IMG/VR virus record: IMGVR_UViG_3300005098_000017
Span: 83,434 to 147,433 of that record
Length of the DNA: 64,000 nucleotides
Direction: 5' to 3' (one strand)
Origin: a virus
Shown here: one piece after another, positions 1 through 64,000 of the stretch
Layout: every line of letters begins with the position of its first letter
Position numbering within the stretch: position 1 is the stretch's first letter
Notes under the pieces: generated by a model
What the model saw: the letters and a program-made list of their open reading frames with translations, nothing else
Told to the model about the DNA's origin: nothing
The model's database searches: none
Program-made: the position numbers and the translations under genes

Positions 1-165
1 GGTAAGATATTGGAGGAATTTTTAGCAACGCGTCAGTCGAAGAAAAAATTTGGTGAGGGCGAGGATAGTGATCCCGCGCGTTACTTATCAGGTTTACCTA
101 TTGTTGATGCGGAGGTTGAGGATGTAGATACTGAGAAGAAGGATGATGATAAAAAAGCAGATTAA
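1..165 (+). CDS. 3' end of a phage protein truncated by the window edge (..GKILEEFLATRQSKKKFGEGEDSDPARYLSGLPIVDAEVEDVDTEKKDDDKKAD*)
   Basis: Frame 1 is open from base 1 to TAA at 163-165 and overlaps the next ORF start; function not assignable. Confidence 0.7.
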   Translation, partial: GKILEEFLATRQSKKKFGEGEDSDPARYLSGLPIVDAEVEDVDTEKKDDDKKAD

Positions 166-670
166 AATATTAGAGGGACTTGCTAAGTCAGGTAAAGAAT
201 TCGTGAGGCATTTTGGACAGTTCTTGCGTGGTTCACATAATTTAGAGCCGCTGATTGAGTTACCCGCGAAGACATTTAGGAAGCCGCCGCCTCTCCTTCT
301 GTTCAAGAGATCAGCGGGTTTAATAGAAACAAACATCGTTAAACCTAAGTTGGTAAGATCTACGGTAAGGCGGTTGGAATATGCTATGACACAAGATGTA
401 ATTAAGCGGATGCGGCAGAAGCTTAATTATAAGTTTTTGAAGAATAAGGTCGTACCGTTGACCAAAAATGTAAGAAGGGCGCGGCTTCGTACATCTTATA
501 AGCTTATGAGACCCAAACCGACAGGCAGGCATATACGTGATGTGATGTCTATACAAGGTGCAGGTATTGCTTGGGAGAATTTACATAAGCAGTCTTTAAA
601 TAAATTAGAGGTAACAAGGATAGGTTTTAGACCGAGGGTCAGGAAGCAATGGATAGGTTCGATCAGTTAA
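143..670 (+). CDS. Highly basic (Arg/Lys-rich) hypothetical protein, 175 aa
   Basis: ORF in an overlapping chain of + strand genes; very few acidic residues. Confidence 0.7.
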   Translation: MMIKKQIKILEGLAKSGKEFVRHFGQFLRGSHNLEPLIELPAKTFRKPPPLLLFKRSAGLIETNIVKPKLVRSTVRRLEYAMTQDVIKRMRQKLNYKFLKNKVVPLTKNVRRARLRTSYKLMRPKPTGRHIRDVMSIQGAGIAWENLHKQSLNKLEVTRIGFRPRVRKQWIGSIS

Positions 671-1431
671 ATTTATATGCGCAGCAGACTGATGAGTATT
701 TCCTTCCCGAAGATAAATATAGACCATTGCCATGGAGGGTTGCTGCTAGTTATGTAGGTCTTATCAAATCACCTTTTACGGCAAGTATTGGTATTGGTAA
801 GGCCTATGCTACCTTAGCAGGCACATCAATCTTATATCATTATGTGTATCGTCCCAAGATATGGCGTACTGCTGTTAAGACAGGAGAACTTAAGTGGGTT
901 GGTTTCCCGGGCTTCAGAGGATTTGCGCAGGGTCCACGTGGTGGGGTGATGCGCAAGACAGGTCACTGGTTGTTTGGGCAGATGTTGAGACCTGTATTGA
1001 AGACGCAGGCTTATGATCTGTATAGGAAGCGCGGCTTAATGGGTGTTGCCATGTATATGAAGCAGGCTGGTAAGCCGGGTCTAGCGAGAAAGATTTATAA
1101 GGTTGCTCGTGTTTTGGGTGGTGGCAGCATCAAGGTTGGACGTGTTGCTGCAAGCTTGGGTCGTACTGCTGCTTGGGGTATGCTTGCGTATGATGTTGTT
1201 CGTGGTGGTATAGCACTAGCAGGGGCGGCTATGAACCGCGGGCTTCGCATTCTGGATAGAGTGCATACTACATTAGTGCGTCTCAGGAGAAATCAATTAC
1301 CGGAGGCCTATAGGATGCCTCAAGCGGCAACACTAAGGTCGTTGGCATTACAAGAGATTCATACATCACGTACTAATGTAAGAAGTGTTTTACTGGGTAA
1401 TGAGGCAGCTTATATGCATAGGGCATTATGA
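649..1431 (+). CDS. Basic, Gly/Ala-rich hypothetical protein, possibly an internal virion or ejected protein, 260 aa
   Basis: ORF with ATGA coupling to the next gene; amphipathic Gly/Ala segments; ends ..AATLRSLALQEIHTSRTNVRSVLLGNEAAYMHRAL. Confidence 0.75.
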   Translation: MDRFDQLNLYAQQTDEYFLPEDKYRPLPWRVAASYVGLIKSPFTASIGIGKAYATLAGTSILYHYVYRPKIWRTAVKTGELKWVGFPGFRGFAQGPRGGVMRKTGHWLFGQMLRPVLKTQAYDLYRKRGLMGVAMYMKQAGKPGLARKIYKVARVLGGGSIKVGRVAASLGRTAAWGMLAYDVVRGGIALAGAAMNRGLRILDRVHTTLVRLRRNQLPEAYRMPQAATLRSLALQEIHTSRTNVRSVLLGNEAAYMHRAL

Positions 1432-1775
1432 GAGCATTACGTAGATTAAGGGAAATATATAATAGGCCGCAGATAGCACCACGGAATGTTTACCATTTTG
1501 TTGATCCTTTAGCTCGTGTCAAACGGTTACGGTTGTGGAGGGGTCGATTAGTTAACAGTCAAGGCAAAAAGGTTGTTAACAAGATTTTGCCGTCTATAAA
1601 GCGCAGGAGGCCGCGGGCTTCAATGGCATTGAGTCGTAAATTACTAAAATTAACCAAACGCAGCTGGATTGGATCGCGGCTTAGTCATTTTATGGTCTCA
1701 AAGGGGCGGCTTCGTAAGTGGGTTGGTGTATTAAATATATTGAAGGATGCTATAAGAATTAGGATGGTAGCATGA
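1428..1775 (+). CDS. Highly Arg-rich hypothetical protein, 115 aa
   Basis: ATGA overlaps at both ends; strongly basic. Confidence 0.7.
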   Translation: MRALRRLREIYNRPQIAPRNVYHFVDPLARVKRLRLWRGRLVNSQGKKVVNKILPSIKRRRPRASMALSRKLLKLTKRSWIGSRLSHFMVSKGRLRKWVGVLNILKDAIRIRMVA

Positions 1776-2497
1776 CAACTCAGATAATAAAAAGTTTACG
1801 CTCCCAAGTTTTTATACCGCCGTCGTTGCAGGAAATGGAGCATATTGCTACACGTATGCGACATTTTACACAGTTGAAGCAGGCACGTAGCGCGTTCCAG
1901 CGGGCGTGGAGTTTCGCACGCAAGACTGGTTTAGGAGCTGAGTATATTGCATCAGCGCGTCCATATATTTTAGGTAAGTATTGGAAAGCTGTAACTGGAA
2001 TATCAGGTGGTTATAAAGGTAAGGTATGGGCTGAAGAGGTTTTTAAAACGCTGAGTACGCACTATGCTAGGTTTACAAGGGCGCCGTTGACTACAACTGT
2101 GGGTGTGCGTCAGGGACTGCGTACACCATTACTTGTATCGGAGTCGATTTTAGGTAAGCGAGTTATATCATTGAAATCTGTTGCTGGTGCTGCAGCGGCT
2201 TCCCGTGCTGCTGCACAGGCTGGTGCTACAGGTGCTGCGAAGGGAGTAACAAATAGGATAATGAGGAATCGTTTATTGAAGCGTATTGCTCAGGGAACGT
2301 TTAAATTTGCACAGAGCAAAACGGGTGCTTTTACAGCTGCTGTGCTCGGCGGGCTTATAGCATTAACAATTGCTGGTGCAAGTTATGTAAGAAGGAATCC
2401 ATCAGAGGTTGCTTTGGCCCAGCTTAGGCAGCGTAGGGCCACACGTTATCCAAGGGCGCCTTCTGGTTTGGTCTTTGCACTACATGCAACAAGATAA
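1772..2497 (+). CDS. Basic protein with a C-terminal hydrophobic helix, 241 aa
   Basis: ATGA overlap; hydrophobic segment AFTAAVLGGLIALTIAGASYV; ends ..GLVFALHATR; directly upstream of TerL. Confidence 0.75.
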   Translation: MTTQIIKSLRSQVFIPPSLQEMEHIATRMRHFTQLKQARSAFQRAWSFARKTGLGAEYIASARPYILGKYWKAVTGISGGYKGKVWAEEVFKTLSTHYARFTRAPLTTTVGVRQGLRTPLLVSESILGKRVISLKSVAGAAAASRAAAQAGATGAAKGVTNRIMRNRLLKRIAQGTFKFAQSKTGAFTAAVLGGLIALTIAGASYVRRNPSEVALAQLRQRRATRYPRAPSGLVFALHATR

Positions 2498-2498
2498 T

Positions 2499-4955
2499 AT
2501 GGAAGGGAAAAGGTTATCATTAAAAGAGCTGAGTGCTGATGAACTTTTGCGCATACGCAAATCCGCTTCTTACTTTGTTGAATTATTCCTGCGTGATCCA
2601 ACCGATCCGCGCCGGCCTCTAAAACTCTACGATTACCAGCGTGAGGTTTTGGATTATCCCGGTAAGAAGGTTGTTATAAGAGGCGGCCGTGGTGTCAGCA
2701 AAACAACAATGATGGCATGGAAGGCATTACACCGTGCCTTCACAATACCAAGGCATGTTATTATTTATTTAGCACAATCGGAGACGATGCTGCTCAGATT
2801 TTTTACTGATTACCTTGACCGCTTCATTACAGATTCACCTCTAAGTAAATCGAAGGTTGCCTACCGCAAGCAGCCTCAGTATGAGATTGTATTGAGTAAT
2901 GAGTCAAAAATTTTGGGGTTTGTTGGTAATTCTACGCAGACAATCAGAGGCCCGCGGGCTGGTACCATTCTTATTGATGAATGTTTTCACGGTATGACGA
3001 AGGTCTTAACACAGCGCGGGCTTATTCCCATCAGTCGTGTTAGGGATGGTGATTATGTTCTTGATGCTGATAGCAAATGGGTGCGTGTTATCCGCGCTGC
3101 GATGACGGGTGTTAAAGAAATGTGGGTTATTGAGCTACCTATATCAGATGAAAAATTGGTTGTTACACCTGATCACCCTGTTTTAACAAAGGATTCAGGG
3201 TTTCAGCCTCTTAATACGGTTGATGAGATACCGATTAGCTGTCGTTATTATGAGCCTTTTGAGTATCCTAAGGAAGCGGCGCTGGCGCTTATTTATGCAC
3301 GATATATAAGCGAGCGTGAATCACTTGTATTTAATAATGAAGGTGTGCGGCTTATTATGTCTGGTTATCCCAGATTCCGCACATTTTATGAGCGTTTCAC
3401 GGCGGGCAGACATATTAATCCTGTGCTTATTGAGAAGGATTTTATAGACGGAAAAATTGATCAGCGTCTTTTTGTATATTATCTAGCTGCATTTGTTAAT
3501 AGATTTCCTAAGATTGTCATCGATTATCTGACGGGGTTGGGTTATAAGGTTATAGCGGGTTCGCTGGCTAGTGATGATGTACCTAGATATGAAAAGGAGA
3601 TAGGTTTTCCATTTTTTGAGTCAGGATGGTCAACGATTGTAAAATTAGCTGATAAGTTGAACCGTGATCCTGTTGAGTTATATAAGGAGATGAATTGGTA
3701 CAATACAGGCATATTTGTTCCTTATAAGAAGAAATCTACCATTAAGGCGGCGGCTTATAACCTTACTACCGAATCGGGGACTTATTGTGTCTTTATTGGT
3801 GGATTCCGCATTCCTGTTCACAATTGTGATTATATACCTGAGCGTAAGTTTGTAGAGGTATTTGGTACAACAATGTCAATGGAGGATGTTGTTATATGGT
3901 TATCATCCACACCCAGTCCTAAGAGAGGTTACTTTTGGCGTGCATGTAATGATGAACGCATGGGATTCAAGGAGTTTCATTTACCAAGTTGGTTGCATCC
4001 GACATGGACGTGGATGAAGGATGCTGAGAGATTGGGCATACCTATCGAAGAGACAACAGAGTATCAAACTCGTGTTGAGTTTCCTAATCAAGCTGACTGG
4101 TTGCGTGAAATAGCCGCTGAGTTTGTTGATCTTGAGGAGAGCGCTATACCATCAAAATATATAGATGAAGCATTCCAGCATTATGACGGTGAGGTGAGCA
4201 GGAAGCGCGGCTTCCGCATCCTTGGTATCGATTGGAATGCGATGGCAGCAGGGGTTGTTATGGTGTTAGTAGAATACGATAATAAAAATAATGTATTTAG
4301 GGTTATCCATTCAGAAACGATTTCTAATGTTGAATATCATCACCAGAAGGCATTGCAACGTATTGTTGAGATGGTTAAACAATATCGCATTGATGCTATT
4401 GCAGCTGATTGGGGTTATGGAGAAAGTGATATACAGCAGCTCCAGCTTATTGGTAGAGCTAAAGGGATTCGCGCGCTTACTGACATTATGGCCGTAAAGT
4501 TTAATGAGAAGATAAAAATACCGCTTTTCTCTGGTGGTTATGATGAATGTTATGCTAAGGAATACCTTATGCGGTTGGTCAGGAAGTTATTTGAGATGGG
4601 TGCTATCATGCTGCCTCCATCGGAGGATGAAAGGTTGCCTGAAAATTACGCTGATGCTACGAATATGTTGGGATACCAGTTGCGTAATTTGCGTGCTAAG
4701 GTAACAGGGACTGGTCACCTTACCTATGTTGTTGAACCAGACCATAAATTTGCTGCATTTTTAGCTGCTGTCTATGGGTTTTATAGAACATTCCAACCAC
4801 GTATAGACCCGGTGCAGGGGCTTATTATTTATAATGATTTAGAACGGCAAGAACAGAAGTTGGATCATGTTCCTAGTATAACATTACAGCCGAAGAAGAC
4901 ACAGCGGTTTGTCCATAGAGTTACAAATAGGTATAAGCCAATAAGAACTGTATGA
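2499..4955 (+). CDS. terL: Terminase large subunit, intein-containing
   Basis: Adenine-binding motif LYDYQ, Walker A-like RGGRGVSKT, Walker B ILIDE, motif C LSSTP, RNase H-like nuclease motifs ILGIDWN and ADWGYG; start moved to ATG 2499, one base after the upstream TAA. Confidence 0.93.
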   Translation: MEGKRLSLKELSADELLRIRKSASYFVELFLRDPTDPRRPLKLYDYQREVLDYPGKKVVIRGGRGVSKTTMMAWKALHRAFTIPRHVIIYLAQSETMLLRFFTDYLDRFITDSPLSKSKVAYRKQPQYEIVLSNESKILGFVGNSTQTIRGPRAGTILIDECFHGMTKVLTQRGLIPISRVRDGDYVLDADSKWVRVIRAAMTGVKEMWVIELPISDEKLVVTPDHPVLTKDSGFQPLNTVDEIPISCRYYEPFEYPKEAALALIYARYISERESLVFNNEGVRLIMSGYPRFRTFYERFTAGRHINPVLIEKDFIDGKIDQRLFVYYLAAFVNRFPKIVIDYLTGLGYKVIAGSLASDDVPRYEKEIGFPFFESGWSTIVKLADKLNRDPVELYKEMNWYNTGIFVPYKKKSTIKAAAYNLTTESGTYCVFIGGFRIPVHNCDYIPERKFVEVFGTTMSMEDVVIWLSSTPSPKRGYFWRACNDERMGFKEFHLPSWLHPTWTWMKDAERLGIPIEETTEYQTRVEFPNQADWLREIAAEFVDLEESAIPSKYIDEAFQHYDGEVSRKRGFRILGIDWNAMAAGVVMVLVEYDNKNNVFRVIHSETISNVEYHHQKALQRIVEMVKQYRIDAIAADWGYGESDIQQLQLIGRAKGIRALTDIMAVKFNEKIKIPLFSGGYDECYAKEYLMRLVRKLFEMGAIMLPPSEDERLPENYADATNMLGYQLRNLRAKVTGTGHLTYVVEPDHKFAAFLAAVYGFYRTFQPRIDPVQGLIIYNDLERQEQKLDHVPSITLQPKKTQRFVHRVTNRYKPIRTV
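2982..3824 (+). mobile_element. Intein (281 aa) in TerL with a degenerate endonuclease-sized linker
   Basis: Block A CFHGMTKVLT directly after Walker B DE; block B VTPDHPVL; block F AYNLTTESG; block G PVHN followed by Cys(+1). Confidence 0.93.
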
Positions 4956-6343
4956 AAATATATGTAAGTAACATAAGTGAGGATGATGTTATATCTTATG
5001 AGGGGCGGCGCAACCGTGTGCTTGTAGTTTATGAAGGTGGCCGCAAGGATGTTGTCTATGCTGAGTGTGGTAATGGATTCATTGATGTTGATACTGATAG
5101 GCGTGATATAAAGAAGATCAAGGGTGTGTTAAAGGGCGGGCGCTTAATTGACATTGATGTCCATGCAGACATGTTTGATTTTATACCTGATGTTGTAGAA
5201 AAACCCACCAGAGAGCGCAGACCTGCTGAACCCTTAAGGGTTGAGACACCAGAAACGCTGACGCCCGAGAAGGAGGAAGAACTAAAATTAGAAATGTTGG
5301 GGATTCTTACCAGCATTATCACTGGTTTACAGTATGCGCATAATTTGAAGACGTTAAATGAGGTTGAAAAAGTATTGGATGAGAAGCTTGCCAATTTATG
5401 CGTTAAATTTGACCCATCAGAGCGTCCTATGCTAGTTAAATCGTTGGCTTTTGTTCGCGGGTGTAAGGAAAATCAGGTTGGTAATTGCGCTTATGTTGAG
5501 GATTTTAATAGAGCAATGAATATTATTAATGCCGCGCCTATATTATTAACAGGTACGAACCCTTTATTAATACCTGCTAGTGAAAAGGTTCCTCGTTATA
5601 AACTACCGGCGGGGCTTCCTCCGAACATCATAGCACGTAAGGATTTTTATAGGCAGTTAACAGTTGACAGAGATGTATCGACGAGTGCTATTGAGGATTT
5701 AAGGAGCGTTCAGCTTATTGATGTATGGCGTATTATGATCCTTAAGGCTAGTATTGAGTTTTTGAAATTATTGCGTAGCATATTTAGTGTTCTAAGCAAG
5801 GTACCGGGGTTAAAAGCGATTCCTCGTACGCTTGATCGATGGATTGAGGATTTAGGTAAACAGTTATCGCATTATGTGGATCCTCAAGGTAATGTGTATG
5901 TAGGTAATGAAGGATATACCCCGCCATTATCTGTAATACTGGATGAAGAAACTGATTATAGTGATGAGGATATAGACGATGCAGTAAGTGAATATGAACA
6001 ATTTAAGGGTGAGCTTAACAAGGGTGTTGCGGGTATAGGTGGTGTTGAATCTTCTAATGCCTTAACATATGCTAATACCATTATTAAATTTTTTGCAGCT
6101 GAGTTCCCCAAGCAGTATCCTGATAAGATGCATTTGTTAACAGCAAAGTATTATTTACCGCAAGCCAAGGATAAGGTTATGGCGGCAATTGGTACTGATT
6201 GGATGCACTTATGTACCCCTGAGAGGAAGGCTATAATGCGTGAGATTGAAGCGGATCCGCGGCTTAACTTTTACTGGGGTACTCTTATTAACCGTTTGGA
6301 ATCCGAGGAAGGTGTTCATTGGGTGATGGGAGAGAATGGCTAA
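4952..6343 (+). CDS. Hypothetical protein between TerL and portal, 463 aa
   Basis: Long ORF with ATGA overlap and codon usage like its neighbours; no recognisable motif. Confidence 0.8.
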   Translation: MKIYVSNISEDDVISYEGRRNRVLVVYEGGRKDVVYAECGNGFIDVDTDRRDIKKIKGVLKGGRLIDIDVHADMFDFIPDVVEKPTRERRPAEPLRVETPETLTPEKEEELKLEMLGILTSIITGLQYAHNLKTLNEVEKVLDEKLANLCVKFDPSERPMLVKSLAFVRGCKENQVGNCAYVEDFNRAMNIINAAPILLTGTNPLLIPASEKVPRYKLPAGLPPNIIARKDFYRQLTVDRDVSTSAIEDLRSVQLIDVWRIMILKASIEFLKLLRSIFSVLSKVPGLKAIPRTLDRWIEDLGKQLSHYVDPQGNVYVGNEGYTPPLSVILDEETDYSDEDIDDAVSEYEQFKGELNKGVAGIGGVESSNALTYANTIIKFFAAEFPKQYPDKMHLLTAKYYLPQAKDKVMAAIGTDWMHLCTPERKAIMREIEADPRLNFYWGTLINRLESEEGVHWVMGENG

Positions 6344-8189
6344 ACTTAGTGAAATATTAGCGGATGTTGAGGGCTATGTTTCGTCTCATTACCCTGAATA
6401 CATGAATTTTATAAATGATAGATCTGTTGAATATGCTAGGGTATCTGAGTCTGAAAGAGATCGTTGGTGGAATTTTTGGTATAGTGCGATACGTTCATCT
6501 ACTGAGTATGTATGCGAGAGTATTTGGCGGGATGCTGAAAATGATGTAGGGTTAACGTATGTTATTTTTGTACGGGATGTTGTTGTAGATTTATTAGAGG
6601 AACGATTTAGGGGTAATGATGTGTATATAAACTCGATAATAACCGATATAGCTGGTGAATCATCATATATTTATGCTGTGAGGGAGGGTACGGCTGGTGA
6701 AGATGAGCGTGGTAGCGAGGATGAGGCAGAAGAAGGTGATATACAATCTAAGATTTTAAATCTGATTGAGTCAGTAGATTGGCGGGCGCTTAGCGTTGCT
6801 TATGAAGAGGATAAAGGATTTCATCTACGTGCGTTGGGTACTTATCATCTTGAGATGTTATCCCGTCCTGATACATTTATAAATCAAGTGTGGAAAGAAT
6901 ACCGTTCATGGGCAAGAGAGAATGGTTTATCACTAGATGTTACGCATACCAATATTAGGGCATTTTTGGCGGCTAGGTGGGGGCTTCATTATCCAACAGA
7001 TGCAGATGTAAAGGTTGATGAAGGGCGTATGGTTACGGTTACGGTTGCCCGTCCCGGTGAACCTTTTGCAATAGGTCTTGGGTTTGATGATTCATGGAAT
7101 ATTATAAAGGAGGATATGCAGCACATATGGAATTCGTTTGTTAGACGTTATGATGTCCTCAAATCATTTGATTGGAAAACCTATTTTATGAAGCAAGTGC
7201 AGGATATCGTTGATCATTTTGTTCATATAATTGATGTTGATCCTATTTATATGGCATGTTGTCTTTTGGATACGGGTTTAACATTGGAGAGATATCTGAA
7301 TCCAAGGCTTCTAGGAGCTATAGGACGTATTCTTGAGATCTTGACATACTCGCCTTATATAGGATTGTCATTTGGGTTTGATTTCATGAAGGCAATAAAT
7401 GCTACATTAAGTTTCATGATACGATCCGGTTGGATAATATTTTTGAAATTTACTGTTTTTAATGCTGTTTCCAGCATTTGGTATAAGATTGATAGATTTT
7501 TGTATGAGTTGGGGACTTGTATTACAGGGCCGGGCATAAATAGGGATTGGTGTAAGGGTTGGATGGCTTTTTTGAGGTGTGTCCCGCTTATGGATTTTTT
7601 GTATTTCCTATATAATAAGCTTACAGGTATAAAGAATAGTATACTAGCATTTTATTTTAACTTATTAGATGATTTGAAATTTCGGGAATGGCATTTTTTG
7701 GAACATTTAAGGGGTATAACACGCAATGCTATTAATATTAACATAATTAATAATTGGCGTACTTATTTTAATAAATTATTAACAATAGCTGATGCATTAG
7801 CATTGTGTATATCATCAGCTGATGTGCAGGATTACAAGGGTCGGTTCAGACAATATAGAGAGCCTATTATACCACCGCCGGGTGGTATACCGGAGGATGA
7901 AGAGCATATCCATACGTCGGGACGTATACCTAGTGAGCACCATGATGTTGCCAGACAGAGGAGTCGGCGTTCATCATTTTATTATAGTCCTGTTGGTATA
8001 AGCGCTGATGATATGGTAAATATGCCTGTAGACAGCGTTATTGCTACAGTTGTACCAAATGAATTGTATAGAAGACTTGTGGAATGGTATAATTTTGTGC
8101 AAGAACACGTTCATACAGAAAGTAAGGATGAATGTGATCGCCGGTTGATAACCGGCTTGTTTAAGCTAATGGAGGACTTGTATGAATAG
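6336..8189 (+). CDS. Hypothetical protein with an aromatic/hydrophobic, Cys-containing C-terminal half, 617 aa
   Basis: Long ORF overlapping both neighbours; motifs MACCLL, GTCITG, WCKGW, RCVP. Confidence 0.8.
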   Translation: MAKLSEILADVEGYVSSHYPEYMNFINDRSVEYARVSESERDRWWNFWYSAIRSSTEYVCESIWRDAENDVGLTYVIFVRDVVVDLLEERFRGNDVYINSIITDIAGESSYIYAVREGTAGEDERGSEDEAEEGDIQSKILNLIESVDWRALSVAYEEDKGFHLRALGTYHLEMLSRPDTFINQVWKEYRSWARENGLSLDVTHTNIRAFLAARWGLHYPTDADVKVDEGRMVTVTVARPGEPFAIGLGFDDSWNIIKEDMQHIWNSFVRRYDVLKSFDWKTYFMKQVQDIVDHFVHIIDVDPIYMACCLLDTGLTLERYLNPRLLGAIGRILEILTYSPYIGLSFGFDFMKAINATLSFMIRSGWIIFLKFTVFNAVSSIWYKIDRFLYELGTCITGPGINRDWCKGWMAFLRCVPLMDFLYFLYNKLTGIKNSILAFYFNLLDDLKFREWHFLEHLRGITRNAININIINNWRTYFNKLLTIADALALCISSADVQDYKGRFRQYREPIIPPPGGIPEDEEHIHTSGRIPSEHHDVARQRSRRSSFYYSPVGISADDMVNMPVDSVIATVVPNELYRRLVEWYNFVQEHVHTESKDECDRRLITGLFKLMEDLYE

Positions 8190-10602
8190 ATTGCTTAAGC
8201 AGTTATTGCAGCGTCTTGCAGGTAGGGACTTGAATGCGGAAGCGTTATCTAGTATCACTGCTGAGCTGCCTCGTGCGGCAGTACATACGGTTAAGTATAT
8301 GGATCCAAACAGAAGTATTATTTATGACGAACCGCCGCGGCCTCGCAATGCTGTTATGATCCATCCGCATTTTGATATGCACCAGTTAGCACAAATCTAT
8401 GATTCTGTAGCGGGCGACCGGCCTATAATAGTTAAATTCAGAGATGATATAACTATAACAACACATGCTTTTTTATTTTCATGGATGGGTAGCCTGTTTG
8501 GTATAAGGAATGAACATCCATATGAGGTTGTTTATCCTGATGATCTGGAAACAATCGTACCTGTATCAAGTGATGGGTTTGTGTTTACAGGGACCTTTAG
8601 GCCTGTAAAAAAGCTTATCCGTCATGCTGTTGATAAGGATTTGGTTATGTTCCGTAGCACATTAGGTGAAACGGTGGTAACAAAAGATCATTCTTTAGTA
8701 TTTATAGATGGAAGCACTGGCACTGTAGATGATGTTGAAAAGAAGGTGCCTGGTATTATTGCATATGTAAAGGATGTATCATTTTCTAAGGCGATAACAT
8801 ATAAACATTCGACGAGCACGTTTTTGGGATTCGCACGCAATAGAGTTGTTGTACATGCACCATCTCTAGCTGAATTTGTGAAATTCATGATTGTATTATT
8901 TGAGCATGGTGATTATGGTGTTTTTAATGATCAGTTAGGGTGGCGGCTTCCCGTCTGCCCATTTTTAATAAGGTTAATTGATGATAATAATTATCAGGTT
9001 ACATATGATGACGAGTATGTTTTTGTACCGAATGATAGTGCATTAGGAGAGGTTCTTTCCTACTTGTTACCATATGGGTTGGATGCATTGCCAAAGTGGT
9101 TCTTTGATGAAAAGTTTATTAATATTGCTATATCAGTCTTTTATAATGAATGGGAAGGGTATTTAAGGAGTCATATACCATTAATTGCATCGTATATATC
9201 ATTTTTATTAAGGCATAAAGGTGTACAATTTGCGTTAAATTATGATGAGAACGGTTATAAATTCATGGATATACGCAATTTTGAGATTCCTATTATTTAT
9301 TCGGATATACAGGTGTTGCCATATATGAGTGATGATCCATATGTTTATGATATATCAGTTGAGGGTGAGGTTTTTGTAGATCCTGTTGGATTTTTGACAT
9401 TACATAATACAGAGGCCATTGTCCGCCGCGGGATTGAGGAATATGTTATTCGTATTCCATGGCATGAGGTTGAGGTTATTAGTGATAGCATAAAGGCTAA
9501 AAATCACTTATTGCGGCGGCTTCAAATTATGAGGCGCCGCTTCAACTGTGACCTATTAGGTGAATTTTCGCAGTCATTTATAAGACAATTATTATTATTT
9601 GGTAATGTTTTTATCAGAATTGTATATTCACGTGAAACCTATGAAGGCCGCAAGCTGCCACTCTATCCTGAATTGCTCTATCCACCTGATGTAGCTATAA
9701 TGTATGATATAAAGAGAGATAAGATTATTGGGTATACATATGATCGTTATGTATTTAAACCTGAACGCATTATTCATGTGACCTTAGCAAAGTTTCCCGG
9801 GTATTTTTATGGAAATTCTATCCTATCTGCAACTGTGGAGGATGTTAAGGTTCTCAGGTTATTGGAACAGCAAGCAGAGATTATGTCTGTTTTATATTCG
9901 TCACCACAGATATTTTTGAAGGTTGGTACGCCAACGATACCAGCTGGGCGGCCTCCTAATGATCTTTTAGATAGACCGATGATGATTGATGCATTAACAG
10001 AGGAGGATTTAGCGCGTGAAGGGCGCCGGCTTGAAGGTTCGGAGCCTCATTCACTAAAAATTATTCCATATTATGATGAACCTGTGGCTATATCACCGGA
10101 GGCACCGATTGATTTGGAACCGTTCTTGAAGCATTTTAAGAATCGTGTCTATCAAGCGCTTGGGATCGATCCTGTTATATTGGGTGATCCCCAGGGGTCA
10201 AATAGAGATACATCTGTTATTGGTGAGTCAGCAACGAATAAACGCATTGAATATATAGCACGTCTTTGGCAGAGACATATTAATTTCATTATAAATGATA
10301 TATTTATGAGTGAGGTGCCTTATACAGAGCCTGTTTATGTGCATTTACCGAAGATTGATACAACAGATTACATGGCACGCATAAGATTAGGGCTGAACTT
10401 GTATCAAAATGGTATAATTACCAATGACGAAATGCGTCGTTTGTATCTTGGTTATGATCCATTAAGTGATGATGGACTTGCGAGGACCATTTTTGGTTTA
10501 ACGGGGCGCTTAGTAATTAACACAAATGAAATTGAGTCTCAGTTAAGCCCCGAGAATCAATATGGGAGGCAGATGGCGCCTCCTAAGGTGAAGAGGAGGT
10601 GA
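8182..10602 (+). CDS. Portal protein, intein-containing
   Basis: Portal-like motifs QLLLFGNVFIRI, ERIIHV..YFYGNSIL, FKNRVYQALGIDPVILG, YQNGIITNDEMR; lies between TerL and the protease. Confidence 0.9.
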   Translation: MNRLLKQLLQRLAGRDLNAEALSSITAELPRAAVHTVKYMDPNRSIIYDEPPRPRNAVMIHPHFDMHQLAQIYDSVAGDRPIIVKFRDDITITTHAFLFSWMGSLFGIRNEHPYEVVYPDDLETIVPVSSDGFVFTGTFRPVKKLIRHAVDKDLVMFRSTLGETVVTKDHSLVFIDGSTGTVDDVEKKVPGIIAYVKDVSFSKAITYKHSTSTFLGFARNRVVVHAPSLAEFVKFMIVLFEHGDYGVFNDQLGWRLPVCPFLIRLIDDNNYQVTYDDEYVFVPNDSALGEVLSYLLPYGLDALPKWFFDEKFINIAISVFYNEWEGYLRSHIPLIASYISFLLRHKGVQFALNYDENGYKFMDIRNFEIPIIYSDIQVLPYMSDDPYVYDISVEGEVFVDPVGFLTLHNTEAIVRRGIEEYVIRIPWHEVEVISDSIKAKNHLLRRLQIMRRRFNCDLLGEFSQSFIRQLLLFGNVFIRIVYSRETYEGRKLPLYPELLYPPDVAIMYDIKRDKIIGYTYDRYVFKPERIIHVTLAKFPGYFYGNSILSATVEDVKVLRLLEQQAEIMSVLYSSPQIFLKVGTPTIPAGRPPNDLLDRPMMIDALTEEDLAREGRRLEGSEPHSLKIIPYYDEPVAISPEAPIDLEPFLKHFKNRVYQALGIDPVILGDPQGSNRDTSVIGESATNKRIEYIARLWQRHINFIINDIFMSEVPYTEPVYVHLPKIDTTDYMARIRLGLNLYQNGIITNDEMRRLYLGYDPLSDDGLARTIFGLTGRLVINTNEIESQLSPENQYGRQMAPPKVKRR
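8404..9408 (+). mobile_element. Intein (335 aa) in the portal, Ser-start type
   Basis: Block A SVAGDRPIIVK, block B VTKDHSLV, block F VYDISVEG, block G TLHN followed by Thr(+1); rejoined exteins read LAQIYD|TEAIVRRGIE. Confidence 0.9.
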
Positions 10603-10603
10603 T

Positions 10604-11950
10604 ATGGCTATAAAATATAGGGATGAAGATGGTAATCTTATTATAGAGGGTGTTGAAATATCACATCCCAATGTAGTTAATGATAATTTTAGGTTCTATG
10701 TTAATGCAGCTGAAAAAATAAATACTCTTTTGGAGCCGGCTCCTGTGCCAGTGCTTTTATATCATCAGGATCATGTAGATCCGATAGGAGAGGTGAAGGA
10801 TGCTAAGTTTACTGACTCGGAGTATGTTGAGGGTGCAAAAGCTATTAGTGCTACGCTTGTAATAAAGGATGAGGAGGCGGCTAAAAAGTTTGAAAAAGGT
10901 TTATATAAGAGGTTTTCTATTGGGACAAAACCGAAGAAGGTTGTCTGCAGCATATGTGGCAAGGAGCGTGGTGAATGTGAACATATAGTAGGCAAAATTT
11001 ATGATGGCAAGCTTTGTTATGATAAGGTTTTCGTTGATAGGTTTCTGGAGGTATCTGTTGTTAATATTGCAGCTGATAAATTTGCTGTATTACATGAGAA
11101 GGATGATTTGAAAGATGCCCTTTTTGACGAAATAAATTTAGAATTAGACACGGAGGAAGATATGGCAGATAAGGACAAAACGATTGATACAGATTTCGTT
11201 GAATATGCTGAGAGTATTTTAGGGGAGGATCTTAGTGAGGAGGAATTGAATGATCTTGAAACGATTATAGCGGGGCTTGATGAATGTGATGAGTGTGGTG
11301 ATGAGGATGTTGAAGATAGCGAGACAGAGGATAGGAAGCTTCCTCCTGCGGGATCAAAAGCACGTAAGAAAATGAAGACCACATTCTGCGGTCCTAATAA
11401 GACATTTCCTGTTCCTGATTGTAAACATGGTGCTGTCGCGTTGGCGATGCTTAATTGGCCGCGTGTCAAAGCAAAGTATAAAGGCCAGATTTCGAAGATA
11501 CGCGCTTGCATAATGAGAGTTGGCCGCAAGCTTGGCTGCGCATATGCGAAGAAGAAAAAGGATGAGCTTCAGGCAGCTCTTGATGATCTCAAGCAGATTG
11601 TTGATTCTATGAACCAGGCGCCGGCTTCACTCGATATAGATTTCACCCCCATTAATGAGCGTTTTGACCGTATTGAGGAAACGCTGGCTGAATTGGTGGC
11701 ACTTATGAAGGATCTTATAAAAGGTATAACGGATAAGATGACAGTACCTGTGCCTGTTAAGGAATATGCTGCTGGTGGCAAGCTTCTTGATGAGATTAAG
11801 GCGTCGCTTAGTGAAGCCGTGAAGGAAAACACTGATAAAATATTGGAGTTTTTATCCAAAGCTACATCGGAAACCGATGATACGAAGACCGATGATGAGG
11901 TACCTAATAAGGTACTCGATGGAAGTGTGTTTGGGAAAATAAAATCGTAA
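10604..11950 (+). CDS. Prohead maturation protease fused to an acidic scaffold-like region
   Basis: PVLLYH (catalytic His context), KRFSIG (catalytic Ser context), CSICG..CEH..G..Y..G..C zinc knuckle, EVSVVNIAAD; C-terminal acidic and coiled-coil region with a FCGPNKTFPVPDC motif; lies between portal and capsid genes. Confidence 0.85.
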   Translation: MAIKYRDEDGNLIIEGVEISHPNVVNDNFRFYVNAAEKINTLLEPAPVPVLLYHQDHVDPIGEVKDAKFTDSEYVEGAKAISATLVIKDEEAAKKFEKGLYKRFSIGTKPKKVVCSICGKERGECEHIVGKIYDGKLCYDKVFVDRFLEVSVVNIAADKFAVLHEKDDLKDALFDEINLELDTEEDMADKDKTIDTDFVEYAESILGEDLSEEELNDLETIIAGLDECDECGDEDVEDSETEDRKLPPAGSKARKKMKTTFCGPNKTFPVPDCKHGAVALAMLNWPRVKAKYKGQISKIRACIMRVGRKLGCAYAKKKKDELQAALDDLKQIVDSMNQAPASLDIDFTPINERFDRIEETLAELVALMKDLIKGITDKMTVPVPVKEYAAGGKLLDEIKASLSEAVKENTDKILEFLSKATSETDDTKTDDEVPNKVLDGSVFGKIKS

Positions 11951-11976
11951 ACTAAGTAATATTATAGGAGGAAATT

Positions 11977-13176
11977 ATGGCAACACTTAGGCCTGAAGGT
12001 TATTACCGTAATATGGCGCTTCGTGACATTCCGTGGAAGCATAAGCGGAATGTCGTTCCTTCAATAGGTGTTATAGCGGATATAAGAGCGGTTGGTCCGT
12101 TTGCACCACATCCTGCCCTGCCAACAGCGTGGATTAATAAGGTTGATGAGAGACCATTTGTCATACCTGTTGGTAAGATTGTATGTGTGGTGCCTATAGA
12201 TTATTCAACAGCGAAGACACTTGGCAGAACAGATCTTTATACAGAGATGATATATCGTTCTGGGGAGAAATCTACTTATAAATGGACGATACCTGAATCG
12301 GAGCTGGGTTCAACCACATATGCTGATCCCTATTATGGTTATGGTGGAATACTGGGATTTATGATACCTTTTGGTAGAGGTACCGGAGGTGCTCATTATA
12401 GTCTTACGCCTGGTTATAAAATATCTGGAGAGGATGCTATGCCTTATTTTGTTGAAGGTGAATATGACTATGAAGGTTGGGTCCCATTTGGATTTGTAAT
12501 ACATGATGTGGAGAGGTTTGTTGCAGGGGATGATCTCAACTATAGGACGCGCCAAGCATATCCCATATGGAAGGAAGGGCTTCTTACTCTTCCATTCATG
12601 AATATATTGGGCCTTGTGCATGAACTGGAAGGTGATGATAATATTGAGAGAATAAATGCATGGATTAGGCATGATTTGACATCAACGGAGTCTGAGCCTA
12701 CTAGTTCGAATGTGTATATGACTTATAAATATCTATCTAGATATTATACAGCTGCTGTTGGGAGTGAGTGTTCATCGGATTATGCAGGAATAACCGTATA
12801 TACTGGATATGAATTTAATGTAAGGGTTATGAAATCTGGATATGTTGGTGTGACTTGTCATGGGGATTATCTTCTTACATCAGCATTTTCGGGTACAGAA
12901 ATGTGGTGTGTTGGTACGATTGTTAATGTTGATTATGAATTCCCGAAGAGCTTTATGGAGATGGTTGACGCACCACCTGCTTCAGGAATAGGTACAGCTA
13001 ATGGTGGGATACCTGAAATTGTATATCAGTACATGCATGATTTTGTGGTGATATATAATGAGCTAGCGGGAACAGATACATTGAGTTTGAAACCAGCAGA
13101 TCTGATAAGTTATATAGATAAAGGTTATTTCGGTGCTGCTTATATTTTGGCTGACTTTAACCCTCTTGGTAAATAA
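11977..13176 (+). CDS. Probable head decoration / minor capsid protein, 399 aa
   Basis: Strong SD (AGGAGG); immediately upstream of the major capsid gene; Gly/Tyr-rich. Assignment is positional. Confidence 0.6.
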   Translation: MATLRPEGYYRNMALRDIPWKHKRNVVPSIGVIADIRAVGPFAPHPALPTAWINKVDERPFVIPVGKIVCVVPIDYSTAKTLGRTDLYTEMIYRSGEKSTYKWTIPESELGSTTYADPYYGYGGILGFMIPFGRGTGGAHYSLTPGYKISGEDAMPYFVEGEYDYEGWVPFGFVIHDVERFVAGDDLNYRTRQAYPIWKEGLLTLPFMNILGLVHELEGDDNIERINAWIRHDLTSTESEPTSSNVYMTYKYLSRYYTAAVGSECSSDYAGITVYTGYEFNVRVMKSGYVGVTCHGDYLLTSAFSGTEMWCVGTIVNVDYEFPKSFMEMVDAPPASGIGTANGGIPEIVYQYMHDFVVIYNELAGTDTLSLKPADLISYIDKGYFGAAYILADFNPLGK

Positions 13177-13218
13177 GATCGTAATAATTTAAGTTTAAAA
13201 TAAATTTGGAGGAGGAAA

Positions 13219-14703
13219 ATGGAAATTTTGAAGGATACACTATATGAGGCGCTTTTGCACAATGGACGCGTTCAGGTAACTGATAAGCTCCGTGAGGAGT
13301 TTAAGTCCGAGATACCAGAGATTGCTGAGGCGAGTGAGATACGGTTTACACTTCGGGATGTACTTACTAATAGCATGCTTGCGCCTCTCTTCCCTGAGGT
13401 TATAACGGTTATTGTTGAGGACACGATGGAGCCGCTGCTTCTTATAACCAAGCTATATGATGTTGTCAGGGGTATACCCAATGCTCTTACAGTAAGAATC
13501 CTGCTGCCGACACCGATGCCTGTAGTTAAGCTTTCACCTAATGCTCCCACACCGAATCTTGGAAATCCATCGCTTCATGAGATAGGTGGTACCGTATCCA
13601 TAACTGCGGAGAAATGGGGTGTTATATGGAGTGTTGATGAGCATGTTATTAAGAACAACCAGTGGGATATCCTTAAGATGTCTCTTAGGAATGCTGCTCG
13701 AGCGCTTGCTAGACATAAGGAGAAGCAGGCCTATGAGCACATAAGGCATGGTGGGATAATACTATTCTCGAACTGGAGAAAGAATCATGCTGTTTTCAAG
13801 AACTTCCTCAGGGGGCGTGATATAAAGTTAAGGCAGAACGGTAGCCTTTCACCGAGAGACTTTTTCCAGGGTTATGCGTACTTCCTGCAGAATGAATTTA
13901 TCCCTGATGTTGTTATTATGAACTCATGGTCGTGGCTTGTATTTCTGTACTCACCTCTTACCAGAGAGATTGTTATGAATGGTAATACCATTGCGCCTGA
14001 CTTTACCAACTTTAACATGAGAGTCCGCAGCAGATGGCGTGAGGTATGGAACTCTCTTGGTAAGAAGGGTATTCTTGGTGGCAACAGCCCTGATGATATA
14101 TTTGGTAAGATAGGTCTGAGCATTTTTGAGCCGACGAATGCTCCTTGGAGCTGGAATCCGCTTGGTGTTGAGGTTTATCATAAGCCTTCTTGGATGCCGG
14201 CTGGTATAACATTCCTTATTTCACCATATGCTGATTGGTCGGCCAATGCAACTGATTACATGAATAAATACTTTAGTGGTTGGGACTTTACAGGTGCTCA
14301 GTCTTGGGCAGATACGGCAACCCCGAAGGACCCGCTTAATATATTTGCGCACAACGACGCCGCGAATAAGAATGATCCTACGAAGACGACAGGTTTCAAA
14401 GAAGATGGTACTGTGGCAACATCACCTAGTGATGCACGTACTTATGCAGATCCGACGCTTAATCTAACCGATATAATCATGGTTGATAGTTCAGAGGTCG
14501 GAATTCTTTATCAGTATTCAGATCCGACGACTACTAAGTGGTCTGATGCAATGCTGGATATACAGAATAATAAGATTGCTGAGGAATACGGTTTCGCTGT
14601 TAAGTGGGGTGGACGTGCAATTGGTATCTTTGAGGCTGTTGTCATTGATGAGCAGTATACCGCTGAGCTTGTAGCACAGAATGAGATAGCAAAACCGCTC
14701 TAA
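13219..14703 (+). CDS. Major capsid protein (HK97-fold), 494 aa
   Basis: Strong SD GGAGGAGG; motifs LFPEVITVIVEDTMEP, AEKWGV..VDEHVI..NQWDI...ARALARHKE, PDVVIMN, IAEEYGFAV; position in the head module. Confidence 0.88.
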   Translation: MEILKDTLYEALLHNGRVQVTDKLREEFKSEIPEIAEASEIRFTLRDVLTNSMLAPLFPEVITVIVEDTMEPLLLITKLYDVVRGIPNALTVRILLPTPMPVVKLSPNAPTPNLGNPSLHEIGGTVSITAEKWGVIWSVDEHVIKNNQWDILKMSLRNAARALARHKEKQAYEHIRHGGIILFSNWRKNHAVFKNFLRGRDIKLRQNGSLSPRDFFQGYAYFLQNEFIPDVVIMNSWSWLVFLYSPLTREIVMNGNTIAPDFTNFNMRVRSRWREVWNSLGKKGILGGNSPDDIFGKIGLSIFEPTNAPWSWNPLGVEVYHKPSWMPAGITFLISPYADWSANATDYMNKYFSGWDFTGAQSWADTATPKDPLNIFAHNDAANKNDPTKTTGFKEDGTVATSPSDARTYADPTLNLTDIIMVDSSEVGILYQYSDPTTTKWSDAMLDIQNNKIAEEYGFAVKWGGRAIGIFEAVVIDEQYTAELVAQNEIAKPL

Positions 14704-14711
14704 TATAGATT

Positions 14712-14769
14712 AGGCCCGGTCTTCTAGCTCGTTAGACATTGTGATTCTTGTGGCTAGAAGGCCGGGCTT
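14712..14769 (+). terminator. 17-bp hairpin after the major capsid gene (terminator, processing or mRNA-stabilising structure)
   Basis: AGGCCCGGTCTTCTAGC (14712-14728) pairs with GCTAGAAGGCCGGGCTT (14753-14769) using two G-U pairs; 24-nt loop; no long U tract. Confidence 0.6.
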
Positions 14770-14786
14770 CCTATAGGAGGACTATT

Positions 14787-15290
14787 GTGTATTGGGTAAA
14801 GCTATCAGGGCGCGCACCTGTAGCTACGATAACTTGTGGGCATCGTGTTGCACAGGTATCAGTCCGGTGCCCTATTTTTCCTCTTAAGGATTTTACGCCT
14901 CATTGTATAGCTCAGTTTCAAAGACATGTTGATGTATATATCATAGAGGAGAATTTTCCTATTGATGAGGACCGGAAGGTAGAAATTTTCTCTACGCTTA
15001 TGGATGGTGATATTGATATCGAACCTTCTGAGGAGGAATTCGTTATGTGGTTAATCTCCAATGGGTTCCAGCCTAAGGGTACCTATCATAAGGTTGTAGT
15101 GAAGGAAACGGAGTCAGAAGAGGAAAATATTGTGTCTCCTGAAGTAAGTGAAGAGGATGGTAAGGTTGATGATGTTTCTGTACAGGAGTCTGATACAGTT
15201 AATGAGGTAACTAGTGATGAAAAACCTAAATCGGTAGGGAAGAAGAAAGGTGCGCGTCGAGGTAGAACAAACAAGCGTAAACGTAAATGA
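14787..15290 (+). CDS. Hypothetical head-associated protein with an acidic linker and basic C-terminal tail
   Basis: Start moved to GTG 14787 because of SD AGGAGG at 14775-14780; ends KKKGARRGRTNKRKRK. Confidence 0.7.
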   Translation: MYWVKLSGRAPVATITCGHRVAQVSVRCPIFPLKDFTPHCIAQFQRHVDVYIIEENFPIDEDRKVEIFSTLMDGDIDIEPSEEEFVMWLISNGFQPKGTYHKVVVKETESEEENIVSPEVSEEDGKVDDVSVQESDTVNEVTSDEKPKSVGKKKGARRGRTNKRKRK

Positions 15291-16500
15291 TACGATTATA
15301 ATTTCATGTGATCAGACACCTGATAGTAGTACTGTAGATGAAACGACCATCCGTCTTTATTATAAAGATTATCCCCTGCCGCCTTCCTATGATTGCAGGG
15401 TCAATGGAAATAATATTGAGGTAATACCAGTTGAACCGTGGTTGGCTGGTTATACAATAATTTTAACAGTAGTTGGTGAACAGTATGGTGTTAAATCTGT
15501 TGAAGGGGAGTCACTTGAGGAACCGGTTTATACATTTACAATAGCTGTATTACCTGCAGAGGAACCCGGCACGGCGCCTTCATATGAGCATGCATTAATT
15601 GTAACGGCGACAATACCAGAGGATTATTATACAAATTATACGGATAATCATATTAAATTTTTCTTCAATGTTCCTATTGATCCGAGTATTGAGGATGCAT
15701 ATGAGGAACATGTTTTTATACATGTTAAGCCCGTAATAGTCCTGCCTCCTAATAGTCATCTGCCGGTGCCGCCTCAAGGCTATCTTGCGCCCGAGGCTTA
15801 TTCTGTTGATGTTGATGGTACTACAATGACTGTAACAATAGGTGTGCCTATCTATAATGCAGAAATAAATGTCAAGATTGTTGATATCCATGCATTGAAT
15901 ATAAGTTATGTTCCTATATCAAGTTATGAAATAGTATTTACATATAGATATTCACCTCTTCTTTATACACCTGATTATTTTGAGGTTGATCTACCAGATG
16001 ATGTTATCTATCGGTACATTTTAAGGGCGGAGGCAATAGCTGACACACTTTATCCGGGTGTTCTTGATTGGAATGACCCTGAGTGGTGTGTTGTTATGTT
16101 TGTTTATTATATGACGCAGCGGCTTATTTTAGAGCGTCTTTATGGCATATTAGCAATAATGGGTGGTTCATTTAGCAAGAGATTGGGCGATTTGCAGATA
16201 TCGTATAACATTAGGCCTGATAATGATTTGAATAAGTTGCTAGGTCCTCTTTCTGCATTGGTGCGTAATAGGTGTGCTAAGGTAGCTTTACATGGTGTCA
16301 TACCGGGCCGTCTTGTCTATCCAATACCATATCACCGTCCTGATGTAGCATGGCGCCGCTTCCCTATATTAAAGGATTATTTTATTGAGGAGCCTACGGT
16401 ATTTATGGGTGATCGGGCATGGGATTATGGTGTGTTTTTCAGGAAGCATATGGATCAATTGGAGACAGGTAGAGAGGTGCTTGGTGAAGAGAATGTATGA
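15250..16500 (+). CDS. Ig-like (Big_5/SbsA-type) domain protein with a probable head-tail adaptor C-terminus
   Basis: Big_5-like pattern IIISCDQTPDSSTVDETTIRL..IEVIPVEPW..YTIILTV..GVKSVEGESL..YTFT; adaptor-like SKRLGDLQISY near the C-terminus. Confidence 0.7.
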   Translation: MRVEVEQTSVNVNDTIIISCDQTPDSSTVDETTIRLYYKDYPLPPSYDCRVNGNNIEVIPVEPWLAGYTIILTVVGEQYGVKSVEGESLEEPVYTFTIAVLPAEEPGTAPSYEHALIVTATIPEDYYTNYTDNHIKFFFNVPIDPSIEDAYEEHVFIHVKPVIVLPPNSHLPVPPQGYLAPEAYSVDVDGTTMTVTIGVPIYNAEINVKIVDIHALNISYVPISSYEIVFTYRYSPLLYTPDYFEVDLPDDVIYRYILRAEAIADTLYPGVLDWNDPEWCVVMFVYYMTQRLILERLYGILAIMGGSFSKRLGDLQISYNIRPDNDLNKLLGPLSALVRNRCAKVALHGVIPGRLVYPIPYHRPDVAWRRFPILKDYFIEEPTVFMGDRAWDYGVFFRKHMDQLETGREVLGEENV

Positions 16501-17032
16501 GAAAACTACCTTTACTGATCCGATAAATCTGCGTGTTGAGATGGATTTTTTTATGGATGGTGGAGGTGGTATAGGCCCCAAGGGACATTATGTTATTTTA
16601 CGGCATTATTTAGTTGATCAGAAGTCTGATTATTACTCGCACATAACAGGAGAAGGGCATGGCGGGCCGGCTTACAAATTTGAGGAAGCTTGTATAAAGA
16701 CACGGCGAGTGCCATTTAGATCGATGCAACAGGAAGCTGACATGACTCAGATTGGTGAGGTACAGAATTATGATTATATTTACTATTTTAGATACGATGA
16801 TGTGCCGTTTGATTTACTTCCGGGTGATCATATTTATGAATTACAACCTCCTTATGATTTAGATGGTAGTGCGGATGACGAGGAATTACTCAGAGTTCCG
16901 CGTTATGCGCGTTATCGTATAGGATTTGTGCATCATTATAGAGAGCGTTCAGGGCGTGTTGAATATGTTGCGGCATTAGTAACTTATGACAGTATAGGTG
17001 GTGAAGCCCCGCTTATGAAACAAAATGGCTAA
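16493..17032 (+). CDS. Probable head-closure / neck protein
   Basis: Start moved to ATG 16493, overlapping the upstream stop; neck-module position; motifs GHYVILR, GEGHGG, YIYYFRYD, GRVEY. Confidence 0.55.
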   Translation: MYEKTTFTDPINLRVEMDFFMDGGGGIGPKGHYVILRHYLVDQKSDYYSHITGEGHGGPAYKFEEACIKTRRVPFRSMQQEADMTQIGEVQNYDYIYYFRYDDVPFDLLPGDHIYELQPPYDLDGSADDEELLRVPRYARYRIGFVHHYRERSGRVEYVAALVTYDSIGGEAPLMKQNG

Positions 17033-17723
17033 TAGTAATAGTACAGCACAATTTGTAGATCTTATTTTTGATCCGCGGTTTCTTGATGCGTTAAAGTCTA
17101 ATGTTATACCGAGGCCGATAAGATATGGCGAGATCTTATCCTTGTCGCAGTTATTTGGTGTTATAAAGCAGGTTATTGAGCATCTGAGGCCGCAGTGCAA
17201 AGTTTATCCGGCATATGGAAAGCATTTTTTGTATGCTTATGGTCTTGTTGATGATGAGCCTGAGGCGGGCTTCAAAATTCCAGATGAGATTATCGGTTAT
17301 GTACTATATAGTGCGGAGCCTGCGACGATGGGTGGTTCACAACCTGGTTCAAGTCCACAGGTGCGGCGGCCTCGTCCGGTACATAATGCTTTAACCGTAG
17401 ATGTGGATTATGCTGCGCAGTTATATTACTATGCACTTGATGCGTACATTGATTTTTTCTTTTTTGCAAAGGATACACAGAGCATATATGAGTTGATGGA
17501 TTGGTTTCAGGAGTTGATGTTTTCGACGCTGTCGCCTTTGTTAAAATATTTGGGTGTAGAGCAGGTTCATTTTGATTCGGCGGGCTTCGATGAATACATG
17601 CGTTCTGTTCGACCAGAGATTGTAATTCCGATAATGAGGTATTATTTTAGGATACAGCGTCTGTATGTTTCGTATCAGAAGATTATCAAAGCAATTTTGT
17701 TTAGTCTTATAGAGGAACAATAA
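17025..17723 (+). CDS. Probable tail terminator / neck protein
   Basis: Directly upstream of the sheath gene; alpha/beta pattern YIDFFFFAKD..YELMDWFQELM..YYFRIQR. Confidence 0.55.
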   Translation: MANSNSTAQFVDLIFDPRFLDALKSNVIPRPIRYGEILSLSQLFGVIKQVIEHLRPQCKVYPAYGKHFLYAYGLVDDEPEAGFKIPDEIIGYVLYSAEPATMGGSQPGSSPQVRRPRPVHNALTVDVDYAAQLYYYALDAYIDFFFFAKDTQSIYELMDWFQELMFSTLSPLLKYLGVEQVHFDSAGFDEYMRSVRPEIVIPIMRYYFRIQRLYVSYQKIIKAILFSLIEEQ

Positions 17724-17742
17724 AACATAGGAGTGGGGAAAA

Positions 17743-20700
17743 ATGCCAAGGGATATAAGAGTAAGATTCAGGCCTACGTTGGTTACCCCTCAGATAAGAG
17801 GGGGGTTTCCCACGCTGGGTGTTTTGATTATTGGTACGGCTACTGATGGCCCGACAAATGAGCCGGTTATTGTAAGGGGTCTTGAGGAAGCACAGGAGAT
17901 TTTTGGCAACTTAGGTGAGGGGACTCTGCTGGAGGGTTATCATGAATTTATCACAGGTGCTTCACGTGGTGCAGACCTGCGTACTGTTGTGGGGCTTATG
18001 AGACTGGATTTCGGTGAGTATGCTAGTGTGGAGCTACCAGAGCCATCGACGGGTACAGGGCTAAGCGAGCCAATGGGTGCAACGGCGCTTACTATTAGAG
18101 CAAGATATAAAGGTGAAATATACAATATGTTTACCATATCATATAAGGCAGTAGCTGGCGGGTTTGCTGTATCTATAGTTGTGCCAGCTGAGAAAGATCC
18201 ATCAGGAAAAAGCCAAGAATATGTGCTTCTTTGTGACCCATCAGGTAGTAATACAGAGCTTATAAATAATCTTACGGAGCTGGCTAATGCTATTAATCAT
18301 CATCCAGTGCTGGCACGTTGGTTGTATGCGGAGGTAAACCTTCTTGATAGTAGATATTCAACGTATATATCCAATGGATTTTATTCGGGAGCTGGTGAGT
18401 CATTTAATGCGTGGGGTGTAGGATATAATGATACTGATAAGGTTATAGATTTTGTGAGCCGATTTAGTGGTTCGCCTAGTAGTGATGTTTTGGATTCAGG
18501 TGGTGACGATACATTAGGACAGTATCATCCTTATACGATATTTGGGACGACTCCTGTCAATGTTAGGGCCACATCACTTGACAACATACAAAATATAAGG
18601 AATTTTGGAAAACTGGCATTGTATGATGTGTCTGTAGATGCGAATACAAAGATTGCCAATTTAGGTGTCTATCCTCTTATACAGACCAAAGCCGGTGCAA
18701 CAAAATTTTATCCCATAAGCGCATATAATGATTATGATGATGATGGTATGTATATTGATGTACCTAATTATCTAAGGAATTGGGACACCCCCGCGACAGC
18801 TAAATATCTTATACCGGGTAGATTTCCTGTATCGGAGGCTGTCTTCTATATGGATGTGATTCTGAACCCCAGCGGGGCTTCAGGGGATGTGAATTATGTC
18901 GAAACTAATATGTTCCTGCCTGTGGATGTTTATGGTGATGTATCACTAGCTAATCTTATTAATGCATCAAGTGTTAGTGATACAAGACGGTTTAGTTATA
19001 AATGGATAATACAGACAGAAGCCGGGACGGTTTATGATAGTGGGGCATCTACTTATACAGGTTGGATGTTGCCTCTTTTCCATTCTCCAATGTCATCTAT
19101 CGGTGGATTAATATTATTCCATCAGAAAGATGGATCGCCGGTTGATGAGTTGGATACGATATTTGGTTCATGGAAATATCTCTATTTAGGTGTGCCTTCA
19201 CAGGTAGGTGGATCAGCGCCTGATTGGTATTCTACGACACCGGATGCAGCTACATTAAAACTTATTGATACAGGGGATAGTGAGAAGGTCCATATAGGTT
19301 TGGGTCCTGCATCAGCATTTTTCACGAAGACTGATGTAACGAGCCATTATGGTAATGAGACATCACCGGATGAGAATTATACTAATGCCATAAATACGGA
19401 TGTAAAAGATTTTGATGGTTCATATTCAGGTAATGAGTTCAAGCTCTATTATTCAACGGATGGTTCATCTTGGCATGAGATCCCTTTGTATTATGAATAT
19501 GATGGCAAATATTGTTCTGGCCTTACATTAGAGTGGACATTTAATGGTCAAACAGATCTGGCCGCCTTAACTGATTTGAATACATTCAAGATCAAATTCT
19601 TTGATGGGATCACATGGTCCTCGGAGGATGATCCCGAGATCAAAGAAATCCAGTCGAAGTATCCATTCCTTGAGGTTGCGAAGGATACCAGCACTGGTGA
19701 ATATTATCTCGTAATAGCTGCTGGAACAAGAATAAGACTAACGGGTTATACACCGAAGGTTATGTTGAAGTACCTGCCTTCGAGAGCGGCGCTTAATGAC
19801 TGGTATGAGTATACTGTCTATCAGGATAGGATTGAGTTTGGTACACCTTATCCATACACAATTAAATTCAAGGTTCATTATCTCAAGGAGTTTGTTGAGA
19901 ATGTTGATTACATATATGATTCCGCACAAGGTACATTCCAGATGCTTGACTCTGAATTGATACCACCTGATAAGCTAACATTGCTGTATATGGATTATCA
20001 GTTTGAGCCTGAGTGGTTTGATACATCTCGTATCTATACATTATCAGGTGGTTCATCTGGGTTTGAGAGGGCGCGGCCTCTTGAATACTATGCAAAGTTC
20101 CGTACGGCTTTGCAAGCTATAAGCACAGATGATAGATTTGACATTATAGTGCCGAAGGGTGCTTATATAGACACAGTTGATGAGGTATATGATGCATCTA
20201 TATCTTCGACGACATATGTTAATGTAGGCTATGTGGATCTCTTTGATGAGTTTACGCAGAAACGTGCTGATGATGGCAACCCAACGATTGTTATCCTAGC
20301 AGCGGAACCTTATAAACCTGAGACAGCTATTGTAGGTTATACCCGTGAGGGTATAGCTAATTGGGTAACAAGGATGACCGATACTACATCAATTGATCCC
20401 CGTTCGCCGGCGGGCTTAATTGCCTCTGTGACTGACAATCCAATGATGTGTGTTACTGTTGTACCGATAGCACTTATAGCACCGGGCGGCGCTTATTACA
20501 TATCGGATGGAGCTGCATTCCTTGCGGGTCTTGCTGCAAGATTCCATTATGTGCCCCGCACTGCAGCTAATGAGAGTCTTTACAACCTTGCACTTCCTAA
20601 TGGTGTCAGACCTGCGTTTAGATTATCGGAGTCGCAGGTTGATGCATTGCTCAACATGCGTTACATAGTGTTCCACATGGGTCAGGATGGAGCGCCGCGG

Positions 20701-21027
20701 CTTATGAGAGATACAACACTTGCCCAGCCATTTAGTTCATTGAGTGCGCTAACCCACCTAGCTGTGTTGCTGCGTATTAAGCAGGGATTTATAAGAAGGC
20801 TGCGGCCTCATATCGGTAAGATCGTTAACGCTCAGACGAAGATGGAGGTTGATGCAGCTATAACATCCGAGTTGGCACTATGGCAGAAGAGTGGGATTAT
20901 ACAGCAGGCTATAGTTGATATTGATTGGGCAAGTCTTGAAGGTACATTGGGAGTATTACCAGTGCATATTACGATTGTGAGATCACCCATTCTGAAGGGT
21001 GTTGAAATAGATATTGTTGTGCGGTAA
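17743..21027 (+). CDS. Contractile tail sheath protein with a large internal insertion, 1094 aa
   Basis: N-terminal VLIIGTATDGPTNEPV..EAQEIFG; ALTIRARYKGEIYN; TLSGGSSG; C-terminal sheath motifs DGAAFLAGLAA, LSESQVDALL, LRPHIGK, ILKGVEIDIVV. Confidence 0.9.
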   Translation: MPRDIRVRFRPTLVTPQIRGGFPTLGVLIIGTATDGPTNEPVIVRGLEEAQEIFGNLGEGTLLEGYHEFITGASRGADLRTVVGLMRLDFGEYASVELPEPSTGTGLSEPMGATALTIRARYKGEIYNMFTISYKAVAGGFAVSIVVPAEKDPSGKSQEYVLLCDPSGSNTELINNLTELANAINHHPVLARWLYAEVNLLDSRYSTYISNGFYSGAGESFNAWGVGYNDTDKVIDFVSRFSGSPSSDVLDSGGDDTLGQYHPYTIFGTTPVNVRATSLDNIQNIRNFGKLALYDVSVDANTKIANLGVYPLIQTKAGATKFYPISAYNDYDDDGMYIDVPNYLRNWDTPATAKYLIPGRFPVSEAVFYMDVILNPSGASGDVNYVETNMFLPVDVYGDVSLANLINASSVSDTRRFSYKWIIQTEAGTVYDSGASTYTGWMLPLFHSPMSSIGGLILFHQKDGSPVDELDTIFGSWKYLYLGVPSQVGGSAPDWYSTTPDAATLKLIDTGDSEKVHIGLGPASAFFTKTDVTSHYGNETSPDENYTNAINTDVKDFDGSYSGNEFKLYYSTDGSSWHEIPLYYEYDGKYCSGLTLEWTFNGQTDLAALTDLNTFKIKFFDGITWSSEDDPEIKEIQSKYPFLEVAKDTSTGEYYLVIAAGTRIRLTGYTPKVMLKYLPSRAALNDWYEYTVYQDRIEFGTPYPYTIKFKVHYLKEFVENVDYIYDSAQGTFQMLDSELIPPDKLTLLYMDYQFEPEWFDTSRIYTLSGGSSGFERARPLEYYAKFRTALQAISTDDRFDIIVPKGAYIDTVDEVYDASISSTTYVNVGYVDLFDEFTQKRADDGNPTIVILAAEPYKPETAIVGYTREGIANWVTRMTDTTSIDPRSPAGLIASVTDNPMMCVTVVPIALIAPGGAYYISDGAAFLAGLAARFHYVPRTAANESLYNLALPNGVRPAFRLSESQVDALLNMRYIVFHMGQDGAPRLMRDTTLAQPFSSLSALTHLAVLLRIKQGFIRRLRPHIGKIVNAQTKMEVDAAITSELALWQKSGIIQQAIVDIDWASLEGTLGVLPVHITIVRSPILKGVEIDIVVR

Positions 21028-21052
21028 GATTGGTGGAAGGAATATCAAGTAG

Positions 21053-21089
21053 AAGGCCCTCCGTATGAAGCGGGGGGCCTTTTTGTTTT
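21053..21089 (+). terminator. Rho-independent terminator after the sheath gene
   Basis: Stem AAGGCCCTCCG / CGGGGGGCCTT with a 7-nt loop, followed by TTTGTTTT. Confidence 0.85.
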
Positions 21090-21105
21090 GGTATGTTGTC
21101 TTGAG

Positions 21106-21339
21106 ATGAAAGATGTGAAGATATACATTGATGATGGTATTTTATATGTGGAATTTCATGAGTTCTACGATCGGGCCGATATATTGATTTATGATGTGAA
21201 GGGCCGGCTTATTCATGAAGGGACTGCGGCCGGCTTAAGCGTCTATACATATGACATGTCTCGTTATGCAAGTGGTCCTTACATTGTTGTTATTTTGGTT
21301 AGTGGTAGAAAATATAGTAAGGTAGTCACATTGCATTAG
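21106..21339 (+). CDS. Standalone T9SS (Por secretion) type-A C-terminal sorting domain-like / FlgD-type Ig protein, 77 aa
   Basis: Matches the CTD pattern: ILIYDVKGRLI .. YDMSRYASGPYIVVI .. KYSKVVTLH*; start moved to ATG 21106. Confidence 0.75.
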   Translation: MKDVKIYIDDGILYVEFHEFYDRADILIYDVKGRLIHEGTAAGLSVYTYDMSRYASGPYIVVILVSGRKYSKVVTLH

Positions 21340-21354
21340 TATTAGGAGGTTATT

Positions 21355-22212
21355 ATGGGACTGACATTAAGTTCTAATAAATATGCTAAGACATTTAATT
21401 CCTTTTCAGGTGCTGATATATTCATAATCTTTGAAAATGCTACTGTTGGGACAATAACCCAGCTATCTTGGAATATAACGAGGGAGAAGGCCCCTCTTTA
21501 TGTTCTTGGCCATGTTGATGCTGTGGGTACATCACGTGGTAAGAGAAGCATTGCTGGTTCACTTACAGGTCTAATCTTTGACCGTTGGACACTCTTTGAT
21601 CTGGCATGGGGATCTGACATTACAGGTGAAGGTGGCCGTACCGGTGAGTATGCTGAGTATGCAAGGAAGACGGGTGATATCTTGGTGCCGGGTGATTTGA
21701 TGTTTGTGGATTATGCTGATATATATGGCACTGATGTAGCACCGGGTACTAGAGCATGGCCTGTAGGTGGTGGCGGGTCTGCTGAGGAAGCATGGAAGAA
21801 GATGCTTGGTTGGGAGCCTAGTAGGGTTGTATATGCTGACCAAATGCTACCATGTGATGTAACGATTGTTGGTATTAATGAGGCAGGTAATTTTATGGTT
21901 TCGAGGATTTTTGGTATAGATTTGCTATCAACAGGTGCTGGTATATCAATTGATGATGTAACTATGGAGGAGCAGTATACATGGTTTGCTATGTCAATGC
22001 TACCATTTTTACCGAGGTATACAGGCGGTGAAGGTACTGGCTTAGAACTTTATAATCTCCTTAAGGAGTATTGGGGACTACCGGGTTCAGAGATGGCGTC
22101 GTTAAAGTCAGCTATGGAGACAATAGCTAGAGCAAGTCGTTCTGGTTTAGGTACTGGTAGCACTACTGGTGGAACAGGTACTGGAGGAACTGGTACTGGT
22201 GGAGGAGGTTGA
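21355..22212 (+). CDS. Tail tube protein (most likely the major one) with a Gly/Thr-rich C-terminal tail
   Basis: Follows the sheath; strong SD; motifs FNSFSGADI, ITREKAPLYVLG, RGKRSIAGSL, YADQMLPCDVTI, GISIDDVTMEEQYTWFA. Confidence 0.75.
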   Translation: MGLTLSSNKYAKTFNSFSGADIFIIFENATVGTITQLSWNITREKAPLYVLGHVDAVGTSRGKRSIAGSLTGLIFDRWTLFDLAWGSDITGEGGRTGEYAEYARKTGDILVPGDLMFVDYADIYGTDVAPGTRAWPVGGGGSAEEAWKKMLGWEPSRVVYADQMLPCDVTIVGINEAGNFMVSRIFGIDLLSTGAGISIDDVTMEEQYTWFAMSMLPFLPRYTGGEGTGLELYNLLKEYWGLPGSEMASLKSAMETIARASRSGLGTGSTTGGTGTGGTGTGGGG

Positions 22213-23387
22213 TGAGATTAGAGGATGCTGAAAGCAAGCAGTATGTATTTAGTTTTAGTGGTGCTGATTATATACCATTTGCTTTTGTGGGGGGGCGGCT
22301 TCGTGCGCTCCCCCTTGTTATGACGATAACGGCTTCTTTCGTTGCTGACCAAGCGCCGGCCTTAACCCTTGGTAGTAAGGTACCATTAACGATACGACCT
22401 GGTCATGTTACTGTCGCGGGCTCCATTATAGGAGCTGTCAGTGATGTACACCCTCTCTTTCCATTGACATCATTGTTTGTTAGGGATGTGCGCTTCGGTA
22501 CTGATGTTGCGCTAAGGACATATGAATTACCCCTTTTTGATATTATTATTGTTGGTATTAATGAGGTAGGTAGGACAACTGTTGCGAAGGTTTATGGTGC
22601 GCGTATTCAGCAGGGAGGATATACATATTCAATCCAGGATCTTTACACAGAGACAACATTTCAATATAGGGCGTTGGATATGGATGAACCTCAGGTAGCA
22701 CCTGTTATGGAAGGTGAGATGATGCATTATATCAATCCAGCCATATTTTTTGACCGGCTTAATAGGATTCCTATCTTAGCGAAGAATAAAGCGGAGGTTG
22801 GTGCTGTATTGGGTGTTATATTATCATTGCGTGCGAAACTTATTGACATCTATGACAAGATTGCTAATGCAAAGAGCATAGAAGAGCGTGAGCATTGGTT
22901 GCAGGAAGCTAAAAATGTGCAGGAAGAAATCCGCAGGTATGAGGATGCGCTTAATACGACATTGAGGTTATATTCGAGGACTGTTATATCAGGTAATCAA
23001 TTTGCGGATGCTGTATTTGGGGATTTGGTTTGGCCGCGGGATTTGAAGTATGTTGAAGTGGAGAAATCTTATGTATATCCGCAGCGTTATTATGCATCTG
23101 TTGGGGATACACAGAAGATTGGTACCTATCAGTGGCGTTCTGAACATGAGACTGATATGTGGAATATATATACCTATTTCCAACAGATTTATATAATGTT
23201 ACGAGATTCGTATCGAAAAGGAGATGTACCTATGCATGATTTATATAGGAGGTGCTTAGATTTCCGTGCGAAGTTAATAAGTGCTATGTCAACCTTTAAG
23301 GAGGATAAATATTTACATCCATATTATGGTGAAGCTTTATTGAAGCGTTATGATGAGTTAATTAAGCAGATAAGAGAGAGACTATGA
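22212..23387 (+). CDS. Tail-tube-like paralogue with a C-terminal coiled-coil extension
   Basis: Shares SFSGAD, AGSII, FDIIIVGINE(V/A)G and (Y/I)SI.D..TE..(F/Y)..(R/F)A with the preceding gene; TGATG coupling. Confidence 0.7.
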   Translation: MRLEDAESKQYVFSFSGADYIPFAFVGGRLRALPLVMTITASFVADQAPALTLGSKVPLTIRPGHVTVAGSIIGAVSDVHPLFPLTSLFVRDVRFGTDVALRTYELPLFDIIIVGINEVGRTTVAKVYGARIQQGGYTYSIQDLYTETTFQYRALDMDEPQVAPVMEGEMMHYINPAIFFDRLNRIPILAKNKAEVGAVLGVILSLRAKLIDIYDKIANAKSIEEREHWLQEAKNVQEEIRRYEDALNTTLRLYSRTVISGNQFADAVFGDLVWPRDLKYVEVEKSYVYPQRYYASVGDTQKIGTYQWRSEHETDMWNIYTYFQQIYIMLRDSYRKGDVPMHDLYRRCLDFRAKLISAMSTFKEDKYLHPYYGEALLKRYDELIKQIRERL

Positions 23388-25390
23388 TAGTCCGCCGTTT
23401 TGTAAACACTAACATATATAAGAATCTACAGGAGAAGCAGGGCATAACAGACAATGATGGTACTGTTTCCTATAAGCCGGCTGAGGAAACGACTTTTGAT
23501 ATACCTTATTTAGAGGATTTTTATACCCCTGCGCTTATTACGCTTTACTTTGATGGCATAAGGATAGCTGAGGCTGTTTTTGTGGAATATGTTTATAATG
23601 ATCAGAAGATACCTGTTTATGGTTATGGGGATCGTTATGTTCGTGCATTTGAGGAGGGGCATCATTTAATAAGCGGGCGCATGGGGTTTTTATTTAAGGA
23701 GACGGCTTATTTATCGAGTGTTATTGATTTGGTATCAGGAAGCCGGCTTATTACCACACCCGGAGGTGAAAGTGCTGTATATGCATTGCTGCAGAGAGTA
23801 CTGAGCGATCCTGAGGTTAATGAAAAAGTTGAATATATGAGGCAGATTTTGACATCGGTATTTGGGTTGGAGCCCTTCAAGGTTGGGCAGCTTAATGCTA
23901 ATCAGATGATTAATTTATTAAAGATTTATAAGTCTGTTATTTATATGACTGTGAATCCCCGCTATGGCGCCACAGGTCCTTTGGTGACAGAGGCAATGAA
24001 CAGTAGCGAAGCGCTTAGTTCTCCCTCATCGCCACTGGTATGGAAGATCGGCTCGCCTCATGTTATATCGGCAATGTTAGATATGGAGGATGTCTTTGGT
24101 GAGGTGGCTATTGAAGGATTGTGGGAATCAGTGGAAGATGCATTATGGAGTAAGGAGGTGCCGGGCTTAGACATTGCACCCATCGTAGAGCATGATTTAG
24201 GTTATACAGGTTATGGGTATGTAATATCTGACAAAACATTTGATGTTTTTATAAGGTATGGTGCTGATGGATCAAGCATTACAGACCATACAGTTGAGGT
24301 TATCAATGATGTCCATCTTGTATCAAGTGGCAAGAGCATCAATGTTGGCTCGCCTGATCTTGTTGTTGAGGTTTTGGAGTTCATAGCGCGCACTAACAAT
24401 CGGCGGCTTAATATCTACCAGCATAAACAGGTATCGGAGACGGATGAGCTTATTCCACCGCAAATGGATAGTGGTATGAGCGAGGGGAAGAAGTATTTTA
24501 GTTATAAGAAAGAAGAAATGGAGAATGCGAGGGTCGGGGATCAGGAAAAGGAGAAATATAGAAAGCTTTCAGAAGAGGAATTGAAAGAAATGCGGGCTAC
24601 CTTGTGCGGTCGTTGTATTGATGAAAGATGTAGTATCAAGGTGGGTAGTTTTGGGTTTAACACGTTGAAAGATAGCTTGTTTGAACATACAGGTATAACA
24701 TTAGATATTAGCTATCGAGGTGAGACTCATTTTGGTCCTTTGGTCATATATGAAAAACCGACATTTACTTTGAGTGTGGAGAAGACAGTTGATAATTTGT
24801 TGGCTAATATTGCAAAATTATCGCAGGCTGCTACAAGGGGATCATTGGGTGGATTTGTAGTAGAGAAAGGTTTGTTGGAAGTTGTGTGGGGGCAGCATCC
24901 TAAACTTGAGCAGCAGGGCCCTCATAAAGTAAGGACAGTTGGTTGTCCTTTTGCGTTTGCGGAGGCGGTTGTAGAAAATTTGAAGCCATCATTTTGTTTA
25001 CGCTACTTGAATGCTCTTTTAAGGTATAGTGCCCCACCGAGTGCTATTATTGATGATTTGCGTGCTATTTTAGATTATGTTACTTCGCATTCAGGTATCG
25101 CAAGTTTGAAGTTTCCTATAGCTATTGCTATGGCTGGTCATGGTGATGAGTTTAATAAAAACATTTCGCAATATATGAAAGGGGTTCATGTGCCACAATT
25201 TGATGTATATGATGGATTAAAGATAAGTGTAAAAAAAGCACTACTACAAATAAATGAAGGGGAAAATACTCCTTATAAATTGGCTGTTTTGCCGTTGTAC
25301 ATAATTATGATTGATTTAGCTGACCGTGAATCGGTATTGAATTTTAAAAATAAGCTTGACACATGGACATTCCATCATTATTATTACTGA
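23384..25390 (+). CDS. Third tube-like / tube-initiator paralogue with insertions, 668 aa
   Basis: Split tube-like motifs: FYTPALITLYFDG, QKIPVYGYG..EGHHLISG, then FDVFIRYG..INDVHLVSSGKSI..VEVLEFIAR. Confidence 0.6.
   Translation: MIVRRFVNTNIYKNLQEKQGITDNDGTVSYKPAEETTFDIPYLEDFYTPALITLYFDGIRIAEAVFVEYVYNDQKIPVYGYGDRYVRAFEEGHHLISGRMGFLFKETAYLSSVIDLVSGSRLITTPGGESAVYALLQRVLSDPEVNEKVEYMRQILTSVFGLEPFKVGQLNANQMINLLKIYKSVIYMTVNPRYGATGPLVTEAMNSSEALSSPSSPLVWKIGSPHVISAMLDMEDVFGEVAIEGLWESVEDALWSKEVPGLDIAPIVEHDLGYTGYGYVISDKTFDVFIRYGADGSSITDHTVEVINDVHLVSSGKSINVGSPDLVVEVLEFIARTNNRRLNIYQHKQVSETDELIPPQMDSGMSEGKKYFSYKKEEMENARVGDQEKEKYRKLSEEELKEMRATLCGRCIDERCSIKVGSFGFNTLKDSLFEHTGITLDISYRGETHFGPLVIYEKPTFTLSVEKTVDNLLANIAKLSQAATRGSLGGFVVEKGLLEVVWGQHPKLEQQGPHKVRTVGCPFAFAEAVVENLKPSFCLRYLNALLRYSAPPSAIIDDLRAILDYVTSHSGIASLKFPIAIAMAGHGDEFNKNISQYMKGVHVPQFDVYDGLKISVKKALLQINEGENTPYKLAVLPLYIIMIDLADRESVLNFKNKLDTWTFHHYYY
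25356..25384 (+). promoter_or_regulatory. Near-consensus sigma70-type promoter
   Basis: TTGACA (25356-25361), 17-bp spacer, TATTAT (25379-25384), about 33 nt upstream of ATG 25418. Confidence 0.7.
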
Positions 25391-25417
25391 TGTTAAATCT
25401 TAACAAAGGGGTGGTAT

Positions 25418-26095
25418 ATGGATCCCAAAGAGTATAAACAGCAGCATGGTGTTGATATTTTTGCGGTTGGTTGTAATGTTCTGAAAAATACTTATAAGGC
25501 ATATTTTCCTATTATGTCTGTTGCTGATCTTACGACTGATGTTATGTATAATGACCCTGCGCGGGTTCATCTATTAAATGTTGTCCGTAACCTTGTTGAA
25601 AAGATAAGTTTAGGAACGATGACTGATGATGATTTGGTTGCTGTCATGGGTGGTTGCATTCATCTCGAAAAGAATATGCAACCTATTGATCCGATGTCTG
25701 TAGAGAATGCTATAGCTAAGCTCTTAGCTGAACGGTGGATTACTGCGATGGGCTTCTTTGATACACCGCGGGTTTATGTTGCTGAGGTGGATGGGCAAAC
25801 ATGCGATGTTGTTGAAACTGTTTATGCAGGTAAGGTTTACAAAATTTATCTAAAGCCTATATCAGGTGACAATGATCCTCGTATTGAGCATGTGTTGAAG
25901 GTCTTGGGTAGAGAGTATACGATTGATCAGACATATGATGTATTTAGAAGCTCGGTTGTGAAGGTTGAAGCCGCGCCCTTTGGGCAGCTATCGTTTGAGG
26001 ATGTTGAACTTAATGATAAAGTGCTGTTTGCAAGTGCTGTTATGGCGTGGATTGAGAATACAGGTAGCATTGAATATGATTACGAAATTATATAA
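25418..26095 (+). CDS. Probable tail assembly chaperone
   Basis: Between tube genes and the tape-measure-like giants; N-terminus KEYKQQHGVDIF resembles myovirus chaperones. Confidence 0.5.
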   Translation: MDPKEYKQQHGVDIFAVGCNVLKNTYKAYFPIMSVADLTTDVMYNDPARVHLLNVVRNLVEKISLGTMTDDDLVAVMGGCIHLEKNMQPIDPMSVENAIAKLLAERWITAMGFFDTPRVYVAEVDGQTCDVVETVYAGKVYKIYLKPISGDNDPRIEHVLKVLGREYTIDQTYDVFRSSVVKVEAAPFGQLSFEDVELNDKVLFASAVMAWIENTGSIEYDYEII

Positions 26096-26472
26096 TGAAT
26101 CTTATACGTATTAAGTATGAGGATACCACCTATGAATTTAATTATCCCACCCTATTTGATTACTACTTGTTTATTGATGGTCAAAAAGTTCGGGTATTTG
26201 ATCGCCTCGCATTAAAGGATTATAGTATTCCATCAATTAAGAAGGTGCGCATTATAACCATCCTCTTTCGTCACTTCCCCGCCTTTGCTACAGAGGATGA
26301 GGTATTTTCCAATATACCGGATGCTGGTGGTTTAATTTATTTAATACGGGTGTTTGGATATAAACCTCACGAATTATTGCAGTTAAATCCTTATGAGCTT
26401 GATTTTGCGGTAAGGTTGGCGGAATATATAAACAATCCAAAACTAGAGAATGACAGTAGTCCGCAGGAATAA
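26095..26472 (+). CDS. Probable second tail assembly chaperone
   Basis: TAATG coupling; FGYKPHELLQLNPYEL..RLAE resembles the C-terminal chaperone pattern seen before tape-measure genes. Confidence 0.5.
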   Translation: MNLIRIKYEDTTYEFNYPTLFDYYLFIDGQKVRVFDRLALKDYSIPSIKKVRIITILFRHFPAFATEDEVFSNIPDAGGLIYLIRVFGYKPHELLQLNPYELDFAVRLAEYINNPKLENDSSPQE

Positions 26473-29400
26473 GCCCTTTCTTTTCCAGAGTGATTTAGCA
26501 CGCATACGCACAGATGAGACATTGCGCAGCCGTTATGGGTGGGGTCGTACACTTTTGCGTTTTGGAGTGGCGATGGCTTCCTTTGCTGTTTTGTCTTATG
26601 GTGCGCGTTCCTTATCGCGTGCATGGCGTGCATTGGCCACATCTGGAGCATTATCACGGAAGTTTGTTGAAGGCGTTAAGGTAGTAAAGAAGTTAGGGCT
26701 TGAGCAGGGTAACTTACTTGATGTAATATTATCAGTATCTAGGCGTGCGCGTCGAGTTGCTTATAAATATGTTAAGTGGTCGCAAGATTATAGGGATGCG
26801 TCGCGGCTTCTGCATTTTGGTAAGGCATTAAGGAAAATATGGAGCGGTGGTAAAGCATCATTAAAGGGTTTTAGGAAGGCGCGTGAGGCTTATCGACGGG
26901 TTGGATTACGAGGTGCATTGTTTGGTGCCTTTTTGCGTGGTGCAGAAAGAGGTGTTGGATTTGCGATTTTATCTTCGGCTGCTGATGCATTAACACATTC
27001 ATTTATAACACCTGCGGATAGAGAGAAGACAAGAAAGTATGGTCCTGTTGCTCGTGTGAAGCGTTTTTTCACTGATGCTGTCCTATTTAGTGGATTACAA
27101 GGACTTTGGGGTGTATCAAAAGTTGCCTTTCCTACCTATATACATAGGTATAGCCCACAAATACAGCGTTTTCTTACCCGCATTGGAGCGCCTACTTATG
27201 TGGCTAAGTTTTATGGATGGAGGCGTCGCTTCTATGATTATCTAATTCGTGCTATAGAATATAAGCAGAAGTTTACTCAGAAATTGCAAGGTGCTAATAT
27301 ATGGCAGCACATAAAGCAGCAGATGAAGGAGCATCCCGGGTTAGGTGCTATTGCAACCTATTTGCGGGAGCAGATAAGGGAAGCTCATCTACATGCTAAG
27401 AAATCGTTTAGGAGGCCGGGTGGATTTCCACCAAGGAGTGGTTATGATACAGTTATAACAATGATGAATTATGCGAAAGAGGTTAATGTTAAGGATCCTA
27501 AGTTTGCAGCGGAGATTGCAGCTCAAGCTGTTGGACGTTATAAAGGTGTGAGTAAGTGGCGGCGGCTTCTTAATATCGAACGTGAAAGGTTGACCAAGAA
27601 GCAGGCTGTTGCTTTCAGGGAGATGCTTGAGAAAATGGGGTTTAGCAAGTCATGGATCGAGACATTAAAGGGGGAGGAACGCAAGTTTTATGAGAATCTG
27701 TATTACCGTGTGATGAGGGGACCATTGTTCCATGGTCCCGGATGGTTTGAAGTAGCCGGGCAAAAGTTTTCACAGTATGAGACGCGTTATTTTGTAAAAA
27801 GAATTCTCCAGAATCTATATGCTGGTCGATGGAGGGGGGTTACACGCATTTTGGCTTCTGCGGCGGGCTTAGACCTCTATGCCAACCGCAGACCTGTATT
27901 TATCTTCCATCCTACCATGGATATTCCGATGAGCGTTCCTATACCGACTGATGAGGGTGTTCGTATGCTACGCTTGGTAACCGAACGTGGTAATGATCGG
28001 GTTCGTCATGGGATTGTATTCTTACAGAATAAATTGTACAGATTATCGCCAACGGAGGAGGGTGGTGAATACTTTGTGGATAGGGTTATAGAGAATGTTA
28101 AATTATATGAGAGCCCGGCTTATAACATATTAAAGAGGGAGTTAACGCAGTATTATATCAAGCAGAGGCGGCGCACGGATGAGATAGGTTTGCGTCCACC
28201 AGGTGAATATGTTAGGGATATAATCAGGAAATTATCGCGGGGTGTTGATAAGGCTAGCTTAGAGGAATTGGTTAATGTATATAAGTCAACCCGTTCGACG
28301 GCCCATATTATCTTTGGTAAATTGTTATCAAAGAAGGAGGTCCGTGAGGTTGCATCGCAGATCTTGGAGCAATTAGGCGCGAGTAGAGCGCAAAGGATCT
28401 TGCAGATGGATGAGGCATCATTAATCAGGGAACTTGAGAAGGTTATAGAAAAGCCTGCACAAGTAACAGAGCGGCTTCGTAACAAGTTTATCTATCTTAT
28501 AAACGCATCACGGAGTAGGATGAGGACTATGAAGGATCTTTTGAATCAGGAGTTTATAGGTTCTGGATATGCAGAAGCACGGGCTAGGCATGTTATTGAG
28601 TCGTTCTTAATTGAGCAGCATTTGACACCAGAAATAAGGGCGAAATTCTTTAGCAGGCTTGCTGAGGAGCAGTTGATCGGGAAGTGGATAAGGAAGCCGG
28701 CTTATACACATTTCTTCAAAGCATTAGCAGAGCTAGCACCTGTTGAGATGGATGCAGAAGCTCTAAGGTCTACTATAAAGGGCGCGCTTAATGATATTGT
28801 AGTCGGTTGGAAAAAATTACCTACAGTTGATCCATTTAGGCCGATATCTGCCTTATTCCAGTATGGTGGATTGGGTATCCACAGGTTATTTGAACCTACC
28901 ATAGAAGGTATACGGGTAATGGGTACTACAGTACCATTTACTGTTGTTAGAGAAGGTATGAGTCCATTTAAACGGTATACGGTAACAAGTTTATTGTTTT
29001 CCCATCACTTACGGCGCATATGGGGATTTATGGATTATGTAAGCAAAGCTCCTCGCAAGTTTCCTATTATCAGGCATTTATTAAGGCGATTAGACCCTAG
29101 ATTGGCTGATACGGCGCATATCTTTCCATTTGAGACTAATACTACTGGTTGGACGGCTTCAGATATGATAAAGAATTTATGGAAGCCGGCGGCTACATTA
29201 TTGGCATTAGGTGTAGGATATAAGGCTGTTGATACATTCTTTGATGAAAGTGGTTTATTTGAAGGGACTGCATTAGGAGAGGGGTTGACACCTGCTATAC
29301 TGGATGCATATGCATTAGGTCGTCTTTCTTTGGCAAGAGTATTGGATATTGCAGGTGTAACTGATGCAGCGCGGTATTTAGAGGGATTAATGCCGGGGTC

Positions 29401-32281
29401 TATGACATGGTTACCAGGTGCACTATATGGCGTATGGAAGTTTGCACCTGCGGGGCCGGCGGCTTCCGCTATGGGTGCATTAATAATGGGTGCTGTTAAT
29501 AAAATGTTAGCGCCATTTTTGCCTGATTTAACAAAGAGTTACGATCAGCTGAAGAGGATATATAGAGGTGAGGAGTATGTGCCTGTAAGGAGAGCAAGGT
29601 ATTGGCCTTTATCTTTAACCCCTTGGGAGGGTTATGATATTGAATATTGGCGGCCTTCTCTATGGTTCATTGTAAGACAGCAGGCAAAATATACTCCTGA
29701 TATAAGTGGTAGCAAGATACAATCCTTATTACAGGGTGATTGGTTATTTGGATTTAATCCATTGCGTGCATTTGATCCATATGCTAAAGAGAGGCAACAT
29801 TATTTCTCTAGGCCGGCGCCTCTCACACAGTTGCCATTTTGGGATGTGCCAGTTATAGGGCCGTTTTTAGCTTTAACTGTTGGGCAGGTATTGAAACCAC
29901 AGCAGATGATGCATACAGCCTTTTTGAAGGAGATGTATCCCGGTGAGTATGGTGTGCCGAAGGGTGAAGTTGTCACACCGGAGGATTTATCTAATCCTGA
30001 TCAATATGTATCAGCTATGCAATCCAATCAAGCTGTTGCAATGTTAATGAATAGATATGCGGGGCGGGCTTACAGGCATGTCACAGGAGATATGCTTAAT
30101 AGAGGTATAACAGAAACTCTGTATAGATCGATGGAGATGGCGGGCTTAAGAGGTTACCTAACATCGTTATTATTAGGAACACAGACACCGCTTAATTTCA
30201 GTAGGTACCTAGAAATGTATGGTGAGAACGAAGGGTTTTTATCTGAATACTGGAACATGGAACTTAATGATGTAGCTGGTGGGTTATCTGAGATGATAAG
30301 AAGATTCCGGCCTGACAAGCGGATAAATACAGTTAACCCTATCCCCAACCTTATGGCACAATTTTTACCCGAAGGAGAGTATGGTGGTAGCGATTTTCTA
30401 CATGGTGATCCTTATACTAAAATTCCTATGGGTTTCATAAGATTGCCGGGGACTGGATATGAGGCAACACATAATGTAATGCATACATTTCCTGCATCGT
30501 TAAGAATGTTGGGTAAGACAGTAACAGAGATAAGGGACATTATGGCCGGGTGGGAGGATATTATTGAGGAGAGAACGGAGCGGGAGCTAAATAGATTTTA
30601 TGATGCTAAGAAGATTGTGCAGGGATTGCTTGAGATATCAGGACAGAATGTTGAGATGGATGTGCAGATTTACGATCCATATAACAACATTGTTGGTACC
30701 GTTGATGCAGTTGTGAGGAGAGGGCGATTTAGGCAACCTATTATTATACGTCCTGTTAGTGAGGAGGAATTTAGGGAGCTTGTTGCCCCGAAGGAGGAGC
30801 ATGCGAGTCAGGTAAATTTTGCTATGAAGTTTTTTGGTGCGAAGACGGGTAAGTTGATTTATGTGAATGTAAGATCGCCTGAACAGATTAAGACATATAC
30901 CATCTTTTTTGATCCATCAAGGTTAAGAGAGGATATAAGTGCATTAAAGAGGGCGAGGGAACAGGCTGGTGAGTTGTTAAGGGCAGGAGCTGTTTTTGAT
31001 TATGGTCGTAGTTATAGCTGGTTTGATAGATATAGAATTTTAGCTGATGTTGCTCCTTTATCTGATCAATATAAGCAGGCGCGTGCTATTATATTGAAGC
31101 AATTGCAACAGGGATTTTTGCCACCTGAGTTATGGGATGAGGTGCATGAGATTGAGCGAAGGCGGCGGCTTCAGCTTTTAAAATATCCTATGTATGTGCG
31201 TCGTTTTACTGGTGAAAATGTTGTTGAAACGGTGCAGAAGCTTTTGCATCCGCCCAGGCTTTCCGGCAGGGAGTTATCGCTATCTTTGAATCCATATTTA
31301 AGGTCGCCTGATGAATACAGTTTACCAGAAAGGATCGTAGGTAGTATCTGGGAGACATTTACACATTTACCAACACCTTATAATAGGAAATTCTTTTTCC
31401 AGTACTCACCGTCAGAGATTTATAAGTATTTCCATTTATATGATCGGGAGTATAAAGCATGGACGCGGCCTATTGAGGATTGGGTTAAGCCGCAGGTTAG
31501 GACGATGCTTGCTTCACAAGGCGTAATGGAGGGCGTGGCTTCATGGGCTACAGCAGGTTATGCTGTTGGTAGGTTATACGGCGGGCTTATAGGTGCAGTG
31601 GCTGGATCCATATATGGGTTGATACCTAAGCCGCCGATGATACCGGAGGATGTGGAGAAGGCGCGCGAGGCTTATTCGTATTATGATAAATTGAAATATG
31701 CACGTAACATGCAGTTTTATGTTATGACAGGTAATAGAATATATGAGGAGCGTGCTGAGCGGACCTTATTGGGTGCGAAGAACTTACGTGATTATGTAAG
31801 AGCATTACCACGTTTTGAGCGCCCATTTACTGTAGCGTTTATGAACATAACTGATGAGAGTGAAAGAGAAAGGATAAGGCAGATTATATCACCTGAGGCG
31901 CGTCGTGCCTTGGATGCAGCATGGGCGAGACGTGAATTGCGGTATAGTGTTGAAGAAGGTGGTTATGAAGAGGTACCGAGAACACCAGCTAATTGGGCTG
32001 GTTGGATTTTTGCGATACCTGATGAGGATATTTATGTGAAGGAGCTTGAGCAGCGGGGTGTTGATCCTCTAGATTTTGGTTATGGTTATCATGGTCAGGC
32101 AGCTGCTGTACGCCGTCTATCTGAAGATTTTGCTATACCTGATCAGACGGTAGATGTAGTCAATATTATGGATGTACAGGAAACAATAGTCAGGTCATTG
32201 CAGGCGCAGGGTATTAGTGCTTCTGTATCCATCATGGGATTTGATAATAGTAGAAGAGTTGATGTCGTTATTTATAAATAA
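26450..32281 (+). CDS. Giant basic tape-measure-like / ejected protein with a degenerate PD-(D/E)XK-like domain, 1943 aa
   Basis: Tape-measure position; helical and Arg-rich with several Gly/Ala hydrophobic segments; nuclease-like segment at about 30600-30960. Confidence 0.65.
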   Translation: MTVVRRNKPFLFQSDLARIRTDETLRSRYGWGRTLLRFGVAMASFAVLSYGARSLSRAWRALATSGALSRKFVEGVKVVKKLGLEQGNLLDVILSVSRRARRVAYKYVKWSQDYRDASRLLHFGKALRKIWSGGKASLKGFRKAREAYRRVGLRGALFGAFLRGAERGVGFAILSSAADALTHSFITPADREKTRKYGPVARVKRFFTDAVLFSGLQGLWGVSKVAFPTYIHRYSPQIQRFLTRIGAPTYVAKFYGWRRRFYDYLIRAIEYKQKFTQKLQGANIWQHIKQQMKEHPGLGAIATYLREQIREAHLHAKKSFRRPGGFPPRSGYDTVITMMNYAKEVNVKDPKFAAEIAAQAVGRYKGVSKWRRLLNIERERLTKKQAVAFREMLEKMGFSKSWIETLKGEERKFYENLYYRVMRGPLFHGPGWFEVAGQKFSQYETRYFVKRILQNLYAGRWRGVTRILASAAGLDLYANRRPVFIFHPTMDIPMSVPIPTDEGVRMLRLVTERGNDRVRHGIVFLQNKLYRLSPTEEGGEYFVDRVIENVKLYESPAYNILKRELTQYYIKQRRRTDEIGLRPPGEYVRDIIRKLSRGVDKASLEELVNVYKSTRSTAHIIFGKLLSKKEVREVASQILEQLGASRAQRILQMDEASLIRELEKVIEKPAQVTERLRNKFIYLINASRSRMRTMKDLLNQEFIGSGYAEARARHVIESFLIEQHLTPEIRAKFFSRLAEEQLIGKWIRKPAYTHFFKALAELAPVEMDAEALRSTIKGALNDIVVGWKKLPTVDPFRPISALFQYGGLGIHRLFEPTIEGIRVMGTTVPFTVVREGMSPFKRYTVTSLLFSHHLRRIWGFMDYVSKAPRKFPIIRHLLRRLDPRLADTAHIFPFETNTTGWTASDMIKNLWKPAATLLALGVGYKAVDTFFDESGLFEGTALGEGLTPAILDAYALGRLSLARVLDIAGVTDAARYLEGLMPGSMTWLPGALYGVWKFAPAGPAASAMGALIMGAVNKMLAPFLPDLTKSYDQLKRIYRGEEYVPVRRARYWPLSLTPWEGYDIEYWRPSLWFIVRQQAKYTPDISGSKIQSLLQGDWLFGFNPLRAFDPYAKERQHYFSRPAPLTQLPFWDVPVIGPFLALTVGQVLKPQQMMHTAFLKEMYPGEYGVPKGEVVTPEDLSNPDQYVSAMQSNQAVAMLMNRYAGRAYRHVTGDMLNRGITETLYRSMEMAGLRGYLTSLLLGTQTPLNFSRYLEMYGENEGFLSEYWNMELNDVAGGLSEMIRRFRPDKRINTVNPIPNLMAQFLPEGEYGGSDFLHGDPYTKIPMGFIRLPGTGYEATHNVMHTFPASLRMLGKTVTEIRDIMAGWEDIIEERTERELNRFYDAKKIVQGLLEISGQNVEMDVQIYDPYNNIVGTVDAVVRRGRFRQPIIIRPVSEEEFRELVAPKEEHASQVNFAMKFFGAKTGKLIYVNVRSPEQIKTYTIFFDPSRLREDISALKRAREQAGELLRAGAVFDYGRSYSWFDRYRILADVAPLSDQYKQARAIILKQLQQGFLPPELWDEVHEIERRRRLQLLKYPMYVRRFTGENVVETVQKLLHPPRLSGRELSLSLNPYLRSPDEYSLPERIVGSIWETFTHLPTPYNRKFFFQYSPSEIYKYFHLYDREYKAWTRPIEDWVKPQVRTMLASQGVMEGVASWATAGYAVGRLYGGLIGAVAGSIYGLIPKPPMIPEDVEKAREAYSYYDKLKYARNMQFYVMTGNRIYEERAERTLLGAKNLRDYVRALPRFERPFTVAFMNITDESERERIRQIISPEARRALDAAWARRELRYSVEEGGYEEVPRTPANWAGWIFAIPDEDIYVKELEQRGVDPLDFGYGYHGQAAAVRRLSEDFAIPDQTVDVVNIMDVQETIVRSLQAQGISASVSIMGFDNSRRVDVVIYK

Positions 32282-35200
32282 TGGCAGTTATAAGGAAAAA
32301 ACATACATATTTGCGTACTTTTACACGCAGGAAGGAACGGGAGAAGGGCAACCGTTTTGCGAAGTTTGGACTGGGGGTTGCTGCTCTTGTGCCTATTGTT
32401 TATTTGGTCAGGGGGCGCGGCTTCGAAAGGCTACATGATTTTCTTAAGACCTTTGCTGAGGCTTCATATAAGAAAGAGGCGCGGGCTTCAGAAGCATCTC
32501 TATGGGCGTATGGGCCTCTTGATAGGATAAAAAAGGCATTCATGGATAATCCATTTTTGTCAGTACTGGGTAATGTTACCAAAAAAGAGGCACAGGGGAG
32601 ATCTGTAAGGGAGGTATTGAATAAGTTAAAAGATATTGTTGAGCTTCTGCGTGAATATTATTCAGTAGCTGAAATAAGAAAATTATTTAATGAGGATATT
32701 ATTCCTTATGCTGATAAAGCGTCTAAGCTTATTGTTGAGGAGGAGAAGCAATTAGTATATAAGTATCAGTTAATGTTTGAGCGGGCGCTTAAGATTCTCA
32801 CGAGGAAGATTAATGAAAAAGGGTGGCTTCCGCGAGACCCATTTCATTTTCGTCTCCTAAGTAAGTATTTACCACATAGCTACAAATTTGGATTGTTTTA
32901 TGGTACGATGCCGAGTTTTTCGGCGCCTCTATTTGAGATTTCTACAGCTAGTGGGCAGTTTGCACAGATTTTCCAAAGGGAGGTAAAGAATCTATCAGAA
33001 AGTGAGGTTTTACTTGGTCAACATGTTGAGCAGGTTATAAAAGATTATGTAAAAAAGCATGTGGTTGTGAATCCTGAGTGGGAGCTTGCTGCTAGTGAGG
33101 TGTTTAAGCATCTATCAGCTGAGGAGCATTTACAGGTCCGAAATCTTGTTACAAGAATTACAGAGCAGGTAGCTAAGTGGTTGCATCGTCATGCCGGTAT
33201 TGATGCAACAGATTTGCCTGATGTGCATGTTGTTATAAAGGCGCAGCGTTATTATGATGTTCCTATGCTAGTTGCTCAGCTGTCGGTTGTTGATCTGCGT
33301 GGGGTCAAAAGGAGTATAGAGATCAAGCTTGGTGTTCCCCAGAAAAGTGGATTGATGGCAGCTATAGGAAATTATCCAACAGCAAATGTCAGATTTGCTC
33401 AAGGTAACAGGGTAAGGTCGATCTTTTCCTTGAAGCTGGAGCGCTTAGGCGAGATGTTTGAGCATGCCTTGAACGATTTATACGAAGGGAAGTCAGAGGA
33501 TTATGTTACCAGACGCATTCATAGAATCATTGGACGATATGATTTATATGGAACTGGGCGTAATGATAAAGCATTCCAGTTGGTGCATTCCATTGTTGAT
33601 AAGGACTTTAAGGATTATGCGGCTTATAATGCTAAAAAGAGATTTTTGAAGCGCGCCGCTGAGTTGGTGCTTGGTGTGAGAAAAGGTAAGTATCGGGTGT
33701 TTATGGATGCTGAGTGGGTTATGGCTGGTATATCGAGTACTGGGACTCAATATGCAGTGACTGAATCCCGCCGGCGCTTGATATGGAGTTTTGCCATACA
33801 AGTTTTTGATGATCTTGGTAATGAGGTTGATAAGTTGGTTGTATTTATAGATCCGAAGACGATAAGCGATGAGTTCTTCATGTCGCAGGTGCGTCGTTTT
33901 GGATTATCAAAGGCAGCTGCTGAGGAGGCATTAAAAGCGGTTAGAGGTCGTGTTGCGATGCCTGCTGGATATGTCAGAGTTGATAGTGAGATGGAGGCCA
34001 GCCGGCTTATATGCAAGAAAATAAAAGACATAATTAATAAATATGGTAAGGATGATCTACTTGTTATGGGTAAGAACTTCTGGAGCTCAGAGGTTGCATT
34101 GTTGGAGCGGGCCTTTAAAGCTGACAGTAATATATTAAATTATATCAAAAGAAAGTTAGTTGATATAGAGGATATATATAGGTTGGTATATGGTGCTAAG
34201 GCTATTAACAGGTCATTAAGTGTTGAGGCTATTCTCGATTATGTAAAGGTATCGGATGAAGGATCGAAGCTATTGGGCCGGCTTCTTAATTATGAACCGA
34301 GGGTTGAGGTCCAAGCGTTTGCTAATTTAGTTAGGTCGCTACATTTTGGTGAGCAAGATAACAGGATTGCATACATCCTATCAAAAATTGCGGAGAGCAT
34401 GGTTAATAATGATCCTGAGTTGCGTGAGAGAGTACTAAGGATTTATGATATTGTAGCGAAGTCACAGGGAGCTGTTTTATCATTTACAACGCAGCAGGAG
34501 TTCATGCAGCGGGCTTATAATTATGTAAAGGAGCAATTGAAATCTGTTGGTGTTGGTTCGCCTAATGCTGCGCGTAAGTGGCGTTTTGAATATCCGTTTA
34601 ATCCAGCTGATTGGGTTCCGCTATTTGTTCCCACCTTGGAGAAACAGAGGTATCAGTTAGGCCGCGGCTTACCTTTATCGGAGGCATCGAAAAGATTGCT
34701 TGAAACTCTTAAGAAGGAATATGCTAGGCGCGTATTAGGGTTGGGTGAGGCTGATATCAATTATCTAGGACCGGCGCTTATTTCTATGCCATTTAAGAGA
34801 TTCCTAGAACAGCAGATGTTATATAATGTCCGTAGTGTATTTACGATACCTGTCTTCTCAACATTTTTCCCATTTGCTGGCGAAGGACATATGTTTATAC
34901 ACAGGAGACTTACTGAGCTATCGACAGTAGTGCAGGAGGTGATTAGTCAGAAAATTCCGATAAGTAGGTTGGAGAATATGGATGCTCGTATGCAGTTGTG
35001 GGCGAAGCTTTTTGAATCTGCCATGGAGGCTGTTAAGACATCTCCGAAGCTGGGTGAGTTAATTAAGAGCAAATTTAATAATGATATTGTTAAGTTTTTG
35101 AGAGCTGTAGATTTGTCGATTGTTATTGGTAGATATCGTGGATGGATAAAGGATTCTGAGCGGTTGGCTAATGTTTTAGCGCAGTTGTTTCCGGGGTTTC

Positions 35201-38200
35201 CTATCAAGCGTTTTGTTGGTCATGCTATTGGTAGGAATCTAAGAGGTCTTACTATAAAACAGTATATGGCATTGCGCCGCGGTGTGCGTGCACCAAAAAT
35301 AAATTTGGGGGATATATGGAAGGAGATATTTAGCGACAAAGCAGCTGCTCATCCGTTATACGACATGTTGAGTAATGATAATATGTTGAAACTTGGATTG
35401 ATGGATGAGTCTGCTCAGGCAGGTTATGCACAATGTGCATTAATAAGGGAGATCTTTAATAGATTGGTAGAATCGGGGCTTCATCTTACCAACCCAGAGC
35501 AGTACATCAAGTATGGTACTTTCGTAATGACGGACCGGCTTCAGCTTGGTGATAAGGTTGTAAAAATTGGTTATAATGGTAAATTGGTTTTTAATAAGGT
35601 AATTACATCTTATGATCTTACAGGTATACCTTCATTAGATTTTTCACTTACCTATGAGATAGTTTTGCCAACCCCCTTAAAGTGGGTTACATATTATCAA
35701 AAAGGTATGGGGACAGCACAGCGCTGGTCCTTAAGTCAATTTCCGTATTATCTTATAGAGCCGGCACGTTTTATGGAGCGTGGTGAATTGGGCATCTTTA
35801 TAGAGACAGAGATGACCCGGCTAAAGGAGGCATTAATTAAAAAATATGGTGTGCGGGAAGCCGCCAATGTTATGTCAAAGATGACAAAGGACCTCAATGA
35901 TTATATGAATAGAGTGGTTAATTACGCTATTAAGGAGCACGGGCTTCCCATCAAACTTACCAGTCCGTTGTTTATATTCAATCCCAAAATGATGGCAATA
36001 GAGGGCAATTATGATTTGTTTAACACATTGACAACAGAACAAAAGGGATTATTGTGGACAGTATTTTTGGAGGGTTTACCTGAGAAGGTGGGAAAGATTG
36101 GTGGATATCCAAGCTTGTTTGATTATCTTGAGGCTAAATTCAAGGAGCATGGTATTGTTGTAACTCCCCAAGAAAGGAGGATATTCAGAAGATATGTACA
36201 GAAACAATATGCGTTGTATAAGAACAAAAAGATAAGCGAAAAGGAATTTTTTGAAACAGTCTTGCTGAAGGACATAGCTGATGAGAGGATACGAAACTGG
36301 TTTAGCAGATTATATTATGGAGATGATAGGGAGCAGCTGGCGCGCTTATTCGATATATATCAGATAAAATTAGGTAAAAGGGTTGTTGAACTTATTGGTT
36401 TGGGCCGTCATAGCCCCTTTGGGTTGGGTGATACGGCTCTAACTAGTACCTACAAAAGTTTTGTTCGTATACCAATGCAGATGTATTGGGATATCCATCG
36501 CTGGCCTCATTTGGAGGGTATGGCTCAATTTATTGATGCCTTCCAAGCTCAGAATCTACCTATTTATGAGACACTTCTTAAGATGGCTGATATGCTAAAA
36601 ATGAGTCAGTCATCTATTGATGAGTTGGTGAAGGCAGGGGGTATCTATGCTGTACCGGTGCGGCGCTTCTTTGACTTTGTGCGCAAACATATGAATCTTC
36701 TTAGGTCAATAAGGGAGGATATATATGTACCAGAAAAGATATTAGAGGAGGCTCATGGTGATATGGTTCGTGCTGTCCAAATGATGCTTGATCTGGGTGT
36801 ATCGTTAACGGATTTTAAGGAGAATGCTATAAAGTTTGAAGGCGCGCAGGTCCGTGCGCAGGTTGCCAAGGAGGTGCAGGATTTCCTCAGACAGATATTT
36901 GAGGAGGCGCAAGGGAAGCGCGTTGTTATCGATGTAGGCAGGGCAATGTCTGTTTCCTATAAGAACCTTGAGTCGATGATTGGTCAGAATGATGCTATTA
37001 TTAGGGATCTTATAAAATATTTAGAGAGAATGGGTTACAACAAGCTGAAGTATATACCATTGGGGACAAGGGAATTTTGGGATCTGTCATTTCACCAGAT
37101 TGGTAGAGACCAAGTTATTGTTGAGCCTCAGGTTAAGAAGTTGCTGCAATTAATGGCATCGATTGCATCAATTAAGGGTAAGGTGCAAGCAACTGGTGTG
37201 CCATCGGCGCAGGTTAAATTTGAAGAGAGAAATGTATTTTATAAGCAGTTTGTTAATTATCTTGGTTCTATAGCTAGTAGCTTTATAGGCCGGCAATCCT
37301 TATGGGCACGCACTGCTGTAACACATCTTCCTGGTGTTGAGGGTGTTGGACTTCCGTCCTTCTTGCTTTTTAATAAGTCGCGGCTTCTTGACACAGTTGT
37401 ATGGGAGCCATTTACGACCTATGTTGATGCTTCTGTTATTGAGAATCTCAGAGGTATGTTGGAAGCCGCCGGCTTCTCCAAAGAATTTATCGATGCTTTT
37501 TACAAGGGTAGTCCTAATGTAGCATTTTTAGGTATGCCCGGACGTATGCCATTCCACCCCGGTATGGGATTGATAGGATTTATAAAGAGTTTAACCAAGC
37601 AGCAGAAGAAACATGTTTCATCTGTAAGCGATGCTGTTAAAATATATATGGATCCTTTATTGATAACGAAGGTTCTATTGGGTGACTGGGATACAGATAG
37701 ATTGATGGCGTTACTAACAATGACATCTCCGAAGGGTGCTGAGGATATAACAAGGATATGGAAGTGGGTCTATGGTTTATCAGATCAGGATGTTGCATTT
37801 CTTATGTCGTATGGTAAGTTTAGAGCTGGTGACAGGAAGGCTATAGGTGAATTGCAGACATTTTTTACGTCTGTTTTTGAGAAGATGACAAAAGAGCAGA
37901 AGGAGGCATATATACAGAGCAAAGAGTTTGAGGATATGCTCCACAAAAGATTATCAGCCATTGTTGCAAGAATGAAGGAAGGATATTTGAGCTGGTTTGG
38001 TAAGTCTGAGGCAGAAGAGTTAAGCGAGCGGGTCGAGTTTTTAGTGACAGGTGATGTGACGAAGATACCGACAACGGAGGGTAAGGTTATTTATTTACCG
38101 ACTATATTAGCGCAGATGCGTGGTTATACGATGAAGATTGAAAAAATGTGGCCGTTTATACAGGAGGCTAAAGAGATTGCGAGGAAGGAAGGAATTCCAT

Positions 38201-39342
38201 TCAAGGAGGCGTTAGCTAAGCATATGGCTGACGTTTTTGCTAATAGGGAGCTTAGGAATGTACTGGGTACATCGATGGCTGGTAAAGCTGATGTGATAAG
38301 AACAGGGTATGCATTAGCATTGCAGCATATATATAAATTAAGAGCTGAAGGGCTTTCATATCAGGATATAAGTAAGATCATGGGATTAAGCATTCCAGAA
38401 GCATTTGGTCAAGTATTTGATAAATGGATGGCGGCGGGTTCTGAAAGACAGAAGATGATTCTCACATTTGAAAGGGAAATACTCGATAAGGTATTAAAGA
38501 TGAAGCGTGGTGGTTCTCCAGAGGCGATGGCTGAAGCAATAAATAATCTTGCTAATGAGTTGCTGGAGTATAGTAAGGTTTCATCATCTGTTGCGAAGAA
38601 AGGACATGAGTTAATAGATAAATTTGTTGCAGAAATTGATTGGGAGAAGATGGGATTGAAGCCGCGTGATGCTTTATACATGATGGGGTGGTTATTAAGA
38701 AACACGCAATGGACTATCCGTAATTCCAGTTATCTTGTTACGAGACAATCGATAAATAGAGGTCTTATTGAAGCATATGCGATGTTTGCATCCCGTTTGC
38801 TGAGTCAACCGACGGGTCCTACGGTAAGCCCGACATTGTTAGATGCATTGTCGGGTGAGGTATTAAGGGGCATGGCAAAGGAGCCGAAGCCATTGAATGA
38901 ATTACTTGGCGAGCAAACAGCAAATATGAGGTTTAGGGAGGCATTGGCGGGCTTCCTTACAAAAACATTTGAGAATTTATCTAAATCAAGAAAACATAGA
39001 TTGCTATTAGCAGGTGCATTGGCTGGGATAGCGGGATATATATTAAGCGGGCCGAAATTAAGAGGAGATATATTTTCATTTGGTATCGATATAGGCACAG
39101 TGCATGGATTGGAGCCGAGCTTCTTTGATGGTAGATGGACATACCCTGAGTTGCCCCGAGGGGAGGATATAAGGGGTTTGGAGAATCCATATCATAAAAG
39201 GAAAATTTATATTCTACGTAATATAAGGCGCAGGAACCCTGCATTATTTAATGAGTTAAGGAGGCGCGGTATAATTCAAGAGTGGGAAATGTCGGCGCCT
39301 TATGATTACCCACGCAGAGAAAGGAAGGTGATCTATGTATGA
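32281..39342 (+). CDS. Giant protein, 2353 aa: DEDDh exonuclease-like domain plus candidate single-chain two-barrel RNA polymerase
   Basis: FMDAEW / GKNFWSSE / HFGEQD (Exo I-III); GEGHMFIHRR, KWVTYYQKG, GRMP and LGDWDTD in RNAP order; ORF certain, function inferred. Confidence 0.65.
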   Translation: MAVIRKKHTYLRTFTRRKEREKGNRFAKFGLGVAALVPIVYLVRGRGFERLHDFLKTFAEASYKKEARASEASLWAYGPLDRIKKAFMDNPFLSVLGNVTKKEAQGRSVREVLNKLKDIVELLREYYSVAEIRKLFNEDIIPYADKASKLIVEEEKQLVYKYQLMFERALKILTRKINEKGWLPRDPFHFRLLSKYLPHSYKFGLFYGTMPSFSAPLFEISTASGQFAQIFQREVKNLSESEVLLGQHVEQVIKDYVKKHVVVNPEWELAASEVFKHLSAEEHLQVRNLVTRITEQVAKWLHRHAGIDATDLPDVHVVIKAQRYYDVPMLVAQLSVVDLRGVKRSIEIKLGVPQKSGLMAAIGNYPTANVRFAQGNRVRSIFSLKLERLGEMFEHALNDLYEGKSEDYVTRRIHRIIGRYDLYGTGRNDKAFQLVHSIVDKDFKDYAAYNAKKRFLKRAAELVLGVRKGKYRVFMDAEWVMAGISSTGTQYAVTESRRRLIWSFAIQVFDDLGNEVDKLVVFIDPKTISDEFFMSQVRRFGLSKAAAEEALKAVRGRVAMPAGYVRVDSEMEASRLICKKIKDIINKYGKDDLLVMGKNFWSSEVALLERAFKADSNILNYIKRKLVDIEDIYRLVYGAKAINRSLSVEAILDYVKVSDEGSKLLGRLLNYEPRVEVQAFANLVRSLHFGEQDNRIAYILSKIAESMVNNDPELRERVLRIYDIVAKSQGAVLSFTTQQEFMQRAYNYVKEQLKSVGVGSPNAARKWRFEYPFNPADWVPLFVPTLEKQRYQLGRGLPLSEASKRLLETLKKEYARRVLGLGEADINYLGPALISMPFKRFLEQQMLYNVRSVFTIPVFSTFFPFAGEGHMFIHRRLTELSTVVQEVISQKIPISRLENMDARMQLWAKLFESAMEAVKTSPKLGELIKSKFNNDIVKFLRAVDLSIVIGRYRGWIKDSERLANVLAQLFPGFPIKRFVGHAIGRNLRGLTIKQYMALRRGVRAPKINLGDIWKEIFSDKAAAHPLYDMLSNDNMLKLGLMDESAQAGYAQCALIREIFNRLVESGLHLTNPEQYIKYGTFVMTDRLQLGDKVVKIGYNGKLVFNKVITSYDLTGIPSLDFSLTYEIVLPTPLKWVTYYQKGMGTAQRWSLSQFPYYLIEPARFMERGELGIFIETEMTRLKEALIKKYGVREAANVMSKMTKDLNDYMNRVVNYAIKEHGLPIKLTSPLFIFNPKMMAIEGNYDLFNTLTTEQKGLLWTVFLEGLPEKVGKIGGYPSLFDYLEAKFKEHGIVVTPQERRIFRRYVQKQYALYKNKKISEKEFFETVLLKDIADERIRNWFSRLYYGDDREQLARLFDIYQIKLGKRVVELIGLGRHSPFGLGDTALTSTYKSFVRIPMQMYWDIHRWPHLEGMAQFIDAFQAQNLPIYETLLKMADMLKMSQSSIDELVKAGGIYAVPVRRFFDFVRKHMNLLRSIREDIYVPEKILEEAHGDMVRAVQMMLDLGVSLTDFKENAIKFEGAQVRAQVAKEVQDFLRQIFEEAQGKRVVIDVGRAMSVSYKNLESMIGQNDAIIRDLIKYLERMGYNKLKYIPLGTREFWDLSFHQIGRDQVIVEPQVKKLLQLMASIASIKGKVQATGVPSAQVKFEERNVFYKQFVNYLGSIASSFIGRQSLWARTAVTHLPGVEGVGLPSFLLFNKSRLLDTVVWEPFTTYVDASVIENLRGMLEAAGFSKEFIDAFYKGSPNVAFLGMPGRMPFHPGMGLIGFIKSLTKQQKKHVSSVSDAVKIYMDPLLITKVLLGDWDTDRLMALLTMTSPKGAEDITRIWKWVYGLSDQDVAFLMSYGKFRAGDRKAIGELQTFFTSVFEKMTKEQKEAYIQSKEFEDMLHKRLSAIVARMKEGYLSWFGKSEAEELSERVEFLVTGDVTKIPTTEGKVIYLPTILAQMRGYTMKIEKMWPFIQEAKEIARKEGIPFKEALAKHMADVFANRELRNVLGTSMAGKADVIRTGYALALQHIYKLRAEGLSYQDISKIMGLSIPEAFGQVFDKWMAAGSERQKMILTFEREILDKVLKMKRGGSPEAMAEAINNLANELLEYSKVSSSVAKKGHELIDKFVAEIDWEKMGLKPRDALYMMGWLLRNTQWTIRNSSYLVTRQSINRGLIEAYAMFASRLLSQPTGPTVSPTLLDALSGEVLRGMAKEPKPLNELLGEQTANMRFREALAGFLTKTFENLSKSRKHRLLLAGALAGIAGYILSGPKLRGDIFSFGIDIGTVHGLEPSFFDGRWTYPELPRGEDIRGLENPYHKRKIYILRNIRRRNPALFNELRRRGIIQEWEMSAPYDYPRRERKVIYV

Positions 39343-39506
39343 AAATTATAGTTAGAGTATCACCAAATGCAGATATTGTTCGTGTTGAAGCGGCAATACG
39401 TAATGCTTTGATGGCGTATGATTTAGATGTACGGTCGATACAAGTGGTAACAACAGCTTTCGGACAGGAGGAGTATGCCAGAGGACCCGAAAAAACCGAG
39501 GCTTGA
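39339..39506 (+). CDS. Small 55-aa protein missing from the ORF track (MKIIVRVSPNADIVRVEAAIRNALMAYDLDVRSIQVVTTAFGQEEYARGPEKTEA)
   Basis: ATGA overlap with the previous stop; purine-rich SD-like AGGAAGGTG upstream; fills the only gap in the gene chain. Confidence 0.7.
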   Translation: MKIIVRVSPNADIVRVEAAIRNALMAYDLDVRSIQVVTTAFGQEEYARGPEKTEA

Positions 39507-42500
39507 TTACAGGACAGCTATTATAGGTACTGTTCCTGTGATTGTTACAGATTTTAGAGTTGTTGAGAATTTTTCCTACCAGCAGATACAGACGCTACGT
39601 ATGGATAATAATGTTATTTACCAGATACCCGGAAGGAATTTGTATGTTATTATTGGATTAGAATTTCCTGATGGTTATTCCATTAATACAGGACTGCGTG
39701 AGCTCCATGCCATGATGTTTCTTGCTTCCATTGTACCTATTTATAGTCCGTGGCTTAATGACATGGTTATTGCATCGTTTGATCAATATAGAGGGCTTGC
39801 TGAATTAATGGGTGTTAATACAGATGTAAACATTTATGCATTGCGTCGTTTAACGATGAGATCTGTTGAGTCGCCTTATGCTATTGGTGTTGAGATGGAG
39901 ATTGCTCCCATGGATTTAGATGCGGCGCGGCTTAAACCCCAATTCCTTGTGGATGAAGAGGCAGCGCGGGCTAAATCTGAATTTATAGCGAGGTTGTTTG
40001 AGTTATATGAAACGATGAAGAGAAGTGAGGACCCGCTGGCTTATTTGGATGGCTTTACATCTATCTACAATGATTACAAGAGGGCTGTTGCTAATAAGGT
40101 TGTCGACTTCCTATGGCAGTCAGAATTATTTAAAAGGTGGATAAGCATAATATATCCTGAGGGTGATAAGTCACTTTTACCAGTTCAAGGGGTGCGGCTT
40201 AAACGGCAGCTTGGTATATGGAGACAAACGCCATTTGCTAATATTGTTATTCATTATCTTCATATGGCTGATGATATCGTATCGTTGCGAGATGAAATCC
40301 ATAAGTATGTTTCAGATGTGGCTAGTAGTACAGCGAAAATGATCCGTGATTATGTAGCTGATTACGAACAAATTCAGCAGGTTGGCGCGCCTCGACGATT
40401 TTTTCAAGTATTACAGACATTATATAATAGCATTAAAGGTGGCATACGCACCCGTGTTGATAGTTCATTAATGGGTACTATAGCATTTGGCAATCAGATA
40501 AGAGAGATGTTACTTGAGGTTGCATTACGTATGGATAATGGGCAGAGAGGTAAGTTTACTAACTATGTGCAAAGGATTCTATCTCTGACGGCGGGGCCTA
40601 ATCTAGTAGTCCCTGAGATGATGATGGAAGGTGAATCAGCTATTGTTACAATGTCTGATTTTCTTACTAGATTTTTTGCGGAATTAGGTAAGAAGTTGGA
40701 TACGGATTCATACAAAATTTTTGTTGATTTATTTGCTGATGTTATGTCTGAACGTATTGCGTATTGGGAGTTGTTTTCAAAGGTGATGAAATATGAGACA
40801 TTTGATTTTGGTAAGTATCGTGCTACTCCAACCAGATGGGAATACACTGTGACTAATAAATTTGTACCTCTGAGGATTGGTGATGCAGTAGCTCCCTTGT
40901 TGCAACATCTTGGTACTGACAGTCCTATATTTAGGGTGCAGTATGCATGTGGTGATGGTCTGGCCATAAGGCAGCTAAAACAGTTAAGAGATGATGTTGA
41001 TAAGGCTGTGCAACAGATAAATGAAATAGGGTCATATTTCCCTTGGATTACGAGATATATAGAGCCTATAATATTATCCTCAACGGACGGCTTAATTGAA
41101 TTTCTGGGCATGCAGCATGCGGTTTTAGATTCAGTAAGTATTAATCCGATGGAAGAAGCCGCGATGGTTGCTGAGGCTACATGTACATTTGTTGCCTCTG
41201 ATATAACGATTTTTGATTACGAGCAGTTTGAGTTTGCCGATACTGTTGGTGCCAATAATTTATCATGTCTATTATTATTCTATGCATTGCGTAAATGGTA
41301 CCAGGAAATTTTTGGCAAAGACCTTCCTCCGAGTGGTACTGTTGCAGAGACGGTGCAGCCATTAAAGGAAGGTGAAGATATTTCGAAGCTAAGGATTCCG
41401 TTTAAATTGTTTGATGTTATGGATTCACAGAATGTAACGAAGCGTGCATTTCAGTATGCGATGACATTATCCAAAGCTGAGAATCAGAATTATTATAACT
41501 TCACTATCTATAATTCAGATAAAAAGGCTGTATATGCATTAAATGAGGGTGTGGTTACTAACGTAACTAATAATCTGGTTGATGGTTATATAGTTCGTGT
41601 GAAAAACGGTGATTTTGTAACGGAGTATAGGAATCTGGGGAAATTGGCAGAGGATATTAAGCCGGGCGAAAAGGTGTTGGGTGGACAATATTTAGGGGAG
41701 GCGCGCTTCTTTGCTAGTGGAACATATCCAACCGAAGTACAGGAAAAAGAAGTTAAAATGCTACCTAACCTATTAGGATTAGGGGTGCCTGAGGTTGTTC
41801 AAGAATACAAGAAGAAAGTAAAAACATCTGGTCCTGCGCCTTATGGGGTGTTTATATTATTTATGTATAAAAATATTCCATTGGACCTAGAAATTTATAA
41901 AGGTAAGGAGGTTTTTGAAAAAGCAGCTAATATATCTGCGCCCACAGATATATATGCATATTTTTGGACCCATACTAAGGATGATAAAATAACATGGGCT
42001 GGGCATACCTATGATGTGAAAAATAATCCTTATGTCCAAGGATATGTAAATAGTGTCTTAGGTGGGATACCTATTTTAGAATCAATTTCGAATCGTGTTT
42101 TTGATGAGAAGACATTTTTTGATGTCCTTATTCGATTACTGATGGAGAAATGTATGACATGTGTATCGTCATTTGATATTGCTGGCTTGGAGCAGAAACT
42201 TGCAAATGAATTGGGTATGGAGCCGGCTTCTGCAACTGATAAAGCTGTTCCAACACAGGAGGAATATGTGCCCGTTCTTGGCCGTCCATACTTTACCCAC
42301 CCATCATTGGAAGAGATGAAACTACCAGAGCCACAATTACCTCCTAAGGTAACTCCGGCACCAGAGGAAGGAAAAATGGAAGTACCTGAGGAGAAAGTAG
42401 AGAAACCGCAGCTTTCTGCACCAAAAGAATTACCTGAGGAGGCCCCGCCAGTAGAGGTGCCGCCTAGTGAACCACCAATGATAGAAGAAGGTGAAAAAGA

Positions 42501-44868
42501 GGAGGGTGATCTTTTAAATAGACTCATAGCACGTTACATGGCGCTTGTATCGCAAGATATGAAATATTTACAGCAGTTACCACCTACCCCTATAGTTGAT
42601 ATGGAAGCGGTGCCTACTGATGATGAACTTATACATAGGAGAAATAGTGGTTTATGGGAGCATTTAAAGCAGCATTACACAGAGTTTGTAAAATTGGAAG
42701 CTGTATTGTCACAGAAATTTGGTGATGAATTCTTTAAGGATTTTGATGAACGGGTAAAAGCTGAGCGTGAGGAATTACGGAAACTAGAAGGTGGTGGATT
42801 ATACCGTTGGGTTGTTGCAGATCGTTACCGTGAAATAATTAATGATGAATATGTGACATATGGTATACCGTGGCAAAGTTTGAAGGATCAGGCACCCTTT
42901 GATGAATTGTTGCCATTGATAAAACAGAGACATGCTGTTGTTGTCAGTCTTATGAGGAATTTATTTGAACTGGGGAAAAATTCTTCTGAACGTGATTTCT
43001 GGGCCGTGGCTTCTTCAAGATTTGAAAATAGGCTGTCCTTCTTTAACAATGGTCTTGATCAGATTGCTGCTGAATACGGTGATAATTCAATGGAGATAAT
43101 TGAATTTTATGATAATGCTTTGGTGAAGGAGCAGGATTATTTATCAGCTCTCGAAGAGGCTTATGAGAGTCAGTTGGTTAGAGAGGAAAAGAAAGAATCT
43201 ATAGAGAAAAAGGATATGCCATCCAGTACTATACCACCAGCTGGTACTCCAAATCGTCTGCCTGAGTTAGAAGCAAAATATAAGGAGATCATAGGATATG
43301 AACGAGATCTATTGGAAGCGGCACAGGATTTAAAAGATCCTTATTGGAAGAATGCATTGGAGGAGTTTAACAAGCGTGTGGCTAATTATGAGAGGGATAT
43401 TGAGGAGGCCGCGGGCCCAGATTTAGAAAAAATTTATGAGAATGCTATAGCTTATGAGACAATGATGCTTGATAATTATAAGACCAAATATCAGAAGCAG
43501 AGGGCTATTGGAGATTATACGAAGCCGCCAATGCCCCAGCATGTGGCGCCGGTGACGGTTCCGAGGGCTAAACCAGTAAAACCACCTACGGAAATTGTTA
43601 TTCCACCAGATGAGGTAGAGATGTGGCGTGAACTGTTAGATTTTATGGCTGATAGCTATATTAGGGGTAATTTGTTTAAAGATGTTGATTTGGTAAGTAA
43701 GATAGATGCAAATGATATAGATGGGTCATTTAATGCTATTTTATCACAGATAGCATCTTCTCATATGGAATTAGATAGTGTAGATGCTGTTGCTGTGCAT
43801 ATAACAGCTAGTGGTCCAGCAAGTGATAATTTTATTGGAGGTTGGGAAAGATTAGCTAGAAGTTTTGATTTACAGGGTGGTGTTGAGAAAGCTCGACGTA
43901 AGCATAAAGGAGCATATAGTATTTATCATATATTAATTGGTAATGGTTTTATAAAACATTATCGTGATAAAATTCGGGGATTTGATTCTAAATATGATGG
44001 TTTGATTATGGTATGCCGTCCATTGACACAGATGGCGAATCATATTGGGGGATTGAATCGTCAATCTATTAGTGTTGCATGGGTTGGTATGCCATTTATG
44101 CAAGTTCTTAGGAATAGTCGTGCATGTAAATATCCTATACAGACAGCTACTCCATTTCCTCATATAGGTTTTTGGGAATATGTGATCGAGCCGGCATATC
44201 AGTCGTTGCTAAGAGAGCATAAGCCGCCGACTTATACTGCTTTAAGACAGAGGGCATTTGAAATATTGGATGATAATGGTTGGATAGAGCCTCCTGATAA
44301 AAGTATAAATAGTCAGGTTGTGGCATTTACAAATGAGTTTTACGATAAAGTGCCGGCTTATGACTTTACTCATTATATAGCGAATGGTGGGGTTATAACA
44401 TGGCCGAGTTGGGGAGATTTGCTACAGGGTGGTAAGATGAAAATAGATGCACATGCAATACCGGGGATAGGAGAGCGTAAGAGTGGTATATGTGTAAGCA
44501 AGATAGGGGGTAAATTTGCTCTTAAATATATTTATGGTATGAGTCCGCGTGCTTGGGATAGATTAGTCAAAGTTGTTGGCGTATTGCGTATGTTATATTC
44601 TAAAGCATTTAATAAGGTTGTTACTGTTGGTGGACATTCGGAATTGTACACATTATTAGATACATCCCATCGTGCAACAGGTAAGGTATGTCCCGGGTTT
44701 AATCTGCGTGGGAAAAGTAGAGGAAATTATGATTTGATACTAGAGATAAGGAGAGGTGCTAATGCGTATTTACCAGATTTGGGTTATGAGTTGTGGTTGT
44801 CGCCGACTGCGGAGAAATATTGGGAGAAATATTTTAAAGCCGTTATTAAGGCTATAGGAGAATCATAA
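39475..44868 (+). CDS. Multidomain tail/baseplate protein with a degenerate M23-like domain and a C-terminal N-acetylmuramoyl-L-alanine amidase (Amidase_2), 1797 aa
   Basis: M23-like AVYALNEGVV..GYIVRVKN..TEYRNL..IKPGEKV..GQYLG; amidase motifs VAVHITA, IYHILI, ANHIGGLNRQSISVAWVG, VGGHSEL, KVCPG. Confidence 0.75.
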   Translation: MPEDPKKPRLDYRTAIIGTVPVIVTDFRVVENFSYQQIQTLRMDNNVIYQIPGRNLYVIIGLEFPDGYSINTGLRELHAMMFLASIVPIYSPWLNDMVIASFDQYRGLAELMGVNTDVNIYALRRLTMRSVESPYAIGVEMEIAPMDLDAARLKPQFLVDEEAARAKSEFIARLFELYETMKRSEDPLAYLDGFTSIYNDYKRAVANKVVDFLWQSELFKRWISIIYPEGDKSLLPVQGVRLKRQLGIWRQTPFANIVIHYLHMADDIVSLRDEIHKYVSDVASSTAKMIRDYVADYEQIQQVGAPRRFFQVLQTLYNSIKGGIRTRVDSSLMGTIAFGNQIREMLLEVALRMDNGQRGKFTNYVQRILSLTAGPNLVVPEMMMEGESAIVTMSDFLTRFFAELGKKLDTDSYKIFVDLFADVMSERIAYWELFSKVMKYETFDFGKYRATPTRWEYTVTNKFVPLRIGDAVAPLLQHLGTDSPIFRVQYACGDGLAIRQLKQLRDDVDKAVQQINEIGSYFPWITRYIEPIILSSTDGLIEFLGMQHAVLDSVSINPMEEAAMVAEATCTFVASDITIFDYEQFEFADTVGANNLSCLLLFYALRKWYQEIFGKDLPPSGTVAETVQPLKEGEDISKLRIPFKLFDVMDSQNVTKRAFQYAMTLSKAENQNYYNFTIYNSDKKAVYALNEGVVTNVTNNLVDGYIVRVKNGDFVTEYRNLGKLAEDIKPGEKVLGGQYLGEARFFASGTYPTEVQEKEVKMLPNLLGLGVPEVVQEYKKKVKTSGPAPYGVFILFMYKNIPLDLEIYKGKEVFEKAANISAPTDIYAYFWTHTKDDKITWAGHTYDVKNNPYVQGYVNSVLGGIPILESISNRVFDEKTFFDVLIRLLMEKCMTCVSSFDIAGLEQKLANELGMEPASATDKAVPTQEEYVPVLGRPYFTHPSLEEMKLPEPQLPPKVTPAPEEGKMEVPEEKVEKPQLSAPKELPEEAPPVEVPPSEPPMIEEGEKEEGDLLNRLIARYMALVSQDMKYLQQLPPTPIVDMEAVPTDDELIHRRNSGLWEHLKQHYTEFVKLEAVLSQKFGDEFFKDFDERVKAEREELRKLEGGGLYRWVVADRYREIINDEYVTYGIPWQSLKDQAPFDELLPLIKQRHAVVVSLMRNLFELGKNSSERDFWAVASSRFENRLSFFNNGLDQIAAEYGDNSMEIIEFYDNALVKEQDYLSALEEAYESQLVREEKKESIEKKDMPSSTIPPAGTPNRLPELEAKYKEIIGYERDLLEAAQDLKDPYWKNALEEFNKRVANYERDIEEAAGPDLEKIYENAIAYETMMLDNYKTKYQKQRAIGDYTKPPMPQHVAPVTVPRAKPVKPPTEIVIPPDEVEMWRELLDFMADSYIRGNLFKDVDLVSKIDANDIDGSFNAILSQIASSHMELDSVDAVAVHITASGPASDNFIGGWERLARSFDLQGGVEKARRKHKGAYSIYHILIGNGFIKHYRDKIRGFDSKYDGLIMVCRPLTQMANHIGGLNRQSISVAWVGMPFMQVLRNSRACKYPIQTATPFPHIGFWEYVIEPAYQSLLREHKPPTYTALRQRAFEILDDNGWIEPPDKSINSQVVAFTNEFYDKVPAYDFTHYIANGGVITWPSWGDLLQGGKMKIDAHAIPGIGERKSGICVSKIGGKFALKYIYGMSPRAWDRLVKVVGVLRMLYSKAFNKVVTVGGHSELYTLLDTSHRATGKVCPGFNLRGKSRGNYDLILEIRRGANAYLPDLGYELWLSPTAEKYWEKYFKAVIKAIGES

Positions 44869-47800
44869 TGCCAGAGGATAGAACAAATATTGTCTCCGAT
44901 CCAAGCTCTAAGCCTACTGGAGATGGGAAGACTAAAGATAAGGGTTATGGGATGTTGCCTCTAACGGCTAATTTATTTTTAGATGATATGCTTCAATTTA
45001 CGAATGAAGCATTTCCTCTTGCATCTGCGATGTCTATATTGAGTGGTGATTATCATTTTATTGTGCGTAATTGGACGACGGCTTACCCAGATAGGTATAT
45101 ACCTGACAGGATTTTAAATAAGAGGGGGTCGACGCCTCTATTCTACTATGATAGTGATATAGGAATTAACAATAAAGTTATACGTGCTCTTGTTAATGAG
45201 ACTCGGTATCAGGCTAATATGATTCTTAATCAGTTGGCGGCGTTTACTAATATGCCGGAGGATCTTATTGAATCTATTAAGCAGCAATTAAAGAAATTTT
45301 ATGGACCTGAGGCCGCCAATAAGTTTGAAAATGAAATTAAAAAACATACTTACGGGAAGAAGTTAGATTTAAAGGAATACAGGAAGTTTCTTGAACAATT
45401 TAAAGAGCTTTATTTAGATGATTCGCGGCTTCAATACCTGCTTGATTCATCGGATAAGCAGACAAGCAAGTTGTTAGGTGGCTTGGATGCGCGGCTTGGT
45501 CTATTATCATGGTTAAATGTCCGCAATTACGCGCGCTTATATATTAAGCTTTTGGAGCTCAAGGAGATATTGGAGCAGATTGGAAAGGGAGAGGGAGCCG
45601 TGCCTCCTGATGCTGATGCGCTTAATCTTATAAAGGCGATGATAATAGCTAAGTACAAGGTTGATAATCCAAAGGCATCAGAAGCAGATATATCAGCTAA
45701 GGCTGCTGAGATAGATGCTGCTTTTGGTGATGAAGCAAAGTTAGCACAAGTGTTGACAAAATATGGTAAGGAGCTCGCTGACATATATAGTTCATATGAT
45801 AAATTAAGTAAGTTTGTTGATAAGCTTATTAATGTTTGGACAAAGGATCCATTTTTTAGCGGGTTGTTATCGGCGTATAGGGCAGAGAATAGAAGTATCA
45901 CTGAAATTTTATGGTTGGCAAGGGATATTGCCCATGTTGATGCCGTGTTTGCGGCTAAAAATGTAGAAGATGCTGTGAATACCTATTTCCAGCATTCCCT
46001 TATGGTGGGTCCTAAAGAATTTGAAACACAGTTAGATATTTTATACCGCATTCTGGTTACGTATCCTCTAGAGGTTGCCTATAAAGTGAACCGAATTTAT
46101 CCAACATTCAGGATTTTCCTTGTTCATCCGGGTACGGGGCTTATTTACTCATTCAGAGACTTTTATTCACCAAAGGCTGTTGAGAGTATTGATATTTATA
46201 GAGACAAGTTAGGCACGGCAGATGTATGTCGTATAACGGTTTCCAATCGGGGTGGTCAGTTTGTAACAGATCTTCCAGCATTTCTTGAGCCACATGATAT
46301 TATTGATGCAGGGGGTGCAAGGACACCTCTTATGTTAAAGCCCGGCATGTATCTTATTGTGAAATTAGGCTATGCTAATTTGGAAAATGATCTTAGGACT
46401 AGGTTTATAGGGCGCATAACAGATGTACAGATGCAGGAAGGGCGCATTGTTGTTATGGCACAAGGTCTCGGTACTCAGTTGTTGATGGTACCCGGGCAGG
46501 ATGAGGATCATAAGGGTGAGATTAAAGTCAAAGATGGCGGAATATTAAGGTTATTGGGGTTTGGTTCTATTATAAGTAGTTATGGGGCGCTTATTGCTCA
46601 TTTATTATTACAGACGCGCGGGCTTGGTGATCTAGGTCGCCGTGTGAGTTTGTTCCGTAGGTGGGAGCTAGGGTATCGTGGTGCTGTTTATAAAACGCAT
46701 CGTGGTCCTGTTATGTTTGCATTATCTAATGTATTGAATCGTTTTCTACATAATACAGCACACCTTTTACCATCTTTTGCCAAGAAGGTCGTTGGTGTCT
46801 TTAAATATTCGCCATTATATTATCTGTTGCCTAAGCGGACGCGTGATAATATAGACAAAATGGTTGATGCCTTACCTTTATTGCCCACGATCATGGATTC
46901 ATATCGCCATTACCGGGATGTGACACATAATATTGGTGCGCTTATGGAAAATATTTATATCGATGCTGGTGTTGGTGGAGCTAGTACATACACGGGGCTA
47001 GGAAAATATGCATGGGATATACTAGCTCAATATTTTAGAAGCATATTTGGTGGTATTGGACGTGGGCGTTCGGCTGAAGACATTCAATCGCAGCAGAGAC
47101 CTATTAATAGTGAGGTTGTTCCATGGGGTATTGAATACTATACTCGTGCAAAGTCCTTGTATGATTGCTTGAAGGAAGTAGCATGGTTCTTCCCCGGATA
47201 TATTTTATATACACCGTTTTATAATGAGGATTTTGTGTATAGTGCGCGGGCCACTATATTTATAGGTCAGAAGACATTTTATTACAGATACAGAGATGAT
47301 TTATATTCAAGGGTTGAGGATGGTCCTGTTATTAAGAAAGCATTATTGGAAATCATTGATGATGCGATACAGAATATAGGTAAATTAAAGAAAGTTGACT
47401 GGGTTTATCGTTATGGGCAATTGTTTTATCTATTTCCTGATATAAATTCCATCTTGGGCAAGTACAGCTCTTCACGTATGAGGTCATCGCCGACAACACA
47501 GCCAGGGAAACTTCCCGGTTATTTAGATTTAGTTTCTGGCGGTCGTGCACATGCTGTTCCACAAACAGTAACAGAAAATAAAGGTGATATAACTGGGGAG
47601 GAGTTTAGGGTTCAATTGCAGGATCTTAGGACTCTTATCGAAACAGAGGGTGAATCATTACATAAAACGGGGAAGAACATCTTCCACTTAAAGTTCTTGT
47701 TTAGACCTGAAAATTATTCTCCCGATGTTTATAACTATGTATTATCGATGAAGCCAGAGATTGCGTTGCATATGGTATCAGCGCGCCCGCTTCAAAAAAC

Positions 47801-48881
47801 CCACTTTATTAATAGTGAAGAGGATATTATAGCCAACAATCTTGCCGCCAATGCAACTGATATGCATAATGCGGTGGCTTATTATTTCCCCCACGATCCA
47901 TTTATGTGGGCTCCGGGGATAGCAGTGCCGGGGCCTGATGAAAATAAATTTGATAACTTCTTTATGTATGTGTTGGATGATTCGATTCCTGATGATATAT
48001 TAACACCTGTTGAATTTTATGAGCCAAACTCCGATCCCAATGTATGGTTTGACTGGCGTCGCAGTTTGGCATTCAAGAAGCGTGTAAAGAAAAAAATTCT
48101 GGAGCCAAAAGATCTATTAGAAGCATTCCAATTTTTGCCGGCTTACATGATGCAGCCGCTTAACAAACTTATGGAAGAGATTGCTAAGATGTATGCGGGT
48201 GAAGTCATTATTGTTGGTATGCCCACAATCGATCCATGGGATATAGTTTACATGATGGATCTAACTAATGATATGGTTGGTTTACTAGAAGTAGAAGGGG
48301 TTACTGAGCATTTTAGTGTTGAGACTGGTTATGTTACCGTCATACATCCATCACTTTATACTACTATTGATATGCTTGATAAATATAGAGCAAGTGTTTT
48401 GCACCGTGTGTTCCATACAGTTTATGCGTCGACATTAAAAGGTGCTATTTTGAAGGCGGTATTGACGGCTTTTGGATTAGCCATATTTGGACCATTCATA
48501 GGTGCGGCGGCCGCCTTCATAGGTATATCAGCTGGTTGGTTGCTGATACCATTAATCATATATAAAGTAACCACAGGTGTTTATAAGACTTTGAAGGAAC
48601 ATACAAGTCTGATGGTATTTAATGCAGCTAGGGTTATGTTAAGGAATGCTTTATCATTTATACCTGTATGGTATAAGGGATTCCCATATGTGGCAGGGAT
48701 ACAGGGTTACAGAAGAGATACCATAGAGGTTATGATGTTGGATAAGTATCGTAATAATCCTGTGATACGGACGTTCATTGGCATAGATCCGTATCGGCTG
48801 TGGTATAATCAGGGGAAAATAGATAATTGGTATATATTTGGGACATTCTTTAAATCTTTAATTGGATTTTATCCATTCTGA
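44868..48881 (+). CDS. Baseplate hub-like protein (gp27/gpD-like), 1337 aa
   Basis: LKPGMYLIVKLGY..FIGRITDV..VVMAQGLG and MYAGEVIIVGMPTIDPWDIV..EVEGVTEHFSVETGYVTVI; precedes spike, wedge and J-like genes. Confidence 0.65.
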   Translation: MPEDRTNIVSDPSSKPTGDGKTKDKGYGMLPLTANLFLDDMLQFTNEAFPLASAMSILSGDYHFIVRNWTTAYPDRYIPDRILNKRGSTPLFYYDSDIGINNKVIRALVNETRYQANMILNQLAAFTNMPEDLIESIKQQLKKFYGPEAANKFENEIKKHTYGKKLDLKEYRKFLEQFKELYLDDSRLQYLLDSSDKQTSKLLGGLDARLGLLSWLNVRNYARLYIKLLELKEILEQIGKGEGAVPPDADALNLIKAMIIAKYKVDNPKASEADISAKAAEIDAAFGDEAKLAQVLTKYGKELADIYSSYDKLSKFVDKLINVWTKDPFFSGLLSAYRAENRSITEILWLARDIAHVDAVFAAKNVEDAVNTYFQHSLMVGPKEFETQLDILYRILVTYPLEVAYKVNRIYPTFRIFLVHPGTGLIYSFRDFYSPKAVESIDIYRDKLGTADVCRITVSNRGGQFVTDLPAFLEPHDIIDAGGARTPLMLKPGMYLIVKLGYANLENDLRTRFIGRITDVQMQEGRIVVMAQGLGTQLLMVPGQDEDHKGEIKVKDGGILRLLGFGSIISSYGALIAHLLLQTRGLGDLGRRVSLFRRWELGYRGAVYKTHRGPVMFALSNVLNRFLHNTAHLLPSFAKKVVGVFKYSPLYYLLPKRTRDNIDKMVDALPLLPTIMDSYRHYRDVTHNIGALMENIYIDAGVGGASTYTGLGKYAWDILAQYFRSIFGGIGRGRSAEDIQSQQRPINSEVVPWGIEYYTRAKSLYDCLKEVAWFFPGYILYTPFYNEDFVYSARATIFIGQKTFYYRYRDDLYSRVEDGPVIKKALLEIIDDAIQNIGKLKKVDWVYRYGQLFYLFPDINSILGKYSSSRMRSSPTTQPGKLPGYLDLVSGGRAHAVPQTVTENKGDITGEEFRVQLQDLRTLIETEGESLHKTGKNIFHLKFLFRPENYSPDVYNYVLSMKPEIALHMVSARPLQKTHFINSEEDIIANNLAANATDMHNAVAYYFPHDPFMWAPGIAVPGPDENKFDNFFMYVLDDSIPDDILTPVEFYEPNSDPNVWFDWRRSLAFKKRVKKKILEPKDLLEAFQFLPAYMMQPLNKLMEEIAKMYAGEVIIVGMPTIDPWDIVYMMDLTNDMVGLLEVEGVTEHFSVETGYVTVIHPSLYTTIDMLDKYRASVLHRVFHTVYASTLKGAILKAVLTAFGLAIFGPFIGAAAAFIGISAGWLLIPLIIYKVTTGVYKTLKEHTSLMVFNAARVMLRNALSFIPVWYKGFPYVAGIQGYRRDTIEVMMLDKYRNNPVIRTFIGIDPYRLWYNQGKIDNWYIFGTFFKSLIGFYPF

Positions 48882-49471
48882 TGGTTGTCGATTATGTAAA
48901 TAAGTTAGAGTTTTATGATGCTGATCGGATGCTCGGGCTCTTTAGGGTAAGGCAAGGGCTTTATGTTGGTTATGTGATCAATTTACGCCTTGGTCAAAAG
49001 TTTGATGATGCTGATTTATTTTTATGGTTTCATTCGGAGAATCCCAGTCCTTATGATGGTAATAAACCTGTTGATGAGACAGATCATTTAGATCCCCCCC
49101 ATTACATAAGTTTACTTTTACCTGTTTTTACTCATGGTATAAAGGGGACGACTGTTTCACCATTAGAGGCATCGATTGTTAGTGCGCCTTCTGCATATGG
49201 TTCAAAGGATAGTGCATCGGTGACTGATGGTGAGGGCCACGGCTTATTCGTAAGTAATAATACAGTAACAATCAATGCAGAGGATGCTGGCATTACACTT
49301 GGGCGTGATGGCATTTATATAAAAGGTAGAGTATTGTTTGAGGAGCCATCCAATACTTATGGATGGTTCAGGAAAAACCCTATGGCAATAATACCTTCTA
49401 CTGTTGTTACTCCGTTTCCTGATTTATCGATTGATGTTGAGATGTTAAGCAAGCTAATACCGGGCTTATAA
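48881..49471 (+). CDS. Probable baseplate spike-like protein
   Basis: Position after the hub; short beta-strand run GHGLFVSNNTVTINAEDAGITLGRDGIYIKG. Confidence 0.45.
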   Translation: MVVDYVNKLEFYDADRMLGLFRVRQGLYVGYVINLRLGQKFDDADLFLWFHSENPSPYDGNKPVDETDHLDPPHYISLLLPVFTHGIKGTTVSPLEASIVSAPSAYGSKDSASVTDGEGHGLFVSNNTVTINAEDAGITLGRDGIYIKGRVLFEEPSNTYGWFRKNPMAIIPSTVVTPFPDLSIDVEMLSKLIPGL

Positions 49472-49950
49472 TGGTGGATTTGCACATAAATCATTTAGGA
49501 TTGCTCGGTGATGATGTTTTTATCGATACTGATAAGAACGAGTATCTTGCTGATTTTATCGCATTTTTGTTGCGCACTACTCCCGGAAGTATTGATATTT
49601 ATCCAGAGCTGGGTGTAGGTGTTTATGATATGATCGGTGAATTCTGGTCCAAGGAGAAGAAAAAGCACATTACATTGGCTATAAAAAGGAAGCTTAATGA
49701 TCTACCTCAGATAGGAAACAGAGTCGCTCGTATTACTGTGTCAAGGGTTGTGGAAAAGGGTGATACCTATTTATTCATTGGTATAACGCTTATTACTGGC
49801 GAACGATATTTTTACACATTAGTTATGAATGAACATGGGTTAAGGTTATCGAAAGGAGGTAGGGATGAGGTGTATGATGAATATGTAGAAATGTTGGCAA
49901 AGGTAGAGTTTAAGGATGAAGATTTCAATAGTATTATGGAGCTATTATGA
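49471..49950 (+). CDS. Baseplate wedge protein, gp25/W-like
   Basis: LLRTTPGSIDIYPELGVGVYDMIG matches the gp25-family L.T.PGE...P..G pattern; precedes the J-like gene. Confidence 0.75.
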   Translation: MVDLHINHLGLLGDDVFIDTDKNEYLADFIAFLLRTTPGSIDIYPELGVGVYDMIGEFWSKEKKKHITLAIKRKLNDLPQIGNRVARITVSRVVEKGDTYLFIGITLITGERYFYTLVMNEHGLRLSKGGRDEVYDEYVEMLAKVEFKDEDFNSIMELL

Positions 49951-51041
49951 TTACCAAAACAGCAATCAAAAATATATTAGCTGATGCTGGCTTTGACACA
50001 ACAGATGGTTCACATCTGGATAGGCTGGTTGATGCTATGTATGATGTTACGCAGCAACTATTTTCTTCATGGGATATAAATCTTGATGCTTTTAATGTTG
50101 ATGCTCTTTCTGGTGGTGATCTTGATCGAGTTGGTGATTTCTTTGGTATAACACGGTTACCTGCATTGAGAGCAAGTGATCCATTGGGTGTGATTTTAAA
50201 GGTAACCAATGAAACTGATGATCCTATTACATTGCCAACGGGGGTATTAGTTAGGTCAGCTGATTGTAATTATGTTTTAACAAATGAAGCCGCCATTACT
50301 ATCGAACCACATGATTCAGTGTTTGTTCCATTTGAGGCATTAGTTGAGGGGACAGTAGGTAATGCTGCTGTTAGTGAGGTTAATAGCATTGATTATGTAG
50401 GTTTATCCGTAACTAATGTATTACCTATTTTGACTGGCCGTGATGAAGAACCTGATGATTCATACCGTTATCGTCTATCGTTAGTGCGTCATATGCGCAT
50501 GGGTGTTACTGCTACGGCATTAGAGGCGCTTGCATATACATTTCCATATGTGGCTAATGCTAGTGTTGATACAGTGGGCGCGGGCTTAATAACCGTTTTT
50601 GTTGAACCTGTTATAGGTTATTATGATTCAGCATTATCCTATTATGTTAAACTATATTTGCAGCGTTTTACGGCAGCTGGCGATTTATTAACGGTTCTTA
50701 TGCCATCTGTAAAGGTTGTTGAATTAGATATAGCATACAAATCACGGACTGATTATACTGCAGAAATCTATAACATTGTTGTTGATTATTTATTGAATCA
50801 AACATGGTCATTTTCAATTACTGAGATAATAGAAAGAATTTATGATTCCGTCGGGCCTATTGATCTATATATAAGGTCTTGTTATGTTGGTGATTTGGAT
50901 CTTAAGACAATGACTGTTTACAACAGGATACCTATTATTGATGAGTATTTACCTGAACGACGGGAGGAACCTGAGGTGCCTGTTTTCTCATCTGTGCGGT
51001 TTTATACCAATTCAGATTTTATTAAGATAACTAGATTATGA
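49947..51041 (+). CDS. Baseplate J-like protein
   Basis: LSGGDLDRVGDFFGITRL, ITLPTG, FEALVEGTVGN, VTNVLPILTGRDEEPDDSYRYRL, GAGLITVFV. Confidence 0.88.
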   Translation: MITKTAIKNILADAGFDTTDGSHLDRLVDAMYDVTQQLFSSWDINLDAFNVDALSGGDLDRVGDFFGITRLPALRASDPLGVILKVTNETDDPITLPTGVLVRSADCNYVLTNEAAITIEPHDSVFVPFEALVEGTVGNAAVSEVNSIDYVGLSVTNVLPILTGRDEEPDDSYRYRLSLVRHMRMGVTATALEALAYTFPYVANASVDTVGAGLITVFVEPVIGYYDSALSYYVKLYLQRFTAAGDLLTVLMPSVKVVELDIAYKSRTDYTAEIYNIVVDYLLNQTWSFSITEIIERIYDSVGPIDLYIRSCYVGDLDLKTMTVYNRIPIIDEYLPERREEPEVPVFSSVRFYTNSDFIKITRL

Positions 51042-53398
51042 GAGCTGTAATTTCTAAGTATAGAGGTTTAGTATCTGATAGCGTAATGCGCAGAGCATTT
51101 CCGCCGTGGGTATATGTCGAACCCGGCGGGCCTCTCTACACGCTTATTGGCACACTATTATCCCTTGCTGAATCATATGCAAGGTATGCCCGCTATTTAC
51201 GTCGTAATGATCCATTAAAATCATCATTGCAAGATTTAGTTAATTTGTATTATAAAGCAGTACCTGAAAAGCCTGAATTCTGTAATGTTCGTGTTGGTGA
51301 CAATGTATTTAAGATAGCTGTTACGGATGACCACATAGAATTTCTGGGAGCTGATGTAGGATATATTGCACCTGTGGGTGTAATAAGGGTACCGGAAGGG
51401 GTACAAGATTTTATTATTTACAGAAAGGATATGGAGCTTTACCTTGATGTTGTGACATCAAGTGAGCATTATTCGACTAAGTATCCCTTTGAGGTATTTA
51501 AGAAAATGTCTCCGTTTATAGCGGGGACTGTGGTGAAGCGCGGGCTTATCATCACTCCTAAATACACAACCTATACCAAACTTGATACCTTTGAGGAATC
51601 AAAGTCCGATCCTTATTTTACTATCACAAAGAAGATTAAAGTTATTGACCCGTTTCATAAAAGAGATGGAATTTCATTATCATGGGTTCTTAATGATGGT
51701 GAGGTTATAGAGCATAATTTAGTTGACCCAGCAACATATGAAGCCGCGCCGCTTACTGTTTCTAACTTTATGTTTCCTTATACAGATGACATTACTCCTT
51801 ACAAGTTCCGCATTGAATTTGATAATGGTATAGTCCAGTTGTATAATCCTGTTTCACCGTTTTATATAATTTATGAATATGGATCACCAACACCATATAT
51901 ATCGTTTAATCAGTCATATGATTACATCCAAGAGGAAATGGTAACAGATTATCCTGATGAGGTTATTTCTGATGGTACTACGGGGGACATGCATCTTGAG
52001 GGAAATCATATGGTTGTTGATGTTACATTGAATAATATGGTATCGAGTTGTGATCTCTTAGTAGCGCGGCTTATTTCCCATGCTTATCTGGGTGACCCCG
52101 ATGGAATAGAACCAAATGAATCTGATGATGAAGGTCACTATTATAAATTTACTTTCAATCCAGAGCCTTCCGATCCTTATGAATATGGTAATGGGGAAAA
52201 CGATAGAGGCCTATTACTTGAGGTTATTTTACAGCGTGCAGAAGCAAGAGTTGATCTGCATGATGCATCGATGACTGATGTAGTTACGTTTCCTGCTGGT
52301 ACTGATTTAAAGGATTATTTTACGGTCTCACATGAAGGGTTAGCTATATCCATAAAGCCTAACGGGGCACTACTTGAGACAGCTGAGTATGGAACCAGCG
52401 ACTTTAAGTTTGCATTTACATTTAAGTATGTATTAATATATACAGTAGAAGGTAGTGTGCCGACTGTGGGGCGCTTGCAGTACCTTGATGAGGTTATAAA
52501 TTGGGAGGATCCTAATGCATGGGTGATTGGTCCTATGACAGCATATATTGATCATGTTCCTGAGGGTTATGGCGAGCGCTTCATTTTCACTGGTGGGTTA
52601 ACGGACTATAAGGTTGTATTGCAAGCGGATGTGCATGAGTATGATCCATCGCATCCCGATATACCTGGACCTGTATTATATGCGAGTGGTACTGATATAA
52701 CAGACCTTGTTGAACTGGAGGTATGCGAGGATTATATGCGGTTTGTGCCCAAGATAGAGTTATCATTTAATGGTTTTGAATTCCGAAACTTAAGTGCAAC
52801 AGTACCACCTATAAGGGTGCAGGGTACATTGCGTATTGAAACTTTGAACTTTTATACACTTACACCAACTCCAGAGAACACAGTATACATGTCATTATCA
52901 TTATATCCATTTGCAGACAGGACAAAGAATGCGATTTTAAGTAAATATAGTAGATTTACATCGAATGTAAAGATTACGAGTGTAAGGGTTTATAACTTTC
53001 TTGAATATATTGATAATGTTCTTATTGAGGACGATATTACAGTTCAGGCATTGGGGCCGGTGCGGGCTTATGTGTTAAAGGCATATCCGACGCGCCTGTT
53101 TTTATATTACATGGGGACCAATGATGTAGAATATAGAGATTTTGATAGTAGCATTAGTAGTATTACCCACTTTGATGGATATATTTTTATTGCACTTGAT
53201 GATGGTATTTATGCATATGATTTATATGCTGCTGAGGTAACAAAACTGAGTGATGTTGTAGCTGATAGGATACGTATCGGTCCTGATAACAAGTTATATA
53301 TTCTTAAGGGTTCAAGAATCACAGTATGTGAGTTAGTAAGAAATAGAGCTTTTTATAATGGTGCAGAGATAGTATCATTTTATCCTATTGTAGAATAA
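51038..53398 (+). CDS. Baseplate or tail structural protein, 786 aa
   Basis: Follows the J-like gene; N-terminus RRAFPPW is wedge-like; acidic and beta-rich. Confidence 0.55.
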   Translation: MRAVISKYRGLVSDSVMRRAFPPWVYVEPGGPLYTLIGTLLSLAESYARYARYLRRNDPLKSSLQDLVNLYYKAVPEKPEFCNVRVGDNVFKIAVTDDHIEFLGADVGYIAPVGVIRVPEGVQDFIIYRKDMELYLDVVTSSEHYSTKYPFEVFKKMSPFIAGTVVKRGLIITPKYTTYTKLDTFEESKSDPYFTITKKIKVIDPFHKRDGISLSWVLNDGEVIEHNLVDPATYEAAPLTVSNFMFPYTDDITPYKFRIEFDNGIVQLYNPVSPFYIIYEYGSPTPYISFNQSYDYIQEEMVTDYPDEVISDGTTGDMHLEGNHMVVDVTLNNMVSSCDLLVARLISHAYLGDPDGIEPNESDDEGHYYKFTFNPEPSDPYEYGNGENDRGLLLEVILQRAEARVDLHDASMTDVVTFPAGTDLKDYFTVSHEGLAISIKPNGALLETAEYGTSDFKFAFTFKYVLIYTVEGSVPTVGRLQYLDEVINWEDPNAWVIGPMTAYIDHVPEGYGERFIFTGGLTDYKVVLQADVHEYDPSHPDIPGPVLYASGTDITDLVELEVCEDYMRFVPKIELSFNGFEFRNLSATVPPIRVQGTLRIETLNFYTLTPTPENTVYMSLSLYPFADRTKNAILSKYSRFTSNVKITSVRVYNFLEYIDNVLIEDDITVQALGPVRAYVLKAYPTRLFLYYMGTNDVEYRDFDSSISSITHFDGYIFIALDDGIYAYDLYAAEVTKLSDVVADRIRIGPDNKLYILKGSRITVCELVRNRAFYNGAEIVSFYPIVE

Positions 53399-53399
53399 T

Positions 53400-55025
53400 A
53401 TGAGAAGTGCTGGTTATTTAAATATAGCGGCTTATTTTGATGCGGTACCAAATAGGGAGCTACAACAAGCAGAGATATCATACTTGTGGAGGCGTATTGG
53501 TGGTGCGCCTCTGACGCTTCATTATATGTCGCTGAATCGCATATTAATGGCGTTCTTGATGAAGGATTTTGATGTTATTAATTACCGTTTTCCATTTAGA
53601 GTTGATAGATTATCATTATTTGCTTATAGGAAAAGGGGTAAAGATTGGAAATATAAAGTATATGAGGATATTGAAGCCGCCGCCTCCCTTATAGATAAAT
53701 ATGAAGAGGGCGATGACTATCCATTCTTTCCCGTAAGGACCGAGAATTCATACATGATTGTACCTTATCCGGGGTATGAGATCCTTTATATCGGTGATAA
53801 TGGTCAAGAACTTTTTGAAGCGCCGGCTCCATCGACGAATAGGTTGGTTTATTCAGCATTGTATTGGGCCTTGTTATATGCTGATGATTATGGGTATTTA
53901 CCTAAATCAATTGAGGAGCATATTATTAATTGTTTGTTAAAGAGACCAACGACGATGGCGGGCTTCGAACCTTATGCTTATGACGTGGCTGAATATGATG
54001 TTAATATGGGTTCCTATCCTCTTATGACTGGAGCCCGTGTTGCGTATCCTGATAAGGATTTTAATATTGATACATCTAAGCCGGCGCCCGGCTTATGCTT
54101 CGGTCTGGAGGTGGATGACATAGAGGTTGATGCTGAGGATTATCGTTTTGTTATGACCGACGGCGGCTTCATCATAGGCGGCCGCTTCCTACACACAGGA
54201 TTATATGATGTTTATGTTTATGATATTTCTAAATATGAATGGGACGATGGAGAAGGTACATGGATACCAGTCGGGCCATATGAGGAGCCAATAGATCTGA
54301 AATTATCAGTCCCTCTTTCGTTTCCTCATCTTATTTTTGCTTTTGAGAAACCATATATGTTTTCTCACCACTATGTTCGTATTGATCCGGCGCCCGGTGA
54401 TAGCTTTGAAGTGCCATTTATGGATCCTCCGTTGCCTTATTCGTTGGAGGGGGCTTATACGCCTTATTCCGGATCATATCACGATGCCATGTACGGTAAT
54501 CCAACTGTTTTAGATGAGCATCTTTTGAAGTGTGTCGATCTGGATCATCCTAAGCGTTATAGTTATTCGATCCTTGATGTAGATCTTATTAGGATTCATC
54601 ATTGTGGATACAGGACATACATTTATATATTTATTCTGCGGCATGATGAGCTACAAAAGTTAAATAAAAGCGTTGATAGTGTTAAATATGATGTTTTGGA
54701 TGGATTAACATTAGGGGTTGTTGGTATTGATGATGACTTTTCAGATACTACCATAGAGATTAAAGGTAATCCTGATCCGTTATATTTGTCGTCTAGTTAT
54801 GAGTGGTTGACATTAAAGGTAAAGAAGGATGGTGTGTTTTTAGATGCTGTTGTTGTTAAAGCATATGATGATTCAGATAGCCGTATTGTAATGCATCATG
54901 CCAATCTTGCTCCTGATTACGGTGCATCTGATGTCTATCCTATTATGACAACATGGTTTGGGTATGCTTTAGTAGGTGTTGAGGATAGTTCACGTATTGA
55001 TCATTTTGTGGTTGAAAAGATTTAA
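53400..55025 (+). CDS. Hypothetical tail/baseplate protein, 541 aa
   Basis: Long Tyr/Asp-rich ORF in the baseplate module. Confidence 0.6.
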   Translation: MRSAGYLNIAAYFDAVPNRELQQAEISYLWRRIGGAPLTLHYMSLNRILMAFLMKDFDVINYRFPFRVDRLSLFAYRKRGKDWKYKVYEDIEAAASLIDKYEEGDDYPFFPVRTENSYMIVPYPGYEILYIGDNGQELFEAPAPSTNRLVYSALYWALLYADDYGYLPKSIEEHIINCLLKRPTTMAGFEPYAYDVAEYDVNMGSYPLMTGARVAYPDKDFNIDTSKPAPGLCFGLEVDDIEVDAEDYRFVMTDGGFIIGGRFLHTGLYDVYVYDISKYEWDDGEGTWIPVGPYEEPIDLKLSVPLSFPHLIFAFEKPYMFSHHYVRIDPAPGDSFEVPFMDPPLPYSLEGAYTPYSGSYHDAMYGNPTVLDEHLLKCVDLDHPKRYSYSILDVDLIRIHHCGYRTYIYIFILRHDELQKLNKSVDSVKYDVLDGLTLGVVGIDDDFSDTTIEIKGNPDPLYLSSSYEWLTLKVKKDGVFLDAVVVKAYDDSDSRIVMHHANLAPDYGASDVYPIMTTWFGYALVGVEDSSRIDHFVVEKI

Positions 55026-55039
55026 ATTTTATGTATAAT
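55012..55039 (+). promoter_or_regulatory. Possible sigma70-type promoter
   Basis: TTGAAA (55012-55017), 16-bp spacer, TATAAT (55034-55039), just upstream of SD GGAGG; AT-rich context makes a chance match possible. Confidence 0.4.
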
Positions 55040-55056
55040 AATATTGGAGGATTAAC

Positions 55057-58000
55057 ATGGGTTTCTCAATAATACCATCGGATCATTATATAAAGCCCGG
55101 TCGGATAACAGCGGCAGATATTAACCGGGCGTTTGATGATATAAATAATAGGCTTGGTGGCTCAAATTATGTTTTACCGCTTCTTGTTGCTGATACCAAT
55201 ATTATTTATCTTTCGCGCATTAGTGAATGGGGTCCTGATGATGTTGAGGTGCATGTAAGGGATGTCACACCTTATTCTGTTGATCCAGCAACAAGAACAG
55301 GTACACTTAAGATATTACCAAGCATCCCTACCGGTAGTTGTGTAAAGGATACCTCCACATGGGAGGTTACTATTGAAGGTACAACGATCGGATCCGGGAC
55401 ATTCGATGGAGCAACACATGAGTTTAGTGGTATAGCTTTATATGGTAAGACAATAACAGTACATTTTCATTTTGATTTTGATGATACAGTTGGATTTTTA
55501 GACGTAAGGGAGAAGGTTTTATTTAATTTCCAGCTTGCTGTAGAAGCGTTGACTGATGCTACTGATAAGCCTTGGAGTTATTATACAATTGTTGGACGTG
55601 CCGAACCGCTGCCTTCATTTGCGTCTTCATATCCCCATGTGCTTGTCAGATTTGATTCGAGGGTTGTTGAGACAGATGCTACAGGAACGGCTATGGTTAC
55701 CGGTACTGTATATTTTTCATGGGGTAGTGATACGACAGGTACACATTGGGAAATTTATAAGGTTATTGATGGCGCAGAGACACTAATATCATCGGGAACT
55801 GATGCCATATCAGAAAAAGATTTTAGTTTTAATGTTACTCTTACGGATGAGCGGGAGAAGGAGGTTATTTTAAAGGTTATTCTTGGTAATAGTACATTCC
55901 CTAATGTGACCTTTACTGATAAATGTTGGGTGATAACTGATGTATCTGATGCCTTACCTTTAATTGAACAGATACCTTCATGTGTTGTTATGCCTCCATT
56001 GTGGGAATCATTCTATACTGTCGGTTCAAATACTTATGTCTATACATTCTATCTAACTACATCAGCTACCCATTGGGTTGGTATCGATGATGATAAGCGC
56101 GCGCTTAAATTAAATATAGAAAACGACGATTACGAAATCAAGAAGACTGATGGTACATGGGCAACAATTGCTGATGCCGTTGAGAAGGTAATAGCTATTG
56201 CACATACGCGTAATACAAGTGGTGGCGAGAGTGTTTATGTATATGATCCTTATACATTAGATAGCTATATTTATGCGGGTGATGGTACCATACCTTCTGG
56301 GGAAACTCTACTATATGTTGATTTCCTTGTAATGTTATCGAAGCAATATGATTACAGTTATATCAAATCACCCAGTGGTACTTATACTTATAACGATAGC
56401 CCTATAGAATTTTTATATACAATCGCTGAGCATGATACCAGCTTCATGGTTATTGGTAGTAGATCGCATACAACACATGTTCATTATTATCCCATTTTAT
56501 CATCTTGTATTGCATTTTTCGATCCTACTAATGTGAGTATGGAAAGTGGTAGTGCCACCAGTACCCTTAGGGCTATTATTCTAAATGCTCCACTACAAGA
56601 AGCTGATCTTGTGCGATATGGGTTTATTAGTGGATCTGCATCACCAACATCGAAAATTGAGTATCAATATGTTATATCATGTTTGGAGGCTCCTGCAGGG
56701 GTTACTGTTGAAATATATGATGATAGTGATGATAATTGGCACCCTATTACATCAAGTAGTTATACTATTAGTATAGGCGAACTTGATGCCGTGCCGGCTT
56801 ATTATAGTTTTCCTGTACGAGTTATTGGTAGTGCTACGGCTAATATTCTGTTCAATGTTGAATTAGTTGCAAAGTATCATGATGCATCAGGTACCGAATC
56901 GACTGTGCTAATAGAGCGCAGGCATATTGCATTGGCTACATTTTTGTCTGGAGGCGCGGCGGCTTATGCAACCTCCCTTTCATTACCCCGTACCAATTTT
57001 ATGGTTTATGTTGGTGGATATGGTATGGGAATACCAACAATCTCAAAGCCTGATGTTAGTGATGTCTATTTAGATAGTAGTACTCACTTATATTATCTTG
57101 GGTTAATTGCACGAGAACCATTAAAGATCATTTATGGAGACACTACAGGAGACATTATAGGAGGCGAATCGAGGCTTGGTGGTGTGACACTAGAAGATAT
57201 ATCAGCATCCATGCTTGGATATCGTCTTGATACAGATATTCTATTACCGGCAGGAGTATTAAAAAGTGAGATCTATATTGCTTATGATCCATCATCAAAG
57301 CATATCATAATAAGTAGCGAATTTACAGGTGGCTGTATTCCGGTAGGCGTACTGATAATTGAGCGTTATGCTGAAAATCTGTATCCATCATTGAAATTTA
57401 TTCCCTATGTACATACATATGTATATGAGGCAACGCGTGGTTTAGCAGTCGGCCGCTTCGGCTTAGTAGACAAGGTTGGAGTAGAGAGCCCTGTTATTGT
57501 TGCGACGACGCATTTTGAAAATGCTGATGATTTAACGAATTTGCTTGCGCTTATGGGAATTGGTGATAGCTGTTTACTTATTGGTGAAAATGATGCAAGT
57601 AGTGATTCCATGAGATTCCCCTATGTAATGGGTGTGAAGAAGCTTGCTGAAGATAAGGTGAAGCTTACGATGCTTACTGATGTAGGTATGGCAACTGTTT
57701 TAATGGAGAGTGCAAGCAGATATGTTTATCCAGTTCTTGATGTCTTTAGAATTTATTATGTAGATGCCAGCGGTAATTTTAGTGCCACGCCGCCACCGCC
57801 GACAGCGGTCTATCATGCTGTAGGCCCTCCAGGGAGTACAATTAGTACCAGTGTGCTAGGAGATGATGCAAAGATTTTTGAGAATATTGGCAATCAACTT
57901 ATTATTCTAGTAGAGCCATACATTTATGTTGATAAAACATTACTTCCTGATCCCAGTGTTAATATAGTAGGCATGCAAGTTGTTGGTGGTGGTCAATATA

Positions 58001-58176
58001 TGGGAGGATTCTTAATGCTTTCCCATTATATATTATTAACAGATGATCATGGGAGTGGTTATTTCCTGTCAGTACCAGCGAGGATAATAGTATTTGGATC
58101 AATGTATCATGCCCTTGGTGGTTGGGGCGCACCAACTACACCTGGTAGTCCATTTACACCACCAGCACATAGTTAA
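55057..58176 (+). CDS. Large Ser/Thr-rich beta-structured tail fibre / receptor-binding candidate, 1039 aa
   Basis: N-terminus PGRITAADINRAFDDI resembles fibre attachment ends; Ig-like beta composition; strong SD. Confidence 0.55.
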   Translation: MGFSIIPSDHYIKPGRITAADINRAFDDINNRLGGSNYVLPLLVADTNIIYLSRISEWGPDDVEVHVRDVTPYSVDPATRTGTLKILPSIPTGSCVKDTSTWEVTIEGTTIGSGTFDGATHEFSGIALYGKTITVHFHFDFDDTVGFLDVREKVLFNFQLAVEALTDATDKPWSYYTIVGRAEPLPSFASSYPHVLVRFDSRVVETDATGTAMVTGTVYFSWGSDTTGTHWEIYKVIDGAETLISSGTDAISEKDFSFNVTLTDEREKEVILKVILGNSTFPNVTFTDKCWVITDVSDALPLIEQIPSCVVMPPLWESFYTVGSNTYVYTFYLTTSATHWVGIDDDKRALKLNIENDDYEIKKTDGTWATIADAVEKVIAIAHTRNTSGGESVYVYDPYTLDSYIYAGDGTIPSGETLLYVDFLVMLSKQYDYSYIKSPSGTYTYNDSPIEFLYTIAEHDTSFMVIGSRSHTTHVHYYPILSSCIAFFDPTNVSMESGSATSTLRAIILNAPLQEADLVRYGFISGSASPTSKIEYQYVISCLEAPAGVTVEIYDDSDDNWHPITSSSYTISIGELDAVPAYYSFPVRVIGSATANILFNVELVAKYHDASGTESTVLIERRHIALATFLSGGAAAYATSLSLPRTNFMVYVGGYGMGIPTISKPDVSDVYLDSSTHLYYLGLIAREPLKIIYGDTTGDIIGGESRLGGVTLEDISASMLGYRLDTDILLPAGVLKSEIYIAYDPSSKHIIISSEFTGGCIPVGVLIIERYAENLYPSLKFIPYVHTYVYEATRGLAVGRFGLVDKVGVESPVIVATTHFENADDLTNLLALMGIGDSCLLIGENDASSDSMRFPYVMGVKKLAEDKVKLTMLTDVGMATVLMESASRYVYPVLDVFRIYYVDASGNFSATPPPPTAVYHAVGPPGSTISTSVLGDDAKIFENIGNQLIILVEPYIYVDKTLLPDPSVNIVGMQVVGGGQYMGGFLMLSHYILLTDDHGSGYFLSVPARIIVFGSMYHALGGWGAPTTPGSPFTPPAHS

Positions 58177-59225
58177 TGTATAAGTATATTGACATAGAGG
58201 AAGTTGATAGCAATGTTATCCCCCTGTTTACGATGCATGGGCATATTATGCCGTGGGTTGTGCATAATGTTTTCGCTAGCGAGGAAGGTTATGCTGCAAC
58301 GGGTTATTACCTCCATCCATTCGATGTCAGCGGTATTAAATATTACTTTTACCACGAGCTTCCATCGATGCCATCTACATTAAGTGTTTATAGAATTGAT
58401 GGGGTGCCATTGATTGAGCATGTTGATTATGACTTAGTTGGCAATAGAGTTTATCTTGATTGGTATTGGAGGTATGAGTCTATTATTATTGAAGCTGACG
58501 GCGTGAAGTTGGCTGCTGATTGGATACCATATGAATTGTCAACGGAGCCGGTAGCTGATGCTAAGCGACACCATTTTCTTGTTCCTGTTGGAGATATAAT
58601 TGAATTTGATGGTTCGGAAGCGGGGCTTCACTATTACTATCCGCGTCTTATCCCTAGGAAGGTTTTGATGCCGCCTGTTTATTATGATAAGTTTGATTTA
58701 GTCTGGACGCCGCCTTCTGGTACTACGTTATATGTTAAAGCAAAGCGGAAGAGATTCATAATTTATCAAACGGTGCCATATGTGACGCTAGATTTGGCAC
58801 ACTATTATACATGGGATGGTTCTACATATGTTGAGCATGATGTTAGTGATGTGTTGTATTTTAGAAACACAGGAGAAATAAAATTTGATGATTATGTACC
58901 TTACGATGAAATAAGTTTCAAGGTTGTGTCTATTGATGGGATTGTTATGAATTTAAATATAAATCCTTCAAATCTTGAGTTATTGTCGAGGACTGAATTC
59001 ATGCCATCGTTTTTAGTTGGTTATACCATGGCATCTGATGCGTTTGTTGTGTCAGTTAGAGGATTTGACCACCGCATTCATTACTATGATTTTGGAGATA
59101 TCAAGTCTGAGTTACATGGTATTACTGATGTTTTTTGGTTATGTGAATATAGACTATTAGATCCTCTGAAACGGTTAATGATGGTAAGGCATGATGTCCA
59201 TCGAAGGAGAGGAGGGTATGTATAG
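58176..59225 (+). CDS. Hypothetical tail protein, 349 aa
   Basis: TAATG coupling; Tyr-rich; LIEHVDYDLVGNRV resembles fibre/baseplate beta motifs. Confidence 0.6.
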   Translation: MYKYIDIEEVDSNVIPLFTMHGHIMPWVVHNVFASEEGYAATGYYLHPFDVSGIKYYFYHELPSMPSTLSVYRIDGVPLIEHVDYDLVGNRVYLDWYWRYESIIIEADGVKLAADWIPYELSTEPVADAKRHHFLVPVGDIIEFDGSEAGLHYYYPRLIPRKVLMPPVYYDKFDLVWTPPSGTTLYVKAKRKRFIIYQTVPYVTLDLAHYYTWDGSTYVEHDVSDVLYFRNTGEIKFDDYVPYDEISFKVVSIDGIVMNLNINPSNLELLSRTEFMPSFLVGYTMASDAFVVSVRGFDHRIHYYDFGDIKSELHGITDVFWLCEYRLLDPLKRLMMVRHDVHRRRGGYV

Positions 59226-59637
59226 TATTGGCGAAACAGCCATTATACCGGTTTTATTTTTTGATGAATCATATAGTTTGATGGATCCTGTTGAATTGGA
59301 AGGGGAGTATGTTACCCTTACAGTATATCGTCTTGATGCGGCACCGTCTGTAGCAAAGTTCATTGATGATTTTAAATGGATACATACAGGAGCTGTGGGC
59401 TTATATGATCTGGAGGTTGTTGTTGAAGAAAATATATTAAGTGGTGGAGACTATTATATCGGAGCAACGAGATATGATGTGGGTATTTATGCATTGAAGG
59501 TTAAGCCGCGGCTTCCCGGTACTTATTATATCGTTGTAGAGGCTCATGCATCTGGCCTTGCTAGTGAATGTGTTTTACAAACCTTTACTGTAAGATTCAT
59601 AGAGAAGAGAGATCCATCATTATTATCAATGGAATGA
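59218..59637 (+). CDS. Small Ig-like hypothetical protein
   Basis: Start moved to ATG 59218 (SD GGAGG); terminal strands PGTYYIVVEA..QTFTVR. Confidence 0.6.
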   Translation: MYSIGETAIIPVLFFDESYSLMDPVELEGEYVTLTVYRLDAAPSVAKFIDDFKWIHTGAVGLYDLEVVVEENILSGGDYYIGATRYDVGIYALKVKPRLPGTYYIVVEAHASGLASECVLQTFTVRFIEKRDPSLLSME

Positions 59638-60038
59638 GTGAGCTATCAACAGCGCGCGGGCTTTACCGTATAGTAATATCATTACCTGATGATAAGTATA
59701 CGGCAACCATAAAACGATTTAAGGATTCGTTATTGTATGAGGAGTCAGTTAATCTTGAGAAGCTTGATACAGAAAAATATCTTCTAGAATTCGTTGATAA
59801 ATCGAGTGGTGACGGCTTGATATTTATCCAAGTTGTTAATTCTGTTGGTGATGTAGTGGCTTTTGAGGCTATTGGGGTGAGTGAGGTAAAAACGGATGTG
59901 TTGTGGTTAGTTGGTTATGCAGATACCCATGGTGTGCGTTATCCATTAGCAAAGGATGCATTTGTTATATTAAATCATAGTGATATACATTATCTGATAA
60001 GGAAGAAATTAAAAGGTAACAGGTTTGGGAGGTCATAA
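59634..60038 (+). CDS. Hypothetical protein
   Basis: Start moved to ATG 59634 (ATGA overlap); beta-rich. Confidence 0.6.
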   Translation: MSELSTARGLYRIVISLPDDKYTATIKRFKDSLLYEESVNLEKLDTEKYLLEFVDKSSGDGLIFIQVVNSVGDVVAFEAIGVSEVKTDVLWLVGYADTHGVRYPLAKDAFVILNHSDIHYLIRKKLKGNRFGRS

Positions 60039-60535
60039 TGAATGTTGCAGTTGATAGATTCGTTGTATTGCCTATAACATTTAGGACTGGTAGTGGGTAT
60101 GCTACATTAGACCCATCTGCAAATATAGATGTGGATATCACATATCTTCCGAGTTTCGATAGTGATGATGGATCAATAGCTGTTAGTACATATAATATTT
60201 TTAACCCCCTGAGTGATCCGAATGTTTGCATTTTATCCTTCCAATCGTCGAAGAGAGGCATCTATATGGTAAGGGTAACATATACGGGAGCTGAAACATT
60301 GTCAGAGCCTACGACCAAGTATTTTGTTGTAACATGTGGTAATGATTATGATCCACCACTAAAACATACATATGTATATAATCCTCTAACTGGTAATGTG
60401 TCTGAGGTTCATACAGATTATTACAAAGATAGTGAGAGTACTGAAACCATTTTCGAGAAGAAGGTTGTTGGCTTCGTTTATGAAGAGGATGGTGGTGAAG
60501 CGCGGCTTACTGAAGTAACAGATAAGAATGAATGA
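60038..60535 (+). CDS. Small Ig-like hypothetical protein
   Basis: TAATG coupling; RGIYMVRVTYTG strand pattern. Confidence 0.6.
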   Translation: MNVAVDRFVVLPITFRTGSGYATLDPSANIDVDITYLPSFDSDDGSIAVSTYNIFNPLSDPNVCILSFQSSKRGIYMVRVTYTGAETLSEPTTKYFVVTCGNDYDPPLKHTYVYNPLTGNVSEVHTDYYKDSESTETIFEKKVVGFVYEEDGGEARLTEVTDKNE

Positions 60536-60765
60536 TACGTAGGGAGAGAGAGACATATGCTGGGACTGTCTATGTAACTGGTATACCGCTGCCCCTGACA
60601 CCAAGAGCATTTGATGGATTATACATCGGGGGGCTTCTTTTGCCTTACTATGTCCCTAATGAGTTCTATGATCGATTGCAGACAAATGCTGTTAACTTTA
60701 TAAATTCTGTCTTTGACTTCTGGAGGCCGGCGGGCTTATGTCGCTACGTCTATTTGAAAGATTAG
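60532..60765 (+). CDS. Small hypothetical protein, 77 aa
   Basis: ATGA overlap; fills the gene chain; ends FWRPAGLCRYVYLKD. Confidence 0.55.
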   Translation: MIRRERETYAGTVYVTGIPLPLTPRAFDGLYIGGLLLPYYVPNEFYDRLQTNAVNFINSVFDFWRPAGLCRYVYLKD

Positions 60766-61949
60766 GTCTAGGAACAACTGATATAGATCGGACGATCGAT
60801 ATCCTATTAGAGTTGCGTGATGCGCTTCAACAGCTATCTAAGTGTGAGAAGCGCAAGCTATTAGAATCATATACTGATTTTGGTGGTTATCCATCTGATT
60901 TCAAGGAGCTTGTTGCCTTATTAACAAAAGTCGAGGCGTATGTTGAACTAATTGAGCAACGTTATCCTGCATTTAAACAGTTCATCGATGATGTTCTTCG
61001 GTCACTTTATGATGTAAGACATCTTACATCTAGTGCTGTTTTTTCCTATATAGATGGTATTAATATTGACTATTACCCAGCACCTCATCTATCATCTGTA
61101 ACTGAAGAGGTTGATGTTAATGACATAGATATTAATGTTGTACCTTATACAGAGGATATCGAAGTTGGTGAGCATTTTATTGCATGTAGTCTTGAGCGTC
61201 AGGATAACATACAGAAGATTATATTATCTTTTAAATCTCCTATAAAGGCAACACGGATATGGATGCCGATTTTTGGTGCTAAGGTTAAGAGGTTACTTAT
61301 TAATACAGTAAGCGCGGGCTTCGATTACTGGTATGGATACATTGTGCCAATCCATAGGGTTATTAATGCTGATGATAAGGTGACTATTATTGTTGAGATG
61401 ATGATGAAGCCGCGCTTTGAGGCTGTTAAAAAGCCGGCTGATGTGTGGAAACTATATAAAAAGCCTACTTGGATTGGAGACACGGTTATCTTGAAGCCGC
61501 GCTTGGTATTAGATATATCATCAGGCGCGGGGCTTCTTGAAACGACAACATTACCAATGGTATTCGGCGACAATGGTAGTATCGTGCCGTTTGTCAAGGT
61601 GAATGGAATTTATTTCCCTGCGATTGGTCGTGAATATAGTGGATTACCATTTCCATTTCACTATGATGGGCGGTATTATTATTTCCCTATTTATACATCT
61701 GGTGATTTCACATCTAGTACGCCTCTTATGGGATATCGTACTGAGTACAGGTTATTTAAATCATCATCGCTTCCGGAGTTATCATATGAGGTCGATTTTT
61801 CAGGTTTTACACACTGGGTTTTTTGGAATCCTTGGAAAAATAAAATTGAGGCATATCCTTCGGAGGGATTGTTTGCTATACCTCATCTTGAGAGCGAGCT
61901 GATTATGATGCCGCCTCCTCCGACGGAATTGCCAGAGGAGCATGAATAG
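60738..61949 (+). CDS. Hypothetical structural protein, 403 aa
   Basis: Long ORF with a helical N-terminus and beta-rich C-terminus. Confidence 0.65.
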   Translation: MSLRLFERLGLGTTDIDRTIDILLELRDALQQLSKCEKRKLLESYTDFGGYPSDFKELVALLTKVEAYVELIEQRYPAFKQFIDDVLRSLYDVRHLTSSAVFSYIDGINIDYYPAPHLSSVTEEVDVNDIDINVVPYTEDIEVGEHFIACSLERQDNIQKIILSFKSPIKATRIWMPIFGAKVKRLLINTVSAGFDYWYGYIVPIHRVINADDKVTIIVEMMMKPRFEAVKKPADVWKLYKKPTWIGDTVILKPRLVLDISSGAGLLETTTLPMVFGDNGSIVPFVKVNGIYFPAIGREYSGLPFPFHYDGRYYYFPIYTSGDFTSSTPLMGYRTEYRLFKSSSLPELSYEVDFSGFTHWVFWNPWKNKIEAYPSEGLFAIPHLESELIMMPPPPTELPEEHE

Positions 61950-61957
61950 AGGCTAAA

Positions 61958-62359
61958 ATGGCAATAGATATTGAATATAGAACATATGAACCACATGAGA
62001 TACCACGTGATATCAGTCCTATATGGGTCGCGCCCCATATTGGCGACTTCGATGCTTATAGTATTTATAACTATTATTTATCCTATGTTGTTGAGAAGGT
62101 TTTGAGGCTACCATATATTGATATTAAGGATGAGGTAGTACAACAGGGGCCGGGCTTATTCATCCCCGGTAAATATATCTTCCGTATCAAGCGTTTTATT
62201 GCTGATGATGCGGTGCCAATTTACAGATTAAGAAAGGGCATTATTTATGTTTATGAGGAGATTAATAATATTCAAGTTTTAGAGGCTATTGTTTTGGATG
62301 AGCTTAAGTATGCGGCGGGCTTAATCAATGATGGAACATTTGGACCTTATATAAAATGA
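61958..62359 (+). CDS. Hypothetical protein, 133 aa
   Basis: ORF in the chain; ATGA overlap with the next gene. Confidence 0.65.
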   Translation: MAIDIEYRTYEPHEIPRDISPIWVAPHIGDFDAYSIYNYYLSYVVEKVLRLPYIDIKDEVVQQGPGLFIPGKYIFRIKRFIADDAVPIYRLRKGIIYVYEEINNIQVLEAIVLDELKYAAGLINDGTFGPYIK

Positions 62360-63081
62360 AGGTTTACAGAAAAATAGATGCGTTTCCCGTAGGTGATGTT
62401 TTAACAGAGCTTTCTTCGATGATGTACAATGTAGACCAGACTGTTGGCCGTTTATCTCATGTTGTAGACCGCATTGATGGTATTTCTGATTTATTTGATG
62501 AATATATAAAATTATTACAGATAGTAGCGATTTATACAGAGGATCTTATAGGATTTGGGACATTTGAGAATATTCCCTTGGATGCTGTTGAAACGAATGG
62601 TACTGTGATAAATGGCAAACTCTATCCCTATGTTCCTGTTGATAGTAAGTGGATTGTTAAGACGACTGTTGAAGGTCATTTATATATGGATGGTAGTGAG
62701 GTACCGATACCAAGTGAGTGTGTTGCCGAGGGGCACATAGTGTTTTATGAGGGTGGTACAACAGAGGTATTAAATCCAACAAATGTTGGGATGCTATTTG
62801 ATCGTGATATAAGCAAAGCATATCATTTGGAGGTTGCTGTTCCTGTAAATTATGAAGGAAGGATGGCACGTATTGCTGATGCATTGTTTAAGATTAATTT
62901 GCAGCCAAGGGATGGCATGGTCTTCATTGGCGAGCTAAGGATTTATGTTAAAAGTGGTAGGATTAATGATATTTTAATTAATGGAGTATCAAGGATGGTT
63001 GATTTAAAGTTTAAGGAACCATACATGGTGTTAGAGGTTTTTGATGAGGTGGGAGATATATGGGTGCACCTAGTTACATAA
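62356..63081 (+). CDS. Hypothetical structural protein, 241 aa
   Basis: ORF in the chain; helical N-terminus followed by beta strands. Confidence 0.65.
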   Translation: MKVYRKIDAFPVGDVLTELSSMMYNVDQTVGRLSHVVDRIDGISDLFDEYIKLLQIVAIYTEDLIGFGTFENIPLDAVETNGTVINGKLYPYVPVDSKWIVKTTVEGHLYMDGSEVPIPSECVAEGHIVFYEGGTTEVLNPTNVGMLFDRDISKAYHLEVAVPVNYEGRMARIADALFKINLQPRDGMVFIGELRIYVKSGRINDILINGVSRMVDLKFKEPYMVLEVFDEVGDIWVHLVT

Positions 63082-63086
63082 GACGC

Positions 63087-64000
63087 ATGCTGGCGCCGGC
63101 TCCGTATGCTCCTGTTCCATTAGTTAAGCTTGATAGATCTATACAGGATAAGTTATGGAGTAATTTTTTTAATGATTATATAACAAAGGGGCATGATGAT
63201 TGGCGTTTAGCATTTTGCATATGTGAGGTAGTAGAAGGGCGGATTTATGGATTCCAATATTATGATTTTGGTGATGAAGGAGATTGGTGGGGGCCTCATA
63301 AAATATTGCAGGATTATAGCGATGATATCTATGCAAGCATATGGAAATATCTTGAAAAAAGCATTAGATTAGTGTATGTCTTGTTTGATCTAATACCTCA
63401 TAACGATGCTCGGTATGTTGGCAATTTTCAAGGCTCGGGAAGATTGGGTGGTATTCCAAGATTTTTTTATCTAGATGAAGATTCAACTTTTTTCCCATCT
63501 TCATTTAAGTTATTTTCTCCTACTAGATTTGCCGTAAGAGGTGGACGGTTTGGTTATGAGTCTCTATCGGATCCTTATTGGGTGTACTCTACTGATACAT
63601 TGTATGTGCATGGGGATGTCGTCTATAATCTCGATATACCTATTGGTAGTACACTGCAATATTTCTTACCATTTGTGCCATTATTGGGGAAAATTACAGG
63701 GGGAAAGTTGTGTGATGTTGATAACCAGAAGCTAATATGTCTTGATGACCAAAGGGGCGGGTTAAATCGTGGTGTTGGATGTATAAGGTCCGGTGTTGAG
63801 GACATAAGTGATGAAAGGGAGCCACTGAAGTTGTATGCATTCGATCTTATGAATGATATATCATGGGAGGATTTGTTATTTGAGGGAGGTTTGCCTTGTG
63901 TGGTACCAAGTAAGGTAAGAGTTGAATTTGTAAATGAGCCCCGGCCTATCAGTTGGGGTGAATTAGAGGGTACCACATGGTGGTATACGACAGCTCATCA
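63087..64000 (+). CDS. 5' part of a hypothetical protein running off the window (MLAPAPYAPVPLVKLDRSIQDKLWSNFF..)
   Basis: Translated by hand: open from ATG 63087 to the window end with no stop, so absent from the ORF track. Confidence 0.75.
   Translation, partial: MLAPAPYAPVPLVKLDRSIQDKLWSNFFNDYITKGHDDWRLAFCICEVVEGRIYGFQYYDFGDEGDWWGPHKILQDYSDDIYASIWKYLEKSIRLVYVLFDLIPHNDARYVGNFQGSGRLGGIPRFFYLDEDSTFFPSSFKLFSPTRFAVRGGRFGYESLSDPYWVYSTDTLYVHGDVVYNLDIPIGSTLQYFLPFVPLLGKITGGKLCDVDNQKLICLDDQRGGLNRGVGCIRSGVEDISDEREPLKLYAFDLMNDISWEDLLFEGGLPCVVPSKVRVEFVNEPRPISWGELEGTTWWYTTAH

Follow-up and report, generated by a model that had tools for sequence, protein, structure and literature searches.

HIP1 (GCGATCGC) is a highly iterated palindrome of cyanobacteria with a fixed length of 8 bp and a link to cognate orphan methyltransferases (PMC5861425, PMC4390886). 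The short DNA word described here, which was found in an uncultured 147-kb phage and consists of five to nine G/C bases followed by GCTT and then A or C, behaves like HIP1: it occurs about once per gene, lies in coding DNA in all frames, is maintained by selection beyond the neutral rate and is gained and lost in a lineage-specific manner, and an RNA or peptide role was not found. Whereas HIP1 is a perfect palindrome of cellular genomes, the phage word is viral, and its unit is an asymmetric half-site in which the G/C block is degenerate in sequence and of preferred length.

Chi, the signal of RecBCD and AddAB, is likewise a short, over-represented word under selection whose positions turn over, but it has a fixed sequence with functional polarity, whereas the phage word is degenerate, longer and, after correction for coding, strand-symmetric. 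Phage N4 has three hairpin promoters for its virion RNAP, and in these the hairpin is obligatory (PMC4496689). Their GC-rich centre between inverted repeats is superficially similar to the two-sided elements described below, and the phage studied here also has a candidate virion RNAP, but it carries 365 sites, 77% of which are one-sided without a pairing partner and most of which are intragenic. REP/BIME, Rickettsia palindromic elements and mitochondrial GC clusters are also short, GC-rich, partly palindromic repeats of AT-rich genomes, some of them within genes; these are inserted mobile units, whereas the phage sites arise by point substitution.

Structure and abundance of the word

In the window, i.e., the whole 64-kb stretch of DNA that was analyzed, [GC]{4}GCTT occurs 108 times on the plus strand and 42 times on the minus strand. 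These 150 SSSSGCTT/AAGCSSSS sites span positions 281-62323, and the word is also found throughout the remainder of the 147-kb genome. With [GC]{3}GCTT the counts are 130 and 50. A preliminary description of this DNA had estimated by eye about 150 sites on the plus strand, variants included, and fewer on the other. Its figure of one site about every 400 bp holds for the genome with both strands summed (365 sites per 147 kb), the density per strand being one per 710-930 bp. Regular spacing, which had been considered, was not observed; the gaps between sites are Poisson-like (CV 1.07) and reach 5-6 kb on a single strand. All three frames are used, as had been reported (63/34/23 for sense sites), and the density in coding DNA (2.5 per kb) is similar to that in intergenic DNA (2.7 per kb).

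The G/C block, taken as a whole run, has a modal length of 7-8 nt (range 6-11) and ends in GC, which is followed by TT and then by A or C. The minimal word comprises at least four to five S, GCTT and M, and the full span is 11-13 nt. The run length is bimodal with the second mode at 7-8. As all 16 S-tetramers are represented before GCTT, the four most frequent ones making up only 59%, composition counts and not sequence. In the form read antisense, AAGCC outnumbers AAGCG about 3:1. The ending CCTC, which had been listed as a variant, does not form a separate family; in most cases it marks the distal end of an antisense AAGC-S-run site.

The six sites quoted in the preliminary description were all confirmed at their given positions. 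Five of them are one-sided sites on the plus strand: GGGCGCGGCTTC (477-488) in frame 2 of the ORF at 143-670, GGCGGCGGCTTA (3746-3757) at aa 446 of the intein-bearing terminase gene, CGCCGGCGGGCTTA (20405-20418), the long site GCGGGGCCGGCGGCTTC (29450-29466) in the gene for a 1943-aa protein, and the intergenic site GCGGCGGGCTTA (62312-62323). The sixth is the two-sided element TAAGCCGGCGCCCGGCTTA (54077-54095) with 7-bp arms and a 3-nt centre. Also on the plus strand are an intergenic cluster of three sites (1609, 1675, and 1703; 1609-1715) and an intergenic pair (21201 and 21226; 21201-21240), which is partly conserved in the relative L001. The word was said to occur inside both inteins. The terminase intein was verified by its Hint domain and has sites in or near it (aa 202, 289, and 446), but the second intein was not confirmed. 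Mobile-derived genes (TnpB, intein) also bear the word. The most highly expressed genes lack it, and the capsid gene has none; together with its upstream neighbor it forms a zone on the plus strand (11977-14703) devoid of any full site.

The symmetric frame [G/T]AAGC-(S)n-GCTT[C/A] contains the word as one of its halves. Unlike in HIP1, however, the unit, made up of S-run, GCTT and M, is asymmetric: of the 365 site records, 281 are one-sided, and the two-sided frame accounts for only about 11% of the sites. There are about 40 two-sided elements, and perfect palindromes are over-represented among them. The 12-bp palindrome AAGCCGCGGCTT has eight copies in 147 kb, one of them within an intergenic two-sided element (59502-59515); a perfect 14-bp palindrome, TAAGCGCGCGCTTA, lies within the gene for a 1039-aa protein (56094-56107), and the element GAAGCCGGCTTA with a 10-bp palindromic core is present at 23739-23750 and again at 28693-28704. 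A hairpin partner is absent in 77% of the sites, and folding of one-sided sites with their real flanks gave no gain over random flanks (-11.0 vs. -11.5 kcal/mol).

For SSSSGCTT on the plus strand of the window, where 108 sites were observed, an iid model predicted 6.5 sites (the earlier expectation from base composition was fewer than 10 per 64 kb), a Markov-1 model 9.9 and a Markov-3 model 15.9. A synonymous-codon shuffle gave 20.2 ± 3.3 and codon permutation 18.1 ± 2.5 sites. The enrichment thus survived the codon shuffle that had been proposed as a test that could refute it (z about 26), and z ranged from 26 to 60 across codon-preserving nulls. The Markov-5 expectation is high (84) because a model of this order learns the word itself. 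Compared to the codon shuffle, the word is enriched 7.7-fold in sense and 4.6-fold in antisense orientation, whereas eight one-off control words were at about 1-fold. Genome-wide, S5GCTT is enriched 10-fold, and 15- to 17-fold when the next base is A or C, in the range of HIP-type words (10- to 300-fold excess in coding and non-coding DNA and in all frames). When G or T follows, enrichment is only 3- and 1.4-fold, despite TTT and TTG being common codons here. Near-cognate words are not depleted (one-W variants 1.25- to 2.4-fold, core variants about 1-fold). Explanations by chance, by codon usage, or by an artefact of assembly or sequencing are already refuted and have a negligible probability: the only point in their favor is a general clustering of G/C-rich codons, which the Markov-5 model can mimic, and against them stand the z values, the recurrence of the word in assemblies made independently from different samples (L001, L002, L091, L092, L003, and L093) and a search control with the reversed word (1+0 vs. 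27+6 for the real word).

Strand symmetry, selection and turnover

The raw counts of one-sided sites favor the sense strand (185 vs. 80). When amino acid-compatible positions were counted, however, 23.0% were occupied in sense and 25.3% in antisense orientation genome-wide (controls 2-4%), so an intrinsic polarity is not supported and the bias in the counts is mostly a by-product of coding. Occupancy was strand-symmetric in each of five genome blocks, with the early block leaning toward antisense (23% vs. 34%), and intergenic sites are divided 13:13. With the strand switch at about 78.5 kb taken as reference, a consistent bias was not found; an about two-fold sense excess in occupancy persists only in the genes of the head module in the window, L003 and L093. 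KOPS/SRS sequences, which guide FtsK/SpoIIIE and whose skew flips at the terminus, were rejected as candidates, there being no intrinsic skew after correction for coding compatibility.

These data also bear on a signal acting in RNA or translation, such as a pause, processing or stability element in mRNA. The raw sense excess and the occupancy in the head-module genes speak for it, but it is largely refuted, since the antisense orientation is equally occupied genome-wide, and we consider it most improbable: in addition, intergenic sites are unoriented, the word is absent from the most highly expressed genes, and pairing of the flanks was not found. A role in RNA, or as a hairpin promoter for the candidate virion RNAP that the preliminary description had named as a possible reader, is not supported in view of the equal antisense occupancy and of the 77% of sites without hairpin partner. 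The more general statement in that description, of a DNA- or RNA-level signal rather than a protein repeat, is supported for the DNA level.

At wobble positions, G/C within sites diverged by 8.0%, compared to 23.5% for the background and 24.4% for other S-runs (p = 4e-4 and 0.002, respectively), and in the reciprocal direction by 2.6% compared to 21.7 and 17.1%. Silent G/C in sites thus diverges 3-8 times slower than in other G/C runs, and conservation beyond the neutral rate, a property of HIP-type words, is shared by the phage word. Gains and losses of sites are transitions. CGCCGGCGGGCTTA has been lost in L001 (GCAGGTTTA) by two transitions without an indel, and in place of CCGGGCGGCGCTTA (20482-20495, plus strand) the relative has CCTGGTGGTACTTA, which indicates loss by point transitions mostly at wobble positions. 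Two more distant relatives also carry the word in excess: L003 (capsid 39% identical) has 14 sites vs. 1.9 expected and L093 (capsid 35% identical) 38 vs. 2.5 expected. None of 9 and none of 20 site positions, respectively, are shared with them, so positions turn over completely between lineages with capsids of 35-40% identity while the word persists. It is absent from about 120 other, more distant capsid relatives.

Inserted mini-elements (REP, RPE, GC clusters) were excluded as the source of the sites by these transitions and by the alignments: neither indels at sites nor excess alignment gaps were observed against close or distant homologs, and amino acid identity at sites was not lowered (40-44% vs. 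38% background). These results show that the word is a selected DNA-level signal. It has been written by point substitutions, mostly at synonymous and Gly/Arg/Ala/Pro-Leu/Phe positions and equally in either orientation, and purifying selection retains sites once they are established, with turnover of the individual positions. The use of all frames, the equal density in coding and intergenic DNA, the synonymous purifying selection and the turnover with retention identify a nucleic acid-level signal and not a protein repeat. The kinship with Chi, KOPS and uptake sequences suggested in the preliminary description is valid insofar as all belong to the same evolutionary class of selected "genomic words," but the polarity that defines Chi and KOPS is not supported.

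Candidate readers of the word

We infer that the reader of the word is a replication-recombination protein acting on both strands. As mechanism we tentatively favor a preferred primer-start site, with a probability of roughly 0.3. T4 primase recognizes GTT and GCT, and T7 primase GTC. These sites resemble the phage word in that a short, fixed sequence on the template, of which the 3′ base(s) are not copied, is followed on its 5′ side by the primer-coding stretch, and GCT is a shared triplet. In the phage, GCT would be the recognition triplet and the 3′ T would be left uncopied, and the G/C block located 5′ on the template would give a 7-8-nt all-G/C primer starting with pppGC, which would stay paired on an otherwise AT-rich template. 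Such a model would explain three features: the block is degenerate in sequence yet constrained in length and composition, an exact tetranucleotide has it on one flank only, and the density per strand is on the scale of Okazaki fragments. An enrichment on the lagging-strand template was not found, and the strand symmetry could be reconciled with the model only if forks move in both directions. They do so in T4-type recombination-dependent replication, a mode that would agree with the RecA-like and SbcD/Mre11-like genes of the phage. RNase HI, RNase HII, PolB, and ligase genes are also present, but neither a TOPRIM/DnaG or AEP primase nor a replicative helicase was detected with Pfam, PHROGs and NCBIfam among about 90 proteins of the record, which is 84% complete. 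A primase supplied by the host might act instead. The word also differs from known primase sites by its 10-fold enrichment and by the selection on the G/C block; hyper-enriched primase sites are not known from any phage, nor are selected G/C blocks reported beside them. Three further observations argue against primer starts. With one bidirectional origin at the strand switch, both blocks should show a sense bias, which disagrees with the early block; perfect palindromes are over-represented although a primase needs none, but they can originate from two overlapping half-sites each preferring G beside GCTT; and the Poisson-like spacing with its long gaps is unlike the evenness that might result if a certain density were required.

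Other readers would explain part of the data. A clade-specific protein that binds or modifies double-stranded DNA (a methyltransferase, an architectural or a "self-marking" protein) might read the asymmetric half-site either way, as for HIP1, which we regard as possible but doubtful. Chromosome organization, compaction or self/non-self marking would be the role in this case. The hyper-abundance in all frames, the conservation and the clade-specific gain fit this signature (cf. PMC5861425, PMC4390886), and strand-symmetric occupancy and equal coding and intergenic density suit a duplex reader, but five to six consecutive G-or-C positions are unusual for base-specific duplex recognition. Moreover, the methyltransferase search in the 84% complete record yielded as sole candidate a weak small-methyltransferase-like protein (206 aa, DPPY motif) of a family with more than 3,500 members, and other contigs with this family lack the word; a cognate enzyme comparable to those of HIP1 was thus not found. 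Biased repair or gene conversion anchored at GCTT could also turn adjacent A/T into G/C wherever proteins tolerate it; a mismatch nickase or GC-biased conversion beside a nick are examples. In favor of this neutral molecular drive, the word is strand-symmetric and frame-blind, a W-to-S bias would leave a fixed tetranucleotide with degenerate G/C sequence on one flank, TnpB and intein bear the word too, and a repair drive has been proposed by Elhai for HIP1 (PMC4390886). We nevertheless consider it decidedly unlikely, as near-cognates are undepleted, unlike in VSP-type drives, run lengths are bimodal without a decaying gradient, unconstrained intergenic DNA is no denser in sites, and the capsid gene has none.

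A Chi-like function, in which 5′-[G/T]AAGC-S-run on the 3′-ending strand would attenuate host RecBCD/AddAB and promote RecA loading, appears unlikely. AddAB-type Chi is AGCGG in B. subtilis and GAAGCGG in S. aureus, and the reverse complement of the word resembles these sequences. Over-representation and turnover are as in Chi, phages are known to carry Chi (PMC3784561), and both orientations would be needed because headful-packaged ends fall anywhere; the T4-type terminase would fit permuted ends, and a terminal repeat was not found in the record. On the other hand, Chi is a fixed 5-8-mer, whereas the phage word needs 11-13 nt, accepts every S-tetramer and prefers AAGCC over AAGCG. The phage also has its own RecA-like and SbcD-like proteins, and phages with own recombination functions depend less on Chi (PMC3784561). 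Site-specific nick sites resembling T5-like or tf-like interruptions, which possibly prime strand-displacement synthesis from a stable G/C 3′ end, would account for an asymmetric site with a G/C block on one side. Motif-localized nicks are known in several phages (PMC3517423, PMC11780129) and the genome has an HNH gene, but 365 sites far exceed any known nicked phage and, in the roughly 40 two-sided elements, nicks in opposite strands would be separated by 6-17 bp, with the risk of chromosome breaks, which makes this explanation very improbable.

Finally, returning to the favored link with priming, one could imagine a self-marking, virus-encoded "genome code" that is read, and over time also written, by a clade-specific enzyme of replication or priming, an idea that we regard as a long shot. 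Low-fidelity, G/C-biased primers or repair tracts beside GCTT would become fixed, and the G/C block would be a fossil of the enzyme's product. If true, the phage chromosome would be marked as self by a molecular drive that reinforces itself and is powered by a polymerase.

Abundance and anatomy of the word

Every site quoted in a preliminary description of the window as a G/C run followed by GCTT and A or C was found at its position. Counted as [GC]{4}GCTT, the word occurs 108 times on the + strand and 42 times on the - strand of the window. The expected + strand count is 6.5 for independent, identically distributed bases, 9.9 and 15.9 for Markov models of order 1 and 3, 20.2 ± 3.3 when synonymous codons are shuffled within each ORF and 18.1 ± 2.5 when codons are permuted. 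The enrichment, which the preliminary description had considered might be lost under a codon-preserving shuffle, thus stays. The whole genome carries 365 sites in 147 kb, with 222 in sense (29 expected) and 118 in antisense orientation (25.7 expected). Eight control words with one or two letters changed (GCTA, GCAT, GGTT, CCTT, CGTT, GCAA, mirrored forms) ranged from 0.65x to 1.4x, and in the record of a relative the reversed word had 1+0 matches compared to 27+6 for the true word.

When 130 sites were aligned on GCTT, G was favored directly before it (94/130) and the following base was A or C in 116. Enrichment is 15-17x with A or C at this position, 3x with G and 1.4x with T; as A and C are enriched although TTT and TTG are common codons in this genome, the next base belongs to the signal. 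The length of the G/C run, counting the GC of GCTT, is bimodal, with a distinct mode at 7-8 nt apart from the background decay. All 16 G/C tetramers precede GCTT, with CGCG, GCGG, GCCG, and GGCG making up 59%, and GGCC, CCCC, and GGGG being scarce. GGCC is the rarest (3/365) and occurs in the whole genome at 0.74x of the maximal-order Markov expectation, which may reflect mild restriction avoidance.

Essentially the whole surplus of long G/C runs in this genome is tied to GCTT or to AAGC, its complement. The motif noticed initially is real, but represents only half of a symmetric frame, [G/T]AAGC-(S)n-GCTT[C/A], where S is G or C. Of the runs in the left 80 kb, 114 start with AAGC and 91 finish in GCTT, and 60 carry a left-hand AA together with a right-hand TT. 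Eight copies of the perfect 12-bp palindrome AAGCCGCGGCTT are present (~0.02 expected), and 8-nt runs show an upstream G-A-A even at sites classified as one-sided, i.e., with the word or its complement at only one end of the run. Runs ending in CCTC, considered as a second family, were found not to be independent.

Distribution along the genome and strand symmetry

The virus is an uncultured tailed phage represented by one record of 147,433 bp, linear according to IMG/VR and 84% complete by CheckV estimate, in which the window takes up bases 83,434-147,433; an exact-protein look-up for an extension of the record ends gave no match. Its genes form two divergent blocks, one on the - strand from ~6.5 to 78.3 kb and one on the + strand from ~78.6 kb through the record end into the first 6.5 kb, and all genes of the window lie on the + strand. 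The phage encodes a T4-type terminase with an intein, a portal, a capsid protein (PF25209) that is a distant relative of the 0305phi8-36 one, a baseplate J protein, and, in addition, four giant proteins. For a 617-aa gene (window 6410-8036; ORF 6336-8189), the close relatives L001 and L092 contain no nucleotide match, although the sequence aligns on both sides of it; a cassette that was swapped or is hyper-divergent seems to lie here, between the portal and the genes on the terminase side. Directly after a 1094-aa gene, at window ~21055-21090, a terminator-like stem (GGCCC...GGGGGGCC) followed by a T-run overlaps an AAGC-S-run site. The G+C content is 40% and the coding strand has a strong G>C skew. 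This skew, 0.22-0.28 in the window, L001 and the deep word-bearing relatives L003 and L093, is unusually strong and common to the word-bearing clade; it is 0.0-0.19 in most word-free relatives, with L014 and L095 as word-free exceptions at up to 0.26.

The sites are not regularly spaced: the coefficient of variation is 1.07, which is Poisson-like, and the short-distance bins match a Poisson distribution except for two-sided pairs, which carry the word at both ends of a run. On the two strands, sites lie 697 and 922 bp apart on average, with gaps of up to 5-6 kb. Site position along genes is uniform, and density is the same in coding (2.5 per kb) and intergenic DNA (2.7 per kb). The capsid gene and its upstream neighbor (window 11977-14703) contain no site, and the terminase intein region does contain sites. 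The densest genes are those for TnpB (OrfB_IS605 and Cas12f-like TNB domains; whole-genome coordinates 58512-59756, - strand; 7.2 per kb) and a LigD-like ligase (41727-43703; 6.6 per kb); one late gene also lies in the range of 6-7 sites per kb.

The raw one-sided counts favor the sense strand (185 vs. 80), and do so in both gene blocks. We then counted as compatible those protein positions at which the word could be spelled by one or another choice of synonymous codons. There are 966 of these in sense and 466 in antisense orientation, and they are occupied to 23.0% and 25.3%, respectively, compared to 2-4% for the eight control words. Within each of five genome blocks, the two orientations do not differ statistically in occupancy, and the intergenic sites split 13:13. 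The pressure on the word thus acts on both strands alike, and the bias that is visible stems from the limits set by the proteins; the strand bias described earlier holds for raw counts, but not as an intrinsic genome-wide polarity. An exception is the head-gene block, where sense is favored about two-fold: occupancy is 23% vs. 14.5% in the window, 33% vs. 10% in L093 (p = 0.002) and 12% vs. 1.5% in L003 (p = 0.018). The early block leans in the opposite direction (23% sense, 34% antisense; p = 0.08). Counter-oriented genes had too few sites for a comparison of transcription with replication.

Conservation and phylogenetic range

The close relatives L001 and L092 share about 92-94% DNA identity with the phage. 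Gain and loss of sites relative to them are due to point transitions without indels, which rules out an inserted mobile mini-element. Third-position G/C divergence at sites defined in the window was 8.0%, compared to 23.5% for the background (p = 4e-4) and 24.4% for other G/C runs (p = 0.002). When sites were defined in the relative, the corresponding values were 2.6, 21.7 (p = 5e-6), and 17.1% (p = 0.002). This slower silent-site divergence is word-specific purifying selection.

The word is also found at 7x expectation in L003 (capsid 39% identical, 34% GC) and at 15x in L093 (capsid 35% identical, 36% GC). The L003 lineage includes ERZ23495180 scaffold_29 (111.8 kb) and the L093 lineage Ga0190313_1000147; L092 is Ga0190337_1000001 (77.9 kb). 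In the comparisons with L003 and L093, 0/9 and 0/20 sites were positionally homologous. Amino-acid identity was 40-44% at word codons and 38% in the background, and alignment gaps did not fall on sites more often than expected; the word is thus placed where Gly/Arg/Ala/Pro followed by Leu/Phe already makes it possible. Among ~120 more distant capsid relatives, neither the word nor any analogous dominant run terminus was found. GCA_964450845.1 is one of the word-free relatives. The word is a trait of a single clade and originated on one branch of the phage tree.

Possible readers and meaning of the word

About 90 proteins from the 84%-complete genome were scanned for a reader. Those recognized were PolB, the LigD-type ligase with a 3'-phosphoesterase domain, a RecA-like protein, RNase HI, RNase HII, an SbcD/Mre11-like protein (whole-genome coordinates 79701-80981), RNR, ThyX, PhoH, an HNH endonuclease, a large glycosyltransferase, a nucleoside deoxyribosyltransferase-like protein, and TnpB. 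Among these ~90 proteins, with 16% of the genome missing, none was recognized as a primase, a replicative helicase or a clear DNA methyltransferase. A 563-aa protein beside the strand switch was ruled out as primase, being HTH_36/DnaD-like, and TOPRIM/Walker-A regex candidates at window 55057-59225 had no support and lie among baseplate and tail genes. A search for the host via relatives of TnpB and RNR in bacterial genomes found none, and TnpB has no close relative there.

A 206-aa SAM-methyltransferase-like protein with a DPPY motif (11300-11920 of the genome, - strand) matches no Pfam family. With more than 3,500 homologs at 55-75% identity it is far more conserved than the capsid, and such proteins are a very conserved, unnamed phage family. 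Their genes adjoin N6_N4 methyltransferases (contigs L138 and L139) or 7-deazaguanine genes (L137). Because these three carriers lack the word, the protein was ruled out as its writer. L138 (Ga0366834_1000181, 1-18393), an unrelated 34%-GC phage contig, contains no G/C run ≥ 6 nt (~37 expected) and is a case of extreme avoidance of G/C runs, the reverse of what the present phage shows.

The word is a selected, DNA-level, essentially strand-symmetric signal. Its exact GCTT(A/C) beside a block in which only G/C content and length matter suggests a reader that senses how stable a short hybrid or duplex adjoining the fixed word is. GCT is one of the T4 primase triplets, the 3' T of which is not copied. 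As a concrete model we favor a primer-start site, with a probability of about 0.3. Here a primase would recognize GCT and leave its 3' T uncopied, the G/C block 5' of the triplet would serve as template for a primer of 7-8 nt made up of G/C only, and the spacing on each strand would correspond to the Okazaki scale. Strand symmetry could result from recombination-dependent replication, which the RecA-like and SbcD-like genes would fit.

A duplex binding or modification word resembling HIP1 is a possible, if doubtful, alternative to the primer-start site. A Chi-like anti-nuclease word seems unlikely, and the word is not a Chi or KOPS site proper, being neither of fixed sequence nor polar. A neutral repair drive is somewhat less likely again, and a VSP-like process is not indicated: depletion of near-cognate words is not seen, and the density of the word in unconstrained DNA does not exceed that in coding DNA. 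Constitutive nicking is very unlikely, since it would place cuts in both strands, only a few bp from each other, at ~40 two-sided elements. A signal at the RNA or translation level retains hardly any probability, as equal antisense occupancy largely excludes it, and that of an artefact is negligible. A hairpin or cruciform was ruled out for the 77% one-sided sites, whose real flanks fold no better than random ones; for the same reason, N4-type hairpin promoters (PMC4496689) and terminators do not fit.

Of the phenomena described so far, HIP1 of cyanobacteria (PMC5861425, PMC4390886) comes closest, sharing with the phage word hyper-abundance, frame-blindness, conservation by selection, and lineage-specific gain. 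In contrast to HIP1, the phage word is viral, lacks symmetry, and is degenerate in part, with a length that is preferred. A literature search for the exact word found no report, only coincidental matches to primer sequences. The phage word belongs among the selected genomic words, as a variant for which we found no earlier report. For annotation, clusters of G/C-rich codons in such phages should not be taken as a protein-level feature. With Chi, KOPS, uptake sequences, and HIP1 alike, the word pointed towards a machine reading whole chromosomes, and to our knowledge HIP1 has no explanation after ~30 years. The phage offers a compact viral system with 365 sites in 147 kb, a sharply defined anatomy and clear silent-site selection. 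Given this compactness, the defined anatomy and the single-branch origin, a comparison of word-bearing with word-free genomes should expose the responsible gene.

Follow-up and report, generated by a model that had tools for sequence, protein, structure and literature searches.

Does the giant protein encoded among the tail genes of this uncultured phage contain an RNA polymerase (RNAP) that travels in the virion? The window analysed here, 64,000 nucleotides long, comes from a 147-kb IMG/VR contig (84% complete) of an uncultured contractile-tailed phage. An earlier note on this DNA had proposed a single-chain two-barrel RNAP in its tail module.

The giant gene and its tail module

We found a single open frame at 32281-39342 on the + strand, encoding 2353 aa, as the earlier note had given it; its product, named P0001, is the candidate polymerase-like giant protein. 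The dN/dS between P0001 and its 94%-identical relative L004 was 0.06, and thus P0001 is a real gene under constraint. In addition, the sheath, baseplate wedge, portal and terminase genes are all present, so that the phage was rightly called a myovirus. P0001 is translationally coupled within a tail module of four giants, which is conserved in L002. The features of the module and of the P0001 gene as a whole are as follows.

26450..32281, + strand: upstream giant, 1943 aa, homologue of virion protein gp145 (Bacillus phage 0305phi8-36) and of a 1975-aa L002 gene
32281..39342, + strand: giant ORF P0001, 2353 aa; its ATG and the TAA of the 1943-aa ORF before it overlap (TAATG)
32356..32409, + strand: N-terminal hydrophobic segment, aa 26-43, preceded by a basic stretch; the P0003 homologue and the upstream giant have a similar segment
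34978..35460, + strand: mosaic segment, aa 900-1060, with 44-80% identity to L004 (92-100% elsewhere) and saturated synonymous sites
38998..39159, + strand: C-terminal hydrophobic segment, aa 2240-2257, then the best-conserved stretch of the family, aa 2262-2293
39339..39506, + strand: small ORF, 55 aa, whose ATG overlaps the P0001 stop; in L002 and L003, too, a small ORF (58 and 61 aa) starting in this way comes after the homologue
39475..48881, + strand: two downstream giants of 1797 aa (sub-threshold M23 match) and 1337 aa; relatives: the gp147 hub/lysin (0305phi8-36) and the 1290- and 1512-aa L002 genes

The stretch at aa 2262-2293 reads 'GD.FS.G..IG.V.G..PS..D..W..PELP'. By synteny with 0305phi8-36 (PMC2147016), P0001 is located between the gp145 homologue and the hub, and gp145 of 0305phi8-36 is a virion protein by mass spectrometry. 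The upstream 1943-aa gene had been taken for the tape measure; it is instead the gp145 homologue. The proposed tail-module location stands insofar as P0001 has tail genes around it, at a site for genes of ejected proteins. However, the tape-measure slot (the orf146 position) is that of P0001 itself, not that of the upstream gene. Tape-measure family models gave no match to P0001.

The relatives of P0001 are few. Among 5.8 billion proteins (word-indexed) and 1.84 billion representatives (full HMMER scan), only P0002 (91% identity), P0003 and P0004 were found. When IMG/VR and metagenomes were scanned with profiles of the family and degenerate DNA patterns ('YxDPL..GDxDxD'), only L004 and chance matches came up, and tblastn with P0001 found no match in phage GenBank. 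The family comprises about four members, in three lineages at only 22-28% identity. Furthermore, nothing relevant was obtained from Pfam, PHROGs and NCBIfam with the whole of P0001 and with fragments, or from PDB sequence searches with P0001 and with three family profiles.

Candidate catalytic motifs of two barrels

The motifs that had been pointed out in P0001 all lie exactly where they were placed: FAGEGHMFIHRR at aa 865-876, KWVTYYQKG at aa 1134-1142 (35680-35706), GRMP at aa 1754-1757 (37540-37551) and LGDWDTD at aa 1800-1806 (37678-37698). DWDTD is the sole DxDxD in P0001. In two-barrel RNAPs, DxDxD is the Mg-binding triad of the beta-prime-like barrel (Rpb1 D479/481/483), and the Arg-x-Pro upstream of it corresponds to Rpb1 R446/P448 and QDE-1 R962/P964; eight residues are said to be invariant throughout the two-barrel RNAPs, and RxP and DxDxD supply five of these (PMC2919709). 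The corresponding features in P0001 are these.

37288..37725, + strand: beta-prime-like barrel candidate, aa 1670-1815, with ordered anchors G1670-R, P1684, G1690-L-P1692, R1755-x-P1757, D1791-P-L1793 and G1801-D-W-D-T-D1806
37543..37551, + strand: R1755-M-P1757, the RxP motif, invariant in all family members
37684..37698, + strand: D1802-W-D1804-T-D1806, candidate Mg-binding triad; DYDGD in P0003 and DFDAD in P0004

D1802, D1804 and D1806 are invariant in the window, L004, P0002, P0003 and P0004. The distant homologues P0003, P0004 and L003 keep these three residues together with R1755, P1757, G1801, D1791-P1792-L1793, K1141 and a basic residue at 1134. A conservation check of DxDxD and RxP across homologues had been suggested, and both are invariant in the three lineages (22-28% identity). 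In addition, four further beta-prime anchors (G-K/R, P, GLP and H/D-P-L) are present at almost the spacing of E. coli beta-prime, and so the beta-prime-like half of the proposed motif set is borne out at the sequence level.

E. coli RpoC has the six anchors (G-K/R, P, GLP, RxP, H/D-P-L and the acidic triad) at aa 344-464, in the same order and at near-identical spacing (G0/P14/GLP20-22/R85 in P0001 vs G0/P15/GLP23-25/R81 in beta-prime). However, P0001 is a single 2353-aa chain of a phage tail module with DWDTD, whereas bacterial beta-prime has DFDGD. One six-anchor pattern, which is post hoc, composed with both the P0001 and the beta-prime sequences already seen, matches beta-prime 344-464, 79 of 80 beta-prime loci, P0001 1670-1806, P0002, P0004 and L004; it has no match elsewhere in 177,000 aa of other ORFs and none in 20,000 shuffles. 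RxP and the first Asp are 47 aa apart in P0001 and 39 in P0003 and P0004. Counted on the sequences, this distance is 39 in gp66, 38 in gp96 and 35 in beta-prime; QDE-1 has 45, and known members have 35-45 (PMC2919709).

In hhalign, the family aligned with the beta-prime profile over 79 columns (score 20, P 0.06), with RxP on NRAP, DPL on HPL and GDWDTD on ADFDGD. This score is non-significant, being reached by 11 of 200 column shuffles, and other P0001 windows outscored the aa 1670-1815 region against unrelated parts of beta-prime. The experimentally validated crAss gp66 family scored about the same in this test (20.7, P 0.13), over only 31 columns. Since this family also fails to reach significance, a significant profile match is not required of known two-barrel members. 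Family models for two-barrel RNAPs (PF00562, PF00623 and PF05183) gave no match, and Pfam RNA_pol_Rpb1_2 had no match in P0001. Furthermore, the family HMM scored at most about 1 bit against gp66, gp96, RpoB and RpoC, with negative best-domain scores; the beta-prime HMM scored negatively against the P0001 family, and the family profile found nothing in the phi14:2, P23-45 and E. coli records. At the level of sequence, the P0001 family carries the catalytic signature of a cell-type beta-prime barrel.

The beta-like barrel of two-barrel RNAPs has an invariant Asp (Rpb2 D837, QDE-1 D709) and a 'basic loop' with two basic residues (Rpb2 K979/K987). The beta-like motifs that had been proposed for P0001 fared less well: E868 is not conserved, being Q in L003, and of 'QKG' only K1141 is conserved, not Q1140 or G1142. 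The candidate region for the basic loop is listed here.

35548..35703, + strand: candidate basic loop of the beta-like barrel, aa 1090-1141, with G-D-K1092, invariant N1099-G-K1101, K/R1134 and invariant K1141; ambiguous

GDK1092 precedes NGK1101 in three of the four sequences. For the Asp, the acidic candidates are the invariant D944 and a conserved acidic pair at 1042-1043, none of which could be singled out. Comparison with beta by hhalign gave differing, non-significant answers, and the family alignment is unstable around aa 1090-1141. AlphaFold2 models of aa 830-1900 (pLDDT 40.2) and aa 1645-1860 (pLDDT 36.9) were mostly helical and of very low confidence. Both models are unusable because the family has only about four members, and thus a double-psi barrel could not be demonstrated. 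We also considered a split beta/beta-prime layout, in which the 1943-aa gene upstream would encode the beta-like barrel; this was rejected, as that gene is without GDK, ED and DxDxD motifs and gave no profile match.

Two further segments of P0001 were noted.

33706..34359, + strand: DEDDh-exonuclease-like motif set D476-x-E478, G-K-N599-F..E/D604 and H688-x4-D693, all conserved in the family; motif level only
38329..38394, + strand: helix-turn-helix-like stretch, aa 2017-2038; sigma-70 region 4 match below threshold (20 bits vs cut-off 25.7)

The ExoI DxE, ExoII NxxxD and ExoIII Hx4D motifs occur in order in the N-terminal region and are conserved. Against E. coli DnaQ, hhalign placed H688/D693 on the ExoIII motif, weakly (P = 0.21), and the region had no Pfam or PDB match. 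The exonuclease-like motifs and the helix-turn-helix-like stretch may be accessory modules.

Comparison with known virion and phage polymerases

We lean towards the explanation that P0001 is a virion-delivered two-barrel RNAP, a variant of the theme of P23-45 gp96 and crAss gp66. It would be a giant virion protein of the tape-measure slot, in which aa 1000-1900, approximately, form a very diverged single-chain two-barrel RNAP core. D1802, D1804 and D1806 would bind the catalytic Mg ions, R1755 and P1757 would position the incoming NTP, and a second, beta-like barrel with its basic loop may lie around aa 1040-1145. The N- and C-terminal hydrophobic segments and the conserved C-terminus could serve to load P0001 into the particle in the manner of tape measures or ejection proteins. 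The protein would then exit through the tail with the DNA and transcribe the first phage genes without the host polymerase, as gp96 (P23-45) and gp66 (phi14:2) do.

Virion two-barrel RNAPs fused to giant proteins have precedents (PMC10770324; bioRxiv 10.1101/2020.03.07.982082). For instance, in gp96 of Thermus phage P23-45 a virion two-barrel RNAP and the tape measure protein are fused into one chain (PMC10770324). The locus had been regarded as the most likely undescribed system in the window; the idea is not as novel as that, since a tape-measure-fused virion RNAP had already been published for P23-45 (PMC10770324). Like gp96, P0001 is a giant of the tape-measure slot in a tail operon, has RxP followed by DxDxD (DFDGD about 38 residues after RxP in gp96) and is without detectable overall sequence similarity to cellular RNAPs. 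The role proposed for P0001 is also that of gp96, which is delivered with the DNA and transcribes the first genes. However, P23-45 is a siphovirus and the P0001 phage a myovirus; the gp96 polymerase is the N-terminal 1200 aa (DFDGD at 779), whereas the P0001 triad is at 1802 of 2353, behind the exonuclease-like region; and hhalign of the P0001 family with gp96 found no sequence or profile similarity. Unlike the candidate P0001, gp96 has a demonstrated activity and structure.

P23-45 has a second, non-virion RNAP, while none was found in the P0001 contig: a search of its 147 kb for beta/beta-prime, a YonO-type enzyme or another DxDxD candidate gave none besides P0001. At only 84% completeness, the contig could lack a further polymerase. 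As to promoters, an all-against-all comparison of intergenic regions revealed no conserved long motif that could be a phage-specific promoter, and sigma-70-like sites were not enriched in the stretch scanned, the first 20 kb of the contig (73 found vs about 87 expected).

The gp66 protein of the Cellulophaga crAss-like phage phi14:2 (bioRxiv 10.1101/2020.03.07.982082; PDB 6VR4 as cited in PMC10770324) is a virion protein of about 2200 aa flanked by other giant virion proteins, as is proposed for P0001. Its RxP stands 39 residues before DFDID, a triad loop that lacks the Gly as DWDTD does, and in both proteins the resemblance to beta-prime is limited to one barrel (a candidate barrel in P0001). 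However, the phage of gp66 is a podovirus-like crAss phage, whose particles contain gp66 as a packaged protein, whereas the P0001 gene lies in a contractile-tail operon. In addition, gp66 does not fit the six-anchor beta-prime pattern, which the P0001 family does, and hhalign of the two families gave neither profile similarity nor an alignment of the triads.

The family of YonO, QDE-1 and 0305phi8-36 orf99 (Pfam RdRP PF05183; PMC2919709, PMC2147016) includes single-chain two-barrel phage enzymes. The order RSP, NPF, DTDGD in orf99 parallels RMP, DPL, DWDTD in P0001, and its phage has a tail module homologous to that of P0001. However, orf99 is a separate right-arm gene, not grouped with the tail genes (PMC2147016). 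PF05183 had no match in the P0001 genome, and orf99 and P0001 share no BLAST or profile similarity beyond the motif (hhalign non-significant). It was also observed that orf146, the 0305phi8-36 gene syntenic with P0001, is an assigned tape measure free of DxDxD, and that 0305phi8-36 keeps its two-barrel RNAP (orf99) away from this slot; both observations speak against a polymerase in that slot of the P0001 phage.

Other explanations and biological meaning

P0001 could instead be nothing but the tape measure or ejection protein of the tail, which acts as a long ruler, mostly helical, and forms a channel; its conserved acidic loop would then have another purpose, such as stabilisation by a bound metal or a role as an enzymatic or assembly site of an unrelated kind. 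We regard this as rather unlikely, but it is the likeliest of the rivals. P0001 occupies the orf146 slot between the gp145 homologue and the hub, with a similar length. The assigned tape measure of 0305phi8-36 in this slot, gp146, was found in virions by mass spectrometry, and, like P0001, follows two chaperone-like genes and a gp145-type giant and precedes a gp27-like hub (PMC2147016). The two proteins have 2537 and 2353 aa, respectively, and both have a hydrophobic segment about 100-130 aa before the C-terminus. Furthermore, as in tape measures, P0001 has a hydrophobic segment close to either end and is strongly conserved at its C-terminus, the low-confidence AlphaFold models are largely helical, and P0001 evolves fast, as tape measures do (22% identity vs 35% for the neighbouring giant). 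For its part, gp146 has no DxDxD, no RxP-to-triad arrangement and no detectable homology to P0001 (hhalign non-significant). However, a ruler leaves unexplained why R, P, the three Asp, GLP and DPL are invariant, at beta-prime spacing, in an otherwise 24%-identical segment. Besides, ruler and polymerase are compatible, since gp96 of P23-45 is both (PMC10770324).

It is improbable, in our judgement, that P0001 is a decayed polymerase, whose beta-prime-type barrel was retained as a nucleic-acid- or metal-binding module of an ejected protein (e.g. a DNA-end holder), without RNA synthesis. Such a relic would fit with a second barrel whose Asp and two basic residues are not confidently identified, and with T in place of the canonical Gly at the centre of the triad loop. 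However, the Gly is also absent from the active gp66 (DFDID; bioRxiv 10.1101/2020.03.07.982082), and all five catalytic residues of the beta-prime side are invariant under strong purifying selection, while relics usually lose such residues.

That the segment is an LPD38 domain of phage 'polyvalent proteins', with a function unrelated to RNAPs, is very improbable: LPD38 does occur in giant ejected phage proteins (PMC5512222; bioRxiv 10.64898/2026.04.10.717836) and LPD38 clusters were the nearest neighbours of aa 1660-1835 in a language-model feature search (score 0.95, 19 of 30 matches), but the recognition value (1453) and the 161 shared features are below the tool's levels for true family members, and the lead was dropped for want of HMM support, as the LPD38 Pfam model matched neither the fragment nor any part of the genome, even at E = 10.

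Should P0001 be no more than a tape measure, there is nothing unusual in the finding. If it is an active polymerase, the strategy of P23-45, in which the first transcription enzyme is built into the tail-filling protein, would be found in contractile-tailed phages as well as in a thermophilic siphovirus, and virions would have acquired the two-barrel fold three times or more, from sequence families unrelated to one another. A single-chain enzyme with beta-prime-like motif spacing would also be useful for tracing the kinship between minimal and cellular RNAPs. As a bolder and unlikely extension, large contractile-tailed phages of one lineage, with distant ties to 0305phi8-36, might have turned the protein of the tape-measure slot into a self-contained injected transcription machine. 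This would be one membrane-anchored chain with a 3'-5' exonuclease, a two-barrel RNAP core (with a motif layout closer to cellular beta-prime than in all known single-chain enzymes of phages) and a DNA-binding helix-turn-helix like that of sigma region 4. An active P0001 polymerase would explain how such phages could begin infection without the host polymerase.

The giant gene and its relatives

The source contig is 147,433 bp long (IMG/VR; estimated completeness 84%), and the window is its right 64 kb. Terminase, portal, baseplate wedge and a tail sheath of 1094 aa are encoded in the window, and the phage therefore has a contractile tail. Past the sheath, three successive ORFs of 285, 392 and 668 aa (21355-25390) all match phrog_9206, labelled 'major head protein'; given where they lie, paralogous tube or tail proteins are the likelier identity. 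Two short ORFs, of 225 and 125 aa, precede a row of four giant ORFs (1943, 2353, 1797 and 1337 aa). The second giant, P0001, was analyzed here.

Features of P0001 and other elements (window coordinates unless stated)
32281-39342, + strand: P0001, second of the four giants; its start codon shares bases with the stop codon of the first giant (TAATG)
aa 26-43 and aa 2240-2257: short hydrophobic segments of P0001
aa 476-693 (33706-34359): DEDDh (DnaQ-like) exonuclease-like motifs D476-x-E478, GKN599F..E/D604 and H688-x4-D693, family-conserved
aa 2017-2038 (38329-38394): sigma-70-region-4-like helix-turn-helix, sub-threshold (20 bits, E 5.5e-4 on an 81-aa fragment)
C-terminus of P0001: highly conserved stretch
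39339-39506 (16829-17005 in locus L002, 11538-11723 in locus L003): small ORF after the giant; starts share M-x-I-I-V/I-K/R
59503; whole-contig 15531, 36719, 44543, 67433, 75633 and 78122: examples of palindrome GAAGCCGCGGCTTC

Between P0001 and its 94%-identical relative at locus L004, dN/dS is 0.06 across the whole length. Thus, the gene is real and constrained throughout. In the segment of aa 900-1060 (34978-35460) alone, protein identity to L004 falls to 44-80%, and synonymous sites are saturated (dS about 2.5 vs about 0.5 elsewhere). This patch looks like a recombined mosaic rather than diversifying selection. In addition, a conserved small partner gene of 55-61 aa follows the giant in all three lineages, starting at the giant's stop codon or immediately behind it.

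P0001 had no match in Pfam, PHROG, NCBIfam or PDB sequences, nor in phage GenBank by tblastn. Relatives were sought in 5.8 billion word-indexed proteins, by exhaustive HMMER in 1.84 billion representatives, and by scanning IMG/VR and JGI metagenomes with profiles and patterns. The family is extremely small, and all those searches together recovered only four: P0002 and L004 (91-94% identity to P0001), P0003 (2268 aa, 22-24% identity, in the 112-kb contig of L002) and P0004, a C-terminal fragment from a broken copy in L003. L002 holds all four giants in unchanged order (identities 35%, 22%, 22% and 25-37%), so the module is conserved; the P0001 gene, at 22%, is among its most diverged, like the third giant. 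The L003 homologue has four in-frame stops (TGA, TAA, TGA, TAA) in 150 nt at 9346-9498 with the frame still alignable, and the upstream tail genes of this JGI contig are inverted on the opposite strand. This contig is probably a chimera or has a low-quality stretch.

Polymerase-like motifs

The earlier note had proposed a single-chain two-barrel RNA polymerase from four motifs, all of which we confirmed in P0001 by residue and by coordinate; DWDTD is its sole DxDxD. The RxP and DxDxD motifs proposed for a beta-prime-like (RpoC-type) barrel were borne out by the family, in which R1755, P1757 and the three Asp are invariant. The same holds for D1791-P-L1793 and G1801, so that R1755, P1757, D1791-P-L1793, G1801, D1802, D1804 and D1806 are kept in every member despite 22-28% pairwise identity, and the triad reads DWDTD, DYDGD or DFDAD. 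Two-barrel RNAPs have eight invariant residues according to Ruprich-Robert and Thuriaux, and RxP plus the three Asp make up five of the eight (PMC2919709).

Furthermore, additional conserved anchors (G-K/R, Pro and G-L-P) start from aa 1670, outside the motifs of the earlier note. Counted on the sequence, they stand at G0/P15/GLP23-25/R81 in E. coli RpoC and G0/P14/GLP20-22/R85 in P0001, and H/D-P-L lies 9-10 residues ahead of the triad in both beta-prime and P0001. The six-anchor pattern matches RpoC 344-464, 79 of 80 beta-prime loci, P0001 1670-1806, P0002, P0004 and L004, and P0003 fails it by one residue in one spacer. It had no other match in a further 177,000 aa of open frames and none in 20,000 P0001 shuffles, a significance that is overstated because the pattern was composed after both sequences had been seen, although the four extra anchors, themselves conserved, lay outside the earlier selection.

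With hhalign, the family and beta-prime profiles gave the same alignment over 79 columns, weakly (score 20, P 0.06). This score was reached by 11 of 200 column shuffles, and other P0001 windows outscore it against other parts of the beta-prime profile. As a benchmark, a 25-member profile of gp66, the experimentally validated polymerase of crAss-like phage phi14:2, scored 20.7 (P 0.13) against the same profile over 31 columns only. A true remote member thus also looks non-significant in this test, and the result is no evidence against membership. RxP and the first Asp are 39 residues apart in P0003, P0004 and gp66, 38 in gp96 (virion RNAP of Thermus phage P23-45) and 35 in beta-prime; QDE-1 has a distance of 45 (PMC2919709).

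The claims on a beta-like (RpoB-type) part fared less well. At the site likened to EDSILVS, E868 reads Q in L003 and G869 alone is invariant. The proposed K..QKG motif keeps an invariant K1141 and a basic residue at 1134 throughout, but its Q1140 and G1142 are variable. Forty residues upstream, G-D-K1092...N-G-K1101 resembles the beta 'GDKMAGRHGNKG' loop, and NGK (K1101) is invariant in the family (L003 reads 'KMASRQPNGK'). One hhalign run placed this stretch on RpoB 1060-1094 (P 0.15), a match that was gone after the family was realigned. D944 and the two acidic residues at 1042-1043 are candidates for the acidic partners. We regard aa 1090-1141, which includes the motif of the earlier note, as a candidate basic-loop region of a putative second barrel. 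Nothing supported the idea of an rpoB-rpoC-like arrangement with the beta-like barrel in the upstream giant.

Fold models and other elements

AlphaFold2 gave mean pLDDT values far too low to interpret (40.2 for aa 830-1900 with 5 sequences; 36.9 for aa 1645-1860 with 4 sequences). LPD38, a domain of phage polyvalent proteins suggested by a language-model neighbour search, was dropped because its model finds nothing. The DEDDh-like set has a weak DnaQ alignment as its sole support, with no HMM support for this region of P0001, and ExoIII of P0003 reads 'HDALID'. The 'GLS..(D/E)I...(L/M)...I' of the helix-turn-helix-like stretch is kept in the homologues.

The first two giants (26450-32281 and 32281-39342) and their L002 counterparts have the same N-terminal layout, a short basic stretch and one hydrophobic segment at about aa 26-55, which suggests a common loading or membrane-insertion signal. 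Elsewhere, palindrome GAAGCCGCGGCTTC has six exact copies in the whole genome, and its 12-nt core occurs eight times. Several copies sit between called ORFs in the non-structural arm on the minus strand, and others are within ORFs; no T run follows, and TATAAT-like or shared sequence is found downstream of some copies. It may be a regulatory hairpin.

The tape-measure slot and the reading of P0001

Over its C-terminal part, the fourth giant matches hub/lysin gp147 of Bacillus phage 0305phi8-36, and the 1943-aa protein is homologous to gp145 (five collinear segments, E down to 3e-16). The genes of that phage are arranged alike: two chaperone genes, gp145 (1930 aa), gp146 (2537 aa) and gp147, followed by P2 V-like and J-like genes. 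The upstream neighbour, previously called tape-measure-like, is thus of the gp145 type, and the P0001 gene itself is in the tape-measure slot. Both gp145 and gp146 are present in virions by mass spectrometry (record annotation), and orf146 was assigned as tape measure from tail length (PMC2147016). gp146 lacks a DxDxD and shows no detectable similarity to P0001; the two have in common only a hydrophobic segment that lies some 100-130 aa before the C-terminus. At another genomic location, 0305phi8-36 has a YonO/QDE-1-type polymerase, orf99 (PMC2147016), whose motifs (RSP, NPF, DTDGD) follow the order seen in P0001, with no further similarity. In the studied contig, we found neither a YonO/QDE-1-type nor a beta/beta-prime gene, and no further DxDxD candidate.

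The gene occupies this position, and its beta-prime-type residues are conserved in identity and spacing. We somewhat favour, as the most likely reading, a virion-delivered protein that is encoded in the tape-measure slot and carries a diverged single-chain two-barrel RNA polymerase. The main rival, a simple tape measure or ejection protein that uses its acidic loop for something else, is a possible but less probable explanation. As a polymerase, P0001 would form the barrels, be active, be packaged and serve early transcription. It would be analogous to P23-45 gp96 (PMC10770324) and crAss gp66 (bioRxiv 10.1101/2020.03.07.982082), although unrelated to them in sequence. Our literature search turned up no account of a protein of this kind in a myovirus. 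By sequence comparison, the tail module (26450-32281 and 39475-48881) is distantly homologous to that of the jumbo phage 0305phi8-36 (gp145 and gp147), and this homology ties the uncultured lineage to the 'ancient' phage group of 0305phi8-36.
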